A DNA stretch of 64,000 nt from Candidatus Eiseniibacteriota bacterium (GTDB taxonomy: Bacteria > Eisenbacteria > RBG-16-71-46 > JABDJR01), in the NCBI GenBank assembly GCA_963762255.1, contig CAVXKA010000002.1:864001-928000 (forward strand), written 5' to 3'. The notes below the pieces were generated by a model. It had not been told where the DNA came from and ran no database searches. It saw only the letters and a program-made list of their open reading frames with translations. The first letter of the stretch is position 1. Each line of letters opens with the position of its first letter. Position numbers and translations under genes: made by a program. Positions 1 to 64,000 of the stretch are shown here, piece after piece.

Positions 1-2
1 CA

Positions 3-1205
3 TCTGCTGCTTTTGCGCTACTTGGAGCAGCGTCTGTACTGGTTGCAGCTCCTCTAATACAAGTTTCGATAATGGCGTGGAGCGAGCCTCTTTTCATCTG
101 TCTTGTGCTACTTTATCTAATTTTCTCCGCATCGTATTTGGCGAAGGCTGACACAACCTCTCTTTTGCTCTTATCATTGACAACAGCACTGGTGTGTCTT
201 ACTCGATATATTGGAGTCATTTTTATCTTCACAGGCGTAGTTAGCATTCTACACTTTCGTCGGGATAGTCCGCGGATCAAGTTTAGACATTCGTTTCTCT
301 TCATATCCGTCTCAACTATACCTATTGGCATGTGGATACTCCGAAACTACTATCTCTCAGGCACTTTGTTTGGCCCGCGCGCATCATCCATTTACACCTT
401 ATCCCAGACTTTGCATTTCACATTCAACACTCTTCTGTCTTGGTATATTCCCAGGAGAATTTCTGAACACCGTTCAATCCTAATGCTTCTGAGTGCTGCA
501 ATTTGCTTTCTTGCGGGCTTGAGCACTAGGAGAAATTGGTCAAAGCTGAGAACTTCTTTCCTGGACATTGGCCCGTTGCTACTACTCATCAGCGCTTACG
601 TAGGGTTCTTGGTGGTTTCTTCAACCACCACTGCTTACGACGCAATCGGGAATAGACTGTTGTCCCCTGTTTTTGTGCCCATAACTCTAGTACTTCTGTT
701 TCTTGCCTCAAAGATACTAACGGCACTTACAGAGCAGCGGTTGTCCCAGAAACGTGCAAATATCCTGCTGGCGGTCGCTATCGCTGTGTGGTTGGTATAT
801 CCAGCCAGAGCAGCAGTGTCGTCAATCGCATACGCAACGAGCCAAGGTCAGGGATACCGCAGCGAGTCTTGGAGAAAGAGTCAAACAATCGAATACCTGT
901 TACAGAATCGAACGCTAGAATCCGAGGGCGTGATTTATGCAAACGACCCAGATGCTCTCTATATCTTAGCGGACCTTACAGCCAGAACGAGTCCGACAAG
1001 GACGATGTACAACTCTCTCGAGATAGTCAATGATATTTCCAGTCTCAGCGGTTATTGGCCAGAAGAAGGCAAGTCGTGCCTTGTCTGGTTTGACAAGATT
1101 GACCGACGGTATCTGTTCACGGTTGATGAACTGCAGACCATTGCCAATGTGCAGCGAATCATTCACCTTGAGGATGGTGCAGTGTACTCTGTTACGAGAA
1201 GATAG
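3..1205 (+). CDS. Polytopic membrane protein, probable GT-C/ArnT-like glycosyltransferase; 5'-partial; integron cassette
   Basis: Frame is open from the window start (SAAFALLG...MAWSEPLF). Many TM segments, 'WSEPLF' and 'LTRYIG' motifs typical of GT39/ArnT-like proteins. Visibly more AT-rich than the rest of the window and followed by an attC-like site. Confidence 0.6.
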   Translation, partial: SAAFALLGAASVLVAAPLIQVSIMAWSEPLFICLVLLYLIFSASYLAKADTTSLLLLSLTTALVCLTRYIGVIFIFTGVVSILHFRRDSPRIKFRHSFLFISVSTIPIGMWILRNYYLSGTLFGPRASSIYTLSQTLHFTFNTLLSWYIPRRISEHRSILMLLSAAICFLAGLSTRRNWSKLRTSFLDIGPLLLLISAYVGFLVVSSTTTAYDAIGNRLLSPVFVPITLVLLFLASKILTALTEQRLSQKRANILLAVAIAVWLVYPARAAVSSIAYATSQGQGYRSESWRKSQTIEYLLQNRTLESEGVIYANDPDALYILADLTARTSPTRTMYNSLEIVNDISSLSGYWPEEGKSCLVWFDKIDRRYLFTVDELQTIANVQRIIHLEDGAVYSVTRR

Positions 1206-1225
1206 CGTCTTCAAGTCATTGTGCG

Positions 1226-1285
1226 GGCTAGCAACGGGTCGCAGCGGAGGGCGCTCCGCGCCGCCGCTGATGCCGAGCGTTAGCC
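1226..1285 (+). mobile_element. attC-like integron recombination site 1
   Basis: GGCTAGC(1226)...GCAGCGG...CCGCTGA...GTTAGCC(1279-1285): 60-bp imperfect palindrome with near-complementary outer boxes (R'' degenerate from GGCTAAC), 20 bp after a stop codon. Confidence 0.75.
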
Positions 1286-1377
1286 TGAAGCATGAGCGAG
1301 AGACAGTGAGTCGCTATTCACCCGTCCGAGAGACTGGGGCCAGCTTGAGAAGTGGGCGCGAAGACCGAAGGAGTCTC

Positions 1378-2423
1378 ATGGTTGGACCGAGGAAGCTCTC
1401 CAGCGCAGCCGCCATCGCTGCCGTACTGGTAGTCATGACGCAACCGGGCGCGGCCGAGACATCACGAGTTGATGGCGAGGTGCGCGCGGCACTCCGCGCT
1501 GCGGTGGCAGCAGCGTCCGATCCCTCGGCCGGGGTACTGTTCGGAGTGCTGGACAGCCTGGGGGTCGAGCCGCGCGTGTGGGCGGAGGGCGCTGTGGACA
1601 CCGGCGACGAGCTTCGGCTCGGTTGTCCGACAGGGAAGCCCATCCTGGTCTACCTGGCTCTACGCGAGCGCGTTCCGTTGAGCGCCCGGATTGCACGCTG
1701 GTTCCCCGAGGGCGAGGGATTTACGCGGTCGCGCGACATCGAGGTGCAGCACCTGATGCTCAACTCGAGCGGCATCCGCGACTACGTGCCTATGTTGGCG
1801 CTGCACCCCGACTCGGCGGTCACGGTGGATGCGACGATCGACCGCGCGTATCGGGGCAAGGCGCTACTATTCGATCCAGGAAGCGGCTTCGAGTACTCAA
1901 ACACGAACTTCAACCTACTCGGTCGCTTGCTCGAAATCGAGACCGGCATGGGGCTCGATTCGCTTGTGCGCACTTCCTTCGCGCGGTCGCGCCCACGCTC
2001 CGCTACGACGACGGCCGCGGCCGTTATCCCCGGGGCTATGCCAGGCCGTGACCGTACCACTGGAGCTGCCCCGGGTACGGTGGAGGGCTTATCGGCACGG
2101 CTACCGATGCAATGCGCGCCTTCGCGTGGATCGCGACCCAGCCGGAGTTCAAGCGAATGACGCGCTGGTCGAAGCCAGACGGATCCCCCGAGCAGTCGAG
2201 TCCGGACCACCTGCTCGGGCTCGGGGTGTTCGGTCGTCGGGATCTTGCGGGGTGCGGAGAGGCGGCTTTCTACGATGGGGATGTTGGGCCATGTCAGATG
2301 ATCCTGGCCCGTGTCCGGGGCCGTGTCTTCTACATTGCCACGACGCATCGAATGGGGCTCGGGCCGCTGAACGAGCTGTTCTCCCGGCTTGTGGCTGGCG
2401 TCGCGAATGCAGGAATGGAGTAG
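1378..2423 (+). pseudogene. Serine hydrolase (beta-lactamase/class C-like) cassette with a frameshift (~1980) and an in-frame TGA (2049-2051)
   Basis: AAGGAG before ATG 1378, signal peptide, LMLNSSGI and FEYSNTNF motifs. The C-terminal half (GYGGGLIGTATDAMRAF...) continues in the frame of ORFs 1578..2051 and 2112..2423. Confidence 0.65.
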
Positions 2424-2429
2424 CTCTTG

Positions 2430-2465
2430 GCCCACGCGGTCAGCCCCTGGTCACGCGCGTTGGGC
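2430..2465 (+). mobile_element. Truncated attC-like site 2
   Basis: Canonical GTTGGGC at 2459-2465 with a GCCCAC remnant at 2430-2435, between two cassette genes; too short for an intact attC. Confidence 0.45.
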
Positions 2466-2488
2466 CGACCAGTGAAATGGGCTGAAGA

Positions 2489-3103
2489 ATGATGCCGAGC
2501 TTGGGCGACCACGTGCTTGTTGCGCTGATCGCAGTGGCATACCCGCTCTTCTCTACGCTCGACTGGTATCGACGGTGTCGTAGTCAGCTGGAGAGGGGTG
2601 AAAGCCACGATCGACTTCGCTTCTATCGCCGGAGCATGATTGGGTTGTGGCTGCTGACGTCGGCGGTGCTCTCGTGGTGGCCGTGGTCGGGGCGGACAGC
2701 TCCGGCCATTGGCGTCGGAGTCCCAGGCGGTTGGGCCTTTTGGGTTGGGATCGTCGTCGTCGCCGCGCTTTCGGCTGCTCTTGGATATCAGGTGGCAGTG
2801 GTCCGCGGTTCGGCTGTAGCGCAGGCACAAGTTCGGAAGCAGTTCCGAGGTGTCCCGGCACTGATCGTGCCGCACGACAAGTTCGAGCGCCGGATGTGGA
2901 TTGGCCTGAGCCTCACGGCTGGTTTCTGTGAGGAGATCCTCTACCGCGGATTCCTGATGTGGTACGTGATGACCTGGCTTCCCGGAGCGGCCGCCGTGCT
3001 CGTCTCCGCGGCGGTGGATGTCACGAGCGGGCTCACAGGTAGTGCCGCCTTGGGGCAAGGCACGTCCGTCACCTGCGAGGGATCAGCCGGAGGAGGCCAG
3101 TAG
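2489..3103 (+). pseudogene. CPBP (Abi/CAAX-type) intramembrane metalloprotease cassette, apparently internally deleted
   Basis: EEILYRG motif present, but the downstream FxxxH and HxxxD/N histidines are absent (VSAAV runs directly into DVTSG). Confidence 0.6.
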
Positions 3104-3123
3104 CCGGACCTCAAGCGGCGTCG

Positions 3124-3183
3124 GCCCAACAACCGGTTGCCGCGGATGGCGCTGCGCGCCGCTGCTGAACCTGAGCGCTGGTC
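3124..3183 (+). mobile_element. attC-like site 3
   Basis: GCCCAAC AACCGGTTGCCGCGGATGGCGCTGCGCGCCGCTGCTGAACCTGAGC GCTGGTC: 60 bp, collinear with site 1; R' box degenerate. Confidence 0.75.
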
Positions 3184-3204
3184 GGACCAAAGATCGGAGA
3201 CCTA

Positions 3205-3735
3205 ATGAAAGCGCAGCACGCCGCATTGCTGCTCATCGACGCGCAGGTGAACATGTTCGACCCGGCGTCCCCCGCGAGTGCGGCGGATGAGCTGCTATCG
3301 CGCCTGACAAGCCTGGTCGGCAGGTTCCGCACGGCTCAAGTGCCGGTCATCTTCGTCCGCAACTGCGGTGGAGCCGGTGACCCCGACGAGCGAGGACTGC
3401 CGGGGTGGGAGCTGGACCCCGCATTGGAAGTGACGGTGGGAGACCTTGTGCTGGACAAGACGACGGGAGACACTTTCGCGAGTACGCCGCTGGATGACGA
3501 ACTGAAGGCTCGCCGGGTTGCGCACTTGGTAGTGGCTGGCCTCCAGTCCGAGTACTGTGTGCGGGACACGGTCCTAGGCGCGCTGGCGCGAGGGTACGAG
3601 GTGACCCTCATCTCCGATGGGCACAGCACCTACGACGGGGGTGGTCGGTCAGCGTTGGAGAAGAGCACCGCGGTAAACGCTGAACTCGAACACCGCGTGA
3701 AGCTTGTCCGCGCCGATGAACTGCGGTTCCGGTGA
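3205..3735 (+). CDS. Isochorismatase/cysteine hydrolase family protein (cassette)
   Basis: LLLIDAQ, K(TTGDTF), GLQSEYCV catalytic D-K-C motifs; GGAG upstream. Confidence 0.88.
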   Translation: MKAQHAALLLIDAQVNMFDPASPASAADELLSRLTSLVGRFRTAQVPVIFVRNCGGAGDPDERGLPGWELDPALEVTVGDLVLDKTTGDTFASTPLDDELKARRVAHLVVAGLQSEYCVRDTVLGALARGYEVTLISDGHSTYDGGGRSALEKSTAVNAELEHRVKLVRADELRFR

Positions 3736-3742
3736 ACGCGCC

Positions 3743-3810
3743 GCCCAACAAGCAGTTGGACCCGGTCGGCCCCGCTTCGCGGTCCCGACCGGTCAACTGC
3801 GGCGCTGGAC
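3743..3810 (+). mobile_element. attC-like site 4
   Basis: GCCCAAC...GCAGTTGGACC...GGTCAACTGC...GCTGGAC: 68-bp palindrome with an extra-helical base, 7 bp after the stop codon. Confidence 0.75.
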
Positions 3811-3831
3811 CTGCCGCAAGTGGAGAGAGCT

Positions 3832-3936
3832 ATGCGTCGTATCAGCGGTCTGCTCGCAGTCACCCTGCTCCTTTCGTCCTTTGCCTGCGGGCGGATGCTG
3901 CCCCCGGTGCAGGGAGGCGCAACGGGCATGGGGTGA
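3832..3936 (+). pseudogene. Remnant of a lipoprotein cassette (34 aa)
   Basis: GGAGAGAG then ATG; MRRISGLLAVTLLLSSFAC lipoprotein signal, then an early stop; directly after attC 4. Confidence 0.4.
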
Positions 3937-4084
3937 GAAGGACGACAGTAGCCGACGTTGATTCTGGAGGGGGCCGGAACTCTGCTGAATCACTGAACTT
4001 CCCCGGGGCTCCCTGAGACTCCGGTCCTTGAGAGGCTGGGCAGAGAGCAAACCCACCCCACTCCCCCGCGCTACACTCCCCCCC

Positions 4085-4921
4085 ATGATCAGGATGCGCA
4101 TCGGCACCGAGGAGATTCGTCTGGAGCAGGAGGAGTGGGATCTCTGGCTTCAGGACGGTCGCATCCCCTCCGACGCCTGGCTCTGGCTGGAGGGAACCGG
4201 CTGGGTCCCCGTCGGCAGCATTCCCGCCTATCAACACGCGGGTCAGGGCGAACCGAAGCGGCCTGCCCGATTCCCCGAGGTCTTCTCGGTCGCGTTCCCT
4301 CGCCGCGGCGTGTCCGCCACCGAGGCGCTCCTCCTCGTGAACCTGCTCGTGGCCGGGGTGCTCACCGCCGCATTCGGAGAACGCTACCTCGCCGAGATCG
4401 AGGCCTGGGCGACCGGCGCTTGGTTTGCCGTGCGCGATCGCCACGCGATCTGGTGGTGGCTGCCGACCCTCTTCCTGCATGCCGGTCCCCGTCATCTCTT
4501 CGCCAACATGGTCTCGTTGCTGGCGACCGCGACCTCCGTGGAGTACCTGATGGGCCGGCGATGGGTCTATGCGGTCTACCTCATCACGGGAGTCGGCGGG
4601 ATGTGGCTCTCGTTCGCCGGGCACGGCCGCCCGCCGCTCAGCATCGGCGCTTCGGGCGCGATCTTCGGCCTCGGCGGGGCCACCGTCGCATTCGTGCTGC
4701 GCCGCCACCGCAGCTTCACCTACCGCCAGCGATGGAAGGCGCGCAGGGTCTACGCGCCGTTGTTCGTGTTCCTCATCCTCCCCTCGGTGCTCAACGCCGA
4801 CTACCTGGGGCATGTCGGCGGCCTCGTCACCGGGCTCGCGCTCGGCCTCTTCATCCCTCCGCACACGAGGCTCCATCTGACGGGCGGCGACGCGCCGACG
4901 GACGCGAACGACGCGCCGTAA
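4085..4921 (+). CDS. Rhomboid intramembrane serine protease with N-terminal GYF_2-like domain
   Basis: HLFAN, GASG and HVGG rhomboid motifs; N-terminal GRIPSDAWLWLEGTGWVPV. Confidence 0.85.
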   Translation: MIRMRIGTEEIRLEQEEWDLWLQDGRIPSDAWLWLEGTGWVPVGSIPAYQHAGQGEPKRPARFPEVFSVAFPRRGVSATEALLLVNLLVAGVLTAAFGERYLAEIEAWATGAWFAVRDRHAIWWWLPTLFLHAGPRHLFANMVSLLATATSVEYLMGRRWVYAVYLITGVGGMWLSFAGHGRPPLSIGASGAIFGLGGATVAFVLRRHRSFTYRQRWKARRVYAPLFVFLILPSVLNADYLGHVGGLVTGLALGLFIPPHTRLHLTGGDAPTDANDAP

Positions 4922-4953
4922 GACGGAGTCGAACGACCCGGCGCACAAATGAA

Positions 4954-4981
4954 GAGGGCCCCTCCCGAAGAAGGGGCCCTC
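4954..4981 (-). terminator. Intrinsic terminator between convergent genes
   Basis: GAGGGCCCCT / AGGGGCCCTC stem with a cUUCGg loop on the minus strand, followed by TTCATTT. Confidence 0.7.
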
Positions 4982-5005
4982 AGAGCGATCAGGAACCGGC
5001 AGCGT

Positions 5006-5746
5006 CTAGTTGTAGAGCGCCTTCACCTGGCCCCAGGTGGCTTCCACTGTCGGGACCGGGTTCCCAACGGTCACGCGGGTGCGGCCGGTGGCCGGGTTGA
5101 ACTCGAAGCGGACTTCGGAGTTCGGCACGACGGTCGTGAACTGCATGTTGGCCCCGCAGGGAGCGCCGGCGCCCTCGATGCCCACGTTGCAGATGTCCCA
5201 CGATCCGACGGCGCGGAACTTGCCCTCGTAAGAGCCGGGGGTGGCGATGACGACGACTTTCGTCCAGATGCCGCCGACCAGGCTCGCCGCCACGCCGCTG
5301 CCCCAGTTACCGATCTCGGGGGTTCCGCCGATCACCTCAAAATTGGTGCCGGGAGGAGCGTAGTGGTCGCTCCAGACGATGTTCTGATCGGGGAGCCAGC
5401 CGTCGCCGTGAGCGTTGGTGTCAAAGGTGAAGTGGACGGTCTCGGTGGGGTTCACGTGCACCCACAGGTTGCACGGACCGAAGTACGAGACGCTCCAGTC
5501 GGAGAGGGCTACCTTGAACTCCTGGCGACCGGTTTGATCGGCGACCACATCCGCGCCGAACACGCCGTCGCTGGCCGCGCCGTCGCCGTGGAGCCCGTCA
5601 TCGAACATCTCGTTCTGAGCCACGAAGGACCAGCCAGGGGTCATGTAGCCGCCCGGGACGTACCAGGGGCCGGCGACTGCGGCAACCGGGAGCGCCAGCG
5701 CCAGAACAGCAAGAGCAAGCAAAGCTAGCCGTTTCATCTTCCTCAT
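5006..5746 (-). CDS. Secreted protein with DDG-x-DG (choice-of-anchor X-like)/carbohydrate-binding-like domains and a C-terminal TWG tail
   Basis: Signal peptide; MFDDGLHGDGAASDGVF; YEGKFRAVGSW; ends ATWGQVKALYN. Confidence 0.7.
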   Translation of the reverse strand: MRKMKRLALLALAVLALALPVAAVAGPWYVPGGYMTPGWSFVAQNEMFDDGLHGDGAASDGVFGADVVADQTGRQEFKVALSDWSVSYFGPCNLWVHVNPTETVHFTFDTNAHGDGWLPDQNIVWSDHYAPPGTNFEVIGGTPEIGNWGSGVAASLVGGIWTKVVVIATPGSYEGKFRAVGSWDICNVGIEGAGAPCGANMQFTTVVPNSEVRFEFNPATGRTRVTVGNPVPTVEATWGQVKALYN

Positions 5747-5814
5747 TCCTCCTGGAGAACGCGTTGATGCCGCGGCCCATGGGGGGGCCGAGCAGATGCT
5801 GTACAGTTGCGAAG

Positions 5815-5823
5815 ATTATAGCA
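5815..5823 (-). promoter_or_regulatory. Extended -10 promoter element
   Basis: TGCTATAAT on the minus strand about 70 bp upstream of the 5746 start. Confidence 0.55.
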
Positions 5824-5922
5824 TTTTCGGCCGTTGGACCGGTCAACAAGATTGGGGGGGGCGACCGGCGGCGGCTCCGGGGGGCCAGCCGACGGCGTTT
5901 GCCGGGCCCCCTCGGCCCGGCC

Positions 5923-6765
5923 CTAGCCGGTGGATACCCCGGTCGAGTCGACGGCGCTCCAGTCGAGTTGACTCCCCCGTACGCTGTGCGGGATGAAGTA
6001 GACCGCCAGCATGATCGCCACCGCCAGGAGCACTGCCGCCCGCTCCCGGGCGGGCCGGCGACGGGCCCACAGCCAGGCCAGACCCCAGACCAGGACCACC
6101 GCCAGGGTCTTGTTGTCCGTCCAGTCCTCCCCGAACGGCCACCCCGTCCAGTAGGCCCCGAAGGAGAGCTTCTGGACGATAGGACCGAGCACCAGGCCTC
6201 CGGGGATCAGAAACGCAATCACCCAGGGGATGAACCGCGCGGGCCTGGCCTCACCCACCGCCGCGCCCAGCCCAGCCCGGATCGCGAAGAGGAGCGAGAC
6301 GAACATGCAGAGGATGTGAGGGACCAGCACAGCGGCCGGCACATCTCCGCGGTAGCGGATGACCGCGGCCCCGCCGGCCGGGAACGTGGCCTCACGGTCA
6401 CCCCGGCGCACGCGCACCGAGTACTCGAGCTTGGCGGCCGGGGGCTGGTGCGGAAGCTCGGCGGTCAGCTTCCCGTCGCGATGCTCCATCGCGAGATGGG
6501 TCCAGGCCTCCTTGGTGGGGTAACGTCGCCACTCGATCTCGCCGGTCACGTCGGCCGGCGCGGCCAACGACACGACGGCGCCACCCTCGCCGGGGTGCGA
6601 GCGCGGCAGTTCCCCGCGCACCTCGGCACCGTCCAGGCTCACGTCCACGGGGACCGGCCACGAGGGGCCGGTGCGCCGCTGATACCCCCCCACCACCACC
6701 GTCAGCACGAGCGCGCCTACGAGCAGCAGGCTCTTGGCCATCCACGTGTTGGTCTTCGACTCCAC
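5923..6765 (-). CDS. Hypothetical membrane protein
   Basis: GTG 6765 preceded by GAGGAGGA; N-terminal TM, Ig-like soluble part, four C-terminal TMs (GAYWTGWPFGEDWTDNKT). Confidence 0.7.
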   Translation of the reverse strand: MESKTNTWMAKSLLLVGALVLTVVVGGYQRRTGPSWPVPVDVSLDGAEVRGELPRSHPGEGGAVVSLAAPADVTGEIEWRRYPTKEAWTHLAMEHRDGKLTAELPHQPPAAKLEYSVRVRRGDREATFPAGGAAVIRYRGDVPAAVLVPHILCMFVSLLFAIRAGLGAAVGEARPARFIPWVIAFLIPGGLVLGPIVQKLSFGAYWTGWPFGEDWTDNKTLAVVLVWGLAWLWARRRPARERAAVLLAVAIMLAVYFIPHSVRGSQLDWSAVDSTGVSTG

Positions 6766-6829
6766 CCCGATCCTCCTCATCCTTGCGACCGCGCCGCGAC
6801 GGACGCGACAACCCCGTGAGCGTCCGACG

Positions 6830-9506
6830 TTACTTCCCTTCGGCGAGCATCGCGCGCTCCACCGCCGGGAGCGCGTGCACCTCATCGTAGCGGCCCCACT
6901 TGGGACGATAGACGAACTCGGGCGACGCGCCGGCGGCGATCCGCGCCCGGAGCGGCACCAGGAGTTCCGCGGCACGCACCGACTGTCCCGCGGCCTCCTG
7001 CGCGCGCGCCCCCACGATGCGCGCGAGATCGCACCATGGGCCGAGTTCCAGAGCCCGCGCGGCGGACACCGCTGCCGCCGGCGCGGCGCCCTCGGCGAGC
7101 TGCACCCAGCCGAGCAGCGCCCATACCGAGGGATCCTCATCGTCCAGAAGCATGGCGGCGTACATCTGCTCACGGGCGCGCGCGGTCTCCCCCGCGCGCA
7201 AGAGATCGCGAGCGTAGTCGACGCGCAACTCCACCACTCCCGTCCGAAGGCGCACGGCTTCTTCATAACGCGCCCACGCGTTCTGTCCAATCGTGATCGA
7301 GCGCCAGCGCAGCGGCCATTCCCCAGAGACCTTCGGGATTGTCGCGCTGGTATTCGAGAACGGCCGCGTAGGCGTCGCGCGACTCGACGGCGTCCCCGCG
7401 AATCCAGTGCAGGCGTCCCAATTCGAGATCGACCAGGTAGCGCTCGTCGGCGCGCACTTGAGGGCGAGCCTCGCCGAGCGCGGCGATCGCCGCATCGAGT
7501 CCCCGCCCCGCATGCCAGAGGGCGCTCGCATGACGCAGGGCGAGCGCGGCGCTGGCCGGACTAGCCGGCGCGGACTGCTCGGCCAGGACGAGCGCGTCAC
7601 CGGGGCCGCCGGCCACGTCCAGGGCGTAGATCAGCGACGCGGTCGCCGACTCCTCCGCCGGCGTTCGCGTGAGGGCGAGGCGGTAGGAGGCGATCGCCTG
7701 ATCGGCGTGCCCCCGGGTCAGCTCGTCGTCGCCTCGGTTCGTGTAGCCCACCGCGTAGCAACTGTCGAGATCGCTCGCGCTCATGAGCGCCTGCACCAGA
7801 CCGAGAAGAGCGGGGTCGCGGGTTTCGAGGCGCTCCAGCACGATGTCGCGAGTGTCGTAGGCGTCGCGGCGCGGCGACTCGAGCGCGTTGGCCCCCTCGG
7901 CGAAGTACTCCCACACGCTCCCCCCGGCGTAGCGAGAGAGGAACGCGTCGTGAGTGGTCTCATCGCGCTCCTTGGTGCGGCGATAGAGTTCCTGGATCTC
8001 CCGCTTGTGCGCGGCGGTGAGTACGCCGTGCACCTGGTGCGTCAGCTCGTGGAGCACCGTGTTGTAGCGGTCGAGAATGGTGCGTTCCACGTCCTCCACC
8101 CCGGTCACCGTGTTGTAGCCGCCGCATCCGCGCACGTCGTCCCAGAGGCGCGAGTCGTAGTTGATGCGCTGATCGCGCAGGAGTTCCTGGCCGGGGGTCT
8201 CGGAGAGGAGTTCGTAGAGCGGCTTGATGTAGTACGTGGAGCCCGACTCGACGAGCACCGGGATGTAGGTCTTCCACGGCGCGATCGAGAGGGCCACGCG
8301 CTTCTGATGGCGCGGGCTCAACGAGCGCCAGTTGACCACGAAGGTCTCGATCCCCGGCACGTCGGGCATCGGTGTGGCGGCCAGGTTCGCCTCGTACAGA
8401 GGGCGATGCACTTCGATGGCAAGCCGCTCCGCCTCCAGCGCCTTGGCCATGCCGTTGTGGGCGCGGCCGTACTCGGGGCAGGCGGCCAGAGCTTCACCGA
8501 AGCGCGCGCGGGCCTCGTCCAGCTTTCCCTCGCTGAAGTCGAGGGAGCCCAGACGCACCAGCACGTCGGCCCATGCCGGATGCGCGGCGCGCAGGGCGCC
8601 ATAGGCCTTGCGCGCCTTGTCGGCCTTGCCCGCGGCCAGGAGCGCATCCGCCTGTCGCAGCGCCTTCGTTCCGGCCGCGTCGGCGAACGCCGCCGGGTAG
8701 GCGGCGAAGAGCTGCGTGTAGTTTCTTCGCGCGTACCCGTTGCCGAGCATGTAGTGCGCGCGCTCGTGGTAGGGGCCGACCTCGATCGCCAGCTCGCAGG
8801 CCTCGATCGCCTCGTCGGTGCGGCCCAGCCTAATCAGGGTTTCCGCGAGAAGCTCCAGCAGATCCGCATCGGGCTCCGAGCGGGCCAACGCGTTCTCGAA
8901 ATACGCGAACGACGCGTCGAAATCGCGCAGCTCGTAGGCCGCCTTGCCGAGGCCCTGATAGGCGGCGGCGCTGTCGGCGGCGGTGCGCGCGGCGTCGAGT
9001 GCCTCCTGGTAGCGCGCGGTCGCCGCGGCGTGATCGAGGAGGAGCCCGGCCAGGCGGCCGGCCGCGATGCGGTCGGCCACCGTGAGGTCGTCGTTCCGGG
9101 CGCGCTCCCCGATCGCGCGGTCCACCGCGGCGAGATCGTCGACGGTGATCCACCAGCGGTACTCAATCGCCCGCGCCTCGGGAGAATCCGGCGCCGAGCG
9201 CGCGAGTTCCTCTACCAGCGGGCGGAGCGCTTCGTAGTCCGCGGTCGCGAAGAGGATGCGCGCGGCAAGAAGTTTCCCCTCCGGACCGGCCGTCGCCAAC
9301 TCGGGGGCCATGCGCGCCGCCTCGTCGTGCCTGCCCGCGACGAGTAGCAGCTGCGCGCGCTCCAGCGGGTCCCTCGCGTCGTGCAGCCGCGCCTCGGCGG
9401 CGCTCAGACGGACGCGCACCGGCTCGAGCAGCGGGCTCGCGGCGAAGGACACGGACGCGGTCACAAGGATCGAGACGCAGGCAAGCGCCTGCGCCGCTCG
9501 TCTCAT
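6830..9506 (-). CDS. Secreted TPR-repeat protein with a zinc metallopeptidase domain (HELTH...EYFAE); +1 frameshift at ~7280
   Basis: Signal peptide from ATG 9506, multiple TPRs, HExxH plus downstream E. ORFs 7263..9596 and 6830..7600 join by removing one base (GAA[C]GCG), giving about 891 aa. Confidence 0.7.
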
Positions 9507-9616
9507 CCAAGATACGTTCACGTTGAATCTCCCGGCTGCGCCGCGTGCGGTCGGGCGCGGCGATGATGGAGCGAGAGGTGGAGGAATTATACGCATGTGA
9601 CGGCGAAGCGCGCGCG

Positions 9617-11812
9617 TCAGCGAGGAGGGGTGAGCGGATGGCCGAGGGAGAGGGTCCAGAGGTCGCGGTCATGGGAAGCGCGACCGTAGGCAATCTGAAG
9701 CGGGCCGATGGGGAGGTCGAGCCGCATCGCCGCACCGTAGCCACCGCGGAATCCCGAGAGCTTCACGTCGTCCGCGCGCATCCACACCCAGCCGCCGTCG
9801 AGCATGAAGCGCAGGCTCATGACAGACCAGATCGGGATGTCATGGTGGATGCCTCCCGCGGCCACGTTGTTGCCGAGGAGTTCCTCCTCGTGGAAACCGA
9901 TCAGGCTTCCGGGGCCGCCGAGCCTGAACCACCGAGCCGCGGGCACCACGCAGTTGTGGAAGCCGATGCGAGCCCGCGCGCCGACGACCCCCCCCAGCGG
10001 CCCCGCAAGGCATCCGGAGGCGCGCAGGTCGTACCGGCGGAACGCGCGGTCCCCGCCCAGGATCCGCCACGCGGCCTCCACTTCGGCGGAAACGTCCACC
10101 TCTCGCGCTGCGCTCCCGCCCAGCCCCTCGCGCAAATAGACTCCCCGCATCACCAGTGAGGTGTAGTCCTCACGTTCCGCGGCGATGGCCTCTGGGGGAT
10201 AGGAGTCGGTGACCGTCCATTCGCGGCGGGGTGCGATCTCGATCAGCCCGTACCGCCCGAGCACGAAACCGGTCTGGAGGAAATCGATGCTTCCCCGGCG
10301 AAGGTGCACGGATCGTTGGCGGGTCCGGCCTTCGTAGCGGGGCAGGACGTCGTTTCTGTAGGTGGCCCGCGTCCGCTGGAAGAGCCTCACCGGCATGAGA
10401 TAGGGGGTCTCCGCCTGGACGGTGAAGACCTGGGTGTTCTCGTTGCCGAGAACCTCGACCAGCGCCGAACTCCCGGTGCGCCAGATGTTGGTATTGCGAA
10501 CCCGCAGGATCCCGCCCCATCCGCGCTCGGTGTCCACGCGCAATCCGGCCCCCGCCCCCCATGAAGGCCGCTCCGTGACGCTGACCACCAGCTCGACGCG
10601 ATCCACACCCATGGGAAGAATTTCGATACGGACCGCGCGGAAGCGGCCGTTGCTATCGAGATTGGCGAGGCTGCGGATCACGAGGTCCATGTTCCACGCT
10701 TGGCCCTCCTCGACCGCCATCTCCTCTTTGACGACCTTCGCCTCGTAGTTGCGGAGACCCTCGACGCGGATCTTGCCGATGCTCATCCCGTCGAGGGCGC
10801 GTCGGGCGCGTTCGCCGAACGCTCGGCGGGAGATCCCCCGCTCGGCCATGCGTTCGCGGGAAATGCCCGCCGAATCGAGAATGGCGAACACGCGCGGGAC
10901 CGCGGCGAGGCCGGCTCGGTAGCCCGCCGCAACGGCGGAGTCGGCGCGGTCGAAAGCGGTCGGGCTGATCGAACCGAGGTCGGGACAGATGACGAGCTGC
11001 GCGTACTCCATCCCTTGCGTGTTGGAGAACTGATTCATGACCTCGTAGGTGCGGCGGGCCACGGTGAATGGGCCGAGCGGGACGGTGCCCGCCTTGAAGG
11101 GCTTCGCGACATCCACCCCGATCAGCACGCGCGCGCCCTGTTCATGCGCCGTGGTGAGCGGGAAGTTGTCGAGAATCCCTCCATCCACGAGGAAGAGCGA
11201 GTCGACCTGCACGGGCTCGAAGACGAGGGGCACCGCCGTGGTCGCGACCAGGGCGCGTGCAAGGCTGCCGCGGTCGAGAGAAACCAGACGACCGGTGCGC
11301 AGATCGGTGACGACGGCGCGGAAGGGCACACCAAGCGCGCCGAAATCGCCGCCGGCTGCGAACTCCGCGGGCAGCGTCTGGCGCGCGTAGACCTGCTGCG
11401 GTCCGGCGGAGCCGGCGAGCGTCTGATCCAGCTCGAGCCCCCGCTCGCCGGAGAGGTAGAGCGTGAAGAGCCCCGGACGGTGGTCGCGCGCCTCGGTCAC
11501 CTCCCGGTATCGCCCGCTGTGGGCGCCGGAGAGGAGAACGTCCCAGTCGAGACTGCGGGTGAGGGATTCGAGCTCCTTGGGGGAGTATCCCGAGGCGTAG
11601 AGCCCGCCGATGACGGCGCCCATGCTGCAGCCGACGACCAGGTCGGGGGTAATGCCGGCTTCCTCGAAGGCAAGGAGCACACCGAGGTGAGCCAGCCCGC
11701 GGGCACCGCCGCCGCTCAGGACGAGGGCGAAATCGGGGGGCGGGTCCGTGCTTGGCGCGGCCGCGGTGAAGAGAAGAAGGACGATGAGGAGAGAACTGAT
11801 TCGAACCAGCAC
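9617..11812 (-). CDS. Patatin-like phospholipase-POTRA-Omp85 barrel fusion (PlpD/type Vd-like)
   Basis: GGGARG, GCSMG and DGG patatin motifs; POTRA (IRVEGLRNY...VTER); barrel end LPIGPLQIAYG. Start codon uncertain. Confidence 0.85.
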   Translation of the reverse strand: MLVRISSLLIVLLLFTAAAPSTDPPPDFALVLSGGGARGLAHLGVLLAFEEAGITPDLVVGCSMGAVIGGLYASGYSPKELESLTRSLDWDVLLSGAHSGRYREVTEARDHRPGLFTLYLSGERGLELDQTLAGSAGPQQVYARQTLPAEFAAGGDFGALGVPFRAVVTDLRTGRLVSLDRGSLARALVATTAVPLVFEPVQVDSLFLVDGGILDNFPLTTAHEQGARVLIGVDVAKPFKAGTVPLGPFTVARRTYEVMNQFSNTQGMEYAQLVICPDLGSISPTAFDRADSAVAAGYRAGLAAVPRVFAILDSAGISRERMAERGISRRAFGERARRALDGMSIGKIRVEGLRNYEAKVVKEEMAVEEGQAWNMDLVIRSLANLDSNGRFRAVRIEILPMGVDRVELVVSVTERPSWGAGAGLRVDTERGWGGILRVRNTNIWRTGSSALVEVLGNENTQVFTVQAETPYLMPVRLFQRTRATYRNDVLPRYEGRTRQRSVHLRRGSIDFLQTGFVLGRYGLIEIAPRREWTVTDSYPPEAIAAEREDYTSLVMRGVYLREGLGGSAAREVDVSAEVEAAWRILGGDRAFRRYDLRASGCLAGPLGGVVGARARIGFHNCVVPAARWFRLGGPGSLIGFHEEELLGNNVAAGGIHHDIPIWSVMSLRFMLDGGWVWMRADDVKLSGFRGGYGAAMRLDLPIGPLQIAYGRASHDRDLWTLSLGHPLTPPR

Positions 11813-12473
11813 CGCGGGAAGCTTCAGCCCCGGCGGGCGCGGCGTCAACCGGTCAGGACCGGGCGCGCGGCGGGTCAGGCTTGGCGACAGGAGCGTGACG
11901 CCGGCCGACGCACCTGCGCGCGCGCGGCGGGAAAGAAAACGGGGCCGGAGGATCGTTCCTCCGGCCCCGAAGCTGACCGCAATAGAGTCCCACGACCCTA
12001 TCGCGGGCACCTCGACATGGAACTACTCAACTGGCAGACACCTCCCCCGCCATCTCTAGGCGGCACCCCGTGGAATGCGCTTCTGGCGCGCGATGTCGGG
12101 CCGAGCCCGTCCGCGCGCCGCGCGCGTCCCTTCGACCGGAGTGTTCGGATGCGATCCTCGGCATGGCCGCGGATCCGGGCCTGCCGTCGGGGAGGAGGTT
12201 GGCCGCGAAAGCCCTCCGCTCCTCGGACCCGTTCCCGGGGTCCCTCGGTGGGGCCCACCCCGACGTCGTGGTAGCCATAAGGCTATCACGAGGCGGGGGG
12301 GCAGTGAAAATCTCATTGTTTGCGCACCGGCTCCACACGGTTTCGAGCCCCCGGACCCGGGATGGGCCCCTCATCGCCCCTCGTGCTAGACTCCGGTGCT
12401 TCGCAGCCGGGCAGAGACTCGTCATCCCGGCCCAAGCAGTTGACGCCGTACCCCCTTGCCATCACAAACCACC

Positions 12474-13478
12474 ATGCACTTTGAAGACCATCGCCGGGGC
12501 GCGCCCGGCACCCGCACACGGCTCTATCGCTATGCCCAGGTCGTCTCCGTGGCGATCGTGGTGCTGCTCCTCGCGGGGGCCATGGTGAAGAGCACGAACA
12601 CCGGCCTTTCGGTGCCCGACTGGCCGCTCTCGTTCGGGAAGGTCATGCCCGCGATGAGCCCGAGCGTCCCCTACTTCTACGAGCACGGGCACCGCATGAT
12701 CGCGACCCTGGTGGGCGCGCTCACCGTCGTTCTCGCCGCGTGGCTCTACGTGCGCGAGCCGAGGGCGTGGATGCGCCGGCTCGGGTGGGTCGCCCTCCTC
12801 ATGGTGATCCTGCAGGGGGTGCTGGGTGGAATGACCGTGCTGCTGAAGCTACCGGTCTGGACATCGGCCGCGCATGCCTGCCTCGCTCAGGGGTTCTTCC
12901 TTGTCGTGATCATGATCGCCCTGGCGCTTTCACCCGGATGGAACACGAAGTCGCGGTCGCCGGAGGCCTTCGACTCGCGCACCCCGGTCCTGGCGACCAT
13001 CGCCACCGCCGCCATCTTCGTGCAGTTGGTCCTCGGCGCGGTATTGCGGCACATGGAAGCCTGGCAGGTGATCCAGGACTGGCCGCTCTCCAACGGTCAC
13101 CTGATTCCTCCGGTCTTCACGCCCGAGATCGCCGTGCACTTCGCGCACCGCACCTGGGCCTATGTGGTCCTGATCGCAGCGATCGCCGCCGGCGTGAGCG
13201 CATTGCGAACCGCCGGCAAACGCTCCGACATCGCGAGCCCTGCCATCCTCATGCTGATCCTGGTCGTGGTTCAGATCATGCTAGGAGCGCTGACGATCTG
13301 GACCCACCGCCAGCCGCACGTGGCCAGCACGCACCTCGTGATCGGGGCGCTTCTTCTTGCGGTGAGCTTCATCCTCACCGCACGATCCTGGCGCTATCTG
13401 CGCACTCCGCGACCCGTGCTGCCGGAGGCGCTGAGGACCCGCGAAGGAGCGGTCGGCTACGGAGAGGGCGGCGCGTGA
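12474..13478 (+). CDS. ctaA: Heme A synthase (COX15/CtaA)
   Basis: GLSVPDWP, EHGHR, HFAHR and further conserved His; 8 TM; adjacent to heme O synthase. Confidence 0.88.
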   Translation: MHFEDHRRGAPGTRTRLYRYAQVVSVAIVVLLLAGAMVKSTNTGLSVPDWPLSFGKVMPAMSPSVPYFYEHGHRMIATLVGALTVVLAAWLYVREPRAWMRRLGWVALLMVILQGVLGGMTVLLKLPVWTSAAHACLAQGFFLVVIMIALALSPGWNTKSRSPEAFDSRTPVLATIATAAIFVQLVLGAVLRHMEAWQVIQDWPLSNGHLIPPVFTPEIAVHFAHRTWAYVVLIAAIAAGVSALRTAGKRSDIASPAILMLILVVVQIMLGALTIWTHRQPHVASTHLVIGALLLAVSFILTARSWRYLRTPRPVLPEALRTREGAVGYGEGGA

Positions 13479-14413
13479 AAGACGAGGCGGTTCTTCAGCG
13501 GACCGATATACAAGCCGCGGTGCGCACCGAGGGGCGAGTCGCGGGACGGACCGTGTCCCCCCTCTCCGACTACATCGAGCTGTCCAAGCCGCGCATCACG
13601 CTGCTCGTGGTGATCACGGCCGCGGTGGGCTACTTCATGGCGAGCGGCGGACGCCTCTGGCCGCTCGGGCTCGCGCACATCATGCTCGGGACCGGCCTCG
13701 TCTCCGCGGGGGCGAGCGTTCTGAACCAGGTGATGGAGCGCGACGCCGACGCGCGGATGCACCGCACGCGTAATCGCGCCATCCCCGCCGGGCGGGTGAG
13801 CGCGGGGGCGGGCCTTGCCTACGGCATGGTCATGGGCCTGGGAGGCGTGCTCTACATCGCCATCTTCCTCAACGCGCTGACCGCGCTGCTCGCGGCGGCC
13901 ACGCTCGCGAGCTACGTCTTCGTCTACACGCCGCTCAAGCGCGTGACGACCTTGAACACGCTGATCGGCGCGGTGCCGGGAGCGCTCCCCCCCGTCGGAG
14001 GCTGGGCGGCGGCGACCGGGACCCTCCCGCGCGAGGCGTGGGTTCTCTTCCTCATCGTCTTCCTGTGGCAGGTGCCGCACTTTCTGGCCATCGCGTGGCT
14101 TCTTCGCGAGGACTACGCGCGCGGCGGGTTTCGCATGCTCTCGGTGGAGGACCCCGAGGGGCGCAGCACCGGCCGCCACATCGCCCTGGGCGCCCTGGCG
14201 TTGGTGCCGGTGAGCCTCTCCCCCACGCTCCTCGGCATGACCGGATCGACCTACTTCTTCGGCGCGCTCGTGTTGACGCTGGCCTTCGCCGCGCTCGCTC
14301 TCTGGATGGCGCGACGGCCCGTCGACGTGCGCGCGCGATGGCTCTTTCTCGGCTCGATCGCCTATCTTCCCGCCCTTCTCGCGGTGATGATGATCGACAG
14401 GATGCCCCGCTGA
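13475..14413 (+). CDS. ctaB: Protoheme IX farnesyltransferase (heme O synthase)
   Basis: LSKPRI, ERDADARMHRTRNR, YTPLKR, WQVPHF, DYARGG motifs; GTGA overlap with ctaA. Confidence 0.95.
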   Translation: MKDEAVLQRTDIQAAVRTEGRVAGRTVSPLSDYIELSKPRITLLVVITAAVGYFMASGGRLWPLGLAHIMLGTGLVSAGASVLNQVMERDADARMHRTRNRAIPAGRVSAGAGLAYGMVMGLGGVLYIAIFLNALTALLAAATLASYVFVYTPLKRVTTLNTLIGAVPGALPPVGGWAAATGTLPREAWVLFLIVFLWQVPHFLAIAWLLREDYARGGFRMLSVEDPEGRSTGRHIALGALALVPVSLSPTLLGMTGSTYFFGALVLTLAFAALALWMARRPVDVRARWLFLGSIAYLPALLAVMMIDRMPR

Positions 14414-14418
14414 GTCAC

Positions 14419-15444
14419 ATGAACACGGTACTCCCCGGAGCGCAGCCTTCCGTCGTGGTCGACGTCCGCGATCTCGGGCATCGGTATGGCGATCGCGAGG
14501 CGCTGCGCGGCGTGAGCTTCAGCGTTGCCGCGGGCGAGATCTTCGGCGTGCTGGGCCCCAACGGCGGCGGCAAGAGCACGCTCTTTCGCATCCTCTCGAC
14601 CATGGTCCCGCCCGGCGCGGGCTCTCTCTCGCTCTTTGGCAAGGATCCCGCGCGCGATCTGAACGGCGCGCGGCGCGCGTTAGGGGTGGTGTTCCAGTCG
14701 CCGAGCCTCGATCTCATGCTCACCGCGCGCGAGAACCTGCTCCATCAAGGACATCTTTACGGTCTGCGCGGGCGGGCACTGACCAAGCGGATGGAGTCGA
14801 TGCTCGACGCGGTGGGCTTGGCGGAGCGCGCCGCCGAGCGCGTCGACCGTTTCTCCGGCGGCATGCGGCGACGGCTCGAGATTGCCAAGGCGCTCCTCCA
14901 CGAACCGCGGTTGCTGATCCTGGACGAGCCTTCCACCGGCCTCGACCCCGGCGCCCGCCGCGATCTCTGGCAGCATCTGCACCGGTTGCGCGACATGGAC
15001 GGGGTGACGGTGCTCCTCACCACGCATCTCATGGACGAGGCCGAGCACTGCGACCGCCTGCTCATCCTGGATCGCGGCCTGCGGGTGGCGCTCGAGTCGC
15101 CGGCCGCGCTCAAGGAACAGGTCGGCGGCGACGTCGTCACCGTGGACGTCGAGAACCCGGAGGCGCTGGCCGCGGAGGCTGCCGCGCGCTTCGCGGTGAA
15201 GGCGACGGTGGTGGGCGGCCGCGTGCGCGTGGAGCGCGAGCGAGGACACGAGCTCGCGGCGGCGCTGGTGGAGGCCTTCCCCGGGCGCATACGCGCGGTA
15301 TCGATCGGGAAGCCCACGCTGGAAGACGTCTTCATCGATCTCACCGGTCGCAGGTTCGAGGAGGCCGACGCCGAAGGCGCAGCCGTGGCGCCGAGTCCCG
15401 CGCGCCGCCGCCGCGGCCGCCCCACGGTGGAGCCGCGGGCATGA
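14419..15444 (+). CDS. ABC transporter ATP-binding protein (DrrA-like)
   Basis: GPNGGGKST, FSGGM, ILDEP, TTH motifs. Confidence 0.92.
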   Translation: MNTVLPGAQPSVVVDVRDLGHRYGDREALRGVSFSVAAGEIFGVLGPNGGGKSTLFRILSTMVPPGAGSLSLFGKDPARDLNGARRALGVVFQSPSLDLMLTARENLLHQGHLYGLRGRALTKRMESMLDAVGLAERAAERVDRFSGGMRRRLEIAKALLHEPRLLILDEPSTGLDPGARRDLWQHLHRLRDMDGVTVLLTTHLMDEAEHCDRLLILDRGLRVALESPAALKEQVGGDVVTVDVENPEALAAEAAARFAVKATVVGGRVRVERERGHELAAALVEAFPGRIRAVSIGKPTLEDVFIDLTGRRFEEADAEGAAVAPSPARRRRGRPTVEPRA

Positions 15445-16238
15445 ACGAGTTCCTGGCCGCCTACACGCTCTGGCGCCGCGAGGTCGTGCGGTTTCTGCGC
15501 CAGCCCAATCGCGTGTTTGGCGCGATCGGCTCGCCGATTCTCTTCTGGCTCATCCTCGGCTCGGGGGTGGGTCGCTCGTTCAGCGTGCCCGGGGCTGCGG
15601 CGGGGGCGGAGAACAGCCACTACCTCGTCTACGCGTTCCCCGGATCGCTGGTTCTGATCCTCCTCTTCACCGCGATCTTCTCCACGATCTCCATCATCGA
15701 GGATCGCAAGGAGGGCTTCCTTCAGTCGGTGCTGGTGGCGCCGGTGCCTCGGCGCGCGGTCGTGCTGGGAAAGATCCTCGGCGGGACCACGCTCGCCTTC
15801 ATGCAGGCCGCGCTCTTCCTCGCGCTGGGGGCCACGATCGGGATGTCGCTGCGGGTGGGACCGCTCCTGGGCACGCTGGCCATGCTCTGGTTGCTCGGCA
15901 TGGCGCTGACCGGATTGGGCTTCGTGATCGCCTGGCGGATGCAATCCGTGCAGGGCTTCCACGCGATCATGAACTTTCTCCTGATACCGCTCTGGCTTCT
16001 TTCCGGCGCGCTCTTCCCGCCGTCGGGAGCGTCGGTGTGGATGCAGTGGCTCATTCGATTGAACCCGCTCACCTATGGAATCGCGGTGGTGAGGCGGTTG
16101 CTCTTCCCCGGCGACCCGGCGCTTGCCGGGCTGCCCGGCATGGCGAGCGGCGTGATCGTGTCGCTCGGCTTCGCGCTCGCTATGTATGCCGCGTCGGCCT
16201 GGGTCGCGCGCGGCACCACCCGAGGGGATCTCCGCTGA
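15441..16238 (+). CDS. ABC-2 type permease
   Basis: EDRKEGFL, LSGALFP and NPLTY motifs; 6 TM; ATGA overlap. Confidence 0.92.
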   Translation: MNEFLAAYTLWRREVVRFLRQPNRVFGAIGSPILFWLILGSGVGRSFSVPGAAAGAENSHYLVYAFPGSLVLILLFTAIFSTISIIEDRKEGFLQSVLVAPVPRRAVVLGKILGGTTLAFMQAALFLALGATIGMSLRVGPLLGTLAMLWLLGMALTGLGFVIAWRMQSVQGFHAIMNFLLIPLWLLSGALFPPSGASVWMQWLIRLNPLTYGIAVVRRLLFPGDPALAGLPGMASGVIVSLGFALAMYAASAWVARGTTRGDLR

Positions 16239-16257
16239 ACGGGAGGTAGAGACGGCC

Positions 16258-16896
16258 ATGGACGAGGGAACCCGGCAGGGGACGTCAGGACGGGAACGGC
16301 TGGTTTGGGGGATCCTGCTCGCCGCGCTCCTCGCCGTGGTTGCGATCGCAGCGGTGTCGATCGTGAAGACGCAGCGCACCGAGATCGAGCGCTTCGGCCC
16401 CGCGCCCGAGTTCACCTTCATCACCCAGCGCAGCACGCCGTTCTCGCGTGAAGATCTGGATGGAGAGGTGTGGCTCGCAGACTTCATGTTCACCACCTGT
16501 CAGGGGATCTGTCCCCTCCTCACCGAGCGAATGAAGGGATTCCAGGATCGTTTCGCCGGCCGCGCGGGATGGAAGATCGTTTCGTTCTCGGTGGATCCCG
16601 CCCATGATCGCCCCGACACCCTCGCCGCCTATGCCGCGCAGCACGGGGCGGATCCCGCCCGATGGACCTTTCTCACCGGGGACAAGCAGGAGATCTTCCG
16701 CACGATCACCGACGGGTTCCATCTCGTGGTGGAGGAAGGCGCGGCGACAAGCGTGGAGCCCATCATGCACAGCCCGCGCATCGTGCTGGTCGACGCGCGC
16801 GGCATGATTCGCGGCTACTACGACGCGCTCGACGAGGATTCGATGACGAAGCTCGCCGCGGATCTGGACCGGCTGCTCAAGCGCGGCGGCGCGTGA
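16258..16896 (+). CDS. SCO1/SenC copper chaperone
   Basis: FTTCQGICP (CxxxC), SVDPAHD, conserved His (MHS); GGAGG upstream. Confidence 0.92.
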   Translation: MDEGTRQGTSGRERLVWGILLAALLAVVAIAAVSIVKTQRTEIERFGPAPEFTFITQRSTPFSREDLDGEVWLADFMFTTCQGICPLLTERMKGFQDRFAGRAGWKIVSFSVDPAHDRPDTLAAYAAQHGADPARWTFLTGDKQEIFRTITDGFHLVVEEGAATSVEPIMHSPRIVLVDARGMIRGYYDALDEDSMTKLAADLDRLLKRGGA

Positions 16897-16921
16897 TGCC
16901 CGCCGAGGCGACAGCGCGCTG

Positions 16922-17341
16922 ATGCAGCTTCACGATCTCCCCACGCTGAACGCCGTCCTCAACGCGCTCAGCGCGACGTGGCTTGTCGCGGGTTACTCGT
17001 TCATCCGCCGGGGCCGCGTGGGCGCGCATCGCGCGTGCATGCTGGCCGCGGTCGCCACATCGCTCGCGTTTCTCGTTTCGTATCTCGTCTATCACGCTCA
17101 GACCGGATCGACGCGGTTCCAGTCTCAAGGCGCCGTGAGAGCGCTCTACTTCGTCATACTCGGCACGCACACCGTGCTGGCGGCGGCGATCGTGCCGCTC
17201 GTGATCGTGACGCTCACCCGCGCGCTGCGCGGTCGCTTCCCGCAGCACCGTCGGATCGCACGATGGACGTGGCCGATCTGGATGTACGTTTCCGTGACCG
17301 GCGTGATCATTTACTTGATGCTCTACCACCTGGATCGGTAG
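16922..17341 (+). CDS. DUF420 family membrane protein (cytochrome oxidase assembly)
   Basis: LNA...H..CM...FLVSY...H...HRRIARWTWPIWMYVSVTG pattern. Confidence 0.88.
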   Translation: MQLHDLPTLNAVLNALSATWLVAGYSFIRRGRVGAHRACMLAAVATSLAFLVSYLVYHAQTGSTRFQSQGAVRALYFVILGTHTVLAAAIVPLVIVTLTRALRGRFPQHRRIARWTWPIWMYVSVTGVIIYLMLYHLDR

Positions 17342-17372
17342 AGCGTCCGCCAGCCCCGCGGCGCCCGCGCGG

Positions 17373-18116
17373 CTACGGCGCGAACATGCGGCGGAGGCGG
17401 CCCCAGGTGAGCGATTGCACCGCGACGTGGTCGGGATCTGCCACCCGGAGGTTGTCGAGGTAGAAACGGCCTATCAAGTCCGAGTCCGCTCCGGTGCCGA
17501 GGAGGATCTGATCCACTCCCACGTCGCCGGCGGTGAAAGGCTCGGCGGCGGCGAGGTAGGATCCATCGAGTTGGAAATCGTAGGTGTGCGCGTCCAGGTC
17601 GATGTCGATCCGCAGGGTCAGGGTGACGCCGGTCGCGAAGGTCCCCACATTCCCCACCAGGCCGTCGGCGTCGTAGAGCCGCACCGCGCCGTCGGACCGG
17701 AACTCCGCGGTGACGAAGGTGAAGACGCTCGGGTTGGCCTGCCGGATATCCACCCGTAAAGGCACGGCCGTCCCACCGACCTCGTCCACCCACAGGTCTG
17801 CCGTGATCACGGCTCTGCCCGCGGCCATCCGCGTCTGGTTCACGAGAATGAACCAGGCAGTACACAAGTAGGTGTCGCTGCCGTCGACGAACTCGAGCGA
17901 GGGCGTGGCCATTGGGCCGCTGCGCACGTACCCGCCGGCGGTCGAATCAACATAGAGAGGCTCCCCGAACGCGGGACCTCTCATCCCGACGAGGGCATCG
18001 ACCGTCTCGCCATCGAAGTTGGCGTCGAGATAGACGATCTCGGCGACGCAGGGCGAGGCGAGCACGAGAAGCGCGACCAGAAACAGCGGCGCGAAAGAGA
18101 TGAAGCGGCCGTTCAT
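17373..18116 (-). CDS. Secreted beta-sandwich hypothetical protein with a C-terminal TWG tail
   Basis: Signal peptide from ATG 18116; FYLDNLRV; ends LTWGRLRRMFAP. Confidence 0.7.
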   Translation of the reverse strand: MNGRFISFAPLFLVALLVLASPCVAEIVYLDANFDGETVDALVGMRGPAFGEPLYVDSTAGGYVRSGPMATPSLEFVDGSDTYLCTAWFILVNQTRMAAGRAVITADLWVDEVGGTAVPLRVDIRQANPSVFTFVTAEFRSDGAVRLYDADGLVGNVGTFATGVTLTLRIDIDLDAHTYDFQLDGSYLAAAEPFTAGDVGVDQILLGTGADSDLIGRFYLDNLRVADPDHVAVQSLTWGRLRRMFAP

Positions 18117-18289
18117 GAGGATTCCCTTCCGGGATACATCGGGTGGCTGCATGCTAGCAATCCGCAGGGGGCGAGTCCACGCGCGAATCGAGGCGGTTCG
18201 GGGGGCCGGCCCCAATCGACAGCGCTCCCGGAACGGGCTAGAATCCCTCGTCCGCTGGACCCTTGGACCCCGCAGCAAGGAGGATGACG

Positions 18290-19807
18290 ATGGGTGGCGC
18301 CGCGACTTCCGAACGCTTCAACCGTGTGATGACCCGGGCCGCCGAACTCTCCGATCTCGAAAGCGCAAACGCGCTCGTGGGATGGGATCAGGAGACCTTC
18401 ATGCCCGCCAAGGGCGTGGACGGGCGCGCCGACGTCTCCGCGACCATCGCCGGCCTTCAGCACGAGCGGCTCACCGACCCGCGCCTTCGCGAGGACCTGG
18501 AAGCGCTGTCGCGCGACGGCGACGGTCTCGACACGTATCAGCGCGGGCAGGTCATCGAGCTCAAGCGCCTGCACGATCGCGCGGCCAAAGTGCCGGCCGA
18601 TCTCGTGCGCGCGGTGGCGGAAGCGCAGTCGCGCGGATCGTCGATCTGGGCGGCGGCCAAGGCCAAGAAGGAGTTCGCCGCGTTCTCTCCCACATTGGCC
18701 GAGATCTTCAAGCTCAAGCGCGCGGTGGCTGACGCGGTCGGCTATCGCGAGGAACCCTACGAGGCGCTCCTCGATGAGTTCGAACCTGGGGCCAAGGTGA
18801 GCGAGGTCGCCAAGACGCTGCACGACGTGCGCGACTTCCTCATCCCGCTGGTGAAGGAGATCGCGGGCTCTTCGAAGAAGCCCAACACGAAGATCCTTGC
18901 CGGTCCGTACGACCTCGAGAAGCAGGATCTCTTCGGCCGCGAGGTCGTGACCGCCATGGGCTTCGATCTGGAGGCGGGGCGCCTCGACGTGTCCAACCAT
19001 CCCTTCACGAGCGGCATCCATAGCGGCGACACGCGGCTCACCACGCGGTACAAGCAGGACCTCTCCGTGGGGCTCTTCGGCACGATGCACGAGGCGGGGC
19101 ACGGGCTCTACGAGCAGAACCTGCCCGCGGCCACGCGCCGCACGCCGCTCGGCGTGTACACGTCGCTCGGCATCCACGAGTCGCAGTCGCGGCTCTGGGA
19201 GAACAACGTGGGGCGCGGGCGGCCGTTCTGGACGAAGCAGTACCCAAGGCTGCAGGAGCTCTTCCCCGAGCACCTGGCCGGCGTGTCGTTCGACGAGTAC
19301 TACCGCGCGATCAACGCGGTGGAGCCCTCCTTCATCCGCATCGAGGCCGACGAGGTCACCTACAACCTGCACATCGTGCTCCGCTTCGAACTGGAGCGCG
19401 ACGTGTTGACGGGCAAGGTCGCGGTGAAGGACCTCCCCGAGGCGTGGAACGCGCGCTTCCGCGACTATCTGGGACTCACGCCGCCCTCGCCGGACCTGGG
19501 CGTGATGCAGGACATCCACTGGGCGGTGGGGCTCGTCGGCTACTTCCCCACCTACACGCTCGGCACGCTCTACGCCGCGCAGTTCTTCGCAGGCGCGAAG
19601 AAGGCGATCCCCGATCTCGAAGAGCGCATCGCCAAGGGCGATCTCCTCACCCTACGCGACTGGCTGGTGGAGAACGTGCACCGGCACGGGCGCCGCTACG
19701 CCCCCGCGGCACTGGTGGAGAAGGCCACCGGGATGCCGGTCTCGGCCGAGCACTTCAACCGGTACCTGCGGTCGAAGTTCGCGCCGCTGTACGGGCTCGC
19801 GAACTAG
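18290..19807 (+). CDS. Carboxypeptidase M32 (Taq family)
   Basis: HPF, HEAGH, HESQSR, IRIEADE, QDIHW, GYFPTY motifs; AAGGAGG RBS. Confidence 0.95.
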   Translation: MGGAATSERFNRVMTRAAELSDLESANALVGWDQETFMPAKGVDGRADVSATIAGLQHERLTDPRLREDLEALSRDGDGLDTYQRGQVIELKRLHDRAAKVPADLVRAVAEAQSRGSSIWAAAKAKKEFAAFSPTLAEIFKLKRAVADAVGYREEPYEALLDEFEPGAKVSEVAKTLHDVRDFLIPLVKEIAGSSKKPNTKILAGPYDLEKQDLFGREVVTAMGFDLEAGRLDVSNHPFTSGIHSGDTRLTTRYKQDLSVGLFGTMHEAGHGLYEQNLPAATRRTPLGVYTSLGIHESQSRLWENNVGRGRPFWTKQYPRLQELFPEHLAGVSFDEYYRAINAVEPSFIRIEADEVTYNLHIVLRFELERDVLTGKVAVKDLPEAWNARFRDYLGLTPPSPDLGVMQDIHWAVGLVGYFPTYTLGTLYAAQFFAGAKKAIPDLEERIAKGDLLTLRDWLVENVHRHGRRYAPAALVEKATGMPVSAEHFNRYLRSKFAPLYGLAN

Positions 19808-19886
19808 GGGGGCGATCGAGCGTGCGCATGGGCGTGGACGTGAGCATGGCCGGCGTGCGCGGCACCGGCGTGGGCGGTCCGACCCG

Positions 19887-20306
19887 GTGAAGCAGCATCA
19901 GGAGATCCTGCGTCTGGACGCGTGCGGACGCGGGCTCCACGAGATCACGTCCGACGTCGCGGCCGTCGTGAAGCGCGCTGCGGTGACGACGGGCATGTGC
20001 CACGTGTTCGTCCGACACACTTCGGCCAGCCTCGTCATCCAGGAGAACGCGGATCCCAGCGCCCGGCACGATCTCGAGCGCTGGTTCGAGCGGATCGCCC
20101 CTGACGGTGATCCCGCGCACCGTCACACCGCGGAGGGCCCGGACGACATGCCGGCGCACGTGCGGGCCGCGCTCACTTCGACATCGGAGCAGATCCCGAT
20201 CGTGGAAGGGCGGCTGGGTCTGGGAACGTGGCAGGGGCTCTATCTCTTCGAGCACCGGTTGCGCGCCAGCTCGCGCAGCGTGATCGTGCACGTGTGGGGG
20301 GAGTAG
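19887..20306 (+). CDS. yjbQ: YjbQ/UPF0047 family protein
   Basis: HTSASL, ENADP, EGPDDMPAH, LGTWQG motifs. Confidence 0.92.
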   Translation: MKQHQEILRLDACGRGLHEITSDVAAVVKRAAVTTGMCHVFVRHTSASLVIQENADPSARHDLERWFERIAPDGDPAHRHTAEGPDDMPAHVRAALTSTSEQIPIVEGRLGLGTWQGLYLFEHRLRASSRSVIVHVWGE

Positions 20307-20327
20307 CGAGCGCGCGTTCGCTGCCGG

Positions 20328-20349
20328 GGATGCTCACCCGGGTGAGCAT
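20328..20349. repeat. REP-like palindrome, copy 1
   Basis: Perfect 20-bp palindrome ATGCTCACCCGGGTGAGCAT (20330-20349) between convergent genes; an 18-mer recurs at 27159. Confidence 0.55.
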
Positions 20350-20462
20350 TGCGCCTCGCGCACCGGGTTCGCGTGTCGCGGGTCGTCCTCGCCGAAGGGG
20401 CCCCCGCTTCGCGGCCCTTCGGACTGCGGTCGACCCACGAACCCGCTACCCGGTGCGCGGGA

Positions 20463-21563
20463 TCACCGCCCCCCCAGCCGCGCCAGCGCCCATGCGGCGT
20501 GCTCGCGCACAACCGGCGACGCATCCTCCAGCGCGCGCGTCAGTGCTTCGCCTGCGCCCTCCCCACCGACATTTCCCAATGCCACGCTCGCGTTCCGTGC
20601 GAGCCCCTCACGCTTCGTACGCATGACCGACGTCCCCGCGTAGCGACGGAGGAACTCCTCGTCGGTGAGTGCGACCAACTCGGTCAACAACGGTGCGACC
20701 GCCTCGGCGCGCGGCGCGAAATCGGCTTCATGCGCCCGCCGCGCGAAGCGATTCCACGGGCAGACCTCCAGACAGTCGTCGCAGCCGAAAACGTGGTCGC
20801 CCATGAGCGGGCGCAACTCGAGAGCGATCGAGCCGCGATGCTCGATGGTGAGGTACGAGATGCACAGCCGCGCGTCGAGCCGGTACGGCGCGGTGATGGC
20901 GTGCGTGGGACAGACGTCCACGCAGCGCGTGCAGGTGCCGCAGTGGTCGGCTTCAGCGGCGTCGGGGGCGAGCTCCACATCAAGGAGAACCTCACCAAGC
21001 AGCAGCCACGATCCCCACCCGCGACTCACCAGGTTGGTGTGCTTCCCTCGCCAACCGAGACCCGCGCGCTCGGCCCAAAGTTTTTCAAGGACCGGACCGG
21101 TATCGACGTAGGATCGCATCGCCACACCGGGGAAGCTCTCCGCAAGAGCCTGCTCGAGCCGCCGCAGCTTGCCCGCGAAGACCTTGTGGTAGTCGCGGCC
21201 GCGTGCGTAGCGGGCGATACGGCCGCGGGGCGCGTCAGAAGCGACCGGGCCGGAAGCCGCCACGCTCCCAAGAACGCGTTCGTCCTCGCCCGAGCCCTCG
21301 CCCTCTCCGTCCCGCACCCCATAATTGAGCCCCACGCAGAGAACAGACCGCGCCCCCGGCAACACGCGCGCCGGATCCAGTCGCCGTTCCGGCTCCCGCG
21401 CCATGTACGCCATCGTCCCGTGCCGTCCCTCGGCAAGCCACGCGCGCACGCGCTCGCCGTCGGGCGTGCCCGCGAGCGAGTCGATCGCAGCCACCCCCAC
21501 CGCGTCGAAACCGGCTTCGAGGGCGAGCCGCTTGGCCTGTGCGCTACGTTCCGCGGGTGTCAT
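20463..21563 (-). CDS. queG: tRNA epoxyqueuosine reductase
   Basis: ARYARGRDYH, VDTGPVLE, CGTCTRCVDVCPT, CISYLTIE, GCDDCLEVCPWN motifs; HEAT-like tail. Confidence 0.95.
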   Translation of the reverse strand: MTPAERSAQAKRLALEAGFDAVGVAAIDSLAGTPDGERVRAWLAEGRHGTMAYMAREPERRLDPARVLPGARSVLCVGLNYGVRDGEGEGSGEDERVLGSVAASGPVASDAPRGRIARYARGRDYHKVFAGKLRRLEQALAESFPGVAMRSYVDTGPVLEKLWAERAGLGWRGKHTNLVSRGWGSWLLLGEVLLDVELAPDAAEADHCGTCTRCVDVCPTHAITAPYRLDARLCISYLTIEHRGSIALELRPLMGDHVFGCDDCLEVCPWNRFARRAHEADFAPRAEAVAPLLTELVALTDEEFLRRYAGTSVMRTKREGLARNASVALGNVGGEGAGEALTRALEDASPVVREHAAWALARLGGR

Positions 21564-21571
21564 CGCGCCGC

Positions 21572-21593
21572 AGTATAGCAGCGGTGTTAGACT
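21572..21593. promoter_or_regulatory. Back-to-back extended -10 elements
   Basis: TGCTATACT (minus, 21580-21572), 8 nt before the queG ATG; TGTTAGACT (plus, 21585-21593) upstream of the phosphatase. Confidence 0.5.
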
Positions 21594-21644
21594 CGCCTTC
21601 GCATCCGGGTTACGATGACATCAACCCTCTCCCGGAGACCCGAC

Positions 21645-23273
21645 ATGAACCGCTTTGTCCTCGCCGGCACCGTCGCTTCCAAACCCGTGCGCTTCGAGCT
21701 CCGACCCGGGCGCTTTACCGTCGGTCGGGCCACCGCTTGCGATCTCACCCTGCCCGACAACACCGTGTCGCGACAACACGCCGAGATCGAGCTCGAGGAC
21801 GACGTGCTCAAGGTGCAGGATCTCGGCAGCACCAACGGCACCTTCGTGAACGGCGAACAAGTCACCGGGCACGCCGTCCTTCGCGCCGGCGGACGCCTTC
21901 GCTTCGGACAGGTGACGCTCATCTTGAGCGAGCGCGAAGTCACCGACTTCGGCGTGTTCGCCACCGAGGGCACCACACCCACCCTCACGACCACCGTCCG
22001 CGAGATCCGCGCGCAAGCGGCGCAAACCGGCGCGGAGAACCTGCTCACCGCCCTCCACGAGGCGGGTCAGATGCTCAGCAAGAGCCTGGCGCTCACGGAA
22101 GTCTACGACCAGGTTCTCGAACTGCTCCCCCGATTCATCAAGTCGAGCCGCATCCTCATCCTTTCGCACGAGATGAAGCAGGGACTCCCCGAGATCCTCG
22201 CCTCGCGCCCCCAGGGTCCCAAGTCCGCCGAGCCGGTCAAGATGAGCCGCACGATGTTGCACGAGGTGCTCACCGACGGCCGCGCGTTCGTCACCGCAGA
22301 CGCCGCCACCGACGCGCGCTTCAACGCCACCGAGAGCATCATTCAGGCCGGCGTGCTTGCAGCGATGGCGGCTCCGCTCTTCGACAACGACAAGATCCTG
22401 GGCGCGGTATATGTCGACTCGCGGATCCCCGGCATCACGTACTCGGCGGAGGACCTGCGCCTCCTGACGCTTCTCGCCAACATGATCGCGGTGAAGATCA
22501 CCAACAGCCGGCTGGAGGAAGCCGAGCGCGAGGCCGAGCGAATCAAGCACGAGGTGTCGATCGCCGCTCGCATCCAGCGCAATCTGCTCCCCCGAACCAT
22601 CCCACCCATCCGGGGGTTCCAGGTGTTCACGCATCAGACCCCCTGTCATGAAGTGGGGGGCGATCTCTTCGACGTACGCGCGCTCGAGGACGGCAGAATC
22701 TGGCTCGTGCTGGGCGATATCAGCGGCAAAGGGGTGGGAGCGGCGCTCCTCATGGCCACCGTGATGGCGGGGTTGCAGGTTCTGGAGGACGAGTGCCGCG
22801 ATCCGCTAGAGCTTGTGACCCGGCTGGAGAGTTACCTGGTCCAGCACGTGGAGCCGGGGCAGTACCTGACCCTCTTCGCGGGGATCCTGGATCCCTCGCG
22901 CGGCGTCCTCCACTACGTCAACGCGGGGCACTGCCCCCCGGCGCTGCTCGCGAGCACCGGATCGCGCGTGCTGGATGCCACCGGGGTGCCGGTCGCGCTC
23001 GTGCCGGGGCTGCCCCGCAACGCAGCCGAGACCGTTCTCGATCCAGGCAGCGTCCTCCTCGTATTCAGCGACGGCATCTCCGAGACCGAATGCGACGGCC
23101 GGCAGTATGAGGAAGGGCCGATGGAGAAGTTCTTCGAGCACGTGCGAACGCAGTGCGCGAAACTCGACGCGGCCTGCGTGGGGAAACTGCTTCTCGAGGA
23201 CGTCGAGTCGTTTCGCGGGGATGCTCCGGCCGTCGACGACCTCACCCTGGTCGTACTCAGGCGCGAGGGCTAG
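21645..23273 (+). CDS. FHA-GAF-SpoIIE (PP2C/RsbU-like) phosphatase
   Basis: FHA (GR...VSRQHA...GSTNGT), GAF, then GGDLFD, GDISGKG, NAGH, SDG, DDLT. Confidence 0.92.
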   Translation: MNRFVLAGTVASKPVRFELRPGRFTVGRATACDLTLPDNTVSRQHAEIELEDDVLKVQDLGSTNGTFVNGEQVTGHAVLRAGGRLRFGQVTLILSEREVTDFGVFATEGTTPTLTTTVREIRAQAAQTGAENLLTALHEAGQMLSKSLALTEVYDQVLELLPRFIKSSRILILSHEMKQGLPEILASRPQGPKSAEPVKMSRTMLHEVLTDGRAFVTADAATDARFNATESIIQAGVLAAMAAPLFDNDKILGAVYVDSRIPGITYSAEDLRLLTLLANMIAVKITNSRLEEAEREAERIKHEVSIAARIQRNLLPRTIPPIRGFQVFTHQTPCHEVGGDLFDVRALEDGRIWLVLGDISGKGVGAALLMATVMAGLQVLEDECRDPLELVTRLESYLVQHVEPGQYLTLFAGILDPSRGVLHYVNAGHCPPALLASTGSRVLDATGVPVALVPGLPRNAAETVLDPGSVLLVFSDGISETECDGRQYEEGPMEKFFEHVRTQCAKLDAACVGKLLLEDVESFRGDAPAVDDLTLVVLRREG

Positions 23274-24580
23274 CGCACGCCGGCCCGCTCGGCGCTGGCG
23301 TTCGCTTCTTCGCTCATCGGCTCCACCGGCTCCGGCGAGCCGGGCGGATAGTGATCCGCGTCTCCCTTTACCGGGTGCGGCTTCAACTCGCGGGCGAAGA
23401 TCGGCTTGGCAAGCTGGCGTAGCGCTCCCAGCTTCAACTCGTACATCCGCCACTTCATGTCGCGCCTGGGAAGATAGCGCGCGTCGTCGGGGTTGACGAT
23501 CAGGCTCACCTCGATGTTGGGCGCCACACCGACCGGGATGCCGTTCTTCCGGCAGGAGTCCCACATGTACTCCATCACCGCGCGCATGTCGTCGTAGCCC
23601 GGCGACGGGTGGCGCTCCATCTCCGCGCCGATGGTCGGGCGGAAGATGCACACCGTCGGGAACGCCCCCACACCCGTGATGTAGTCGATGGCCTTCAGCG
23701 TGTCCTCGATGGGCTCCACCCCGGCAATGATCTCGCCCGAGACCTTCCCCTTGCCCATCTTCTTTGCGGTGTACTCGATCGCGTCGAAGAAGGTGCGCTG
23801 GCCGATCATGCGCTCCTTGCCCGGAAGCAGGTCGGCAAAGAACTTGGGGTTATGGAACTCGTAGCAGAACGAAAGGTGATCGGTCCCGCAGTCGACCAGC
23901 CAGTCGTACTTCCAGAAGTTGGGAGACGGCGTGACCTGCACGCCGGTCATCACGCCCACCTTCTCCTTCATGGCCTTCACGTACGGGGCGGCCATGTCGA
24001 GGCCTCGGTCCTTCCCCGCGTAGCCGCTGTTGAAGTGCACGAAGGTGACGCCGGACTCCGCCTTCGCCGCCTGCGCGACCTCGATCACGTCGCCGAGATC
24101 CTTCTGGGCCTCTTCGTTGACGCCCACATTCAATCCCGTCGTGCAGAACTTGCACGCGAGGTTGGGCTCGTGATACCAGAACGAACAGGAGTTGGAGATG
24201 TAGATGCCGAGGTAGGTTCCTTGCAGGACTCCCACCTTACGCATCTCGGTGCCCTTCGAGGTGTGGGCCCCGTACCACTTGGGCTCGGGAGGAATGCCGA
24301 CCTCGTATTCCGCTTCGCTGCGCTCATCGCGCACGATGTACCCGCCGCCCCGTTTGGTGAGCAGGTAGGGCGAGTCGATGACGAAGTCCTCTTCGACCGG
24401 CACGTTCATCCAGATGGTCTTGAGCTCGCCGGGGATGGTGATCTCGAGACCGCTGCCGAGCCCGGCGCGCGTGCGCGAGAGAAGCCGCGCATCCTGCTCC
24501 AGGGTGCAGGCGGGATCCAGGCGAAAGCCTTTGCAGAAGAGGTCGATCTCGAGTTCGCAGGGGTTCAGGCGGTCGGCCAT
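23270..24580 (-). CDS. Radical SAM protein with an atypical CX10CX2C motif
   Basis: CSFWYHEPNLACKFC; RTRAGLGSGL; IIAGVEP; FRP. Confidence 0.8.
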   Translation of the reverse strand: MADRLNPCELEIDLFCKGFRLDPACTLEQDARLLSRTRAGLGSGLEITIPGELKTIWMNVPVEEDFVIDSPYLLTKRGGGYIVRDERSEAEYEVGIPPEPKWYGAHTSKGTEMRKVGVLQGTYLGIYISNSCSFWYHEPNLACKFCTTGLNVGVNEEAQKDLGDVIEVAQAAKAESGVTFVHFNSGYAGKDRGLDMAAPYVKAMKEKVGVMTGVQVTPSPNFWKYDWLVDCGTDHLSFCYEFHNPKFFADLLPGKERMIGQRTFFDAIEYTAKKMGKGKVSGEIIAGVEPIEDTLKAIDYITGVGAFPTVCIFRPTIGAEMERHPSPGYDDMRAVMEYMWDSCRKNGIPVGVAPNIEVSLIVNPDDARYLPRRDMKWRMYELKLGALRQLAKPIFARELKPHPVKGDADHYPPGSPEPVEPMSEEANASAERAGVR

Positions 24581-24596
24581 GGGAGATCTCCGATGC

Positions 24597-25025
24597 TCAA
24601 TCCGGGATGGTAAAGGTGAAAGCCCGGCGCAGCCGGTGTGGCACCACGCCCGGGTCAAACCCGTGCGAGGCGAAGGCGAGCCAGCCGTCCAGATCCTCGG
24701 GGGGCGGGCTCACCGCGGGCAGCAGACAGACGCCGTAGGAAAACCTGTCGAGGCTGAACGGGATCTGGCTCCGCTTGAAGAAGAACACCGCCGCCTGCCC
24801 CTTCATCGGGCCGTCGGGAACGGCGAAGATCTTGACGATGGACCGGTTCGGGCGGCCCTCGACCGGGTGCAGCGCCGCCAGCTCGAAACCCGTGGCCTCG
24901 AGCCGGAAGCTGAACTCGTCGGGGTGCGCGGCCACCCGGTCCAGGAACGGGCCGGAGGCTGGGATTTCCGCCCGACAGCGTGAGAGGCGTTCGGCCACCG
25001 CAGGCTCTTGTGCGTTGTTGATCAT
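24597..25025 (-). CDS. Hypothetical protein
   Basis: AGGAG upstream, TACAAT further upstream, ends 16 bp before the radical SAM start. Confidence 0.65.
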   Translation of the reverse strand: MINNAQEPAVAERLSRCRAEIPASGPFLDRVAAHPDEFSFRLEATGFELAALHPVEGRPNRSIVKIFAVPDGPMKGQAAVFFFKRSQIPFSLDRFSYGVCLLPAVSPPPEDLDGWLAFASHGFDPGVVPHRLRRAFTFTIPD

Positions 25026-25189
25026 GGACTCTGGTTCTCCTGACCCGGATGATTGTATCCGAAATGCCCCGGCTGCGGGGATCGTCTCTCCATTCGGAAT
25101 CTTGATAGGCCGTTTCGACTAAACTATCCCCTTCATCCCGGGGTCGGTCGTTCCGGCTCCACCACCCCCAACTCGATGCGAGGACTCTC

Positions 25190-27094
25190 GTGAACGCGCA
25201 ACGTTTGCTGCTCCGTCTCCCCCGCCGACTCGGTCCCGCCCGTGACCTGCTCCTGTCCAGCATGGCCGCGGCGGTCCTGCTGGTCGGTGGGGCCGTGTTC
25301 CCGCCCCAGACATCGGCACAGGCGCCAGCGGTTTCCAGCCCGGCCATCTCCGCCGACAGCCTCATCTCCGGCGTCCGCTGGCTCGCCGACGACGCCCGCG
25401 AGGGGCGCATGACCGGCAGTCCCGGAGCGGACGCCGCCGCGGCCTGGATCGCGTCGCGGTTCGCCTCGGCGGGGCTCTCGCCGGCCGGCGACGACGGCAC
25501 CTTCATGCAGCGCTACGACGCCACGATCGGCGTGCGACTCGGCGAGGGAACCGCGCTCGCCTTCGACGGGATCGACGGGCTGGGTCAGTTGAAGGTGGAG
25601 CGAGATTTCGTCCCATTCGGCTTCAGCGAGAACGGCACGGTGGAGGCGCCCCTCGTCTTCGCGGGCTACGGCATCACCGCCAAGGATCTCAATTACGACG
25701 ACTACGCCGGCCTCGACGTGAAGGGGAAGGCGGTCCTGGTGCTGCGCCACGAGCCGCAGCAGAACGACACGTCGAGCGTCTTCGCCGGGACCTCGTGGAC
25801 CGATCACGCCATCTTCCGCAACAAGGCGGTGAACGCGCGCGACCACGGCGCGGTGGCTCTCATCATCTTCACGCCGCCCAAGAGTGCCGGGTACGAGGAG
25901 GACAAGCTCACGCCGCTCTCCGGCGCCGAGGGGATCGGAGGCGGAAGCCTCCCCGCCCTGCACGCGAAGAAGGAGGTCGGCGAGGCGCTGCTGCGCAAGC
26001 TCGGTGTGGACGTCGCGAAATGGGTCGAGGACGTGGATGGCGATCTGAAGCCTCGCTCGGCGGCGTTCCCCGCCGAGGTCACGGCGCGGCTGACGGTAGC
26101 GGTCGAGAAGGACCGGCGGCCCACGGCGAACGTCGTCGGTCTCCTGCGCGGCACCGATCCCTCCGCGGGCGCGGTCATCCTGGGCGCGCACTACGACCAC
26201 CTCGGGCGCGGCAACTCCAGCTCGCTCGCCCCCGACCAGCTCGGTCAGGTGCACAACGGCGCCGACGACAACGCATCGGGCACGTCGATGCTGGTGGAGT
26301 TGGCGCGCGTGTTCGCATCGGAGCCGCGCCTACGCCGCACGCTGGTCTTCGCCGCGTTCTCGGGCGAGGAGCTGGGGATTCTGGGCTCGTCGTATCTCGC
26401 CTCACACCCGCCGGTCGCACTCGACTCGGTACAGGTCATGATCAACATGGACATGGTGGGGCGGCCGCACGACAACAAGATCACCGTGGGCGGGGTGGGT
26501 TCGTCTCCTGGGTTCACCGACGAGGTGAGGCGTGCGGGCGAAGCGGTCGGGCTCGGCGTTTCGACGAGCAAGAGCGGCTACGGCGCGAGCGACCACACCG
26601 TGTTCTACGCGAAGAGCGTGCCGGTGCTCTTCTTCTTCAGCGGTCTCCATGAGGACTACCACAAGCCGAGCGACGACTGGGAAAAGATCGATCGCGAGGG
26701 AATCACCGAGGTCGCGCGTATGGTGCACACCGTAGCGCGGGATCTCGCCGAGCGCGAGGATCGCATCGCGTTCGTGAAGGTGGCGGAGGACAGCGCGGGC
26801 GCGCAGGGGCACGGCGCGGGCGGAGGATACGGAGCGTACCTCGGCACCATCCCCGACTTCGGCGACTACGAGGGCGGCGCGAAGCTATCCGGCGTGAAGG
26901 CGGGGAGCCCGGCGGACAAGGCCGGCATCCAGGGCGGCGACGTGATCGTCAACTTCGGCGGCCGGGAGGTGAAGGACCTCCACGGATACACCTATGCGCT
27001 GCGCGAGCACAAGCCGGGCGACAAGGTGACGATCGTGCTCCTGCGCGGCGAGGAGAAGATTACGGTCGAGGCGACGCTGGGGAGGCGGGAGTAG
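25190..27094 (+). CDS. M28 family aminopeptidase with PA and PDZ domains
   Basis: GAHYDH, GADDNASG, GEELG, NMDMVG, SDH, HEDYH; C-terminal YLGTIPD...GSPADKAG...GD. Confidence 0.92.
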   Translation: MNAQRLLLRLPRRLGPARDLLLSSMAAAVLLVGGAVFPPQTSAQAPAVSSPAISADSLISGVRWLADDAREGRMTGSPGADAAAAWIASRFASAGLSPAGDDGTFMQRYDATIGVRLGEGTALAFDGIDGLGQLKVERDFVPFGFSENGTVEAPLVFAGYGITAKDLNYDDYAGLDVKGKAVLVLRHEPQQNDTSSVFAGTSWTDHAIFRNKAVNARDHGAVALIIFTPPKSAGYEEDKLTPLSGAEGIGGGSLPALHAKKEVGEALLRKLGVDVAKWVEDVDGDLKPRSAAFPAEVTARLTVAVEKDRRPTANVVGLLRGTDPSAGAVILGAHYDHLGRGNSSSLAPDQLGQVHNGADDNASGTSMLVELARVFASEPRLRRTLVFAAFSGEELGILGSSYLASHPPVALDSVQVMINMDMVGRPHDNKITVGGVGSSPGFTDEVRRAGEAVGLGVSTSKSGYGASDHTVFYAKSVPVLFFFSGLHEDYHKPSDDWEKIDREGITEVARMVHTVARDLAEREDRIAFVKVAEDSAGAQGHGAGGGYGAYLGTIPDFGDYEGGAKLSGVKAGSPADKAGIQGGDVIVNFGGREVKDLHGYTYALREHKPGDKVTIVLLRGEEKITVEATLGRRE

Positions 27095-27114
27095 GGCGAG
27101 AGCGGGCCGCGGGC

Positions 27115-27180
27115 GGGGATGACGCCCGGGTGGACTTCAGCGAGTGTGGCCAAGCCACGGATGCTCACCCGGGTGATCAC
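27115..27180. repeat. REP-like palindrome, copy 2 plus a degenerate copy
   Basis: GGATGCTCACCCGGGTGA at 27159-27176 is identical to 20328-20345; related GGGGATGACGCCCGGGTGGAC at 27115-27135. Confidence 0.5.
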
Positions 27181-27329
27181 GGTCGAATCGCAAAGTCCAG
27201 CCGGCTGTACGCGCACGCGCGCGGGCGCGGGGCCCGGCGCCGCTAAGGAGCGAGTCGCGGACGCTCCAGCGGAGCGTTCGCGCGAGCGCGCCCGAGGAGG
27301 GCGCGGGGCGAGACGGCGAGAGCCGCGCA

Positions 27330-29651
27330 TCAGCGCACCTCGAACTCCACGAGGTCCCTTCCCCGCACGCCGGTGATCTCCAAGCGATGCAGACCGCGTC
27401 TCGGCATCCACAGCAGTTGTCCCTGCCCCCGGCCGTCAGGCGCGGCGGCCGCCGCAAGGTCCTCCCCGTCCAGGCGCCAGCGCGCGTCCTGCCCCACACC
27501 CACGGCACGGAACCGGATGGCTTCGCTCTCTGCAAGTTCCGGAGCCAGGTAGTAGATGCTCCTGTTCGCGGGTGACGTTATGCGCGGAGCGCCCTCCGAG
27601 GCGCCGGCCACCACCAGCCCCGCGTCCATCGCCCACGCGAGGTACTCGTCGGGCCACTCCACGACGCGGCGTTCGCGCTCGAAGCGGTGGAGCGCGCACG
27701 CCCCGCGCGCGGCCCACGCTTCGTCCGCGAACCACTCCAGCACCGTGCCTGTGCACGCGTCGCCGGGGCGCCCGCCGGAAAGCGCGCATACGGGATGCTG
27801 CCGCCAGCCGGCCGGAGGATCGGCGGACCAGGGGCGGCTCCCCACGTCGTGCACGTGGAGCATGATCTCGCGGAACACGGGCCCCGCACCGCGCACGCCG
27901 GCCGCGCCGCGCGCGGGAGTGCCGTCGAAGTTGCCGGTCCAGACCCCCACGACATGATCGCGGTCGAACCCCACGCACCACGCGTCGCGATAGCCCGTCG
28001 AGGTTCCGGTCTTCACAACGACCGGGAACGGCAGATCGATCGCGGAAGCGCTCCCGAACCCGGGCACGCGCGCGGCGTCGTCGGCGAGGATGTCCTGGAC
28101 CAGAAACGCCGAGGTCTCCTCGCACCACCGCGCGCCGCCGGCGCGGGCGAGCGGCAGCGCCCTCCCCCGCGCGTCTGCCGCCTCCAGCAGGAACGACGGC
28201 GGCCGCGTCAGACCGCCGCGCGCGAGCCCGGCGTACGCGTTGGTGAGATCGAGCAGCGTCACCTCCCCCACGCCGAGCGTCAGACCCAGCCCGTAGTGCT
28301 CCGCACCCAGAGAGAACGCGTCGAGCCCCGCAGCGCGCAGACCCTCCAGGACCCGCGACGTGCCCATCTGCTCCTGCAACCGCACCGCGGGCACGTTGAA
28401 GGAACTCGCGAGCGCAACCCGCATGCGCACCGGGCCGCGGAAGCGCCCGTCGTAATTGCGGGGCGATAGCGAGGCGCCCTCGACATCCACAGCTTCCATC
28501 GGCGTGTCCGCGAGAAGGTCCGCGGCCGAGCGCCCGCGATCGAAGGCCATCGCGTAGAGGAACGGCTTGAGCGCGGAACCCGGTTGCCGGGGGGCGAGCG
28601 CCGCGTTCACCTGGCCTTCGGCGGGGTCGGCCCAATCGGTGGAGCCGACCATCGCCAGCACCTCGCCGGATGGGATCGCCTGCACCACGACGCCGATCTG
28701 AGTGGCGCCCCCGTCCTCCGCGAGGCGCGCCTGCGCCGCGCGCACCACGGCTTCGATCTCACCCTGCAAGCGCGCGTCGAGCGTAGTGGTGAGCCGCGTC
28801 GCGCTCCGTGCGGACAGAGGGCGTTCAGCCAAGACCCAATCCGCGAAGTGCGGGGCTCGATGCGCCCCGACGGCTCGGCGCAGGTCGAGCGGCGCGTGAC
28901 GTGCGACGGCTGCTTCCTCCGCGGTCAGCGCGCCGCGACGCTCCATCGCGGTCAGAATGTGGTCACGGCGGCGCCGCAACGCCTCGGCTCCGCCCGCCGC
29001 GATGAACCGACCCGGCGCCTTGGGGAGGCCTGCCAGGGTGGCCGCCTGAGCGGGGCCAAGGCGGTCCGGAGCCACCTCGAAGTAGCTTTCGCTAGCCGCT
29101 CTAACCCCTTGAATCATGGGGCCATAGGGCGCGCGATTCAGGTACTGCTCGAGGATCTCGTCCTTGGACAGCGCCAGCTCCAATCGCACCGCCCGCACCG
29201 CCTCGCGGAGCTTTCCCGCCGGCGTGCGAGGCTCGGGCCAGAGGAGCCCGGCCAACTGCTGGGTGAGGGTCGATCCGCCTCCGGTGATCTCGCCCGCGCG
29301 CAGGTTCCGCCACGCGGCGCGCGCCACGCCCGCCGGATCCACGCCGGGGTGCGCGCGAAAGCGACGATCCTCCGCGGCCAGGGTCGCTTCAACCAGGAGC
29401 GGCGAGATCCGCGCGAGCGGGGTCCACATCGCGCGCGTCTCGGCGCCCCCCAAGGTCGTGCGCAACGGCGTCCCGTCGCGGGCGAGCACTTGCGCCGAGG
29501 CCACATCTCCGTAGTCGAGCGCGCTGCGATCGAAGGGCACTCGCGCCGCCCACACGAAGGCCCAGGCGAACGCGAGCGCGAGAGCCGCGAAGAGGGCCGC
29601 GCGCCTCGCCGGCCGTCCGCGCGTTCTCACCGACCGTCCGCGCATCCTCAC
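27330..29651 (-). CDS. pbpC: Penicillin-binding protein 1C
   Basis: EDRRF and GGSTLTQQ (transglycosylase), SALK, SFN, KTGT (transpeptidase), C-terminal ITSP Ig domain; downstream of A2M. Confidence 0.92.
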   Translation of the reverse strand: MRMRGRSVRTRGRPARRAALFAALALAFAWAFVWAARVPFDRSALDYGDVASAQVLARDGTPLRTTLGGAETRAMWTPLARISPLLVEATLAAEDRRFRAHPGVDPAGVARAAWRNLRAGEITGGGSTLTQQLAGLLWPEPRTPAGKLREAVRAVRLELALSKDEILEQYLNRAPYGPMIQGVRAASESYFEVAPDRLGPAQAATLAGLPKAPGRFIAAGGAEALRRRRDHILTAMERRGALTAEEAAVARHAPLDLRRAVGAHRAPHFADWVLAERPLSARSATRLTTTLDARLQGEIEAVVRAAQARLAEDGGATQIGVVVQAIPSGEVLAMVGSTDWADPAEGQVNAALAPRQPGSALKPFLYAMAFDRGRSAADLLADTPMEAVDVEGASLSPRNYDGRFRGPVRMRVALASSFNVPAVRLQEQMGTSRVLEGLRAAGLDAFSLGAEHYGLGLTLGVGEVTLLDLTNAYAGLARGGLTRPPSFLLEAADARGRALPLARAGGARWCEETSAFLVQDILADDAARVPGFGSASAIDLPFPVVVKTGTSTGYRDAWCVGFDRDHVVGVWTGNFDGTPARGAAGVRGAGPVFREIMLHVHDVGSRPWSADPPAGWRQHPVCALSGGRPGDACTGTVLEWFADEAWAARGACALHRFERERRVVEWPDEYLAWAMDAGLVVAGASEGAPRITSPANRSIYYLAPELAESEAIRFRAVGVGQDARWRLDGEDLAAAAAPDGRGQGQLLWMPRRGLHRLEITGVRGRDLVEFEVR

Positions 29652-29715
29652 CGCCCGCCTTCCGACTTCGCGCACCGTCCGCGCGTTCTCACCGACCGCC
29701 TTCCGCCTTCGCTTG
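29613..29715. repeat. Tandem duplication of the A2M/pbpC junction (21- and 41-bp units)
   Basis: CCGTCCGCGCGTTCTCACCGA at 29613 and 29675, variant at 29634; CCGCCTTCCG at 29655 and 29696. Confidence 0.75.
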
Positions 29716-32700
29716 CCGCGTGACGAACGCGGGCGACGCGCTCGACGCGTTCAACTCCGGTGAGTACATCGCCTCAATGGTGGCCGGCGGGTGCCCGAAC
29801 GTGCCGACCGCACGAACCCGCGCCAGGTAGCGCACCTCGTACACGCCGGGCAGAACGTGATCGGCGTAGAGGCGCATCTCCCGATCGCGGATCTCGCTGA
29901 AGTCGACGGGTAGCGGTTCGTATCGGCCCGCGTGCCGGTCGAGCTTGCGCGCTTCGAGCACCGATTCCACCACGAAGTCCGTGTGCACGGCTTCCAGACC
30001 GGCGGGGAGCGGGTCGCGGATCGCGAGGTACCACGATTCGCGGGGAGCCACGATTTCGAGCGTGACCGCAACGAGATCGCCGAGCCCCGGCGCGCCGCCC
30101 CCGTTCAACCTCTCCACCTTCCGCAGCAGCGTGAAGCCCCCCTCCGTCGCCGCGCGATCGAGCGCGCCTTCCTCCCAGCGCAGCACCGCGCCGTAGAAGA
30201 CGCTGCTGCGGCGACTGCCCCCCTTGCGCTCGATCCTGAGCTTGACCGCCTTCCCCGGCGCGACCGACGCGGGCAGCGCCACGCTGCTCTCGGCGATCTC
30301 CAGCGTGCCGGCCTCGAACGCGCGGCTCATGAGCGGCTCGCGGGTTCCCTGCAACAGGACGTTCGCGTCGAAGGCCTCGGTGCTCGTGCCCTCCACGCGC
30401 GTCCGGTACTCGGTGAGCGCGAGCATCGCCAGCGCGTTGTCCTGCGTGCTCCCCCAATCGCCGTGCAGGCGCAGGCTCAGCAGGCCATAGGCCAACCGAG
30501 GCACCAGCGCATCCTCGGGGCGCGCCCGCACCGCGAGAAGGAGCGCGAGGGCCGTGCCGCGCACCCCGGTGCGCATCGGTTCCGCCACCGCCGAGCCCTG
30601 ATCCGCGGCGACCAACGCCCCCGCCGCGGTCACCTGGATGCGGTTCTTGACCTCGGCCAGCACCTGCGCAACGACGTCCGGGCGGCGACCCAGACGATGC
30701 AACGCCAACGCCAGGAACACGCGATCTTCGGGAGTCATGTACTGGATACCGTCCGCGAACGCGTCGACCTCGATCCCTTCGAGCACGGAGCGAGAGAGAA
30801 GTCCCTCGAACTCGACGGCCGCAAAGAGGAACATCCCGAGCGGGCGCCGGCCCGCCGAGCCGCTCTCTTCCCCCGACTCGGCCCCGCCGCGCAGCCACCG
30901 CTCGGTGACCTGGGCGGCGTGCTCCAGAAGCTCCTCGGGCACGTCCGCGCCGGCGCGCTTGGCCTGGGCCAGCGCGTAGGCCGCGTAGGAGGTCATCCAC
31001 GCCGGGGCCTCGGCGCCCCCCTGCGGCCAGAACGTGAAGGATCCCCACGGGAGTGTGAGCGCGCTCATCTGCCGGACCCCCGCGTTCAGCTTCGAGTCCA
31101 ACGTGAGACTATCCACCCAAACGGCGTTCGTGCTTTGAGATAGCTGCTTGTAGAGCGCGATAGCCAGAAGCCGGCTCGCGGTCTGCTCCAGGCAGCCGTG
31201 GGGATAGTCGAGGACGTTTCGGAAGGCCTGCTCCACCCCCGAGATCACGCTCGGGGAGAGCCGCATGTCGAGCGTGGCCGACCCTGGAATCGCGGCGGCG
31301 GGAAGCTGGATGATCTCGGGCTGCGTTCCGGAAGTGCGCCCGGCCGCGGCGGCGGTGCGGACGAGGCGCGGCTCGATCAACGGTACGCGCACCTCCACCG
31401 CGTCCTCGGCCCCTTCGAAGAGGGCGCGGAAACGCACGCGGGCCTCTCCCGCCACCGTCGCGCGCACCGGGAAGGCCACGCGCTGGGTTCGACCGGGATC
31501 GAGGCGCAGGGCTCGCGTAAGAGGCGCCGCGAGCAGATCGCTCTCCATGCTCACCGTCCCCTGGATCGCGCGGTCCCCGCGATTGGTGACGAGCACGGCG
31601 GCCTCGAACGCGTCCCCCACCCCGGCGAAGCGCGGAAGCGCGGGGTCCAGGGTCAGCGGTTTGGTCACCCGCAGGCTCCCCTCGCCGGCGCCGAATCGAT
31701 CCACGCCCGCGGCCGCCACGGCGACGATTCGAAAGCGCGTGAGGTTGTCGGGAAGCTTCACGTCCACCCGCGCGCGGCCGCTCGCGTCGGTGAACACGGC
31801 CGGACTCCAGTGCGCGACGGTGGCGAACTCGGAACGGTATCCGGAGCCGCTCGCGCCGTCGCCGCCGGCCTCGCCCTTCTCGTCCTCGAGTTGCTGCTCC
31901 GAACCGAGCCTGAGGCTCAATCGCGTGTCGTCGGTGCGCACGCCGAGGCCGCGCGGTGCGTAGAAGAACGCGAACGGATCGGGGATGGGCGTGCCGATGA
32001 GCGCGAGCACCGACTCGTCCACGACGGCCACGCTCACGCGCGCGGGCGTTCCCGCTCCGGCCGCGTCGCGCACGCGCACGTCGACGACGGCGCGATCGCC
32101 GGGGCGGTACTCCTCGCGATCGCTCGTCGCCGTCACCGCCAGCCGCCGCGAGGACACGTCGAGCGCAAGCTCCGCGTAGCCGATGCGCAACCGCGGGAGC
32201 CGCGCCTTCAGAGGGAGATCGGGCGCGACCGCTTCCGGAATCTCCGGCTCCACGAGCGTCACCCCGACGTAGACATTGGGCATGTAGGAGGCCTTCACCG
32301 GCACGTTGAAGACGATCGAGCCGGGACCGAGGTCCACGAGCCGCGACTCCAGGATGCCCTCGCGCTCGATCGAGAGGATCGCGCGCCGCGCGCGGACGGG
32401 CGTGGAGACGAAGACGCGTGCGGTTTCGCCGGGGCGATAGCGTTGCTTGTCGGTGGTGATCTCGAGGAAGGGCTCCTCCTCCCAGGGCCCCGCCGCGCGC
32501 GGCGCGCGAACCCCGCTCGCATAGAAGCTCGCCGAGGATCGGGCTCGCCGCCCCATCCGGTCGCGTGCCTCTGCGCGGACGTGGTAGGCGCCCGGCTCCG
32601 CGATGTCCCAACGCAGCTCGACAGGCTCCCGGCCGGAGACGATCTCGCGCGAGCCCACCACGCTGTCCACGACCGCTCCCTCGTAGCCGATTCGCCCGCC

Positions 32701-35331
32701 GACGAGAAGCTTTCGCACCGAACGCCACTCGCGCCGCACGACCGTGACGGTGATGGGCGTCCCGGGCACGACGAGCGAGGTGTCCGCGCGAAGCGCCGTC
32801 ACGCGAATCAGGGCCTGCTCTCCCGCAGGCACGACGCGCTCGGGGGCGCTCACGCCCGGCACGACCGACGCGGGGGTATAGAGCGACCACGCGCGGCCGT
32901 ACACCGTATCCCCGCTCGGGTCGATCACGCCGGCTTCGAAGGTGAGGCGCTCGAACCCCGCGAAGGGTTCCTCGGGGAGCGGCACGCGAATCGCGGCGGC
33001 GCCGGCGGCGTCGAGGATATCCTCGCCCGTGGCCAGCACGGCGGACGCGGGGCCCGACCCGTCGAACTCTCCGAACGAATATTCGTCGTAGCTGTCGAAG
33101 GAAAACCCGTCATAGCCTGGGGGCCGGATCCCCGCGCGCTCCCGGACCAGGGACCAGCGCACGCGGGATCCGGCGAGCGGCGCGCCGAAGTAGTAGGAGG
33201 CGCTCACGTCCACCTCGAACGTCGAGCCGGCCGTGACGCTCGCGGTGCGCGAGCGCGCCGTCACCTGGAAGGAGGCGGCACGGTAGGCGGCTACCTGGAA
33301 CTCCGCCGAGCCGATGCCGACCTCTCTCGATCGGTCGGGGAGCAGAGCCACCGCGCTGTATCCGCCGGCCGGGGCGTCGGCGCGTCCCGGCACATCCAGC
33401 GCGAATCCTCCAAGCCGGTCGACCGCAAGCATCGTATCCGCGAGCATTGCCCCACCCCGCGGGTCGTTCACCTGCACCCGCACCGAGTCGAGCGCGCACG
33501 CGCCCAACCCACCGGGGACGAACCGCCGCACGAGCCCGCAGAGGTGCACGGTCTCGCCGGGCCGGTAGAGATCGCGGTCTCCGTAAACGAACGCACGGTG
33601 ATCCGTGGCGCTGTTGCCGTATGAGGCATCGATCCCCATCTGCCAGGGAGCGAGCCGCCAGCTCCCGTCGAGGTTCCCCAGCGCCGCGTCCCCCGCCAGC
33701 GTCGCCTTCACGTAGACCTCAGGCCGATCCGCGCCCAGGCGCGACTTCTCCGGCAGCGCGACCATGCCGCGCTCATCCGTCCGCCCGGTCCAGCGGGCGA
33801 CGCCGAACGCATCCATCACCGTGATGTCGGCGCCCGCCGCCGGCCGCGCGGAAGCGAGCGCGGTGACCCAGACGAGACCGCCCCCTTCCGACCCCTTCAC
33901 CGTGATGCCGAGGTCGCTCCAACGGATGATGCTCTGCGCCTTGAGCTCGAACGGGGTGCCGTCGAAGCGGCGGCCGAGAGCCGCCGCGATCACGAGCACG
34001 GCGCCAGGCTTCCCCGGGGGCACCAGGCGATCCAGAGGAATCGCCTGGGTCGTGATTTCGTTGAGCGCCGGCCCGCTGTAGATCGCTGATGTAGCCGCCG
34101 CCTGCGAGTCGGGTCGCGCGAAGCGCTGCCGGATCTCTCCTTCCGGGGTGAGCGCCTCCATGCGCACGCGGACCTCGGTGACGCCGGCGAAACGCAGCAC
34201 CACCTGGCGCTCCGAAGCGAGCGGAACCACCGCGGCGCCTCCGTAGCCGCTGGAAGGGAGTAGTTCCAGCGACGGCCGGCGGTTCGCGGTGCGCAGGCGG
34301 ATCCGAGCGCTCTCGGTGAGCCGCTGCCCGAAGAGGTCGGGCATCCCGGCTGCGATCAGAACCTGATACTCGGTGGCGGGTTCGAGCCCGCCGAGATGGA
34401 TCTGGGTCCCGTCTCCCCCCACCTGCAGCGCGGCCGGCCGGGGTTGCACGGTCAGGTACGCCCTCAGGGAATCGCCCGCGACCGGCGTGCGGAAGTGAAG
34501 CGTCGCCCCCTCGACATCGCCTGCCGCGACCAGACCGGGAGGCCCGTAGGTGCGAAACGGGATGCGCAGCTCCCGCGTGATGGGAAGCGGCCCGCCCAGC
34601 CCGCGCAGCGAGTCCTTGATCAGGATCGCGTACTCGTGATCGCGCTTGAGCGGCGAGCGCGGGCGAAGCACCACCGCGTTCTCGCGATCGATGGACCGGA
34701 ACTCCCAACCCAACCCGGCGAGAAACGCGCTGTCGGGCCGCGCGGGGTCGAGATCCGGGCCGTGCTCCAACTCCACCGCGTCGCCGACCTCCACCGGATC
34801 CATCGGCTGGCTGAAGATAAGAAGGATGGGGTCCTCGGGCCTCATCAAGGAATCGGAAGGCGCGGGGATCGACTTCACCAGACCCGGGCGAGGGGTCGTG
34901 AACTCCCACACCACGTCTCCCTTGAGCTTGGTGCCGTCGGCGGCGCGGATGCCGGAGGGCACCTTGGCGACGAAGCGGGTGGCCAGGGGAAGCCCGCCGT
35001 TCACGACGTAGGTGAGGGTGCGCGTCCCGATCCAGTGGTAGTAGCCCTCGGGCATCGGATCCAACTCGAGGTATTTCTTCCCCTCCTTGGGGGTCGGATC
35101 GGGCGCTCCCATCGCCACCACCGGGCGGTCGAAGACGACGTCCACCGACGTGCGTCCGACGGTGTCCCCCTCCGGGAGTCGGGCGGCGACGGTGAGTCGC
35201 GGGGCGGCGCCCGCCGAGGCGCCTCGCTTCCCACCGCAGCCCTGCGCCCCGAGCACGCAAACGAAGAGGACGGCCGCGGCTGCGACCGTCCTCGTGATGT
35301 CGAGACTTCTGCGCTGTGAAACCGTCGCCAT
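29689..35331 (-). CDS. Bacterial alpha-2-macroglobulin lipoprotein
   Basis: Lipobox-like AQGC, DRDLYRPGE, LPDNLT, intact thioester motif YPHGCLEQ, WGSTQDNA, EAMYSPE. Confidence 0.93.
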   Translation of the reverse strand: MATVSQRRSLDITRTVAAAAVLFVCVLGAQGCGGKRGASAGAAPRLTVAARLPEGDTVGRTSVDVVFDRPVVAMGAPDPTPKEGKKYLELDPMPEGYYHWIGTRTLTYVVNGGLPLATRFVAKVPSGIRAADGTKLKGDVVWEFTTPRPGLVKSIPAPSDSLMRPEDPILLIFSQPMDPVEVGDAVELEHGPDLDPARPDSAFLAGLGWEFRSIDRENAVVLRPRSPLKRDHEYAILIKDSLRGLGGPLPITRELRIPFRTYGPPGLVAAGDVEGATLHFRTPVAGDSLRAYLTVQPRPAALQVGGDGTQIHLGGLEPATEYQVLIAAGMPDLFGQRLTESARIRLRTANRRPSLELLPSSGYGGAAVVPLASERQVVLRFAGVTEVRVRMEALTPEGEIRQRFARPDSQAAATSAIYSGPALNEITTQAIPLDRLVPPGKPGAVLVIAAALGRRFDGTPFELKAQSIIRWSDLGITVKGSEGGGLVWVTALASARPAAGADITVMDAFGVARWTGRTDERGMVALPEKSRLGADRPEVYVKATLAGDAALGNLDGSWRLAPWQMGIDASYGNSATDHRAFVYGDRDLYRPGETVHLCGLVRRFVPGGLGACALDSVRVQVNDPRGGAMLADTMLAVDRLGGFALDVPGRADAPAGGYSAVALLPDRSREVGIGSAEFQVAAYRAASFQVTARSRTASVTAGSTFEVDVSASYYFGAPLAGSRVRWSLVRERAGIRPPGYDGFSFDSYDEYSFGEFDGSGPASAVLATGEDILDAAGAAAIRVPLPEEPFAGFERLTFEAGVIDPSGDTVYGRAWSLYTPASVVPGVSAPERVVPAGEQALIRVTALRADTSLVVPGTPITVTVVRREWRSVRKLLVGGRIGYEGAVVDSVVGSREIVSGREPVELRWDIAEPGAYHVRAEARDRMGRRARSSASFYASGVRAPRAAGPWEEEPFLEITTDKQRYRPGETARVFVSTPVRARRAILSIEREGILESRLVDLGPGSIVFNVPVKASYMPNVYVGVTLVEPEIPEAVAPDLPLKARLPRLRIGYAELALDVSSRRLAVTATSDREEYRPGDRAVVDVRVRDAAGAGTPARVSVAVVDESVLALIGTPIPDPFAFFYAPRGLGVRTDDTRLSLRLGSEQQLEDEKGEAGGDGASGSGYRSEFATVAHWSPAVFTDASGRARVDVKLPDNLTRFRIVAVAAAGVDRFGAGEGSLRVTKPLTLDPALPRFAGVGDAFEAAVLVTNRGDRAIQGTVSMESDLLAAPLTRALRLDPGRTQRVAFPVRATVAGEARVRFRALFEGAEDAVEVRVPLIEPRLVRTAAAAGRTSGTQPEIIQLPAAAIPGSATLDMRLSPSVISGVEQAFRNVLDYPHGCLEQTASRLLAIALYKQLSQSTNAVWVDSLTLDSKLNAGVRQMSALTLPWGSFTFWPQGGAEAPAWMTSYAAYALAQAKRAGADVPEELLEHAAQVTERWLRGGAESGEESGSAGRRPLGMFLFAAVEFEGLLSRSVLEGIEVDAFADGIQYMTPEDRVFLALALHRLGRRPDVVAQVLAEVKNRIQVTAAGALVAADQGSAVAEPMRTGVRGTALALLLAVRARPEDALVPRLAYGLLSLRLHGDWGSTQDNALAMLALTEYRTRVEGTSTEAFDANVLLQGTREPLMSRAFEAGTLEIAESSVALPASVAPGKAVKLRIERKGGSRRSSVFYGAVLRWEEGALDRAATEGGFTLLRKVERLNGGGAPGLGDLVAVTLEIVAPRESWYLAIRDPLPAGLEAVHTDFVVESVLEARKLDRHAGRYEPLPVDFSEIRDREMRLYADHVLPGVYEVRYLARVRAVGTFGHPPATIEAMYSPELNASSASPAFVTRQAKAEGGR

Positions 35332-35421
35332 ACTGCCACCCCCGCTCGCTCGGATGAGCTTCCGACTCGGGACCGTCGCGAGGCGACTATCCTCCCCCGC
35401 GGGGGGGCGGCGGCGCAAGGT

Positions 35422-37053
35422 CTAGGAGGGCGAGACCTTCACCCAACGCCCGTCGTTCTTGGGATTCAGCACGCCCTGATGCTTGATGTAGTTGCGCAGA
35501 ACCTCCAGGTCGGTGAATCCGGTGTACATCAGATCCTCGGATTGGAGCGCCTCGCGCAAGACGCCCATCCCGCTGTTCCCCTCGGCCAGGTAGTTGGTCA
35601 TGGCCACCTTGTAGATCTTCTCATCCTCTACAGGCTGACCGCCGATCGTGAACTCCACGATCCGGCTTCCGTCCGGCCGCGAAATGTCGTACGCGACCTT
35701 GCCGCCCGAGATGAAGATTCCGCCGGCGGTCCCGCGGAGCTTGTCCTCCATCATGCCGCGCAGCATCTGGCCTTTCAGATTCACGAGCACCATCTGATTG
35801 CCGAAGGGAGACACGCCAAGCAGGTGGCGCTCCGTGATATCGCCGGGAGAGATGTCCGCGCGCACGCCGCCCGTGTTCTGGATGGCGAAGTCGGCGTTGA
35901 GCTCGACCCGGAAGGCGTCCGCCATCACGAACCCCATGAGCGCGTTATTGGCCGACCCGCGCTGCAACAGCACCTCGGTCTGGCCGACCACGACATCGAG
36001 ACCCGCTTCGGCCTTGCTCACCTTCTCTTCGATGACCTTCTCCATGGCGGGGTCCGGCCAGATCTGCTCCTCGAACAGGGTGACCAGCGACCCGCGATCG
36101 GAGTGGGTCCGGTAGCCGATCATCTGCTTCGTGTTGCGATCGATGAGCATGGTGATGTGCCCGATGCTCGACCCGTTGCCGTAGGGTTCGAACACCACCG
36201 TGTGGGTGCGCGGATCCTCCCACGGCGTGTCGTAGCCCTGGTGGGTATGCCCGGTGAACATGGCGTCGATGCCCGGCGTCGTGTATGCGAGTTCCATCGC
36301 ACTCATGCCCCAGTGCGGAAGACCGCCTTCGGCATCGCGCTGCAGCATCTTGCGGTATTCGTTGCTCAACTCCGGCTTGTAGGGAAGCCCTGTGTGCAGG
36401 AGCGCAAGGACGACGTTTGCCCCCTGTGCGCGGACCCGCTCGACCTCGGGACCAAGCACCTCGTGGATGGGAGCGAACTCGATCCCTTCCAGGTTCTTTC
36501 CGAACGACATGTTGGCGGTGGACTCGGTGATGAATCCCACAACCGCGATCTTGATCCCGTCGACCTCGATGAAGAAGCTCGGGTCGATCCAGTCGACGGT
36601 CTTCTTGGTCTCGGCGTAGAGGATGTTCCCTCCCAGCACCGGGAAGTTGGCCATCTCGGCCAGACGCTTGGTGTTCTCCCACCCGAGGTCGAAATCGTGG
36701 TTGCCGAGCACGCAGGCCGTATACCCCATGTCGTTCATGAACTCGAAGATCGCGGTCCCCTTGGTGTTGGTGCCGAGCGGCGTCCCCTGGAAGATGTCGC
36801 CGTCGTCGAAGAGGAGCACGGCGCGCCCTTCCTTGGCCGCCTTGTCGCGAACGTCCTTGACGTAAGCGGCAATGCTCGCGCCCCCGCCCAGCGGCGGCGG
36901 GAAATTGGGATTCAGGAACGTAGCGTCGTCCTTGGAGATGTGCCCGTGGACATCGCTGGTGAAGAGGATGTCCACCTCGAGCAGATCGCTTGCGGGGATC
37001 GCCCCTCCCAGAAAGAGAAGACCGATGAGGCAAAGTGGGATGCATCGCTTCAT
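35422..37053 (-). CDS. Secreted 5'-nucleotidase/UDP-sugar hydrolase
   Basis: Signal peptide; SDVHG, DDGD, GNHDFD, GHTH; C-terminal NTGGVRA...PFGN...YLAEG domain. Confidence 0.92.
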   Translation of the reverse strand: MKRCIPLCLIGLLFLGGAIPASDLLEVDILFTSDVHGHISKDDATFLNPNFPPPLGGGASIAAYVKDVRDKAAKEGRAVLLFDDGDIFQGTPLGTNTKGTAIFEFMNDMGYTACVLGNHDFDLGWENTKRLAEMANFPVLGGNILYAETKKTVDWIDPSFFIEVDGIKIAVVGFITESTANMSFGKNLEGIEFAPIHEVLGPEVERVRAQGANVVLALLHTGLPYKPELSNEYRKMLQRDAEGGLPHWGMSAMELAYTTPGIDAMFTGHTHQGYDTPWEDPRTHTVVFEPYGNGSSIGHITMLIDRNTKQMIGYRTHSDRGSLVTLFEEQIWPDPAMEKVIEEKVSKAEAGLDVVVGQTEVLLQRGSANNALMGFVMADAFRVELNADFAIQNTGGVRADISPGDITERHLLGVSPFGNQMVLVNLKGQMLRGMMEDKLRGTAGGIFISGGKVAYDISRPDGSRIVEFTIGGQPVEDEKIYKVAMTNYLAEGNSGMGVLREALQSEDLMYTGFTDLEVLRNYIKHQGVLNPKNDGRWVKVSPS

Positions 37054-38396
37054 TGCGGAATGACCTCATCCTCCGCCGGCATGGCGGGGGCGTAATTGAC
37101 GGGCGCGTAGTGCACGCTCTGGGAGAGCGCCACCGAGACCTCGTAGCTCACGCCATCGGTGGTCAGGGTGACGTTGTAGCCCTTGTCGTTCGTTAGGCGA
37201 AGGCCGAGAGGCTCGGCGCGGTCGGAGGCGTAGATGTCGGTGCGGTGGTTACGGAGTCGGATGAGCACCGATTCGCTCGGTAGCGTTCCCAGGCTCGACT
37301 CGTACGTGGTGATGGGAATGAGCCCCACCCGCGGGTTGACCGCGTTCACCCAATCGGCTGGGCTGCTGTCGTCGAGGCCGTGGTGATGGACTTTGAGCAC
37401 TTCGGTGTCGATGGCGCTTCCCTTGGCGGCGGCGATGGACGTGGTCACGGGGGCCTCGGCGTCTCCCCCCAGCATCAGATTCACGTCGCCATAGGTGAGG
37501 CGCAGGATCACGGAGTCGTTGTTGAGGACGTCTCCCTCGCTCACTCCGCCGAAGGTGCTGCCGTAGCCGGAATTGAGCACTTCCACACCGACCGACCCGT
37601 CCCATACGAGGGCGGACGTGCCACTGGAGGTGTCCCCGGCGCGAATGGTGTCGATGGGAACCGACTTGGCGCGCAGGGTGGGAAGGAGTTCGTCCCGATA
37701 GCTGCGGTAGGCGTAGGAGTTCATGTCGGACTTGAGCGGCGTGTCCAGAAAGCGCCCGATGTCGTAGGCCCCGAGAACCCCGTCGGAGAGCGTGTAGCTC
37801 TCGCCGACGAGCCCGCCGATATGGTCGCTGTGGACATGCGTGGCCATGGCCACGTCCAGACGGCTCACCCCCGCCGCTTGGAGGTAGGCGTCCACGTTCG
37901 CCCAGTCTCGGCGTTCACCGCCGTCGATGATGATGCGCTTGCCCGTGTTCGGCATGGTCAAGATATGCGAGTCCCCAAAACCGACGTCGATCATGGTCCA
38001 ACTCAGGAAGGGCTTCGGCGCCGGCCGAGTCCCCACCGTGAACGAGACCTCGTCGGCCGTCACGACACCACCGTTCTGGGCTCGATCCAGAACCTGCAGG
38101 TAGATCTTCTCTCCCTGGCTCACCGAGAGGAGCGGTACCCGGTGCTCGGTCGCGTACGCCAAGTCGGCGCGCGCCGCCGAGGCCGGATAGGCAACCCGGT
38201 TGTAGACGCCCGACGACGTGCCGTACCGAACCGATCCCAGGGTGGGCTCGTCGGTACTCCATCTCACCGTGTTCCCCTCCAGAGTGATCCCGTCCTGGAC
38301 GGGCACCTTGAGCGGACTGGGGCTGGAACACCCTATGAACCAAGCCAAAGCCGCGGGGAGCAACGCCCCCGTCAGCCGCTGCAATATCGATCTCAC
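37050..38396 (-). CDS. Lipoprotein: Fn3/PAP-N-like domain plus ComEC/Rec2-type metallo-beta-lactamase fold
   Basis: FIGC lipobox; IDVGFGDS, IDGG, THVHSDHIGG, NNDS, GDAE, KVHHHG; no ComEC membrane domain. Confidence 0.85.
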   Translation of the reverse strand: MRSILQRLTGALLPAALAWFIGCSSPSPLKVPVQDGITLEGNTVRWSTDEPTLGSVRYGTSSGVYNRVAYPASAARADLAYATEHRVPLLSVSQGEKIYLQVLDRAQNGGVVTADEVSFTVGTRPAPKPFLSWTMIDVGFGDSHILTMPNTGKRIIIDGGERRDWANVDAYLQAAGVSRLDVAMATHVHSDHIGGLVGESYTLSDGVLGAYDIGRFLDTPLKSDMNSYAYRSYRDELLPTLRAKSVPIDTIRAGDTSSGTSALVWDGSVGVEVLNSGYGSTFGGVSEGDVLNNDSVILRLTYGDVNLMLGGDAEAPVTTSIAAAKGSAIDTEVLKVHHHGLDDSSPADWVNAVNPRVGLIPITTYESSLGTLPSESVLIRLRNHRTDIYASDRAEPLGLRLTNDKGYNVTLTTDGVSYEVSVALSQSVHYAPVNYAPAMPAEDEVIPQ

Positions 38397-38438
38397 GCTG
38401 TACGAGTCTCCTGGGGCAGGCGATGCCAGACGGCGATG

Positions 38439-39704
38439 CTAGAACCCGTAGTCCACACCCAGGGAAACCCGGAACAGCGTGTCGTCAACACGGTCCTGGC
38501 CAAGCCCCACGTAGGCGCCCTGCTCCGTGCGCGGGCGGATGGGGGTCTGGCGCGTCGACGCCTTCCCCACCTCGGCGGCCAGATCGATCCTGAACTGCTC
38601 GACCAGATAGCCGAACCCGAAGGTGAACGTCACCCGGTCGGCCTCGTCCATGGCGTACGACTGCCCGTAACGGAAGCCGATGCGCCCGGGGAGGTTGTTG
38701 TAGAAGACGTGCTCGAGACCGAAGCGGCCTTCCCACGTGTCCTGTAGCTTCTGGTCGGGGCTCAGATGGTCGGCGATCTCCGACCAGGGCGTGTACACCA
38801 CATCGGCGGCAAAGACGGTCTGGAACGCATTGCGAGGCCGGTAGGTGAGCCCTCCCTGGAAGCGCATGGGAAGCTCGAGATCGCCGCTCGACTGCTCGGG
38901 CGAGGTCACTGCGCCGTCGGTCCAGGTCGTGTAGTCATCGTTCAGCGACGGTTTCGTCTCGATCGCCGCACCGACCCGCAGCCGCTCGTCCACGTACACG
39001 TTGGCACCCACGGTCACCGAGAAGCCGTCCAGCTTGCGCTCGAGCTTCGCCTCGGTGGCCGAGCCGTAGTCGCTGGTGGCCAGCGAGACGAGGGCCTCGC
39101 GGTTGGTCAGGGTGCCGAAGTAGTAGTTCACCGCAACGCCCAGACCGGATCCGTCTCCGAATGGGAGCGCCACGCCCAGAGTGGCGGTGCGGAGCAACCC
39201 GTCGGTCTTGATGATCTTGTTGTTGCGCAGCGTGTCGCTGCTGTCGCTGGTGCGCAGCTCGTCGAAGTAGTCGTAACGGGGATCGTAGCGTGTGAACACG
39301 CCCCCCGACACGATCACGCCCCGCCCCCCCCAGTGATCGAGCACCACACCGCCCTGGAGCTCGCCGTAGCCGTTGTCGTTGACCGCGACCGCGGTCTCAT
39401 CGACGAACGAATCGAAGGTGTCGAACAGCGGCACGAGCCGGCTCTCGCTGGCCCGGGCCATTGCGCCCGTGAACTGCACGCGGTTGCCGCGCAGCAGGAC
39501 CAGGTTGGCCGGGTTGTCCACCAGGCTGAACACTCCGTCGCTCATCGCCGCACCCGCCCCTCCCATCGCACGCGAGCGCGCGGAGAGTCCGAGTTGCGGT
39601 GTCCCGTAGGCGCGATCCAGGAAGGAAAACGCGCTCGCCGGCCGGGCGGACACAAGGACCGCCGCCGCCAGCACTATCGTCAAGATGCCTCGCCTCATGC
39701 TCAT
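38439..39704 (-). CDS. Outer-membrane beta-barrel, FadL/PorV-like
   Basis: Signal peptide; SARSRAMGG...NPANL hatch motif; amphipathic strands; ends VDYGF. Confidence 0.75.
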   Translation of the reverse strand: MSMRRGILTIVLAAAVLVSARPASAFSFLDRAYGTPQLGLSARSRAMGGAGAAMSDGVFSLVDNPANLVLLRGNRVQFTGAMARASESRLVPLFDTFDSFVDETAVAVNDNGYGELQGGVVLDHWGGRGVIVSGGVFTRYDPRYDYFDELRTSDSSDTLRNNKIIKTDGLLRTATLGVALPFGDGSGLGVAVNYYFGTLTNREALVSLATSDYGSATEAKLERKLDGFSVTVGANVYVDERLRVGAAIETKPSLNDDYTTWTDGAVTSPEQSSGDLELPMRFQGGLTYRPRNAFQTVFAADVVYTPWSEIADHLSPDQKLQDTWEGRFGLEHVFYNNLPGRIGFRYGQSYAMDEADRVTFTFGFGYLVEQFRIDLAAEVGKASTRQTPIRPRTEQGAYVGLGQDRVDDTLFRVSLGVDYGF

Positions 39705-39729
39705 TCTCCCGCGAGTTCAGGCCCGGAGC

Positions 39730-42405
39730 CTAGAACGAGTAGTCCAGTTGGAACCGGTAAGAAGTCTGCTCCCCCCGCGCATCCGTGCCATCCGGGGTCG
39801 GCGATATCAAGTCGCCGAAGTTCCGGATGTCCACGTAAGAGCGAGGAAGCTGGTGGTCGGCGGTCCACTTGAGCCGCCAGGAAAGATTCTCCGAGAGCCG
39901 GCTGCGGAGCATGAACCAGTTCCGGAAGCCGTTTCCGTCGAGTACGACGAACTCGTTGTCCTCGAAGTTGTACAGGAAGCCGTCGTAGACCTCCGCCGAC
40001 ACCGTGGCGGTCAGGAAGTCGCTGAAGTTGTGCGTGAAGGTCGCCTGCACCGCCTTCGCCGGAATCCCCCGCGACCCCACCTGGTTGGTGCTCGTGTTGC
40101 CGCCATCGGCAGGGGCGCTGAGCCGAGGCCGGTCGGCAAACGTCACGTTGGTGGTCGAGTAGAGGAATCCCATCTGGTCGTAGTTGGAGAGATTGACCCG
40201 CATCTCCAACCGCGTGTCCCAGGACTGGAAGGCGCGGATGTCGTCCGGCCGCTGGTCGTGCCGGCCGGAAATCCGGTGACGAATGCGGAATCGCACCGGG
40301 AACACGGGCCGGTACTCCGCGCGGATGGTGAGTCGCTTCAGGTCCGCGCCGTCCGCCTTGCGGGTATAGGTGTCGTATTCGAGACCGGTCAGCGTGAAGG
40401 CCCGGGTGAACTGGTAGCGGGTGCTGAAATACCAGCCCTCCTCCGCCTTGGGAGAGGGGTCGTTGTACGCCGTGTAGCTGTACAGGGGATTCCAGAGCCG
40501 GAAGGGGTTTCCATCCATCAGCGTCTGCTGGAATTTGGAGTTCTCCGAGAACGCCCGGTTGTAGGGATTATCGTATCCCAACGAATAGTTCCGGTAGAGC
40601 GCCAGGAAGTTGAAGTTCTCGTACTGGATGTACCCGTTGGCGATGAAGGCCTCGGGGCCGTAGGAGAAGATCCGCTTGAGCGCGCTCTCCTCGTCCGAGG
40701 TCTCCAGCTTCCCGTACTCCGCGGCAAGGGACACGTTTTCGAACACCGTGGATCCCTCGGCGCCCCAGATCCGGCGATAGGGCCCGAGATCGGTGCTGTT
40801 ATACCGCGCGTAGAGTTCGGAGTCGCGGTCTTCCAGACGTGTCGCCGGCTGCATGACCAGCGACGCCGGATCGGGATTCCAACGCCGGGCAGCGTTGTCA
40901 TGGTAGAGACGGTTCCGGTAGTTCATGTCGAGCCCGGTGAGGCCGACGTAGGTCCCCGGACGGAACTCGTACTTCACGTTTCCGCCGGTGATCTGCTCCC
41001 TCATCACGTCCCGCATCGGCGTGTAGTACTTCGATTCCCGATGGCCCTTCAAGAGACCGGCGTCGATGTCGGCGCGGATCCCCTCGAGGAAGTCGTTCGA
41101 CACCCGCGGCATCATGGTGATGTAGGAGTTGAACGAGCCGTCCGGGTTGAGGATCGCGTCCTTGTCGTCCAGGGAGTAGAAGAACGTCCCCCGGACGTGG
41201 CCCAGGGTTCCCTCCAGAGCCGTCCCGCGCAGCGTGTACTCGTCGCTGCGGGAGATATCACCGCGAATGCCGACCGCCCGCACGTTGTAGCCGGAGCCGG
41301 TGCGTCGCGGCATGAAGAAGTCGGTCGCATCCATGATGAGGCCCTGACCCAGAGTCACCGCGTAATTGCCCACCACCGCCTTGTGGAGCTGGAACTTGCC
41401 GAAGGGGGTCGAAACCGGGGCGTAATCGCCGAGTTCGACATAGGCCTTGGCGGTCTCGTCCCAGTTCTCCTCGCCCAGGTTGCGATGGGCGATCCCCCCG
41501 GCCTTCAAGTGCCGGCCGTAGCGCAGGCGCAGCTTGTTGGTCATATAGGGGTCGCTGGCGCCCAGGTTCATCCGTCCGGCGAAGGTGTTCTCATCGAAGT
41601 TGCGGAGGTTCGCCCTTTGCTCGGCGGTCAGCGAGTTCGACTCGCTGGTGCTGATCGTGGCCTGGACGTTCTCGGTGAGCGCATCGTAATCGTCCAGTGT
41701 GTAGGGCGTGTTGTACACGCGGAACTGGTAGTCCCCCGAGAACCGCGTCTTGGTCTCCTCGGGATCGTCGTAACGGATGAAGTCCCGCAGGTTGCGGAAA
41801 CCCCAGTAGGTGACGCCGCTCGCCGACCGGAGCTGACGCATGTTCTCGATCTTGCCGGCGAGACTGCGCTCGCGCAGCATCGCCACCGCGTCCACGGGAG
41901 ACACGTTCTGGTAGGAGACGAGATCGTAGTAGTTCAGGCGGTTGACGTTTCGAGGGTCCTTGATCTGGTCCACATAGTCGTCAACCAGCCCCTCGCTCGC
42001 CCCCTCCTCGGAGAGGAACCGCTGCACGACGTAGTAGCGCTCCTGGGCGCGTCGTTCCTCCTCGCGCATGTCCTCCTGCTCCAACTGGAAGATCGGGGTG
42101 ACCACCACCAAGGGCCGGAGGGTCTCCAGCATCTGGGGGGTGACTCCCTCCACTTCGAGCAGATCGAAGAGGCTATTGAAGTAGGCGCGGTACTTGCGAT
42201 GCTCGTACATCGCCTCGGCCACGCTGGCGGGGATGGGCAGGGTTTTCAGCGCGTCCAGCGACGCGTGGTTGATGTCGATCTGGTGCTCGCCGCTGATGGA
42301 GGTTCCGGTGTCCGCCGTGCCCTGAGCGCGCAGGACGCCCGGAGACAGCGCGGCCGCCGCCACCACCGCGGCAGTGAGGATCAGTCTTCGTCGCAGACTC
42401 AACAC
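39730..42405 (-). CDS. Outer-membrane barrel protein with two N-terminal ComEA-like helix-hairpin-helix modules
   Basis: AGGAGG RBS; signal peptide; IDINHAS...FNSLFDLLEVEGVT and NVN...LRSASGVT; long beta region ending FQLDYSF. Confidence 0.8.
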   Translation of the reverse strand: MLSLRRRLILTAAVVAAAALSPGVLRAQGTADTGTSISGEHQIDINHASLDALKTLPIPASVAEAMYEHRKYRAYFNSLFDLLEVEGVTPQMLETLRPLVVVTPIFQLEQEDMREEERRAQERYYVVQRFLSEEGASEGLVDDYVDQIKDPRNVNRLNYYDLVSYQNVSPVDAVAMLRERSLAGKIENMRQLRSASGVTYWGFRNLRDFIRYDDPEETKTRFSGDYQFRVYNTPYTLDDYDALTENVQATISTSESNSLTAEQRANLRNFDENTFAGRMNLGASDPYMTNKLRLRYGRHLKAGGIAHRNLGEENWDETAKAYVELGDYAPVSTPFGKFQLHKAVVGNYAVTLGQGLIMDATDFFMPRRTGSGYNVRAVGIRGDISRSDEYTLRGTALEGTLGHVRGTFFYSLDDKDAILNPDGSFNSYITMMPRVSNDFLEGIRADIDAGLLKGHRESKYYTPMRDVMREQITGGNVKYEFRPGTYVGLTGLDMNYRNRLYHDNAARRWNPDPASLVMQPATRLEDRDSELYARYNSTDLGPYRRIWGAEGSTVFENVSLAAEYGKLETSDEESALKRIFSYGPEAFIANGYIQYENFNFLALYRNYSLGYDNPYNRAFSENSKFQQTLMDGNPFRLWNPLYSYTAYNDPSPKAEEGWYFSTRYQFTRAFTLTGLEYDTYTRKADGADLKRLTIRAEYRPVFPVRFRIRHRISGRHDQRPDDIRAFQSWDTRLEMRVNLSNYDQMGFLYSTTNVTFADRPRLSAPADGGNTSTNQVGSRGIPAKAVQATFTHNFSDFLTATVSAEVYDGFLYNFEDNEFVVLDGNGFRNWFMLRSRLSENLSWRLKWTADHQLPRSYVDIRNFGDLISPTPDGTDARGEQTSYRFQLDYSF

Positions 42406-42414
42406 GACCGCCTC

Positions 42415-43335
42415 CTACTTCCCGGAGGAGAGGACATAGCTCACACCGAACTGGTGGGTGGCCTCGAGGGTGCCCCCCCCAGTGGAGAAGCCGTAGTCCA
42501 CGGTGATGCCGTATTGGCTGATGCCGACACCGGCGGTGAAGATACTGGGCTCCGAGCGGATGCCGGCGCGCAGGCACAGGTAGTCGTTGACCTCGAACTC
42601 GGTCCCGCCCCGGAACTGGAGCGGATCGCCGAGCGTGCTCGAAATGTCGAGCGCGGTGGTCACGCCCTTGTAGGGCACGTAGGCCACCCCCGCTCCGACG
42701 CGGCGGATCAGGTCTTCCTTGTCGGTCTTGCCGATCGTGGGGTTGTTCATGTTGAGGGCGTAGAACCCCACGCGGGTGCGGTTGTAGATCGTGGCCTGCG
42801 CGGAGAAGTCGACGCCGAACGCCGTCGCGTTGCCGGGATCGATCCCGGTGCCCGGCTGGCCAGGATCCACATCCACGCTCATCCCGTAGTCCAGGTGGTA
42901 GATATTGATCCCCCACCCCGCCGCGAGCGTGCTCTGCATGTCCTTGAGAAGCTGGAACCCGTGCGCGAGGCTGATCGTGGTTTCCCCGGTCAGGTTCTCG
43001 CCTCGGTAGTCGACACCGAAGTGTCGAACACCGAGTCCCACGCCTCCGAACCGGCCCGCGCTCATCGTCCCCGAAGCCACGATCTGCTGCGAGAAGTCGT
43101 AGCCGAACGGCCTCACGAAGGAGGCCGCGACCGCAGGACCACCGGTCCAGGCGAGCGAGGCGGCGTTGTGGAACGGCGCGTACGCGTCCGCGGGGAGCGC
43201 GCTGAACGCACCGCCCAGCGCACGCGCCCGCGGGGACACCTCCAGATCCTCGAAGGCGGCAAAGGCCGGCGCCGCCGCAGCGAGGAGAGCCAGACCCACC
43301 AGGGCCGGCATCAGTCGTCTCCAGTTCGTCTTCAT
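42415..43335 (-). CDS. PorV/PorQ/PorP-like T9SS-associated beta-barrel
   Basis: Signal peptide; PRARALGG...HNAASL; LRAG...VDYGF...THQFGVSY pattern; 306 aa. Confidence 0.75.
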   Translation of the reverse strand: MKTNWRRLMPALVGLALLAAAAPAFAAFEDLEVSPRARALGGAFSALPADAYAPFHNAASLAWTGGPAVAASFVRPFGYDFSQQIVASGTMSAGRFGGVGLGVRHFGVDYRGENLTGETTISLAHGFQLLKDMQSTLAAGWGINIYHLDYGMSVDVDPGQPGTGIDPGNATAFGVDFSAQATIYNRTRVGFYALNMNNPTIGKTDKEDLIRRVGAGVAYVPYKGVTTALDISSTLGDPLQFRGGTEFEVNDYLCLRAGIRSEPSIFTAGVGISQYGITVDYGFSTGGGTLEATHQFGVSYVLSSGK

Positions 43336-43348
43336 CTTGTCGCCCCCC

Positions 43349-46300
43349 CTAGTCCAAACGCACGGAGACGACGATCGGGACCTGCTCCCGGCGGATCGTT
43401 CCGTCCAAGCTAGTAGTCATGAGATGGCAGATGTAGAGCCCGGCGCGGACGAACTCGAAAGTCTCGTCCCGGCCGTTCCACTTGAGCGTCCTCTTGGCGC
43501 CTGCCCCGTCGTAGAGCACCCTGACCACGCGCCCCTGCGTGTCGAAGACCCGGCACGTCGCCTTGGCCGAGCCCTCCGAGTTCATCTTGATCTCGATTGC
43601 CTGCTCGGCCCCGTTCGGCATCACGTAGCCGCGCAGCAGCGTGCGAGCGGCCACATCGAGGAGGCCCTCCTCGACCACAGCGGCCCCGGCAGTGAACTGG
43701 ATGATGGACCCGGCGACGATGGGGTTGCCGGCCAGATCCTGCACGTTGCTTACCTGAACGGTGTAACTGGTGCCGCCAACGAGGCCGGAGGCCAAGGTCA
43801 AGGTGACCTGACTCAGCGAGACCGCCGCCGAGCTGACGGCGATGGGCGAGGCGGGAGTGGCGGTCGGATAGACCGAGTAGTTCGCCGCCGTCGTGGCGCC
43901 GGCACCCAGAGCCTCCGAGAACACCACGGTGACGGCCCTCGAGTCAGCCGCGCCATTCGCCGAGGACAAGGTCGGCGGCGTCGTGTCGCCGGGTCCGCCC
44001 CCCTTCGAGAACTCGTCGGAGTGGCCCACGCCGATCTGGTAGGTCGTCGTCGAACCACTGCCGAATGCGCTGCCGAACCCGGCAGCGGTCACCACGTCGC
44101 CCGAAGCGAAATTGGCGGCAACGACCCCGGACGCGTTGCGCACCCGGAAGATGATGTCGCCCGCCGTATAGTTGTAGTTGCTGCTGCCCGAGGCCGACGG
44201 CGCCGCGGTCAGCGTCGCCGTGGTCCGGATGTAGGTCCCCTCCCAGGCCGCGGACTTCATCTGCGGCACCGTCAGGTCCTTCGGCGCCAGCCTCGGAACA
44301 CCGGACGCGATCAAGGTCGCCGTGTACCCGGTGATCTCGGTCGTCGTGAAGTAAAGCTCCACCACGCCCGTCACCTTGGCCACGTTGCCGCGGTCATCCA
44401 GCGCCGACTTGATGCTGCCACCGAACACGTTCAAACCTCGCCCGGAGCCGTCCTGGATGAACGCGCTCGTCGTCGTTCCGTTGCTCGAAGCGGTCACGTA
44501 CACCTGACCGATCATCGTCAGCGTCTGGGCGGCGAACCCGGATGGGTTGCCCTGGATCGTGGCGATGTTCGTTACGGTCTCGGCTACCGTGGAGAAGCTG
44601 GCAGTGCCGCCGGTCAGCGCGCCGCCGGTAAGGCTGGTCACCCCGCTCACCGTCAGCGTGTACGCCGTGCTCTTGGGCAGCGCGGCCGAGCGTCTTGATG
44701 ATCGCGGTCTGACCGTTCTCCTGCAGCGTCACCGAGGCGATGCTTAGCGACGGGGTGAAGCTGTAGTTGGCCGCCGTCGTCGCTTGGGCCGCGTTCACCT
44801 TCTCCGAGAACGCCACGCCCACGTAGTCGTTCCCGAACTGGAAGGCCGCCACCACCTGGATCGTCGTGCCGCCACCGCCGCCGCTCGTGAAGGCTACCGT
44901 CGAGTTGGCGGCGATCGGGTTCCCGGCCGCGTCCTGGACGTTGCTCACCTTCACCGTGTACGCGGTCGAGGCCGCAAGCGGCGACGCCAGCGTCAGGGTT
45001 ACCGTGGAGCCGGAGAGCGACGCCGAGCTGACCGCGATGGTCGATGCCGGAGTGGCGGTCGGATAGACCGAGTAGTTCGACGCCGTCGTGGCGCCGGCAC
45101 CCAGAGCCTCCGAGAACACCACGCTCACGCTGGTCGAACTCGCCGAGCCCGACGCGGAGACCAGGGTCGGCGGCGTCGGGATCGGGGCCGCTCCCCTTCG
45201 CAAAGTCGTCGCTGTGACCCACGCCGATCTGGTAGGTGAGCGATGACCCGCTCCCGTACGCGCTTCCGAACCCGGCCGCGGTCACGACGTCACCCGACGC
45301 GTAACTGGAGGCGTTGATCCCCGCCGCGTTACGCACCCGGAACGTGATGTCACCCGCAGGATAGTTGTAGTTGGTCGACCCAGAGGCCGACGGCGCCGCG
45401 CTCAGCGTCGCCGTGGTCTGGATGTACGTCCCTTCCCACGCCGCCGACTTCATCTGCGCCACCGTCAGCACCTTCGGCGCCAACTTCGGCAATCCCGACG
45501 CGATCAGGGTCGCCGTGTACCCCGTGATCTCGGTCGTCGTGAAGTAGATCTCCACCACGCCCGTCACCTTGGTCACGTTCCCACGGTTGTCCAGCGCCGA
45601 CTGCACGGCGCCGCCAAACACGTTCAGTCCACGACCGGAACCGTCCTGGATGAACGCGCTGCCCGTCGTCCCGTTGCTCGACGCGGTCACGTACACCTGA
45701 CCGATCATCGTCAGCGTCTGCGCGGCAAACCCGCTCGGGTTCGCCTGGATCGTCGCGATGTTCGTCACGGTCTCCGACACCGTCGAGAAGTTCGCGGTCC
45801 CGCCGCTCAGCGCGCCGCCGGTGAGGCTGGTCACCCCGCTCACCGTCAGCGTGTACGCCGTGCTCTTGGGCAGTGCGGCGGACGTCTTGATGATCGCGGT
45901 CTGTCCGTTCTCCTGCAGCGTCACCGAGCTGATGGTCAACGACGGGCTGAAACCGTAGTTGGCCGCCGTCGTCGCCTGGGCCGCGTTCACCTTCTCCGAG
46001 AACGCCACGCCCACGTAGTCGTTCCCGAACTGGAAGGCCGCCACCACGGAGAACCCCGTGCTGACGCTGCCCGTGGCGAAGGCCACCGTCGAGTTGGCCG
46101 CGATCGGGATCCCGGCCGCGCTCTGGACGTTGCTCACCTTCACCGTGTACGCGGTCGAGGCCGCAAGCGGCGACGCCAGCGTCAGGGTTACCGTGGAGCC
46201 GGAGAGGGCCGCTGAGCTGACCGCGATGGTCGAGGCGGGAGTGGCAGTCGGATAGACCGAGTAGTTCGACGCCGTCGTGGCGCCGGTTCCCAGAGCGTCC

Positions 46301-48441
46301 GAGAACACCACGCTCACGCTGGTCGAACTCGCCGAGCCCGACGCGGAGACCAGGGTCGGCGGCACGGGATCGGGGCCGCTCCCCTTCGCAAAGTCGTCGC
46401 TGTGACCCACGCCGATCTGGTAGGTGAGCGATGACCCGCTCCCGTACGCGCTTCCGAACCCGGCCGCGGTCACGGCGTCACCCGACGCGTAACTGGAGGC
46501 GTTGATCCCCGCCGCGTTACGCACCCGGAACGTGATGTCACCCGCAGGATAGTTGTAGTTGGTCGACCCAGAGGCCGACGGCGCCGCGCTCAGCGTCGCC
46601 GTGGTCTGGATGTACGTCCCTTCCCACGCCGCCGACTTCATCTGCGCCACCGTCAGCACCTTCGGCGCCAACTTCGGCAATCCCGACGCGATCAGGGTCG
46701 CCGTGTACCCCGTGATCTCGGTCGTCGTGAAGTAGATCTCCACCACGCCCGTCACCTTGGTCACGTTCCCACGGTTGTCCAGCGCCGACTGCACGGCGCC
46801 GCCAAACACGTTCAGTCCACGACCGGAACCGTCCTGGATGAACGCGCTGCCCGTCGTCCCGTTGCTCGACGCGGTCACGTACACCTGACCGATCATCGTC
46901 AGCGTCTGCGCGGCAAACCCGCTCGGGTTCGCCTGGATCGTCGCGATGTTCGTCACGGTCTCCGACACCGTCGAGAAGTTCGCGGTCCCGCCGCTCAGCG
47001 CGCCGCCGGTGAGGCTGGTCACCCCGCTCACCGTCAGCGTGTACGCCGTGCTCTTGGGCAGTGCGGCCGAGCGTCTTGATGATCGCGGTCTGTCCGTTCT
47101 CCTGCAGCGTCACCGAGCTGATGGTCAGCGACGGGCTGAAGCCGTAGTTGGCCGCCGTCGTCGCCTGGGCCGCGTTCACCTTCTCCGAGAACGCCACGCC
47201 TACGTAGTCGCTCCCGAACTGGAACGCCGCCACCACGGAGAACCCCGTGCTGACGCTGCCCGTGGTGAAGGCCACCGTCGAGTTGGCCGCGATCGGGTTC
47301 CCGGCCACGTCCTGGACGTTGCTCACCTTCACCGTGTACGCGGTCGAGGCCGCAAGCGGCGACGCCAGCGTCAGGGTCACGTTTGCGCCCGAGCCGGAGG
47401 CCGCAGACGCGGCGCTTACCGTGATCGTGCTGCTCGGGCTCGCGGTCGGATACACCGAGTAGTTTGCGGTTGTCGCCGCACCGACGCCCAACTGCTCCGA
47501 GAACACGACGGTCACGTGGTCGAAGTCGCCGAGCCCGACGCGGAGACCAGAGTGGGAGCCGTGGTGTCCGTGGATGTCTGCCCCGGCGGCACGCCCGTGG
47601 TGTTCGTGGAGAAGGTCGAGGCGAGGTTCTCGCTCGTCTCGTTGCGTCCACCGACACCGTTGCCGCCGGTCATCGTCTGAGTGCCTTCGGCGTCGTTCGT
47701 ACGGATGAAGGTACCGGTCCCGGAAAGTGTGGCCTGCGAAGCCAGCGGCGTATCCGCCAGGTAGGCGGTCGGCGTCGAGTCGGCGTCGGGGCCGTCGATC
47801 GAGATCCCCGTCTTGTCCACGCCCGCCGATGTCGCCGTCCCCCACAGCACGTAGTCGATGTCGGTCACCAGATCCGAAGCGCCGTCCCAGTAGAACAGGA
47901 TGACCACTTCACTGGTGTTGGAGAGCGTCGGAGTCGTGCCGGTCGCCCCCGGGTCCTTGATCGAACCCGCGCGCGCGGGGCGCATGTCCGGCACGCCGTC
48001 CGCAGCGGCCCCATCCTCGAACATCTCGAAGTTGGGCAGCTTGCCGTACGCGGCCTGGAACCCCGCACTTCCCAGCACCGAGATCGAGAGCTCCTGCCCC
48101 GGCTGGATCGTCGCGCCAGCGGGGAAGCGCGCAACGAAGTCGGTGAAGAGGCCACCGCCGATCAGCTTCGTCGGGTCGGGAAGGTTGTAGTAGTACTGGC
48201 TCCCGCTCGCGAAGGTGGCGTCGGTCAGGTAGTAGTTCGAGAGATCGACGGCCACGCTCCCCGGATTCTTGATCACGATGTACTCGTTGGGAGCCGTGAT
48301 CCCACTGCCTCGAATCTCAACCTGGGAGATCAGCAGCTTCGTCGGCGTCTGCGCGAGGCCGAGTGAGGGAAGAAACAAAGTGAGGGCGAGAATCGCCGTG
48401 ACGAGCGTCAGGCCCGTCGTGATACGGGATCGCATCAGCAT
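43349..48441 (-). CDS. About 1,696-aa secreted protein: lamin-tail domain + 3x[Ig-Ig-OB-OB] + Ig + FlgD/T9SS-like CTD; interrupted by 4 single-base indels
   Basis: Consecutive ORFs 47512..48492, 46538..47845, 44653..47031, 44394..45203 and 43349..44650 join via indels at ~47516 (-1), 47071, ~45178 and 44690 (+1 each), located by comparing repeat copies. ISQV...EYIVIKN...VDLSNYYLTD (LTD); FIQDGSGRGLNV...VTGVVE (OB). Confidence 0.75.
43995..47560 (-). repeat. Three tandem ~1,188-bp (396-codon) intragenic repeats
   Basis: 45181-45880 and 46369-47068 are nearly identical at an offset of 1,188; the third copy is more diverged. Confidence 0.9.
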
Positions 48442-48563
48442 GGGACGAAACCTTTCTCCTCCACGGAGTCGGTTTGAGTTGGGCCGGACCATGCCGGCCG
48501 CGGAGAAGGACCGCGCGATCGACCGGGAGCCAAGAACCCCTCGTCGAAAGCTAGCCCGGCAGT

Positions 48564-50582
48564 CTAACGCGCCCCTCCGGATATTTCCACCCGGATCGGA
48601 CCGGTGATCGCCAAGGGGGGGGCCGGGGCGGACGGAATGGGCTCATCCCCCTCCACGCGAACCTGTGCGAACCCGGAGTTCTTCACGTAAAGCTCGATGT
48701 CCTCGTCGAAGCGCACCGAGCCCTCTCGGCCGCGGACCATGAAGGCAGAGTCCACAACCCCGTTCACGACGATGAGAACACGTCTCACGTCGATCCAGGC
48801 CGGAGCGATTACCCGCACGTGGCCCCGGGCCATGCCCGGTCCGCGCCGAAGGGTTCCGCCGATCTCAACTCCGTCCAGCGTGAACTCCACGAAAGGCCCG
48901 TTGGTGGAAACGGTCTTCCCCTCCTGCAATGCTTCTTTCACTGCGGCCGAGTTCGATCCGTCCGCGCGGACATAGGTGCGCGCGTCCGTTCGCCCGGGGT
49001 CTGCCAGGGTAAGTTCGTGTGCCTCGGCGGCGACATCGTCGAATCGCTCGTCCGCCGACCATGCGATGCCGTCGCAAACCAACGCCAATGCGCGGTCCGC
49101 CGAGGACACGGGACACGCGGGATGCGACCGGTCGAGCGCGCCGAGGTCCGCGGCGATCCACGAGTCGGGGATCCCGATCGACGCCAGCTCCGCGCGCAAC
49201 ACGGTGCGGCCGCCGGGCGCCAACGTCACATCCAGTTCCCACGCCTCGAACCCCGGACCCCGCGTCACCCGCACCCGGTACCGCCCCGGAGGAACGAACA
49301 CGGTGTCTGCACCAGCCGGCGTGAAGAGAAACTCCGCGGCGCCGGACGCGGAGTACCTTGGCCCGAACCACGGGTCCCGCGTTCCATTCACGCCAAGGAA
49401 TCGCCATCGCGCAGGCGAGCGCGCACCTCGCTCGTCCAACGCGCTCAATTCAACGGTCGCCGGCTCGAGGAGCCGCAGGGCGATCTTCCTCTTGCCGCCC
49501 GTCTCGATCGAGAACTCCGGAACCGGGGCGATCCCGTACCGGGGATGTGACACGAGAAGCATGCACCGGCCCGAGGGCACGGAAAGCACGAGCGGACCGC
49601 GCGAGGACGTTTCCCCCCACGCCAGCGCGCGTCCCTCCGGCGTGCGGATTTCCACCCTCACCATCGCCACGTGCTCGCCGCCGTGATCGGCTTCCACGGT
49701 GACCCATCCGACGGGAATCCCCTCCGCGGCCCACACCGCGGACGCCGCGTCCGCGGCGGTGCCGCGTCGCACGGCAAGTCGGCGTTCGACGCGAAGCGAG
49801 TCCCCCGGCGCGAGCGACGCGGTCTTCGACACCGCGTGCGACCACGTCGGCCCGCCCGACACGTCGAGCGCGCTCCCCGGGCTCCACCATGCGTAGGCGG
49901 TGCCGCGAGCGGCCCCGGTGAGGAAAGGGACCGTGTGCGCAGCTTCGCCGAACTCGAACCCCGGGCCGGGCGCAAAGGGCTCCGCCTCCCCCCACAGGAT
50001 GAGGTCCGCTGCGGGGAGGGCGACGGTGTCGAGGCCCCCGTTCACGAACCGCGTAGCGACGGAGAGGAGGTCCGATCCCGCCTCGAGCGAGTACCGGGTC
50101 TCGATGGCGACCTCGGGGAGTTCCCGGACACGTCCACGGGCGATCAAGACGCGTTGCGTCCTGGCGACGCCGGCCGGGTCGGGAACGACCGTGACGTACG
50201 TCGCTTGCGGATCGGCCAAGGGTGCGGCTGCCGCGGCGACCCGAACCTCGCCCAGGACATCCTCCCCCGACGAGGGTGCGGCATCGAGGATCCTTCCCGC
50301 GCGCACGCGATCTCCCCCACCGACGCCGCCGATCACCACCGCCATGCGCTCGTTGCGCAACAGCCAGTCACCCGCGGTCCCATCGGCCATGTCTCCGCCA
50401 AACGGGGGCGGCCCGGAAAGGAGCGTGAGCTCGACGAAGGGCGGGGCGAGGGCGACGGTCTCGACACTCGGCCCCTCCGGTGAGGGCGCGCGCGCGCACC
50501 CGGCGGCCAGCATGAGCGCGGCTTCGACAATCAGCAGAAGGCCGAGGAGGCGGGATCGTCGGGATAGGAGCATGCCGACCAT
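48564..50582 (-). CDS. Lipoprotein resembling CehA/McbA-family PHP metallohydrolases, with a degenerate PHP domain
   Basis: LAAGC lipobox; GDWLLRNE, PGRYRVRVTRGPGFE, GKTVSTNGP, APAWIDV. The expected HxH reads DLGALD. Confidence 0.55.
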   Translation of the reverse strand: MVGMLLSRRSRLLGLLLIVEAALMLAAGCARAPSPEGPSVETVALAPPFVELTLLSGPPPFGGDMADGTAGDWLLRNERMAVVIGGVGGGDRVRAGRILDAAPSSGEDVLGEVRVAAAAAPLADPQATYVTVVPDPAGVARTQRVLIARGRVRELPEVAIETRYSLEAGSDLLSVATRFVNGGLDTVALPAADLILWGEAEPFAPGPGFEFGEAAHTVPFLTGAARGTAYAWWSPGSALDVSGGPTWSHAVSKTASLAPGDSLRVERRLAVRRGTAADAASAVWAAEGIPVGWVTVEADHGGEHVAMVRVEIRTPEGRALAWGETSSRGPLVLSVPSGRCMLLVSHPRYGIAPVPEFSIETGGKRKIALRLLEPATVELSALDERGARSPARWRFLGVNGTRDPWFGPRYSASGAAEFLFTPAGADTVFVPPGRYRVRVTRGPGFEAWELDVTLAPGGRTVLRAELASIGIPDSWIAADLGALDRSHPACPVSSADRALALVCDGIAWSADERFDDVAAEAHELTLADPGRTDARTYVRADGSNSAAVKEALQEGKTVSTNGPFVEFTLDGVEIGGTLRRGPGMARGHVRVIAPAWIDVRRVLIVVNGVVDSAFMVRGREGSVRFDEDIELYVKNSGFAQVRVEGDEPIPSAPAPPLAITGPIRVEISGGAR

Positions 50583-50621
50583 GCTACCGGCCTCACGCGC
50601 GTCGCGCCATCCGTGCGCGCA

Positions 50622-50655
50622 GAAAAAAGAGGGGGTCGGTTGCCCGACCCCCTCT
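50622..50655 (-). terminator. Rho-independent terminator
   Basis: 12-bp stem AGAGGGGGTCGG / CCGACCCCCTCT with a GCAA loop and a T-run on the minus strand. Confidence 0.85.
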
Positions 50656-50679
50656 CGCGGAGCGTGATCCGCCGAGATT

Positions 50680-52596
50680 CTACTGCTCCAGGAACAGAAG
50701 TCGCCGCGTGAGGACCTGTCCGCCCGTCTCGAGGCGATAGAAATAGATGCCGCTGCCGGCGTTGCTCAGCGCGTCGCCGCTCAGCGAAATCACGTGATCG
50801 CCGGGGGTCTGGAGCCCTTCCACCAGTGTCTTCACCAGGCGGCCCCGGATATCGAAGACATTGATGGTCACAGGCACCATGTCACCGGCCTTGGCCCCCG
50901 CGGGCACCTGATAACGGATCTCCGTGGAACGGCCGAAGGGGTTCGGCGCATTCTGCAGGAGCTGGGCCATCGGACGCAGGTTGCGATCCTCGATGCCCGT
51001 GGTCGCCACGAACTCGATGTCGCTGGCGAAACGGGGAATCATCTGGTAGCCGGCCGTGAACGGGCTGGCCGAATCAAACTGCGAGGCGATGCCGATTACG
51101 TTCGCGTAGAGCGAAGTCGCGGCCATCCCGGGGATGTTGGTGTCCCCGTCCACGCGCAGGAGAAGCGTGTCCGCGTAGCAGTTGGTGACCTTGTAGTTGG
51201 TGTTCGCGCGCAGGGTGTCGGTCCCCACGGGGAACTTCACCAGCATCATCCGGACCAGGTCGTTCTCGATCGCTTCGAACGAAGAGCAGGTCGTGGTGAG
51301 CGCCGCCGCGGGCACCGAGCCGGGACCGTTGATCTCGACCAGGAGCGTGTCGCAGGTCGCGCTGGTGGCGATCTCCACCTTACCGTTGTACTGGTCGATG
51401 ATGCCCTCGACGGTCACATCGTCACCGAGGCCGGGCTGCACGGTGTGCGTCCCGTACTTGAAGACGTTGATCCCGCCGGTGGCGTCCTGGATGTTGTAGT
51501 CGGTGTTGAGAACCTGGATCACGCCATAGGGCAGGGTCACATTGCCGGTCACCCGAGCGCCGTAGTACCGATAGATGTTCGCCCCGTTGGCGTCGTTCAC
51601 GTACAGCTCACGGATGTTCTTGGTGCCGACGAAGTAGCCCTGGTTGTGGCCCTGCGTCGTATCCGGGTTCACGTTGTACGCGGTGACGTAGTACTCGACC
51701 AGATCCCCGTTGTTGCTCTGGGCGGGCAGCACGTACTCGAAGGTGGTCGTGTCGCCGGAAGTCGCGACCACGCCCATGGCCACCGTCGTCGCCGAACCAC
51801 CGTTCACCCAGTAGTGGATGTCGGCAGATACGGCGTTCAACACAACCGCTTGCGCGGCCGCAGTCTGGGCCGTAAACGGCACGCAAGGGGTGCGGGGCTC
51901 GCGCAGGAACTCGGGAGGCGGGTTCAAGCAGGTGGGATTGGTCGTGCCCGGCGAGTCGTCGATGTTGATCGCGAACTGGCCGATCACCCACGCGCCCGTG
52001 TCGCTGCAGCGATAGACGTGACCCGGATGGTAGGTGCCATCCGGACCGAGGGTGGCCGACGGGTAGTAGGTGTACTCGACGGTCGTGCAGTTCACCGCAG
52101 CTCCGTTGGTCAGAGCCACGCCGTCGATGATCGCGGTCCAGGGCGTGATGTCCAGGACGCCATCGTTGTTGGTGTCGAGATCCTGGGTGATGGTACCCGT
52201 CCAGCCGGAAACCAGCAGGTGGGTCACGTTGTCCGTGTTCTCGAACGCGTACGCCGCGGAGTTGATGTCCGCATCGTAACCGGTAAGGACGTGCCCGGCC
52301 GCGTAGTACTTTGCCGCGGCGAAGAAGCCATCGGCCTGGATCGCGTACCCGGTCAACGGCACGACGCACTCGACGACGCCGCAGCCGCCCGTGCCGTCAC
52401 CGATCACGATGTAGGTATACGAACTCAAGTCGGTCGAGGCCGGCCCCTGGAGCTCGAAGTACTCGTCGGTGTCGGTGCTGGTCATGTCGGTCCGGACCTC
52501 GGTGATCTGGATCTGTGCCCAGGCGCCGGCCGCGAAGGCGACCAGCCCGATCGAGAGAAGAAGTGCTAGCAGAAGCTTGTGCGTGGGAAGTCGCAT
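50680..52596 (-). CDS. Secreted LTD-like + OB-fold pair protein with a T9SS type A-like CTD
   Basis: IQITEV...DEYFEL; IQDATGGINV...GDDVTVEG...QYNG; YQMIPRFASDI; QNAPNPF...VFDIRGRLV...SGIYFYRL. Confidence 0.8.
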   Translation of the reverse strand: MRLPTHKLLLALLLSIGLVAFAAGAWAQIQITEVRTDMTSTDTDEYFELQGPASTDLSSYTYIVIGDGTGGCGVVECVVPLTGYAIQADGFFAAAKYYAAGHVLTGYDADINSAAYAFENTDNVTHLLVSGWTGTITQDLDTNNDGVLDITPWTAIIDGVALTNGAAVNCTTVEYTYYPSATLGPDGTYHPGHVYRCSDTGAWVIGQFAINIDDSPGTTNPTCLNPPPEFLREPRTPCVPFTAQTAAAQAVVLNAVSADIHYWVNGGSATTVAMGVVATSGDTTTFEYVLPAQSNNGDLVEYYVTAYNVNPDTTQGHNQGYFVGTKNIRELYVNDANGANIYRYYGARVTGNVTLPYGVIQVLNTDYNIQDATGGINVFKYGTHTVQPGLGDDVTVEGIIDQYNGKVEIATSATCDTLLVEINGPGSVPAAALTTTCSSFEAIENDLVRMMLVKFPVGTDTLRANTNYKVTNCYADTLLLRVDGDTNIPGMAATSLYANVIGIASQFDSASPFTAGYQMIPRFASDIEFVATTGIEDRNLRPMAQLLQNAPNPFGRSTEIRYQVPAGAKAGDMVPVTINVFDIRGRLVKTLVEGLQTPGDHVISLSGDALSNAGSGIYFYRLETGGQVLTRRLLFLEQ

Positions 52597-52856
52597 GTTG
52601 GCTGTACCCCCTAAGTGCAGTCTGGTCCACCCGAGGACACACGGTAGAGATAGAGGTGCCGGTGGACCAAGTCACCCCTCTATGGAAGCTAAGTCAGTGG
52701 GATGAGTCTAACCCGAATCCCCGGCGATTTCAATGACAATTCCTTGACAGATGCGTGTCAACCGCAAGCTGTAACGACACTTGCGAATATGGCTTTCGAG
52801 ACCTTCCAGAACCACGCTCCCCGCCCAGTCGGTTGGGGGCGGGCGATCACAACCTC

Positions 52857-53720
52857 TCAGGTTGCCGCGATTCGGGGGATGAGCGCCTCGATGAATCGGG
52901 TGAAGGTCTCCCGGAGACGCGAAGTCACTTCCATAACCTCGCCGTGGGAAAGGGGCTCCAGCGAGAGGCCGGCGGCCCGGTTGGAGATGCAGGTGACACC
53001 CAACACCTCCATTCCCAGGTGCCTGGCCACGATGACCTCCGGCACGGTGGACATGCCCACGGCGTCTCCCCCGAGGCGACGCGCCATGGCGACCTCGGCC
53101 CGCGTCTCATAGGTGGGTCCGAGGTTCCCCCAGTAGGTGCCGGCCCGCAGCCCGCAGAGCCCTCGTTCCGCGGCAACCTCGAAGCCTATGGCCAGGAGGC
53201 GCTTCGAGAAGGGCTCGGCCAGATCCACGAAACGATCCGCATCCACAAGAGGACCCCGGCCGCGCAGGGGGCTTCGAAACTGGAAGTTCACCTGGTCCTC
53301 GATGAGCATCAGGTCCCCGGGATTCAGGCGTGGGTCGACCCCGCCGGCGGCGTTCGTCACCACCAGCGCGCGCGCGCCGAGGGCATGCATGACGCGCAGC
53401 GGGAAGGTCACCTGGGCCGCCGAGTACCCCTCGTACAGATGGAAGCGCCCCTGTTGGGCGGCGACGGGGACGCCGCCGGTCTGCCCGAGGACGAGCCTGC
53501 CCGCGTGCCCCTCCACCGTGGCAACAGGGAAGCCCGGCAGATCGCGGTAGTCCACAGCGACCGGCGCGGTGAGGGTGTCGGCGAACCCGCCGAGGCCGGA
53601 GCCCAGGATGAGCGCAACGCGTGGGACGACTGGCGTGCGAGCGCGGATCACCTCCACGCACCGGGCGATGTCCGCCGGCGTGAATCCGATGCTGTCCGCA
53701 TCGCGGAATCCGGCGCTCAT
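52857..53720 (-). CDS. punA: Purine nucleoside phosphorylase (trimeric type)
   Basis: ILGSGLG, GHAG, GRFHLYEG, TNAAGG, GPTYET, VGMSTVPE motifs. Confidence 0.95.
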   Translation of the reverse strand: MSAGFRDADSIGFTPADIARCVEVIRARTPVVPRVALILGSGLGGFADTLTAPVAVDYRDLPGFPVATVEGHAGRLVLGQTGGVPVAAQQGRFHLYEGYSAAQVTFPLRVMHALGARALVVTNAAGGVDPRLNPGDLMLIEDQVNFQFRSPLRGRGPLVDADRFVDLAEPFSKRLLAIGFEVAAERGLCGLRAGTYWGNLGPTYETRAEVAMARRLGGDAVGMSTVPEVIVARHLGMEVLGVTCISNRAAGLSLEPLSHGEVMEVTSRLRETFTRFIEALIPRIAAT

Positions 53721-54343
53721 CGCGCCTCCCGGAGCATGCTCCGCACTTTGGTCACAAGGAGATCGACGGCGACTCGGTTTCGCCCACCCTCGGGAATGAT
53801 GATGTCGGCGTAGCGCTTGGAAGGTTCGATGAACTGGAGATGCATCGGGCGCACGCTCTCTTCGTACTGTTGGAGGATCGATTCCAGGCTTCTCCCCCGC
53901 TCCATCGTGTCCCGGCGGATGCGCCGGATGAGCCGCACGTCGGGGTCGGTGTCGATGAACACCTTGATGTCCATGAGCTTTCGGAGCGCGGGATCCTCCA
54001 ACACGAGGATCCCCTCCAGCATGATGACGCGGTGCCCCTCCACGCGCACCGTCTCCGGCAGGCGGGAGTGGTGGGTGAAATCGTACGTGGGCTTCTCGAT
54101 CGGCTGGCCGCGCAGGAGCGCCTCCATGTGATCGAGGAGAAGCTCGCGGTCGAAAGCGTCGGGATGGTCGAAGTTGAGCTTCGCCCGCTCTTCTATGGTG
54201 AGGCCGGCGAAGTCCTTGTAGTAGGAATCCTGCTCGATCATCACGACCTCTCGCGAACCCAGGTTCTCGATGAGGGTGGATGTGACGAGGGACTTCCCGG
54301 AAGCGGAGCCGCCGGCGATGCCGAGAAGAAGGGGCCCTTCCAT
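53717..54343 (-). CDS. udk: Uridine kinase
   Basis: GIAGGSASGKS, QDSYY, NFDHPDAFD, RRIRRDTMERGR, KRYADIIIP. Confidence 0.96.
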   Translation of the reverse strand: MEGPLLLGIAGGSASGKSLVTSTLIENLGSREVVMIEQDSYYKDFAGLTIEERAKLNFDHPDAFDRELLLDHMEALLRGQPIEKPTYDFTHHSRLPETVRVEGHRVIMLEGILVLEDPALRKLMDIKVFIDTDPDVRLIRRIRRDTMERGRSLESILQQYEESVRPMHLQFIEPSKRYADIIIPEGGRNRVAVDLLVTKVRSMLREAR

Positions 54344-54362
54344 GACGTCCTGTCCTGCTTTC

Positions 54363-55499
54363 CTAGAAATGATCCCGCGGCGGGACGAACTCCGGGCCGA
54401 AGGACCGGCCGATGAGTCCGTCCAGCTCGTCCAGGACCTGCGTAAGGAGCGCCACCTTGCGCCGCAGCGGAAGGAAGGCGCTCTTGAATCCGTTGAGCAC
54501 GAGCTTGCGCACGTCCGCGACCCCCAGCCCGAACGCCTCGACGGCCTTGCGGTACTCGCGGGTAATGTCGGTGTCGCTCATGAGGGTGTTGTCCGTGTTG
54601 AGAGTCACCCGGAGCCCCGAATCGTAATACAACCGGAACGGATGGTCCTCAAGGCGCTCCACCACCGCGGTCTGGAGATTGGAAGTGAGGCAGATCTCCA
54701 GAGGGATGCGGTGGTTGTTCACGTAGGCCATGAGGTCGGGATCCTCGTGCAGCCGCGTGCCGTGCCCTATGCGATGCGCCCCCAGCGCGTGCAGAGCCTG
54801 GTGGATGCTCGCCGGACCGTAGCCCTCTCCGGCGTGGCACGTGCAGTTGATGTTGTTCTTGAGGATCTTGTAGAAAGCGCTTCCGTGCTCCTTGGCCGGG
54901 TAGTTGAACTCGGCGCCGGCGAGATCGAACCCCACCACCCCGCTCTTCTTGTACTCGACGCATAGGTCGGCGAGGGCAAGGCTCTTGGCGGGAGACATGC
55001 TGCGGATGCTGCAGATGATGACGCCGGTCAGCACCCCCGTCGCCCGCGTTGCCTCATCGAGGCCGGCCAGCACCGAGTCCAGGATCTCCTGCATGGAGTG
55101 TCCCTTGAGTTCGTGAAGGATGGGCGAGAACCGCACCTCGATGTACCGCACGTTCTCCCGCGCGGCATCCTCCACCAGCTCGCGCGCCACGCGCCGCATG
55201 GCGCCCGGCTCCTGCAGCACGGAGAGCGTGTGCTGGAACGCGTCCAGGTACTCCTCCAACGACTCGCAGGCGTCCCCGCACACGAGGCGGCGGCGCAGCT
55301 CCGGCTCCGTCTCGCGGGCCAGGTCGAGGCTCTGGTCGCGGGCCAGCTCGCGAACGGTGTCGAGACGGACCGAGCCGTCGAGATGGATGTGAAGATCGGT
55401 CTTGGGGATCTCCCGAAGGAAGCTCGGGTGGGAGAGGATCATGGCGGTTTCGCGGCTCCGCTCCCCGGGACCGCTCCGCCCCAGCTCCGGCGCGCTCAT
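54363..55499 (-). CDS. add: Adenosine deaminase
   Basis: DLHIHLDGS, EVRFSP, GFDLAGAE, HAGE, RIGHG, TSN, NTDN. Confidence 0.93.
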   Translation of the reverse strand: MSAPELGRSGPGERSRETAMILSHPSFLREIPKTDLHIHLDGSVRLDTVRELARDQSLDLARETEPELRRRLVCGDACESLEEYLDAFQHTLSVLQEPGAMRRVARELVEDAARENVRYIEVRFSPILHELKGHSMQEILDSVLAGLDEATRATGVLTGVIICSIRSMSPAKSLALADLCVEYKKSGVVGFDLAGAEFNYPAKEHGSAFYKILKNNINCTCHAGEGYGPASIHQALHALGAHRIGHGTRLHEDPDLMAYVNNHRIPLEICLTSNLQTAVVERLEDHPFRLYYDSGLRVTLNTDNTLMSDTDITREYRKAVEAFGLGVADVRKLVLNGFKSAFLPLRRKVALLTQVLDELDGLIGRSFGPEFVPPRDHF

Positions 55500-56855
55500 C
55501 TAGCGGATCTCCGCCCGCGAGAGAAGATCGCGGATCGCTTGCGCTGGCCGCCGCAGGTATTCCTCGGGGTCGAGGTGTGGAAGGCGCCCGCTCGCGACAC
55601 GGATCTCGCCGTCCACGACCACCCAGCGCACGGCGTCGCGCGCCGCGGCGTAGACGATCCGGTCGTAGACCGATACGCCGGGGCCGCCGAAGGTCTGCGG
55701 ACGGTCGAGGTCGAGCACGACCACATCGCCGGCCTTTCCCGCCTCGAGGCTTCCGATCGCGTCATCCCATCCCACCGCCCGCGCGCCATCGATCGTGGCC
55801 ATCTCGAGTGCGGCCATCGCGGAGAGACTTCCCGGACCGCCCTTCAGGCCTTGCAACAGCGCGGCGAGGCGCATCTCCTCCAGCACGTCCATGTCGTTAT
55901 TGCAGGGGGCGCCGTCGCAGCCGATGCCCACCGAGAGGTTGTCCTGCGCGCGCAGGAACGGCAGGTCGGCCACGCCGGATCCCAGCTTCAAGTTGGCCGT
56001 CGGGCAGTGCGCGATCTTGAGCGGTCGTCCGCCCAGCGTCTCCAACTCGGGCTCGCGAAGCCACACCGCGTGGGCGGCGCGCAAGTCAACGTCGAGCACG
56101 CCGGTCGTGCTCAGGAACTCCATCTGCCCCGTGCCCAGCGACGCCCGCACCGCCGCTTCCTCGGCTTCGCTCTCGAGAAGGTGCGTGTGTACGGGCGCGT
56201 CCAGCTCCGCGGCCAGGGCGGCGGTGCGCTCCCAGAGCGCGCGCGAGCAGGAAAGCACGAAGCGCGGGCAGAGGGCGCCGCGGATCCTTCCGTCGGCCTC
56301 TCCGTGCCAGCGGCGATACAGATCGCCCGCCTCCTCGATCGCCCGGTCCGGATCTTCGAGGAGCGCGCTCGGCGCGCCCTCGCCGGTATCCATCAGACAC
56401 TTCCCCGCCACCGCGCGCAGGCCGGAGTCGCGGATCGCGCGAAAGATTCCCTCCATGCCGCGCACCAGGCCGAACTCCTGGATCGTGGTGGTGCCGGAGA
56501 GAAGACAGTCGGCCGCTCCAAGAAGCCCGGATGCGTACGCGGTGTCGTCGGTGTGCGCCGCCTCCAGCGGCCAGATGCGTTCGCGGAGCCAGCTCAGAAG
56601 CGGGCGGTCCTCGGCGAGGCCGCGAAAGAGGGCCTGACCGAGATGCACGTGCGCCTGGATGAACCCGGGCAGGACGAAGAGGCCCTGGGCCTCCAGGAGC
56701 CGCGTGGCAGGCGGCGGGACGATGCCGGGGCCGAGCGCAACGATGCGACCGTCGGTGATGAGGAGATCGCCTTCCAGCACGCGCCGCCCGGGGTCCATCG
56801 TGACCAGGGTGCCGCCGCGGATCAGGAGATGGCGATGGGACCGGGGCAGGGTCAC
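55500..56855 (-). CDS. Amidohydrolase, nucleoside deaminase (MTA/SAH/5'-deoxyadenosine deaminase-like)
   Basis: PGFIQAHVH, IWPLEA, HTHLLE, AHAVW, HCPTANLKLGSG, DGAPCNN; GTGA overlap with hpt. Confidence 0.85.
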   Translation of the reverse strand: MTLPRSHRHLLIRGGTLVTMDPGRRVLEGDLLITDGRIVALGPGIVPPPATRLLEAQGLFVLPGFIQAHVHLGQALFRGLAEDRPLLSWLRERIWPLEAAHTDDTAYASGLLGAADCLLSGTTTIQEFGLVRGMEGIFRAIRDSGLRAVAGKCLMDTGEGAPSALLEDPDRAIEEAGDLYRRWHGEADGRIRGALCPRFVLSCSRALWERTAALAAELDAPVHTHLLESEAEEAAVRASLGTGQMEFLSTTGVLDVDLRAAHAVWLREPELETLGGRPLKIAHCPTANLKLGSGVADLPFLRAQDNLSVGIGCDGAPCNNDMDVLEEMRLAALLQGLKGGPGSLSAMAALEMATIDGARAVGWDDAIGSLEAGKAGDVVVLDLDRPQTFGGPGVSVYDRIVYAAARDAVRWVVVDGEIRVASGRLPHLDPEEYLRRPAQAIRDLLSRAEIR

Positions 56856-57415
56856 GGCTGGCGGTAGACCTCTTCTTTGAGCACGCCGATGTAAGGCAGG
56901 TTCCGGTAGAGCTGGTTGTAGTCGAGCCCGTAGCCCACCACGAATTCGTTGGGACACTCGAAGCCGACGTACTTCACCGGCACTTCCTCGGCGCGAGCCT
57001 CGCGCTTGTCGAGCAGCGCGCAGATCTCCACCGACTTGGGATGGCGGGTGTAGAGGTTGTCGAGGAGATAGCGCGCGGTGAGGCCGGTGTCGATGATGTC
57101 CTCGACGATCAGGACGTGCCGTCCGTCGATGGGCTGGTTCAGATCCTTGAGGATGCGCACGACTCCCGAGGAGTGGGTGCCGCCGCCGTACGAGGAGACC
57201 GACATGAAGTCGACCTCGAGGTGGGTGTTCATCGAACGCACCAGGTCCGCCATGTAGGGAAAGCACCCGTTCAGGATGCCGACCATCAGAACGCGCCGGT
57301 CCGCGTAGTCGCGAGCGACCTCCGCACCCATGGCCTGAACCTTGGCCCGGACTTGTTCCTCGCTGAAGAGAACCTCTCGCATGTCCGCACCGATACCGTT
57401 TTCCCAAGATTTCAT
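56852..57415 (-). CDS. hpt: Hypoxanthine phosphoribosyltransferase
   Basis: VSSYG, VLIVEDIIDTGLT, FVVGYGLDY, YRNLPYIG. Confidence 0.96.
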   Translation of the reverse strand: MKSWENGIGADMREVLFSEEQVRAKVQAMGAEVARDYADRRVLMVGILNGCFPYMADLVRSMNTHLEVDFMSVSSYGGGTHSSGVVRILKDLNQPIDGRHVLIVEDIIDTGLTARYLLDNLYTRHPKSVEICALLDKREARAEEVPVKYVGFECPNEFVVGYGLDYNQLYRNLPYIGVLKEEVYRQP

Positions 57416-57619
57416 GCTGTGGCGATTCCCCTCTCTCCCGCTGGTTATGGTGCTCCCGGTGGCTTGTCGAGATGCGCGAGGCCGGAGCCCGGGAGGTAGG
57501 ACCGATCGGCGAGCATTCTGCCGCGTCCGCCCCCGGGAGGCAAGGCGCGAAACCGGGACACGCGGCGCCGCTCGGGGGTACCATGCGTGGAAGCTTCGGG
57601 CCGAAGGAGGGATGCGTTT

Positions 57620-58507
57620 ATGAGGTCTCGCGCGATCGCGTTGGTCTTGTTGTTGGCGGCTTGGATTCCCGGCGTTGCGGGGGCCTGGGAGTACCCCGTC
57701 ACCCCCGGCGATCTCACTCCCCCGCTCGAGTTCGTGAAGATGACCATCGTCACGCCGGACTCCGCGAGGCTCGCCACCTGGTACGTGCCGGCGCAGGACA
57801 GCGCGGGGGCGGTGCTCCCCGGTCGCCATCCCGGCGTGCTGGTCCTGCCCGGGGACCGCGACGTAATGGACGAGCGGCTGCACGTCGTTTCGGGACTCGC
57901 CCGCCGAGGCTTCTCGGTGCTCACCTTCGACCACCGCGGGCGCGGCGGCAGCAGCGACTTCTTCATCGACCGCCGCGCGCTCCTCTATCCGGAGTTTCTC
58001 GAGGACGCTCACTCCGCGCTCTTCATCCTGCGGCGCCAGGCCGAAGTGGATACGACGCAGCTCGCTCTCTACGGGGAATCGCGGGGCGCCTACCTCGCGC
58101 TGGCCCTGGCCGGCGAGCGACCGGAGACGCGCGCGGTGGCCGCGATTTCACCCCCGTTCAGTTTCGCCACTTGGCTTCCGGTGCTGGAGCGCGAGGAGCC
58201 GGGCGAGACGTACTTCGTGCCCGACGGATGGAAACGAAAGTGGGATGCCGACAAGGCGGTGGATCGCTTCAACGGCGCGATCCTGTTCGTTGCCGGCGAT
58301 CGCGATCTCACGACGCCGGCCTGGATGGCCGAGGATCTCTTCAAGCGGTATCCGCGGAGCAAGGACCTCTGGATCGTGGAAGGCGCCGGGCACGCCGGGC
58401 CGCAGAGCCCGTCGCGCTTCGCGGGCGAACGCTTCTTCGGGCGCGTGAGCGAGTTCCTGCACCGCGAGCTGGAGCGCCCGCCCCATCGGGGGTGGCCGGA
58501 GCGGTGA
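57620..58507 (+). CDS. Secreted alpha/beta hydrolase
   Basis: AAGGAGG RBS; signal peptide; DHRGRGGS, GESRG, GDRD, GAGH. Confidence 0.85.
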   Translation: MRSRAIALVLLLAAWIPGVAGAWEYPVTPGDLTPPLEFVKMTIVTPDSARLATWYVPAQDSAGAVLPGRHPGVLVLPGDRDVMDERLHVVSGLARRGFSVLTFDHRGRGGSSDFFIDRRALLYPEFLEDAHSALFILRRQAEVDTTQLALYGESRGAYLALALAGERPETRAVAAISPPFSFATWLPVLEREEPGETYFVPDGWKRKWDADKAVDRFNGAILFVAGDRDLTTPAWMAEDLFKRYPRSKDLWIVEGAGHAGPQSPSRFAGERFFGRVSEFLHRELERPPHRGWPER

Positions 58508-58556
58508 CGGAGCGCAGCCGGCCGAAATCTTGGCCGGGCCTTCCCTGGATCCAGGG

Positions 58557-59024
58557 TCAGGGCGCGAGCAGGCGGCGAAGCAACCGAATCTGTCCGGCGT
58601 GGTAGGTCAGATGGGTCAGGAGCCGAAGGATGTAGGCCTGCACGGTGGCGCCGCCGGGCCATCCCTCCGCCGGCGCGGGCCCACCGAGGGCTCGCGGGTC
58701 CATCGTGAGGACCGCGGTCCGCGTCTCGACGCACGCTTCGTCCCACATCGCGAGCACATCCGCCTTCGACGCCCAGGGCTCGGCGGCGAACTCGCGATCG
58801 CGTTCGCGCGCGTAGTCGCTGCCGTAGAGAAGATGGCCGAAGAAGTGCCGGAGGTTGCCGACGAGATGGAGCGCGAGGTTGCCCGGCGAGACCGCGCCCG
58901 GCACCGGGCGCTCCCAGAGACGCGCCTCGGGGACCGCCTCCAGGTCCTCACGCACCGAGACGTGGTAGCGCTCCACCAGATCGGCGACGGTGTTGAGGAA
59001 CTCCTGCTCCTGGCTCTCGACCAT
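58557..59024 (-). CDS. DinB/DUF1572-like protein
   Basis: SPGNLALHLVGN, RERDREF, HLTYHAGQI. Confidence 0.85.
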   Translation of the reverse strand: MVESQEQEFLNTVADLVERYHVSVREDLEAVPEARLWERPVPGAVSPGNLALHLVGNLRHFFGHLLYGSDYARERDREFAAEPWASKADVLAMWDEACVETRTAVLTMDPRALGGPAPAEGWPGGATVQAYILRLLTHLTYHAGQIRLLRRLLAP

Positions 59025-59025
59025 G

Positions 59026-59298
59026 TCAGATCCCCATGTGGACTTCGTCCACGACGCCAACGATGACGGCCCGCACCGGCGCGTTCGGGTCACCGACCAC
59101 CTGGCGGGCGGAGTTGCCCTCGTCGATCAGGAGCACCAGCTCGCCGGCGCCCGCGTCGACGGAGTCGAGCGCGATCACGTAGCGCCCGTCCGGCGCGAGC
59201 TTCTCGTCCAGGCGATCCACCAGCAGCATGCGTCGCCCCTGATAGAACGGGTGCTGGATCGTGGAGACGACGGTGCCGGTTACTCTGCCGAGGAACAT
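59026..59298 (-). CDS. BMC vertex pentamer (EutN/CcmL)
   Basis: MFLGRVTGTVVST...DSVDAGAGE...IVGVVD. Confidence 0.93.
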   Translation of the reverse strand: MFLGRVTGTVVSTIQHPFYQGRRMLLVDRLDEKLAPDGRYVIALDSVDAGAGELVLLIDEGNSARQVVGDPNAPVRAVIVGVVDEVHMGI

Positions 59299-59336
59299 CG
59301 CGAGGTCCCTCCGTCCGGCGACGCGAACACGTTCAC

Positions 59337-59606
59337 CTACTGGTCGCTCACGTCGTCGGCGATGCCGACGATGGCGTGGTCCACGGGCACGAAGGTCTCG
59401 GGCAACGCCATCGCGGCCTCGCGCCCGCCGATGAAATAGACGAGCTCGCCGGGACCGGCCTGCCCGGTGGCGTCGGCGCACACCAGCGGATCGCCCGCGC
59501 TCTTCATCTTGCGGTCGAGCGGCTCCACCATCAGGAGCTTCACCCCTTCGAGCCCTTCGCTCTTGACCGTCGCCACCAGCGTGCCGCGCACCCGCCCGAG
59601 TTGCAT
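59337..59606 (-). CDS. BMC vertex pentamer (EutN/CcmL)
   Basis: MQLGRVRGTLVAT...AGPGE...PVDHAIVGIAD. Confidence 0.93.
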   Translation of the reverse strand: MQLGRVRGTLVATVKSEGLEGVKLLMVEPLDRKMKSAGDPLVCADATGQAGPGELVYFIGGREAAMALPETFVPVDHAIVGIADDVSDQ

Positions 59607-60232
59607 CAGCCTTCGCCCTGGTTCCACTGGGCCGCGAAACGCGTCCCGCCGAAGATGTTCTCGGCCAGTTCGGTATGGAGCCGCGGAATCACAACTTTCT
59701 GCACGAGGTTGCCGCTCTCGATCGCGGAAACGCCGAATTCCACCGCGGCCTCCACGTCGGCCTGCTCGCCGGCAAAGAGCAGAAGCGCCTTCCCGCCCAG
59801 ACCGTTGGCGAGACGAAGCTCCACCAGCGCCACCTGCGCCCCCTTCATACCGGCATCGGCGGCGCGGATCGCGCTCACCGTGGTGCGCGTCTCGATCACG
59901 CCGAGCGTGTCGATGGGATCCTTCGAGCGCTGACCGGCGATGGCGTTGCCCACTGCGGGGTGGATGTCGGGAAGGAACAGGCGATCGATGAGCGCGGGCG
60001 CGCCCGCCTCCACTCCGGCAGCGAGCGATTCCTCGACGCTGGCCACGTCGCCGTCCACCAGCACCAGGTACTTGCCCGGATGAACGCTCCCCGCCACCAG
60101 CGCCCGCACCGGCGCCTTCTTCACCATCGCGTCGGCCGCTCGCATGCCGAGCGCGATGCTCGAGAACTCGAGGAGTCCGAGCGCGGGCACAGTCACCCCG
60201 GGAGCGAGGTCGGCGGCTTCGATCGAGTCCAT
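59606..60232 (-). CDS. BMC tandem-domain shell protein (BMC-T, PduT-like)
   Basis: ALGLLE...ADAMVKKA...PGKY...GDVASV and a second domain LGVIET...ADAGMK...GLGGK. Confidence 0.9.
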   Translation of the reverse strand: MDSIEAADLAPGVTVPALGLLEFSSIALGMRAADAMVKKAPVRALVAGSVHPGKYLVLVDGDVASVEESLAAGVEAGAPALIDRLFLPDIHPAVGNAIAGQRSKDPIDTLGVIETRTTVSAIRAADAGMKGAQVALVELRLANGLGGKALLLFAGEQADVEAAVEFGVSAIESGNLVQKVVIPRLHTELAENIFGGTRFAAQWNQGEG

Positions 60233-60242
60233 CGTCCCTTTC

Positions 60243-61679
60243 CTACACGATCCGGAAGCGGTCCACGAGGACGCACCGCCGCCAGCGGGTGAAACTGCGA
60301 GCGCGGGTCATTCCCTCGCCGGTGGGGCTCGCGATCGAGAACGAGGTGAACCCCTCGCCGCCCGCGCCCAGCCCGGCCAGCGACGAGCCGTTCTTGACGA
60401 AGATCGAGCAGTCCATGACCCGGGCCATGCGGCTCAGGGCATCCACGTTCCGCGAGTGCATGACCGCGGTGTGGCGGAAGCCGTGCTCGGCGGCCTTGGC
60501 CAGATCGATAGCCGCGTTCACGTCGCGCACGCGCACCAGCGGCATGACCGGCATCATCTGCTCGGTCCAGACCAGCGGATGATCCTCGGGGACTTCCACC
60601 AGGATCATGCGCACGTCGTCGCCCACCGTGATCCCCATCTCCTTGAGAATGACGGCGGGGATCTTTCCGATGAAGTTCTTGTTGATCACGCCGTGCTGGC
60701 GCGGCCCGCGCATCTCGGTGAAGATCGTCTTCTCGAGCTTCCCGAGCTGCCAGGCGGTGAGTTCCACCGCGCCGGCGGCGATCATCGCCTTCTTCAGGCG
60801 ATCCGCCACCGCGTCCACGCAGATCACTTCCTTCTCCGTGGTGCAGACGATCTGGTTGTCGAAGGATCCGCCTTTGACGATGTCGCGACCGGCGCGCTCG
60901 AAGTCGGCGGTCTCGTCCACCACCACCGGCGGATTACCAGGGCCCGCGCAGATGGCGCGCTTGCCGCTGCCCATCGCCTCTTTCACCACGCCGGGACCGC
61001 CGGTGACGACCAGCAGGTTGACCAGCTTGTGGCGCATGAGTTCCTGCGCGCTCTCGATCGTGGGATTGGCCACACACGTGACGAGGTTGGGCGGCCCGCC
61101 CGCGGCGGTGATCGCCTGATTGATGAGCTGCACCGTCTTGGCCGAGCAGTTCTTGGCGTTGGGATGGGCGTTGAAGACGGCCGCGTTCCCCGCCGAGAGC
61201 ATCCCGATCGCGTTGTTGATGATGGTGGCGGTGGGGTTGGTGGTCGGTGTGATCGCGCCCACCACGCCGAAGGGCGCAAGCTCCAGAAGCGTGAGCCCGT
61301 GGTCGCCGGTGGTGACCAGTGGTTCGAGATCCTCGGGCCCCGGGCTCTTGTTGATGACGAGAAGGTTCTTCTCGACCTTGTCCTCGTAGCGGCCGAGCCC
61401 GGTCTCCTCGCGCGCCATCCAGGAGAGCAGCTCCGCGTTGTGACGCAGCACGACCCGCATCTGGGCGATGATGTCGTAGCGCAGGGCGAGGCTCGACTCA
61501 CAAAGCAAGCGCTGCGCTTCCTTGGCCGCGGTGACCGCGCTCTCCACGCCGGCGAAGATGCCGTCGCTCCCGGGCGCCGGGGGCGGCGGGAGCGGCTTCC
61601 CCTCGGGGGTGTGGCCCGACTTCATCGAGCCCAACACATCCTGCACCGTGCGGCTGATCTCCTCGCGGGAGATGCTCAT
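60243..61679 (-). CDS. eutE: CoA-acylating aldehyde dehydrogenase (EutE/PduP family) with an N-terminal encapsulation peptide
   Basis: PFGVVGAITPTTNP, TGGPGVV, AGPGNPP, FDNQIVCTTEKE, TGEG; amphipathic N-terminal helix plus Pro-rich linker. Confidence 0.92.
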   Translation of the reverse strand: MSISREEISRTVQDVLGSMKSGHTPEGKPLPPPPAPGSDGIFAGVESAVTAAKEAQRLLCESSLALRYDIIAQMRVVLRHNAELLSWMAREETGLGRYEDKVEKNLLVINKSPGPEDLEPLVTTGDHGLTLLELAPFGVVGAITPTTNPTATIINNAIGMLSAGNAAVFNAHPNAKNCSAKTVQLINQAITAAGGPPNLVTCVANPTIESAQELMRHKLVNLLVVTGGPGVVKEAMGSGKRAICAGPGNPPVVVDETADFERAGRDIVKGGSFDNQIVCTTEKEVICVDAVADRLKKAMIAAGAVELTAWQLGKLEKTIFTEMRGPRQHGVINKNFIGKIPAVILKEMGITVGDDVRMILVEVPEDHPLVWTEQMMPVMPLVRVRDVNAAIDLAKAAEHGFRHTAVMHSRNVDALSRMARVMDCSIFVKNGSSLAGLGAGGEGFTSFSIASPTGEGMTRARSFTRWRRCVLVDRFRIV

Positions 61680-61694
61680 CCGCCTCTCCTTCCC

Positions 61695-61991
61695 TTACTC
61701 ATTCGACTTGTCGTAGACACGGCGATCGTCCAGCTCCCAGGTGTCCACGATCGCCATCACGACGGCGTCGCAGGGACGGTCCTTGGTGGACTGGGTCTGG
61801 CGCGCACTGGAGCCGGTGGCGAAGAGGACGACTTCGCCGACCCCCGCCCCCACTGCATCGCTCGCCACCACGAAGCTGCCGGTCTCCTTGGCTTCCGCGG
61901 TGAGCTGGCGCAGGAGCAGGAACTTGAGTCCCTCCATGCTCTCTTCCTTGCGCGAGGCCACCACGGTGCCGACCACCCGGGCCAGTAGCAT
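61695..61991 (-). CDS. BMC vertex pentamer (EutN/CcmL)
   Basis: [13 protein letters not shown]...DAVGAGVGE...GSSAR...DAVVMAIVD. Confidence 0.94.
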
Positions 61992-62048
61992 GAGCTTTCC
62001 TCCGCGGACGGGGCCGGGACGCGTGCCCCGACCCCGTTCGGAAGTGCG

Positions 62049-62360
62049 TTACTTGCCGCCCATCTCGGCGCGGGCTTCCTTGCTCCGGCCGAGAGGCAGC
62101 GCGATGTCCACGTTGACGTGCGGCCGCGGAATGGTGTGCGTGCTCACCACCTCGCCCACCTTCTCCGCCCCACGCTTGCCGGCATCCACCGCCGCTTTCA
62201 CCGCGGCCACGTCGCCGCGGACGATGACCGTCACATAGCCCCCGCCGATCTTCTCGTAGGCGACCAACTCCACCTTCGCCGCCTTCACCATGGCGTCGGC
62301 GGCTTCCACCGTCGCGGCGAATCCGCGGGTTTCGATCATGCCCAGCGCTTCTGCCATCAC
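62049..62360 (-). CDS. BMC hexamer shell protein (BMC-H, EutM/PduA-like)
   Basis: ALGMIETRG...ADAMVKAA...IGGGY...RGDVAAV...IPRPH. Confidence 0.96.
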
Positions 62361-62451
62361 GTCCTCCGTTGCTTCGGGTTATGCGGCCGGGGAGGCGCCT
62401 TCGTCGGGCTTCACGGCCCGCGCGTGCCCCGTCCGGTCTTCTGAAATCGTT

Positions 62452-63081
62452 CTAGGACTCCCGCCCGGTCAACTCCGCGATCGCGGCCTCGGCGGCGCGG
62501 TACCCGACGTCGATGTCGCGCTCCTCACCGCCGAGATAGATGCGGCCGAACGAACCGAACGCGCGCACATCGAGAATGTTGATGTGCGCCGCCTTCTCCG
62601 CCTCGTTGGCGGCGAGCGCCGCGTAGGCCGCGGGCTCCAGCTCCATGACGTATAGGCTATGCCCCGGCACCAGCATGTTGCCGTGGCGCATCCGGTTGAT
62701 GAGCTGGGCCTGGAGCGGATCCACGAGGCGGATCACCTGGCTCGAGAGGACGCGCGGCTTGCGCCGGTCGCTCTCGGTGAGACCGCACGCATCGAGGATC
62801 GCCTGCCCCGCCTGGCGCACTTCGCCCTGCGATTCGGAGTGAACCTCGAGAAGGCCGTACAGGCGCTCGACGATCTGCATGCCGGGAAAAACGTTGGTGC
62901 TCTTCACCGCGATGTCGGTGATGCGGTTGATCTCGATGCCGGGTGAGATCTCCACGTACAGGCACGCTTGGCCGGGCAGCGGCAGGAACCCTCCCGCCAC
63001 CGTGCCCAGGAACGCCGCGTGCTGCGGCTGCAAGCTGTCGAGAAACACGTAGGAGCGCAGGTCGATCTGCGTTTTCGCCAT
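62452..63081 (-). CDS. Permuted, dimerising BMC-T shell protein (CsoS1D/CcmP-like)
   Basis: [50 protein letters not shown]. Confidence 0.9.
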
Positions 63082-63998
63082 CAGTAAGGACCTTTCGTTT
63101 GCGGGGAGTCGACGGCCTCGCCGCGCGACTCCTTCACGATGCGCACCCCCGCCGAGGCGCCGATGCGGGTCGCCCCCGCCTCGATCATCCCCAGCGCATC
63201 GGCATAGCTCCGAATGCCGCCCGCGGCCTTCACCCCCATTTCGGGGCCCACCGTGGCGCGCATGATGGCCACGTCGCGGATGGTCGCCCCCCCTGAGGCG
63301 AATCCGGTGGAGGTCTTCACGAAATCCGCGCGCGCGCGCTTGGCGAGAAGGCAGGCCACGACCTTTTCCTCGTCGGTGAGGAGGGCGGCTTCGATGATCA
63401 CCTTCACGATCACGTTCGATTCGTGGCAGGCGGCGGTGACCTCGGCGATGTCTTCCTCCACCAGATCGTAGTTCCCGCTCTTGAGCGCGCCCACGTTGAT
63501 GACCATGTCCACCTCGCGCGCGCCCTCGCGGATCGCCTTGCGCGACTCGAAAGCCTTGGTGGCGGGAGTGGTGGCGCCGAGCGGGAAGCCGACCACGGTG
63601 CAGACCTTGGCGTCGCTCCCTCGCAAGAGCTGCGCGCAGAGTCGCACGAAGCTTGGGTTGACGCACACCGAGGCGAAGTGGTTGCGCGCCGCTTCCTCGC
63701 AGAGCTTCTGAATCTCCGCTTCGGTGGCGTCGGGCTTGAGCATGGTGTGGTCGATGTAGCTGGCGATGTCGTGGGCCACCGCGCCGCTTCCGCCGCCGGA
63801 GCCGATACGCGACGCGCCGGCGGCCACAAAGCTTCGCACCGTCTCCGGGCTGCGCTGCGCGGGGTTCGTGCTGCGCGCGCGGTCTTCGGAGTCTGCGGAG
63901 CTGGCGTGACGGATGGCGGGTCGCTCGTAGCACGGCTCGTAGGAGCGGCGGTAGGCCTCGGTGACCGCGGGGCCCTTGGGTGCCGACCCGGCGGGCGA
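63081..63998 (-). CDS. deoC: Deoxyribose-phosphate aldolase, 5'-partial, with a long N-terminal extension
   Basis: [47 protein letters not shown]; frame stays open to the window edge. Confidence 0.95.
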
Positions 63999-64000
63999 GG

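Follow-up and report, generated by a model that had tools for sequence, protein, structure and literature searches.

A candidate DNA-capture cassette, a nucleoside salvage operon and an SPU-type microcompartment operon lie side by side in one order of Eisenbacteria

The window analysed here, a stretch of 64,000 nucleotides, comes from an uncultured soil bacterium (Candidatus Eisenbacteria), and the carriers compared with it were uncultured MAGs throughout. Positions 35422–64000 hold three separate units on the minus strand: an outer-membrane/secreted cassette (cassette A, 35422–52596), a salvage operon (operon B) and a bacterial microcompartment (BMC) operon (operon C). Searches with Pfam and NCBIfam placed nearly all of the genes named in the initial annotation where it had put them, and the nucleic-acid or nucleoside theme it described was present in each unit. 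GC3 frame analysis bore out its statement that all genes but one lie on the minus strand; the sole real plus-strand gene (57587–58507) encodes an alpha/beta hydrolase (Hydrolase_4, E 1.1e-12). This gene and a minus-strand DinB/mycothiol-S-transferase-like gene that follows the final shell gene (58557–59040; MST, E 2.9e-14) are spacers that separate operon B from the BMC, neither having a nucleic-acid theme; in relatives, a gene for an M14 peptidase of ~1000 aa sits between B and C. The genes fall into four or more transcription units, and both a divergent gene and a strong terminator-like hairpin lie between units. The strongest hairpin (50627–50656, minus strand; 13 pairs, 9 of them G-C, with a T-run) follows the LTD/T9SS gene described below, and the total of terminator-like sites in the region did not exceed that in shuffles. 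No shared regulatory motif, common operator or riboswitch was found across the region.

Cassette A includes a gene for a giant surface protein (43349–48492, minus strand), which features a lamin-tail domain (LTD, E 1.2e-8), repeated OB-like and Big_5 units (Big_5, E 3e-15 and 5.4e-10) and a T9SS-like C-terminal domain (CTD). The two LTD/OB proteins originally listed are both present (43349–48492 and 50680–52596), but the larger proved to be a single gene broken into frame segments. As judged from the frame plot and from tiling on the 1750-aa protein of the relative G004, its ~1,714 codons are distributed over five segments (48474–47527, 47515–47072, 47061–45157, 45176–44691 and 44695–43352) with four frame changes in the assembly. 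The gene is one intact ORF of 1716–1810 aa in all three relatives examined (G003, G004 and G007); the frame changes represent either assembly indel errors or decay of the gene in this genome. Among 26 members compared, the CTD matched FlgD_ig in 13 and CHU_C in 5, and one homologue (locus L042) had an OB match, PF01336. Directly after this CTD-bearing gene comes a gene for a small PorV/PorQ-like barrel (42415–43335, minus strand; NF033709, E 1.3e-14, 54.6 bits, under the cut-off of 90), which we propose to anchor or shuttle the T9SS cargo encoded upstream of it. The genome also encodes a homologue of SprA, a T9SS component.

Three further genes on the minus strand encode envelope proteins. An 891-aa outer-membrane barrel (39730–42405) carries two N-terminal ComEA-like helix-hairpin-helix (HhH) modules, with an HHH_3 match (E 2.1e-13) over the cut-off whose position was invariant across 23 aligned homologues. 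Its AF2 model (pLDDT 75, pTM 0.73) has a helical region at residues 40–210 and ~24–26 strands at residues 222–890, for which Foldseek returned only generic large outer-membrane barrels (TMq 0.2–0.3). The protein ends in DYSF, and the FadL/BamG-like barrel encoded at 38439–39704 (Toluene_X, E 9.3e-7; NF053685 BamG, E 9.5e-23; both under cut-off) ends in DYGF. The gene at 37050–38396 encodes a lipoprotein (lipobox-like FIGC) with a ComEC-type metallo-beta-lactamase (MBL) domain (Lactamase_B, E 3.1e-6; TIGR00361 ComEC_Rec2, E 3.7e-17, under cut-off), a candidate DNase that matches the solved ComEC MBL domains 9ic4_A and 30bt_A with E about 1e-18 (1.8e-18). The last gene of the cassette (35422–37053, minus strand) encodes a UshA-type 5'-nucleotidase with a signal peptide (5_nucleotid_C, E 3.6e-34, plus Metallophos). 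The barrel shares HHH_3 modules with ComEA, and the MBL domain is homologous to the C-terminal nuclease domain of ComEC. ComEA itself is small and either periplasmic or membrane-anchored, whereas in this cassette the HhH modules are joined to a barrel in the outer membrane; in ComEC the MBL domain belongs to an inner-membrane channel, whereas here it is a free lipoprotein.

The second LTD-like protein (50680–52596, minus strand) is secreted, forms its own transcription unit and has a T9SS type A sorting domain (TIGR04183, 35.2 bits, over the cut-off of 23) together with OB/DUF5689-like regions. Its matches to ExeM_NucH (E 4.4e-4) and DUF5689 (E 0.0037) were weak; DUF5689 is annotated on three of its homologues, and its N-terminal third is 43–49% identical to PF03372-bearing ExeM/NucH-type proteins. 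Foldseek with its AF2 model (pLDDT 82.6) gave mostly generic Ig-like multi-domain matches, with a p204 HIN-dsDNA structure at rank 41. By Pfam, the PF03372 (endonuclease/exonuclease/phosphatase) domain is absent from both LTD proteins in the window. Both look like binding-only relatives of the ExeM/NucH extracellular nucleases, exemplified by ExeM of Shewanella (PMC6085458), with which they share lamin-tail and OB-like N-terminal regions but not the nuclease domain. At 48564–50582 (minus strand) lies a gene missing from the earlier gene list, for a lipoprotein with a predicted C-terminal CehA/McbA (PHP-like) metallohydrolase region (NF038032, E 4e-12, under cut-off); it had no PDB sequence match.

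To survey the cassette elsewhere, we kept 80 of 220 loci confirmed around homologues of the HhH barrel. Cassette A is a conserved unit. Barrels of the PorV-like and FadL-like types were present in 79 and 70 loci, matches to the LTD/OB gene in 75 (C-terminal piece) and 53 (LTD region), the 5'-nucleotidase, placed after the barrels, in 62, the MBL in 22 and the CehA/McbA lipoprotein in only 4. CTD and PorV matches occurred together in 76 of the 80, and in all 14 distant loci the gene before the PorV-like barrel encoded a protein of 788–2217 aa with LTD (11 loci) or Big_5 with or without OB. Pairs of T9SS cargo and a neighbouring PorP/SprF- or PorQ/PorV-type barrel occur in Flavobacterium and Porphyromonas; cassette A resembles these pairs in that the gene for a small PorV/PorQ-like barrel comes immediately after a large cargo gene with a conserved CTD, but differs in that the predicted CTD of the giant protein and the barrel fall below the cut-offs of the curated CTD and PorV/PorQ models. 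CBM_56-like matches were seen in 8 of 20 surface proteins scanned. The MBL match is missing in 58 of the 80 loci, and none of the 14 large surface proteins scanned has a Pfam nuclease domain; the DNase step has no assigned gene in most cassettes. The cassette is common to Eisenbacteria, Krumholzibacteriota and similar uncultured lineages. Housekeeping genes flanked it in all ten Krumholzibacteriota loci scanned; with housekeeping and envelope genes around it, the cassette could also have a constitutive role in the envelope.

Salvage operon B (52857–57400, minus strand) consists of five genes with gaps of −4 to 19 bp: hpt (56852–57400; TIGR01203, 211.8 bits), a gene for an amidohydrolase-type deaminase (55500–56840; best match PRK07228, 444 bits, under the cut-off of 522), add (54363–55499; TIGR01430, 298.8 bits), udk (53717–54343; NF004018, 305.6 bits) and the gene for PNP (52857–53720; NF006054, 326.9 bits), all but the deaminase over cut-off. 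The initial annotation had noted three gaps in the window, which our searches confirmed: neither deoB (phosphopentomutase) nor NupC (inner-membrane nucleoside transporter) was found in this genome, and the C-domain of a pyrimidine-nucleoside phosphorylase lies ~35 kb before the window start. Nor was deoB found in any of the eight genomes of the family with the juxtaposition, two of which are 98–100% complete; no enzyme for converting the PNP product into the DeoC substrate has therefore been identified here. In relatives, nupC is the first gene of operon B (G003 and G007) or an HD dNTPase-like gene heads it (G004). As in the E. coli deo/nup system (deoCABD, nupC), PNP, DeoC and, here only in relatives, NupC act on (deoxy)nucleosides. 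Unlike that system, the block lacks deoB and deoA, its DeoC is encapsulated, and hpt, udk and add suggest that nucleosides are recycled rather than only broken down.

Operon C (59026–64000, minus strand; Pfam BMC and EutN) runs off the window. It encodes three EutN-type BMC-P proteins (59026–59298, 59337–59627 and 61695–61991), a tandem BMC-T (59606–60232; Pfam BMC), an acylating AldDH (60243–61679; NF011927, 643.7 bits, over cut-off), a BMC-H (62049–62360; Pfam BMC), a CcmP-like tandem BMC-T (62452–63072; NF053796, E 6.4e-101) and, across the window end, DeoC (63081 to about 64100; TIGR00126, 278 bits, over cut-off). An rpiB gene, which had been suggested as worth seeking beyond 64 kb, was found just past the window (window-equivalent 64112–64672; PF02502, E 4.6e-50). 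No gene for PduL, Pta or alcohol dehydrogenase was seen within the operon, and an ADP-forming acetyl-CoA synthetase is encoded 2 kb upstream of it. Bacterial microcompartments for sugar-phosphate utilisation (SPU) were reportedly treated by Axen in 2014. By its gene content, operon C is an ordinary SPU-type microcompartment operon (RpiB-DeoC-shell-AldDH): it has the defining DeoC-type aldolase, RpiB and acylating AldDH, a shell of BMC-H, three BMC-P and tandem BMC-T including a CcmP-like one, and differs in nothing essential. Its 9-gene order recurs in three Krumholzibacteriota genomes. A role in the use of DNA detritus is the standard published hypothesis for SPU BMCs (Sutter et al. 2021, PMC8217296; Commun Biol 2024, PMC11585597). 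Novel here is solely that salvage and surface-capture genes lie next to it, of which the accessible parts of both papers make no mention; in those of PMC11585597, 'nucleoside', 'nuclease' and 'phosphopentomutase' each occur zero times.

The proposed physical linkage of the BMC with capture and salvage genes held within one order. The A-B-C order was kept in all five sufficiently contiguous relatives, from two families: BMC, salvage operon and surface cassette follow one another in G003, G004, G006 and G007 of the same family and in G008 of the other, whose proteins are about 50% identical and whose contigs were joined by an exact 55-bp overlap. In G008 the genes flanking the retained block were not conserved, nor were those on one side of it in G003. 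Outside the order, the modules were unlinked in all seven resolved genomes (G046, G047, G048, G092, G042, G044 and G045). Cassette A had no B or C neighbours in four other Eisenbacteria genomes (G046, G047, G048 and G092), and the same 9-gene SPU BMC was at least 190 kb from the cassette or on another contig in the three resolved cases. Among 41 relatives, BMC shell genes were found in 31 and the full-length HhH barrel in 9; PNP was not near the BMC in any of five BMC-positive, cassette-negative genomes. The modules do not constitute one conserved 'superlocus': beyond this order their distributions are independent of each other, the outcome that the initial annotation had named as refuting its reading.

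We suggest that cassette A probably captures DNA at the cell surface. T9SS-exported multi-domain lamin-tail/OB proteins would be displayed on the surface and bind DNA, the giant protein probably being held via its C-terminal domain by the adjacent PorV/PorQ-like barrel. DNA would enter through the large barrel, as such or as fragments cut by nucleases, whether the ComEC-type MBL lipoprotein of the cassette or others encoded elsewhere, and be retained by the periplasmic ComEA-like HhH modules of this barrel; after the DNA is cut to nucleotides, the periplasmic 5'-nucleotidase would yield nucleosides and phosphate. Operon B, with NupC import in relatives, would move the nucleosides into purine and pyrimidine pools, and its PNP would also free (deoxy)ribose-1-phosphate. 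Carbon might flow from B to C, whose metabolosome would convert deoxyribose-5-phosphate to G3P and acetaldehyde, the latter then to acetyl-CoA.

The full arrangement had been thought undescribed. PUL-like DNA loci (PMC12478041) and the hypothesis of a DNA role for SPU BMCs are already published; no paper on the HhH-barrel cassette was found. The Bacteroidales ddbABCDEF loci are PUL-like DNA-utilisation loci (Sharan et al. 2025, PMC12478041) in which DUF5689 is the DdbD family. Cassette A resembles them in its PUL-like logic for DNA. Both have a DUF5689/OB-like protein at the surface, in cassette A predicted to bind DNA, a channel in the outer membrane, nucleases that are secreted or periplasmic, ties to transformation machinery, and nucleosides or bases as products. 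In ddb, however, the transporter is TonB-dependent (DdbC) and has a lipoprotein as its partner, whereas cassette A lacks a TonB-dependent receptor and has in its place an HhH-fused barrel without a plug, alongside T9SS-type cargo, the PorV-like partner of that cargo and the 5'-nucleotidase. The two have no nuclease families in common, and the accessible account of ddb describes no microcompartment link.

It seems doubtful that A, B and C make up one integrated, co-regulated pathway, a PUL-like superlocus that delivers captured-DNA carbon to the microcompartment. The RpiB-to-5'-nucleotidase block kept in two families while its flanks change, and the nupC or HD dNTPase-like gene inside it in relatives, argue for such integration, as do the production of deoxyribose-1-phosphate by PNP and the activity of SPU DeoC on deoxyribose-5-P in a characterised relative (PMC11585597, accessible part). 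These points are countered by the four or more transcription units with the hairpin and divergent gene between them, the lack of linkage in 7/7 genomes outside the order, the failure to find deoB in any of the eight family genomes or a common operator, and a BMC far commoner than the cassette (31/41 versus 9/41).

Different functions for cassette A itself also have to be weighed. We consider it improbable that it is chiefly a pilus-independent gate for natural transformation, passing DNA to inner-membrane ComEC rather than feeding the cell, with B and C adjacent by accident. Its ComEA-type HhH modules and ComEC-type MBL domain are competence parts, a full ComEC (PF03772, 790-aa frame) is encoded ~720 kb away, and the transporter of the ddb loci has homologues among the transformation proteins of Riemerella (PMC12478041, accessible part); however, the most constant enzymatic partner, the 5'-nucleotidase (62/80), destroys rather than preserves incoming nucleic acid, DprA, ComF and pilus genes were unseen in the cassette and 10-kb flanks of ten loci scanned, and the neighbours within this order are catabolic. 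We give still less credence to a T9SS surface-adhesin or envelope module that handles no DNA, in which the LTD, Ig-like and OB-like domains would have polymers other than DNA as ligands and the 5'-nucleotidase would obtain phosphate from free nucleotides; if that were true, only B and C would give the 28 kb its nucleic-acid theme. The above-cut-off, positionally invariant HHH_3, the specific match of the MBL to ComEC, the LTD region common to ExeM/NucH nucleases, the OB-fold nucleic-acid-binding match and the p204 HIN-dsDNA structure among the fold matches all speak against it, whereas LTD and Big_5 as general binding or spacer domains, the CBM_56-like and generic Ig-like matches and the Krumholzibacteriota housekeeping neighbourhood would agree with it.

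As a reasonably probable reading, we favour three modules that are inherited independently and lie side by side in a particular lineage, each plausibly serving the use of exogenous nucleic acid, over one conserved machine. Modules A, B and C have come to adjoin, and stayed adjoining, in one Eisenbacteria order; their adjacency is limited to one small lineage. Such a juxtaposition fits a common ecological role, living on DNA detritus, and not an obligate coupling of the three.

Because the window has a G+C content of about 67%, genes were called from third-position G+C together with family searches, and the genes that the initial annotation had named between position 35422 and the window end were located in this way. 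The source genome comprises 4.1 Mb on three contigs. All genes of the region lie on the minus strand, except one encoding an alpha/beta hydrolase (57587–58507). On the evidence of intergenic distances, a strong terminator-like hairpin (50656–50627) and this divergently oriented gene, the region consists of separate units. Unit A1 comprises genes for a PHP-like lipoprotein (48564–50582), a giant LTD/OB protein (43349–48492), a PorV-like barrel (42415–43335), an HhH-barrel (39730–42405), a FadL-like barrel (38439–39704), an MBL lipoprotein (37050–38396) and a 5′-nucleotidase (35422–37053), separated by −4 to 71 bp, and continues into an alpha-2-macroglobulin gene. An LTD/T9SS gene (50680–52596) forms unit A2 by itself; A1 and A2 are hereafter referred to as the surface cassette (module A). 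Unit B is a salvage operon (52857–57400) of hpt, deaminase, add, udk and PNP genes spaced −4 to 19 bp apart. A spacer of about 1.2 kb with the alpha/beta hydrolase gene, plus a DinB-like gene, lies between it and unit C, a microcompartment operon (59026 to beyond 64000) with the order RpiB-DeoC-BMC-T-BMC-H-BMC-P-AldDH-BMC-T-BMC-P-BMC-P.

Rfam searches of the whole window at gathering thresholds gave no match to a riboswitch or RNA gene, including at positions 1–2000, where the G+C content falls to 0.54 as compared with 0.63–0.72 elsewhere. The alpha-2-macroglobulin gene (1909 aa) and a 781-aa gene occupy 27330–35418, beginning 3 bp after the 5′-nucleotidase gene; both are retained in G004 and G007, members of the source genome's own family (f1), and were not found in the examined stretches of G003 (same family) and G008 (another family of the same order). 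RNA-library contigs from four runs (X12, X17, X18 and X19), whose sources are relatives 90–99% alike, span the LTD/T9SS gene, pieces of the giant gene and the hpt region. DNA carry-over is possible, and a single 6,458-nt contig in X18 covers 57599–63980 with genes of both strands. We treated these contigs as uninformative on transcription, strand and level; the gap at 49337–50003 in all four runs carries no meaning. An 11-mer occurring upstream of both RpiB and hpt was considered as an operator and treated as chance; the corresponding positions in G003, G004, G007 and G008 do not retain it, the only trace being a one-mismatch copy upstream of RpiB in G007.

Module C encodes BMC-H, BMC-T and BMC-P shell proteins (PF00936 and PF03319, above cut-off) and, beside them, a DeoC-family aldolase (PF01791, E = 8e-18; TIGR00126, 278.4 bits against a cut-off of 117.3), an acylating aldehyde dehydrogenase (NF011927, 643.7 bits; cut-off 403) and RpiB (PF02502, E = 4.6e-50; window-equivalent 64112–64672), the last 11 bp from DeoC. 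It thus carries every sequence feature of the published SPU microcompartment and, judged by these, is a member of that known kind. The identical nine-gene order recurs in three Krumholzibacteriota genomes at approximately 40–74% identity. SPU microcompartments are described as being among the commonest bacterial organelles, with over 280 loci recorded across 26 phyla (PMC8217296). Their role in the use of DNA detritus is a published hypothesis (PMC8217296; PMC11585597), which a 2025 preprint (PMC12747264) extends to archaea, with shell proteins that bind DNA. In the accessible text of PMC11585597, consumption of deoxyribose-5-phosphate is shown only for the enzymes of a Chloroflexi SPU6 locus, and SPU DeoC is active on this substrate while SPU RpiB is nearly inactive. 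Past the microcompartment operon, a neighbouring stretch (L001 1752–7351; window-equivalent 64752–70351) carries Tag (3-methyladenine glycosylase), divergent from RpiB, a chalcone-isomerase-like gene, an ADP-forming acetyl-CoA synthetase and MutY. Two DNA-repair glycosylases thus adjoin the putatively DNA-catabolic organelle, and the synthetase could gain ATP from its acetyl-CoA.

The central protein of the surface cassette, the 891-aa HhH-barrel, contains the HHH_3 module (PF12836, 50.6 bits; cut-off 27). Its structural model, built from a 23-sequence alignment (pLDDT 75, pTM 0.73), has two helical HhH modules followed by about 24–26 strands, and its C-terminal residue is aromatic, as in outer-membrane proteins. 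Foldseek returned only generic large barrels (ushers, TonB-dependent transporters, SlpA and MtrB; TMq 0.2–0.3) for this model, from which the predicted fold class is clear, with no specific relative. The HHH_3 DNA-binding module is shared with ComEA. ComEA, however, is a small stand-alone periplasmic DNA receptor, from which the HhH-barrel differs in its length, its predicted strands and its TIGR01259 score (31.6 bits; cut-off 152). The MBL lipoprotein, a candidate nuclease, shows sequence similarity to structurally solved ComEC nuclease domains (E ~1e-18). Elsewhere on the same contig, distant from the locus (182285–183055), is a full-length gene of ComEC type (PF03772, 790-aa frame), and the organism could therefore import DNA across its inner membrane.

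The LTD/T9SS protein carries a type A sorting domain (TIGR04183, 35.2 bits; cut-off 23). Its N-terminal residues, about 200 in number, are 43–49% identical to proteins carrying the ExeM/NucH nuclease domain. ExeM/NucH proteins have an endonuclease/exonuclease/phosphatase domain, whereas the LTD/T9SS protein matches NF033681 only in its N-terminal part (19.2 bits; cut-off 300), and Pfam searches found neither PF03372 nor an ExeM/NucH nuclease domain in either LTD protein of the window. A weak DUF5689 match (PF18942, E = 0.0037; 17.6 bits, cut-off 28.6) was also seen; PF18942 is precomputed on three among the 120 homologues listed for this protein. Foldseek matched its model chiefly to generic Ig-like multi-domain proteins. 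PDB sequence searches returned no match for this protein, for a 792-aa piece of the giant protein or for the PHP-like protein.

The giant LTD/OB gene is a single open reading frame of 1716–1810 aa in G003, G004 and G007. In the source assembly, five frame segments tile the G004 protein, with shifts near 47520, 47065, 45165 and 44691. This suggests either indel errors of a long-read assembly, the gene being repetitive, or genuine decay; contigs of related organisms have one base fewer at the 44691 junction, which makes an assembly indel at least as likely as decay. The final 110 residues of the protein are conserved across phyla; FlgD_ig is found in 13 of the 26 members and CHU_C, a T9SS signal, in 5 of 26, and the giant protein itself resembles a type A sorting domain only weakly (Por_Secre_tail, E = 0.0038). 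Within 13 bp after it begins the PorV/PorQ-like barrel gene, whose product (NF033709, 54.6 bits, below the cut-off of 90) is a predicted partner of T9SS cargo. The T9SS translocon SprA is encoded elsewhere in the genome (SprA_N, 137 bits, above cut-off).

A scan with one genome per species gave 220 confirmed loci around HhH-barrel homologues, 80 of which were kept and searched by local tblastn with the window proteins. In these loci, many of which are cut by contig ends, we found the PorV-like barrel in 79/80, the C-terminal piece of the surface protein in 75/80, the FadL-like barrel in 70/80, the 5′-nucleotidase in 62/80, the LTD region in 53/80, the MBL gene in 22/80, the LTD/T9SS gene in 14/80, the PHP-like gene in 4/80 and PNP in 2/80; BMC genes appeared in 0/80, the 10-kb flank being too short to reach a BMC. 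All 14 distant loci have a protein of 788–2217 aa preceding the PorV-like barrel, carrying either between one and four LTDs or Big_5 and OB-like matches, and none of these 14 proteins has a Pfam nuclease domain. Ten Krumholzibacteriota-type loci have housekeeping flanks (Mrp/ParA-type ATPase, PTS-EIIA, NUDIX, AAA_2 ATPase, RsgA and heptosyltransferase), and salvage or BMC genes were found in none of the ten scanned. ESM Atlas look-alikes in Cloacimonadota, WOR-3 and Fidelibacterota serve as leads only.

The initial annotation had proposed that the three modules form one superlocus. Synteny and profile comparisons showed the juxtaposition to be conserved within the order; outside it the modules lie apart. 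The one-contig order AldDH, add, HhH-barrel is retained in G003, G004, G006 (also of family f1) and G007, and gene-by-gene tblastn recovered the full series in G003, G004 and G007. In G008 (proteins ~37–63% identical), one EutN gene contains both the end of the BMC contig and the start of the salvage/cassette contig, and the two contigs overlap exactly over 55 bp. Iron-uptake and peptidase genes, rather than the Tag, chalcone-isomerase-like and acetyl-CoA synthetase genes, lie upstream of RpiB there, and no alpha-2-macroglobulin gene follows the nucleotidase; since the flanks thus differ, the retained block is exactly RpiB to nucleotidase. The spacer separating modules C and B ranges in length from about 1 to 10 kb among these genomes. 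In G003, G004 and G007, but not in the source genome, an M14 carboxypeptidase-domain gene of ~950–1100 aa lies between the BMC and salvage operons (L005 11655–14579, L002 11504–14791 and L009 15276–18137, respectively). The linkage count covers genomes other than G001, G002, G005 and G009, which are too fragmented, and G049, whose cassette lies at a contig end.

Among other Eisenbacteria, the 4.16-Mb chromosome of G046 (barrel 58% identical) has the cassette at 2.30 Mb and PNP homologues at 1.69 and 1.71 Mb; a search for AldDH at E 1e-60 found none, and the only shell-domain hits are two partial ones at 3.20 Mb. Cassette, BMC and PNP are each on a different contig in G047 and G048, and G092 has no companion modules within 80 kb of its cassette. 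All five cassette-bearing Krumholzibacteriota genomes have shell genes; in the three for which distances were taken (G042, G044 and G045), they lie ~190 kb away, ~310 kb away and on another contig, respectively, G041 and G043 being left out. Shell genes occur in 31 of 41 genomes (the source and 40 relatives) and the full-length barrel in nine. Phylum-wide, the barrel is patchy (17 of 206 genomes; 5/89 in family f10, 2/3 in f18 and 1/15 in f16). Five genomes with a BMC but without the cassette have PNP either on another contig or no closer than 180 kb to the BMC.

Known enzymology connects 5′-nucleotidase, PNP, phosphopentomutase, DeoC and AldDH. In favour of such a chain, a NupC-family transporter gene directly precedes hpt, heading the salvage operon, in G003 (L005 14651–15958) and G007 (L009 11713–13083), and an HD/HD_assoc_2 (dNTPase-like) gene takes the place directly upstream of hpt in G004 (L002 19281 to L003 1500). 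Against it, deoB (TIGR01696) was found in none of the eight genomes of family f1, all of which have SPU shell genes, and NupC was not found in the source genome, nor in G004 or G008. deoB is present in 15 of 41 genomes overall, including both sister-family genomes, where it lies away from the locus. The initial annotation had noted gaps in the chain and pointed beyond the window for the missing genes: rpiB indeed lies just past its edge, and a pyrimidine-nucleoside phosphorylase domain, which we also list against the chain, 35 kb before its start, but deoB and nupC were not found in the source genome there either, so that these two gaps hold. With hpt, udk and add, operon B is as much a route for turning bases and nucleosides back into nucleotides as one for degrading them.

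The initial observation was correct, and its interpretation is supported in part. A lineage-specific gathering of three separable modules with a common ecological theme is the most likely reading, and we hold it with somewhat better than even confidence. We consider a fully integrated pipeline from capture to organelle unlikely: the conserved order and the NupC genes of relatives speak for it, but the modules are separable and the family with the juxtaposition has no recognisable phosphopentomutase, so a simple pipeline is not to be assumed. A bolder proposal, slightly less doubtful but still tentative, is that the HhH-barrel cassette is an undescribed TonB-independent, T9SS-coupled machine for DNA capture and import, joined with a nupC-type salvage operon and an SPU metabolosome as a DNA-catabolic island in this Eisenbacteria order. 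If true, this would be the first genomic, physical link of surface DNA capture to a microcompartment and would directly support the long-standing SPU DNA-detritus idea.

The region is a variant of two kinds of system already known, the SPU BMC and the DNA-utilisation locus. The accessible text of PMC12478041 describes ddbABCDEF, a genetically shown DNA-utilisation locus of Bacteroides resembling a polysaccharide-utilisation locus, made up of nucleases, a TonB-dependent transporter and DdbD, its surface DNA-binding partner of the DUF5689 family. The anchor gene of this Bacteroidales locus is the transporter DdbC, which the cassette lacks: Pfam and NCBIfam searches found no TonB-receptor or plug family for any gene at 35422–52596, the large barrel matching only HHH_3. 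Further marks of such a locus are secreted nucleases of demonstrated DNase activity and a DNA-depletion phenotype; the cassette offers only the ComEC-type MBL candidate. Polysaccharide-utilisation loci of the SusC/SusD type combine a SusC-like TonB-dependent transporter with a SusD-like lipoprotein, and the same searches found neither family in the cassette. Our literature search, with subscription journals and supplements outside its scope, found no account of a ComEA-HhH-fused outer-membrane barrel or of a BMC beside capture genes.

The proposed SPU role in DNA breakdown has so far been based solely on enzyme content. An SPU operon beside nucleoside salvage, with nupC in relatives, and a probable DNA-capture cassette provides context evidence for that role, and the region names a lineage for testing co-induction by DNA. 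What is most original here is not the BMC link but the HhH-barrel cassette, which is widely conserved: it is a well-defined, apparently unpublished candidate for an outer-membrane DNA gate that would work without TonB or a pilus.

Follow-up and report, generated by a model that had tools for sequence, protein, structure and literature searches.

A conserved outer-membrane gene cassette that may couple type IX surface tethering to the scavenging of extracellular nucleic acids

The window analysed here is a stretch of 64,000 nucleotides from an uncultured soil bacterium of the Eisenbacteria, and between positions 35422 and 48441 its minus strand carries six reading units. These encode, in order, a giant repeat protein that we call the cargo, a 306-aa barrel (B306), an 891-aa barrel with ComEA-type HhH domains, a 421-aa barrel (B421), a metallo-beta-lactamase (MBL) lipoprotein and a 5′-nucleotidase. 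From the ORF coordinates the intergenic gaps in this direction are 13, 9, 25, 42 and −4 nt, exactly the spacing originally described. Read by eye, the translations of all six proteins have an N-terminal basic and then hydrophobic stretch, in accord with the export signals assigned to them before, and that of the MBL protein has a lipobox-like FIGC as well. In profile searches none of the cluster proteins matched a pilin, a secretin, the ComEC channel domain or a TonB-dependent receptor, which bears out the description of a locus lacking both pilus and secretin parts and SusCD/TonB parts. The genome does encode, at other places, a ComEC competence domain along with three secretins and four TonB-type barrels.

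The original prediction had staked itself on conservation of gene order, and such conservation is found. A relative is encoded at 490 loci. We examined the best 80, spread over at least five FCB candidate phyla, and limited each count to loci with enough flanking sequence. Their taxon labels are Eisenbacteria (7), Krumholzibacteriota/-ia (25), Fibrobacter(aceae) (16), Gemmatimonadota-type (3), Latescibacterota (1), Zixibacteria (1) and Saccharimonad-type (2), with 25 unlabelled. Among these best 80 of 490, B306 is adjacent in 76/76 and B421 in 69/69, the 5′-nucleotidase lies within 3.5 kb in 58/58, and a C-terminal sorting domain (CTD) end is encoded upstream in 69/71. Where there is room on both sides, 44 of 45 loci have the full gene set. 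The core order is cargo, PorV/PorQ-like barrel of ~300 aa, ComEA-HhH barrel of ~24 strands, FadL/BamG-like barrel and 5′-nucleotidase, and it recurs in six relatives, all from the same family or order, with the MBL gene as an optional member before the nucleotidase. The related loci are kin, and so not independent. From this recurrence, the order of the cluster is beyond chance.

The cargo gene (43349..48441; this and all further features lie on the minus strand) was delineated from its frames, its repeats, LTD and Big_5 profiles and its intact state in relatives. The conceptual product of ~1,696 aa comprises a signal peptide, a lamin-tail domain, three repeats of Big_5, Big_5 and tandem OB, another Big_5 and the CTD; Pfam recognizes several of the Big_5 domains. 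An N-terminal piece (47518..48441) holds the signal peptide and lamin-tail module (LTD PF00932, 1.2e-8, 35.8 bits, over cut-off). At the other end the CTD (43352..43693) is FlgD_ig/Por_Secre_tail-like (FlgD_ig 1.8e-3, Por_Secre_tail 4.4e-3, both under their cut-offs), and in the alignment it is kept across every cargo type. The array between them has three units of ~1188–1195 nt each, the first two being 100% identical over at least 300 nt, with no differences across ~600 nt of alignment.

The tandem-OB segments lie at 46420..47022 (unit 1, 99.5% identical to unit 2 by tblastn), 45232..45834 (unit 2, which was modelled with an AF2 pLDDT of 80.8) and 44039..44641 (unit 3, 85.6% identical to unit 2). 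Sequence searches with the repeat unit gave no Pfam or PDB support for the OB label, but the structural model backs the original reading. It superimposes on RPA (Z 12.4, rmsd 1.6 over 83 aa) and on p204 HIN-dsDNA (Z 11.1), with Z 9.1 for the second OB, and the best Foldseek matches are p204 and p202 HIN, including 4jbm. The modelling therefore supports a tandem-OB, HIN-like fold of nucleic-acid type for the repeat. The structure 4jbm was also used for DdbD of a Bacteroides DNA-utilisation locus, a protein of the HIN/tandem-OB fold class (PMC12478041). In most distant loci the repeated unit is instead the lamin-tail module, in 2–6 copies, and 38 of 53 loci among the best 80 of 490 have cargos with lamin-tail repeats and no OB unit. 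In the nuclease Xds the lamin-tail domain is not needed for nuclease activity or for localisation to the membrane, and its role is given as unknown (PMC6746945).

The giant had been taken for a single gene, and in this assembly it is not one ORF. It runs in one frame from 48492 to ~47517 and is then interrupted by four 1-nt changes (−1, +1, +1, +1). By alignment of the units, the first (47516..47517) lacks one base present in repeat copies 2 and 3, and the second (~47067..47072) has an extra base at a CTCGG site. The third (~45176) is one extra base, and the fourth (~44686..44691) is an extra base in repeat copy 3 at a CTCGG site as in the second. The cargo could thus be a decaying pseudogene, leaving the cassette non-functional in this genome whatever its role elsewhere; the CTCGG insertion recurs in two repeat copies, and a 95%-identical protein of another assembly likewise ends out of frame at such a site. 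We consider this unlikely, though it is the most serious of the alternatives. The remaining cluster genes and a 1909-aa neighbour are all intact, and in five relatives the cargo gene is a single open frame of 1376–1810 aa from stop to stop. Protein P0270 (95% identical) reads through the second change, and P0268 (90–92% identical) through the third and fourth. The extra base at 47071/47072 is absent from contigs of four runs from four studies, although these contigs may stem from relatives or other repeat copies; the first change lies outside the stretches that the contigs cover. Near-identical 1.2-kb repeats are moreover a classic site of assembly consensus errors.

B306 (42415..43335) is a PorV/PorQ-like barrel and a putative dedicated anchor for the cargo. 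It matches PorV_fam (1.3e-14, 54.6 bits) without reaching the cut-off of 90, and is also below the PorP cut-off. Complex prediction of the barrels with the CTD had been proposed as a check, and for the pair of CTD and B306 it gave an ipSAE of 0.81 in three of three runs, against 0.00 for the best of three controls, with a partner pLDDT of at least 73 and contact agreement between runs of at least 80%. In calibration the docking mark was reached in 58 of the 80 solved complexes and in 2 of the 110 mismatched pairs, rates that are rough here, where our own alignments were used. The pass may echo likeness to solved PorV–cargo complexes. The prediction supports docking of the CTD on B306, and fits the tethered binding protein of the original prediction.

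The genome has further type IX parts, namely SprA over cut-off, a PorU-like protein of 402 bits and seven PorV_fam proteins over cut-off. A link of the cassette to type IX secretion, which had previously been missed, forms part of the overall reading towards which we lean. Known attachment pairs of type IX systems include PorV–PorU, PorQ–PorZ and SprF–SprB. Here too a CTD cargo has beside it the gene of a small barrel, FadL-like and of the PorV family, on which the CTD is predicted to be held. Unlike those pairs, however, the barrel does not reach the cut-offs of PorV_fam and PorP, and the pair sits in a fixed five-gene cassette with two more barrels.

The 891-aa protein (39730..42405; HHH_3 2.1e-13, 50.6 bits, over cut-off) consists of a signal peptide, HhH-type domains at aa 40–103 and ~146–215, and a barrel from aa ~220 to 891 ending in DYSF. 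In the AF2 model (pLDDT 79.5, pTM 0.76) the barrel has ~24 strands by DSSP. ComEA is the periplasmic DNA receptor of competent bacteria, and the HHH_3 domain at aa 40–103 has a modelled fold near-identical to that of ComEA 8dss (Z 11.9, rmsd 1.0 over 64 aa, 34% identity). Unlike ComEA, the domain is fused to a large barrel, and the protein falls below the ComEA family cut-off (TIGR01259, 31.6 vs 152 bits). The G-h-G hairpins of domain 1 are lost, with P-I-P and G-[V/M]-T in place of the ComEA GIG, and its net charge has a median of −4 (range −9 to +1) over 30 aligned members; domain 2 is about neutral. Of the DNA-binding HhH barrel first proposed, the ComEA likeness thus stands by sequence and model, while the lost hairpin signature and family-wide acidity of domain 1 speak against the binding. 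The barrel itself aligns with the FimD and PapC usher pores (Z 14.6 and 14.4), barely above unrelated barrels (Z 12–13), and structure comparison found no specific relative. Arginine makes up 61 of 676 residues in all but fills 15 of the 60 invariant barrel columns (hypergeometric 9e-5).

B421 (38439..39704), which adjoins the HhH-barrel gene, belongs to the FadL superfamily and is BamG/PorV-like, with all profile matches below cut-offs: Toluene_X at 28.1 bits is just below 29.7, the BamG model, with a cut-off of 250, gives 80.9 bits and in the genome search 65.6, and PorV_fam gives 43 bits. BamG of the Bacteroidota BAM complex is a FadL-like barrel that docks to another barrel and to a surface lipoprotein (PMC12611786). 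B421 shares its superfamily and has BamG as its best curated profile, and is the best match to that model in the genome; it differs in scoring far below the cut-off and in being always encoded in the cassette and not with bamA. The analogy with PorV and BamG makes B421 a probable adaptor, docked on the large barrel or holding a lipoprotein.

Two genes encode candidate enzymes. The MBL lipoprotein (37050..38396; Lactamase_B 3.1e-6) resembles the ComEC MBL region in its C-terminal part (TIGR00361 3.7e-17). It had been counted among the hydrolases of the system. Its gene is present in 16 of 58 loci and missing from 42, among the best 80 of 490, and because of this it is accessory. The UshA-family 5′-nucleotidase (35422..37053) has a signal peptide and matches 5_nucleotid_C (3.6e-34) and Metallophos (4.5e-11) over cut-offs. 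Judged from the family names of the profile matches, UshA-family enzymes also take UDP-sugars, NAD and cyclic nucleotides.

This substrate range would allow an explanation with no role for nucleic acids at all: a generic type-IX cargo with dedicated anchoring or biogenesis barrels, in which the HhH domains are protein–protein modules and the nucleotidase is co-inherited, working on UDP-sugars, NAD or nucleotides. The degenerate hairpins and acidity of the HhH domain are consistent with this, as are the known adaptor role of FadL-like barrels in the superphylum (BamG, PMC12611786), the position of B421 as top BamG-model match, and the housekeeping genes that surround the cassette in eight distant loci. 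We nevertheless think it improbable. The tandem OB/HIN-like, lamin-tail and ComEA-type folds are known from extracellular nucleases and from DNA receptors, the variable accessory genes (ComEC-type MBL and PHP) encode phosphoesterase-type enzymes, and B421 reaches only 65–81 bits against the BamG cut-off of 250.

The functional block reaches upstream of the six genes originally delimited, to include 48564–52596 and the nucleoside genes at 52857–57584. Next to the cargo gene lies that of a lipoprotein-like protein of 672 aa with a C-terminal PHP metallohydrolase region of CehA/McbA type (48564..50582; NF038032 4e-12, under cut-off), which is upstream in four of five full loci of relatives and was undetected in locus L018 (L019 is too short). 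It is preceded by the gene of a 638-aa type-IX CTD protein (50680..52596; TIGR04183 9.1e-9, over cut-off) with weak ExeM/NucH-N-terminal (NF033681 4.4e-4) and DUF5689 (3.7e-3) similarity, which has the motif IQD..G.G.NVF in common with the OB unit (E 0.004). Between the two genes a terminator-like hairpin of 13 pairs and then a T run (50627..50656), from a consensus scan whose site total was not above shuffles, suggests that the transcription unit starts at the 672-aa gene. Pfam identifies the genes at 52857..57584 as encoding a nucleoside phosphorylase (PNP), uridine kinase, adenosine deaminase and amidohydrolase, with a BMC shell protein and aldehyde dehydrogenase past them on the same strand. 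Eisenbacteria have, upstream of the cassette and on its strand, nucleoside-catabolism genes and a deoxyribose-phosphate microcompartment; the nucleoside genes adjoin the cassette in L014–L018 and L029, an adjacency seen within Eisenbacteria only.

Most likely, the gene set tethers a putative DNA-binding protein on the cell surface beside an unusual membrane pore and a nucleotide-cleaving enzyme. We modestly favour a type-IX-linked, TonB-independent outer-membrane cassette that would scavenge extracellular nucleic acids or nucleotides. On this view stray DNA would be fed on in a new way. The cargo would be exported by the type IX system of the genome and tethered on B306 as a multivalent DNA ‘fishing line’. 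Captured DNA would be cut by the ComEC-type MBL lipoprotein in loci that have it, by other nucleases encoded elsewhere and, in this genome, possibly by the PHP lipoprotein. The large barrel might then let oligonucleotides or DNA ends through independently of TonB. Its even number of strands and the periplasmic C-terminal aromatic signal would put the HhH domains at the mouth that faces the periplasm. The 5′-nucleotidase would strip phosphate so that nucleosides can enter the cell, to be consumed in Eisenbacteria by the upstream nucleoside genes and microcompartment.

A number of observations count against scavenging. HhH domain 1 is degenerate and acidic, and the large barrel has no specific structural relative. 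The sole in-locus nuclease candidate, MBL, is absent from most loci (42/58), and a Pfam scan of the 10-kb flanks of eight distant loci found no other nuclease families. Most cargos (38/53) are lamin-tail only, and DNA binding by that domain is putative. To these are added the substrate range of the UshA family, the restriction of nucleoside-gene adjacency to Eisenbacteria, and the broken cargo gene here.

Some of the same features would suit a surface adhesin or matrix module, with the tethered OB/lamin-tail protein serving as a scaffold for biofilm or attachment by binding eDNA or some other polyanion, the barrels doing no more than anchoring and assembling it, and the nucleotidase trimming or remodelling matrix nucleotides or yielding nucleoside signals. 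The long Ig-spaced (Big_5) repeats of variable copy number are adhesin-like, stable docking on the PorQ-like barrel is predicted, most loci are without a nuclease, and eDNA is treated in the available literature as a biofilm component. Yet the 5′-nucleotidase is coupled in 58/58 loci, the universally coupled ComEA-like barrel would be superfluous for an adhesin, and nucleoside-catabolism genes share the strand in Eisenbacteria. We judge an adhesin to be improbable.

Riemerella anatipestifer provides a model for yet another role, pilus-independent uptake for natural transformation. Its transformation genes RA0C_RS04920, RS04915 and RS02645 combine a surface protein of DUF5689/OB type with a barrel in the outer membrane and a DNA-binding HhH protein (PMC8459023), and are in these respects like the cassette. 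The cargo would catch dsDNA, the HhH barrel would bring it to the periplasm, acting as ComEA does behind a secretin, and the ComEC encoded elsewhere, whose competence domain the genome does have, would import one strand. DNA utilisation and transformation are evolutionarily related according to the ddb study (PMC12478041), and DUF5689 proteins with an outer-membrane transporter serve both in Bacteroidota (PMC12478041, PMC8459023). In Riemerella, however, the HhH protein is separate, with HhH at aa 236–301, and predicted to be periplasmic, the barrel is TonB-receptor-like, and the system serves transformation with ComEC, DprA and ComF (PMC8459023). In the cassette HhH and barrel form one polypeptide, and the partner enzyme is catabolic. 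The tie to a nucleotidase, and in 16/58 loci to a nuclease-type MBL, is to enzymes that destroy DNA; dprA, comF and comEC were not seen in the flanks of eight distant loci, and the three secretins of the genome would serve a conventional route. Transformation is thus in our view the least probable of these roles.

The scavenging that we prefer has parallels in secreted nucleases. LTD, OB and nuclease domains co-occur in DNA-degradation loci and nucleases (PMC8289736, PMC6746945), and the ExeM, NucH and Xds nucleases and the Izemoplasma ‘DNA-degradation loci’, which act on extracellular DNA, resemble the cassette in having lamin-tail and OB domains on secreted proteins and 5′-nucleotidases as a downstream step. 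Unlike ExeM, NucH and Xds, the cargo lacks a nuclease (EEP) domain and has its putative binding modules multiplied instead.

A nutritional outer-membrane system for DNA has a precedent in the ddbABCDEF locus, with which Bacteroides thetaiotaomicron utilises DNA (Sharan et al. 2025, PMC12478041). Both are outer-membrane loci, that of ddb being dedicated to exogenous DNA and the cassette probably so. Both place a HIN/tandem-OB-like surface protein (in ddb the DNA-binding DUF5689 protein DdbD) beside an outer-membrane barrel, and both include secreted or periplasmic phosphoesterases, with nucleosides or nucleobases as the products, presumptively so for the cassette. The cassette differs in having no TonB-dependent transporter of the DdbC type, and no plug or carboxypeptidase-regulatory domain; its barrel represents a new family, of ~24 strands, and carries fused ComEA-like HhH domains. 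Its putative binding protein is a type-IX CTD cargo on a PorV/PorQ-like barrel, where that of ddb is a lipoprotein cap, and its conserved enzyme is a 5′-nucleotidase and not a nuclease. It is found, moreover, in other phyla, the Eisenbacteria, Krumholzibacteriota and others.

Six genes form a tight cluster on the minus strand of the window, which we refer to as the cassette. The first is the cargo, a long repeat-rich coding region running from 43349 up to a start at 48441, and it is followed in turn by B306, a 306-aa PorV/PorQ-like barrel (42415-43335), the 891-aa HhH-barrel protein (39730-42405), B421, a 421-aa barrel of the FadL superfamily (38439-39704), a 448-aa metallo-beta-lactamase (MBL) lipoprotein (37050-38396) and a 543-aa 5'-nucleotidase (35422-37053). 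On balance the best-supported reading of the cassette is the scavenging of nucleic acids or nucleotides. The intergenic gaps given in the original prediction, 13, 9, 25, 42 and -4 nt, are the values obtained from the ORF coordinates. Reading the translations by eye, we find a basic stretch and then a hydrophobic stretch at the N-terminus of all six proteins, with a lipobox-like FIGC in the MBL protein. The layout and spacing of the predicted cluster stand, but the giant cargo as one ORF does not, and the observation is confirmed only in part, because the cargo gene is broken in this assembly by four frame changes. The G+C content of the window is 67%, in a genome of 4.1 Mb in three contigs; positions 1-2000 of the window have a G+C fraction of 0.54, compared with 0.63-0.72 across the rest.

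Three-frame translation coupled with alignment of the repeat units places the frame changes, all on the minus strand, at ~47516/7 (-1), ~47067-47072 (+1), ~45176 (+1) and ~44686-44691 (+1). The array comprises three units of ~1.19 kb, defined by a repeat search and our own alignment of the units; Tandem Repeats Finder gave no match in the array because the repeat period is greater than 500 nt. We treat the four breaks as private to this assembly, because the gene is a single open frame of 1376-1810 aa in five relatives, because two homologous proteins read through some of the sites, and because contigs lacking the extra base exist. The metagenome protein P0268, 90-92% identical to the cargo, continues through frame changes 3 and 4, and P0270, 95% identical and from another assembly, continues through frame change 2, yet has an out-of-frame tail of its own. 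One base fewer is found at 47071/47072 in contigs from all four of four public runs, belonging to four studies and 90-99% alike, which could derive from other copies of the repeat or from relatives. For the breaks, recent decay and a consensus error among near-identical repeats are equally likely sources. The same one-base CTCGG insertion occurs at 47067-47072 and 44686-44691, so that two of the three copies lose the frame, and P0270 goes out of frame at an equivalent site; the insertion could stem from slippage, from a consensus error of a systematic kind, or from a real mutation spread by gene conversion.

Pfam searches reveal a lamin-tail domain (35.8 bits) and Big_5 Ig-like spacers in the cargo. 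The three 200-aa units gave no usable Pfam match and no PDB sequence match, and their identity as OB folds is therefore seen from the structure model only. One unit, modeled from 12 sequences (pLDDT 80.8), is a tandem OB fold that aligns with RPA (Z 12.4, rmsd 1.6 over 83 aa) and with the p204 HIN-dsDNA structure (Z 11.1), the second OB lying at aa 119-201 (Z 9.1). The top Foldseek matches are the HIN domains of p204 and p202, each bound to dsDNA. At the other end of the protein, the final 114 aa resemble FlgD_ig and Por_Secre_tail sorting domains (CTD) below the cut-offs (18.7 and 17.7 bits, each less than 27); cargo homologues in two distant loci score 29.6 bits (L098) and 26.9 bits (L097) with FlgD_ig. 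The genome encodes a type IX translocon and attachment components, with SprA over cut-off, seven PorV_fam proteins over cut-off, a PorU-like protein at 402 bits, slightly below its cut-off of 420, and dozens of CTD-type tails.

B306 scores 54.6 bits against PorV_fam (NF033709, cut-off 90 bits) and 49.5 bits in the genome search. By the curated cut-off, B306 and B421 are relatives of the PorV/PorQ family and not members of it. When B306 (aa 27-306) was modeled together with the last 95 aa of the cargo, ipSAE was 0.81 in three of three runs, while the best of three controls gave 0.00. The partners had a pLDDT of 73 or more, the runs agreed on 80% or more of contacts, and the interface takes in the conserved C-terminal tail. 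The docking mark was reached in calibration by 58 of 80 solved complexes and by 2 of 110 mismatched pairs, and is a rough guide here as our own alignments were used. B306 is predicted to hold the cargo CTD; this result may reflect likeness to known structures, because PorV-type barrels with cargo have already been solved.

The only family in the 891-aa protein is HHH_3 (PF12836; aa 40-100, 50.6 bits with a cut-off of 27), and for the other 790 aa Pfam gave no family even at E up to 5. The AlphaFold2 model, made with 30 relatives (pLDDT 79.5, pTM 0.76), comprises two helical HhH-type domains and a barrel of ~24 strands, with an aromatic final residue. An even strand count with a C-terminal aromatic signal is the usual topology of such barrels, and because both are present the HhH domains would lie at the periplasmic mouth. 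Residues 40-103 superimpose on ComEA (8dss) with Z 11.9, rmsd 1.0 over 64 aa and 34% identity; the protein scores 31.6 bits against the ComEA family TIGR01259, below the 152-bit cut-off. In place of the G-I-G of ComEA the hairpins of the first HhH domain read P-I-P and G-V-T, so that the canonical G-h-G is absent, and the net charge of the domain is acidic, with a median of -4 over 30 members. The degenerate hairpins and the acidity speak against the scavenging reading.

The best structural matches of the barrel are the usher pores FimD and PapC (Z 14.6 and 14.4, rmsd 4.7-5.2 over 368 aa); a Pfam search of the barrel found no family. Many unrelated barrels trail at Z 12-13, and no specific kinship can therefore be claimed; Foldseek (TM at most 0.30) and VIA-align likewise returned generic barrel matches and no specific family. 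Arginine occupies 15 of the 60 invariant barrel columns, more than its general share of 61 in 676 residues (P about 9e-5). This is a small hint of a lumen that handles a phosphate-rich substrate, and internal salt bridges would account for it equally well. The 891-aa family accounts for 677 of 1.84 billion cluster representatives at E up to 1e-3 and for 102 at 1e-30; where members carry a name, it is no more than 'helix-hairpin-helix domain-containing' or 'ComE-like'. The sole other HhH (ComEA-like) match to the protein in the source genome (G000:C3:135928-136110) lies inside a 633-aa open frame. In a protein atlas, clusters from Bacteroidota that bear the name ComEA/HhH and are 529-585 aa long come up as candidate kin (score 0.95); ten mid-range representatives that were looked up suggest that the short ones are fragments.

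B421 belongs to the FadL superfamily, with matches to Toluene_X (28.1 bits) and PorV_fam (43 bits) that are both below cut-off. Against the BamG model NF053685 (cut-off 250 bits) it scores 80.9 bits, and 65.6 bits in a genome-wide search for BamG, in which it is yet the top match; with both scores far below the cut-off, B421 was dropped as the BamG of this organism. FadL-like barrels of this superphylum serve as docking adaptors, as the available part of the BamG report describes (PMC12611786), and because of that precedent we read B421 as a probable adaptor.

The C-terminal half of the MBL protein matches the MBL region of ComEC (TIGR00361, 3.7e-17), and in the ComEC models the match is confined to this C-terminal region (aa 291-388 to 562-656 of 663). 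The protein contains no match to the competence channel domain (PF03772), and the ComEC of the genome is encoded elsewhere, outside the cassette. The nucleotidase matches 5_nucleotid_C (118.6 bits) and Metallophos (44 bits) over cut-off and is placed in the UshA family; it scores 187.7 bits with the UshA equivalog model, below the 600-bit cut-off. Its metallophosphoesterase motifs, identified by eye against what we take to be those of the family, are present. UshA-family enzymes have several substrates, which counts against the scavenging reading. Open frames of ~1,100 aa bear the nucleotidase in two distant loci, L077 (13814-17089) and L033 (13739-17074). The first has about 570 extra C-terminal residues without a family, and the second carries the nucleotidase domains in its C-terminal half; such lengths may come from fusion, for instance to the MBL gene, or from ORFs called too long.

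Among 40 same-class relatives, full-length copies of the 891-aa protein are found in six of seven genomes of the family and in both genomes of the sister family, while the other 31 relatives gave HhH-only matches and no full-length copy. Six relatives' loci have the order 638-aa CTD protein, 672-aa PHP protein, cargo, B306, HhH-barrel, B421, (MBL), nucleotidase. When one genome per species was scanned, 490 loci encoding a relative of the 891-aa protein were recovered; the best 80 of them were examined, with neighbors counted only where there was enough flanking sequence. Within these 80, a B306 homologue is the immediate upstream neighbor of the HhH-barrel in 76 of 76 loci and a B421 homologue its immediate downstream neighbor in 69 of 69. 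The nucleotidase comes after them in 58 of 58, the end of a cargo CTD is close upstream in 69 of 71, and the set is complete in 44 of 45; because the genomes are kin, the counts cannot be taken as independent. An MBL gene separates B421 from the nucleotidase in just 16 of the 58 loci. Submitters' labels for the examined loci are Eisenbacteria, Krumholzibacteriota, Gemmatimonadota, Latescibacterota, Zixibacteria and Fibrobacteraceae bins. The interpretation in the original prediction is supported in part, by the fixed gene order and the OB folds; its DNA binding, hydrolysis and import are still inference, and the MBL protein is not part of the core.

The CTD is conserved in all cargo types. Of the 53 cargos for which 6 kb upstream was available, 38 have lamin-tail modules alone, 10 have OB units alone, four have both and one has neither detectably. 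That most cargos have lamin-tail modules only counts against the scavenging reading, and in the accessible part of a report on Xds the lamin-tail domain is not needed for either nuclease activity or localization (PMC6746945). The cassette might also be a module that anchors cargo and has no nucleic-acid role. The degenerate, acidic HhH domain would suit such a module, which we nevertheless consider unlikely given that the OB and lamin-tail domains of the cargo and the ComEA-type fold occur in extracellular nucleases and DNA receptors.

Two further genes on the minus strand precede the cargo. The 638-aa protein (50680-52596) has a type-IX CTD, weakly resembles DUF5689 (3.7e-3, below cut-off) and the stretch of ExeM/NucH that is N-terminal and non-catalytic, and shares an IQD..G.G.NVF motif with the cargo OB unit; in all probability another DNA-binding protein of the surface is encoded here. 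The 672-aa protein (48564-50582) has a lipobox-like N-terminus, a C-terminus of the CehA/McbA-type PHP metallohydrolases (46 bits, below cut-off) and a weak CarboxypepD_reg match, also below cut-off. It adjoins the cargo on the upstream side in four of five full relatives' loci (L014-L017), was not detected at L018, and may be a phosphoesterase or nuclease belonging to the block. A consensus scan placed a strong terminator-like hairpin at 50656-50627, between these two genes, and found none comparable from the 672-aa gene to the nucleotidase; a promoter scan gave no excess over shuffles.

Further upstream on the same strand are genes for a nucleoside phosphorylase, uridine kinase, adenosine deaminase and amidohydrolase, and then a microcompartment shell and aldehyde dehydrogenase. 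The nucleoside genes adjoin the cassette in Eisenbacteria loci L014-L018 and L029, and none was found within 10 kb of it in the distant loci. Eight distant loci are flanked by housekeeping genes (Mrp/ParA-type ATPase, sulfatase-family protein, AAA_2/ClpB-type ATPase, PTS EIIA), and their flanks contain no further conserved nucleic-acid gene. In Krumholzibacteriota-type loci (L033, L036, L042, L077, L089) a divergent sulfatase/phosphodiesterase-family gene and an upstream Mrp/ParA-type ATPase lie on one side, with an AAA_2/ClpB-type ATPase (by Pfam domains only) or a PTS EIIA gene downstream. On the other side of the cassette in the window, a 1909-aa lipoprotein-like gene (29689-35418, minus strand) begins ~3-90 nt after the nucleotidase, depending on the start chosen. 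Presumably of the alpha-2-macroglobulin type, its product matched no family in an NCBIfam search; the gene is syntenic in the closest relatives (L014-L016, L019) and not in L017 or L018.

Computation shows the folds and the constancy of gene order, and predicts that the cargo docks on the barrel. In a scavenging cassette, the type IX system would export the cargo and B306 retain it, and the OB units would capture DNA. The MBL and PHP proteins, or nucleases encoded elsewhere, would cut the DNA, and the fragments would pass through the large barrel. The nucleotidase would then dephosphorylate them, and the nucleosides would be taken up and catabolized. The only nuclease candidates within the loci are the ComEC-type MBL and the PHP-type protein, and the absence of a nuclease gene from most loci counts against this scheme. 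The same OB units, tethered at the surface, could instead belong to an adhesin module that binds eDNA; with a nucleotidase so constant beside them, such a module is improbable in our estimate. Scavenging is still our preferred reading, and a bolder form of it we hold only tentatively, as rather doubtful. The 891-aa protein might found a new class of TonB-independent outer-membrane nucleic-acid channels, the arginine-lined barrel passing DNA ends or oligonucleotides that the periplasmic HhH domains draw in. The OB/lamin-tail 'fishing line' on the PorQ-like barrel would feed this channel, and the FadL-like adaptor would complete a three-barrel DNA-foraging machine in Eisenbacteria, Krumholzibacteriota, Gemmatimonadota and their allies.

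Soils and sediments hold much phosphorus, nitrogen and carbon in the form of extracellular DNA. To our knowledge the ddb locus, described in 2025, is the only outer-membrane DNA-utilization machinery described, and it is TonB-dependent and confined to Bacteroidota. We lean toward the cassette being an outer-membrane DNA-utilization locus built on a family without a described function. If so, several abundant uncultured FCB phyla reach extracellular DNA by different parts, and a function is provided for a family annotated only by its helix-hairpin-helix domain, with relatives at 490 loci. Type IX biology would gain a cargo-specific PorQ-like anchor, and Eisenbacteria the missing uptake end of the adjoining nucleoside and deoxyribose-phosphate microcompartment pathway. 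In the literature, mostly outside subscription journals, we found no account of the cassette or of the HhH-barrel fusion.

The cassette shares with ComEA the HHH_3 domain and a near-identical modeled fold, but not the family score or the G-h-G hairpins, and with ComEC the MBL part only. A transformation route, in which the ComEC encoded elsewhere would import a strand, we think very unlikely, because the nucleotidase and, in the loci that have it, the MBL protein would destroy DNA. The Riemerella protein RA0C_RS02645 is predicted to be periplasmic, with an HhH domain at aa 236-301 (PMC8459023, available part). Compared by that published description, its HhH position and periplasmic prediction led us not to equate it with the HhH-barrel architecture.

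The nearest known system is ddbABCDEF of Bacteroides thetaiotaomicron, which in the available part of its description comprises secreted nucleases, the TonB-dependent DdbC and the DUF5689 protein DdbD (PMC12478041). Its authors relate the locus to transformation genes of Riemerella (PMC12478041; PMC8459023, each as available), and liken the DdbD model to p202 HIN bound to dsDNA. The cargo OB unit has no DUF5689 match, and its model matches the p202/p204 HIN-dsDNA structures as reported there for DdbD. Family searches of the six cassette proteins found no TonB_dep_Rec, Plug or CarboxypepD_reg. As far as the ddb account available to us extends, the two systems share their logic and, by the model, a HIN-like binding fold. 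The cassette is without the defining TonB transporter, and differs in having HhH domains fused to its barrel, tethering in the style of type IX cargo and a nucleotidase.
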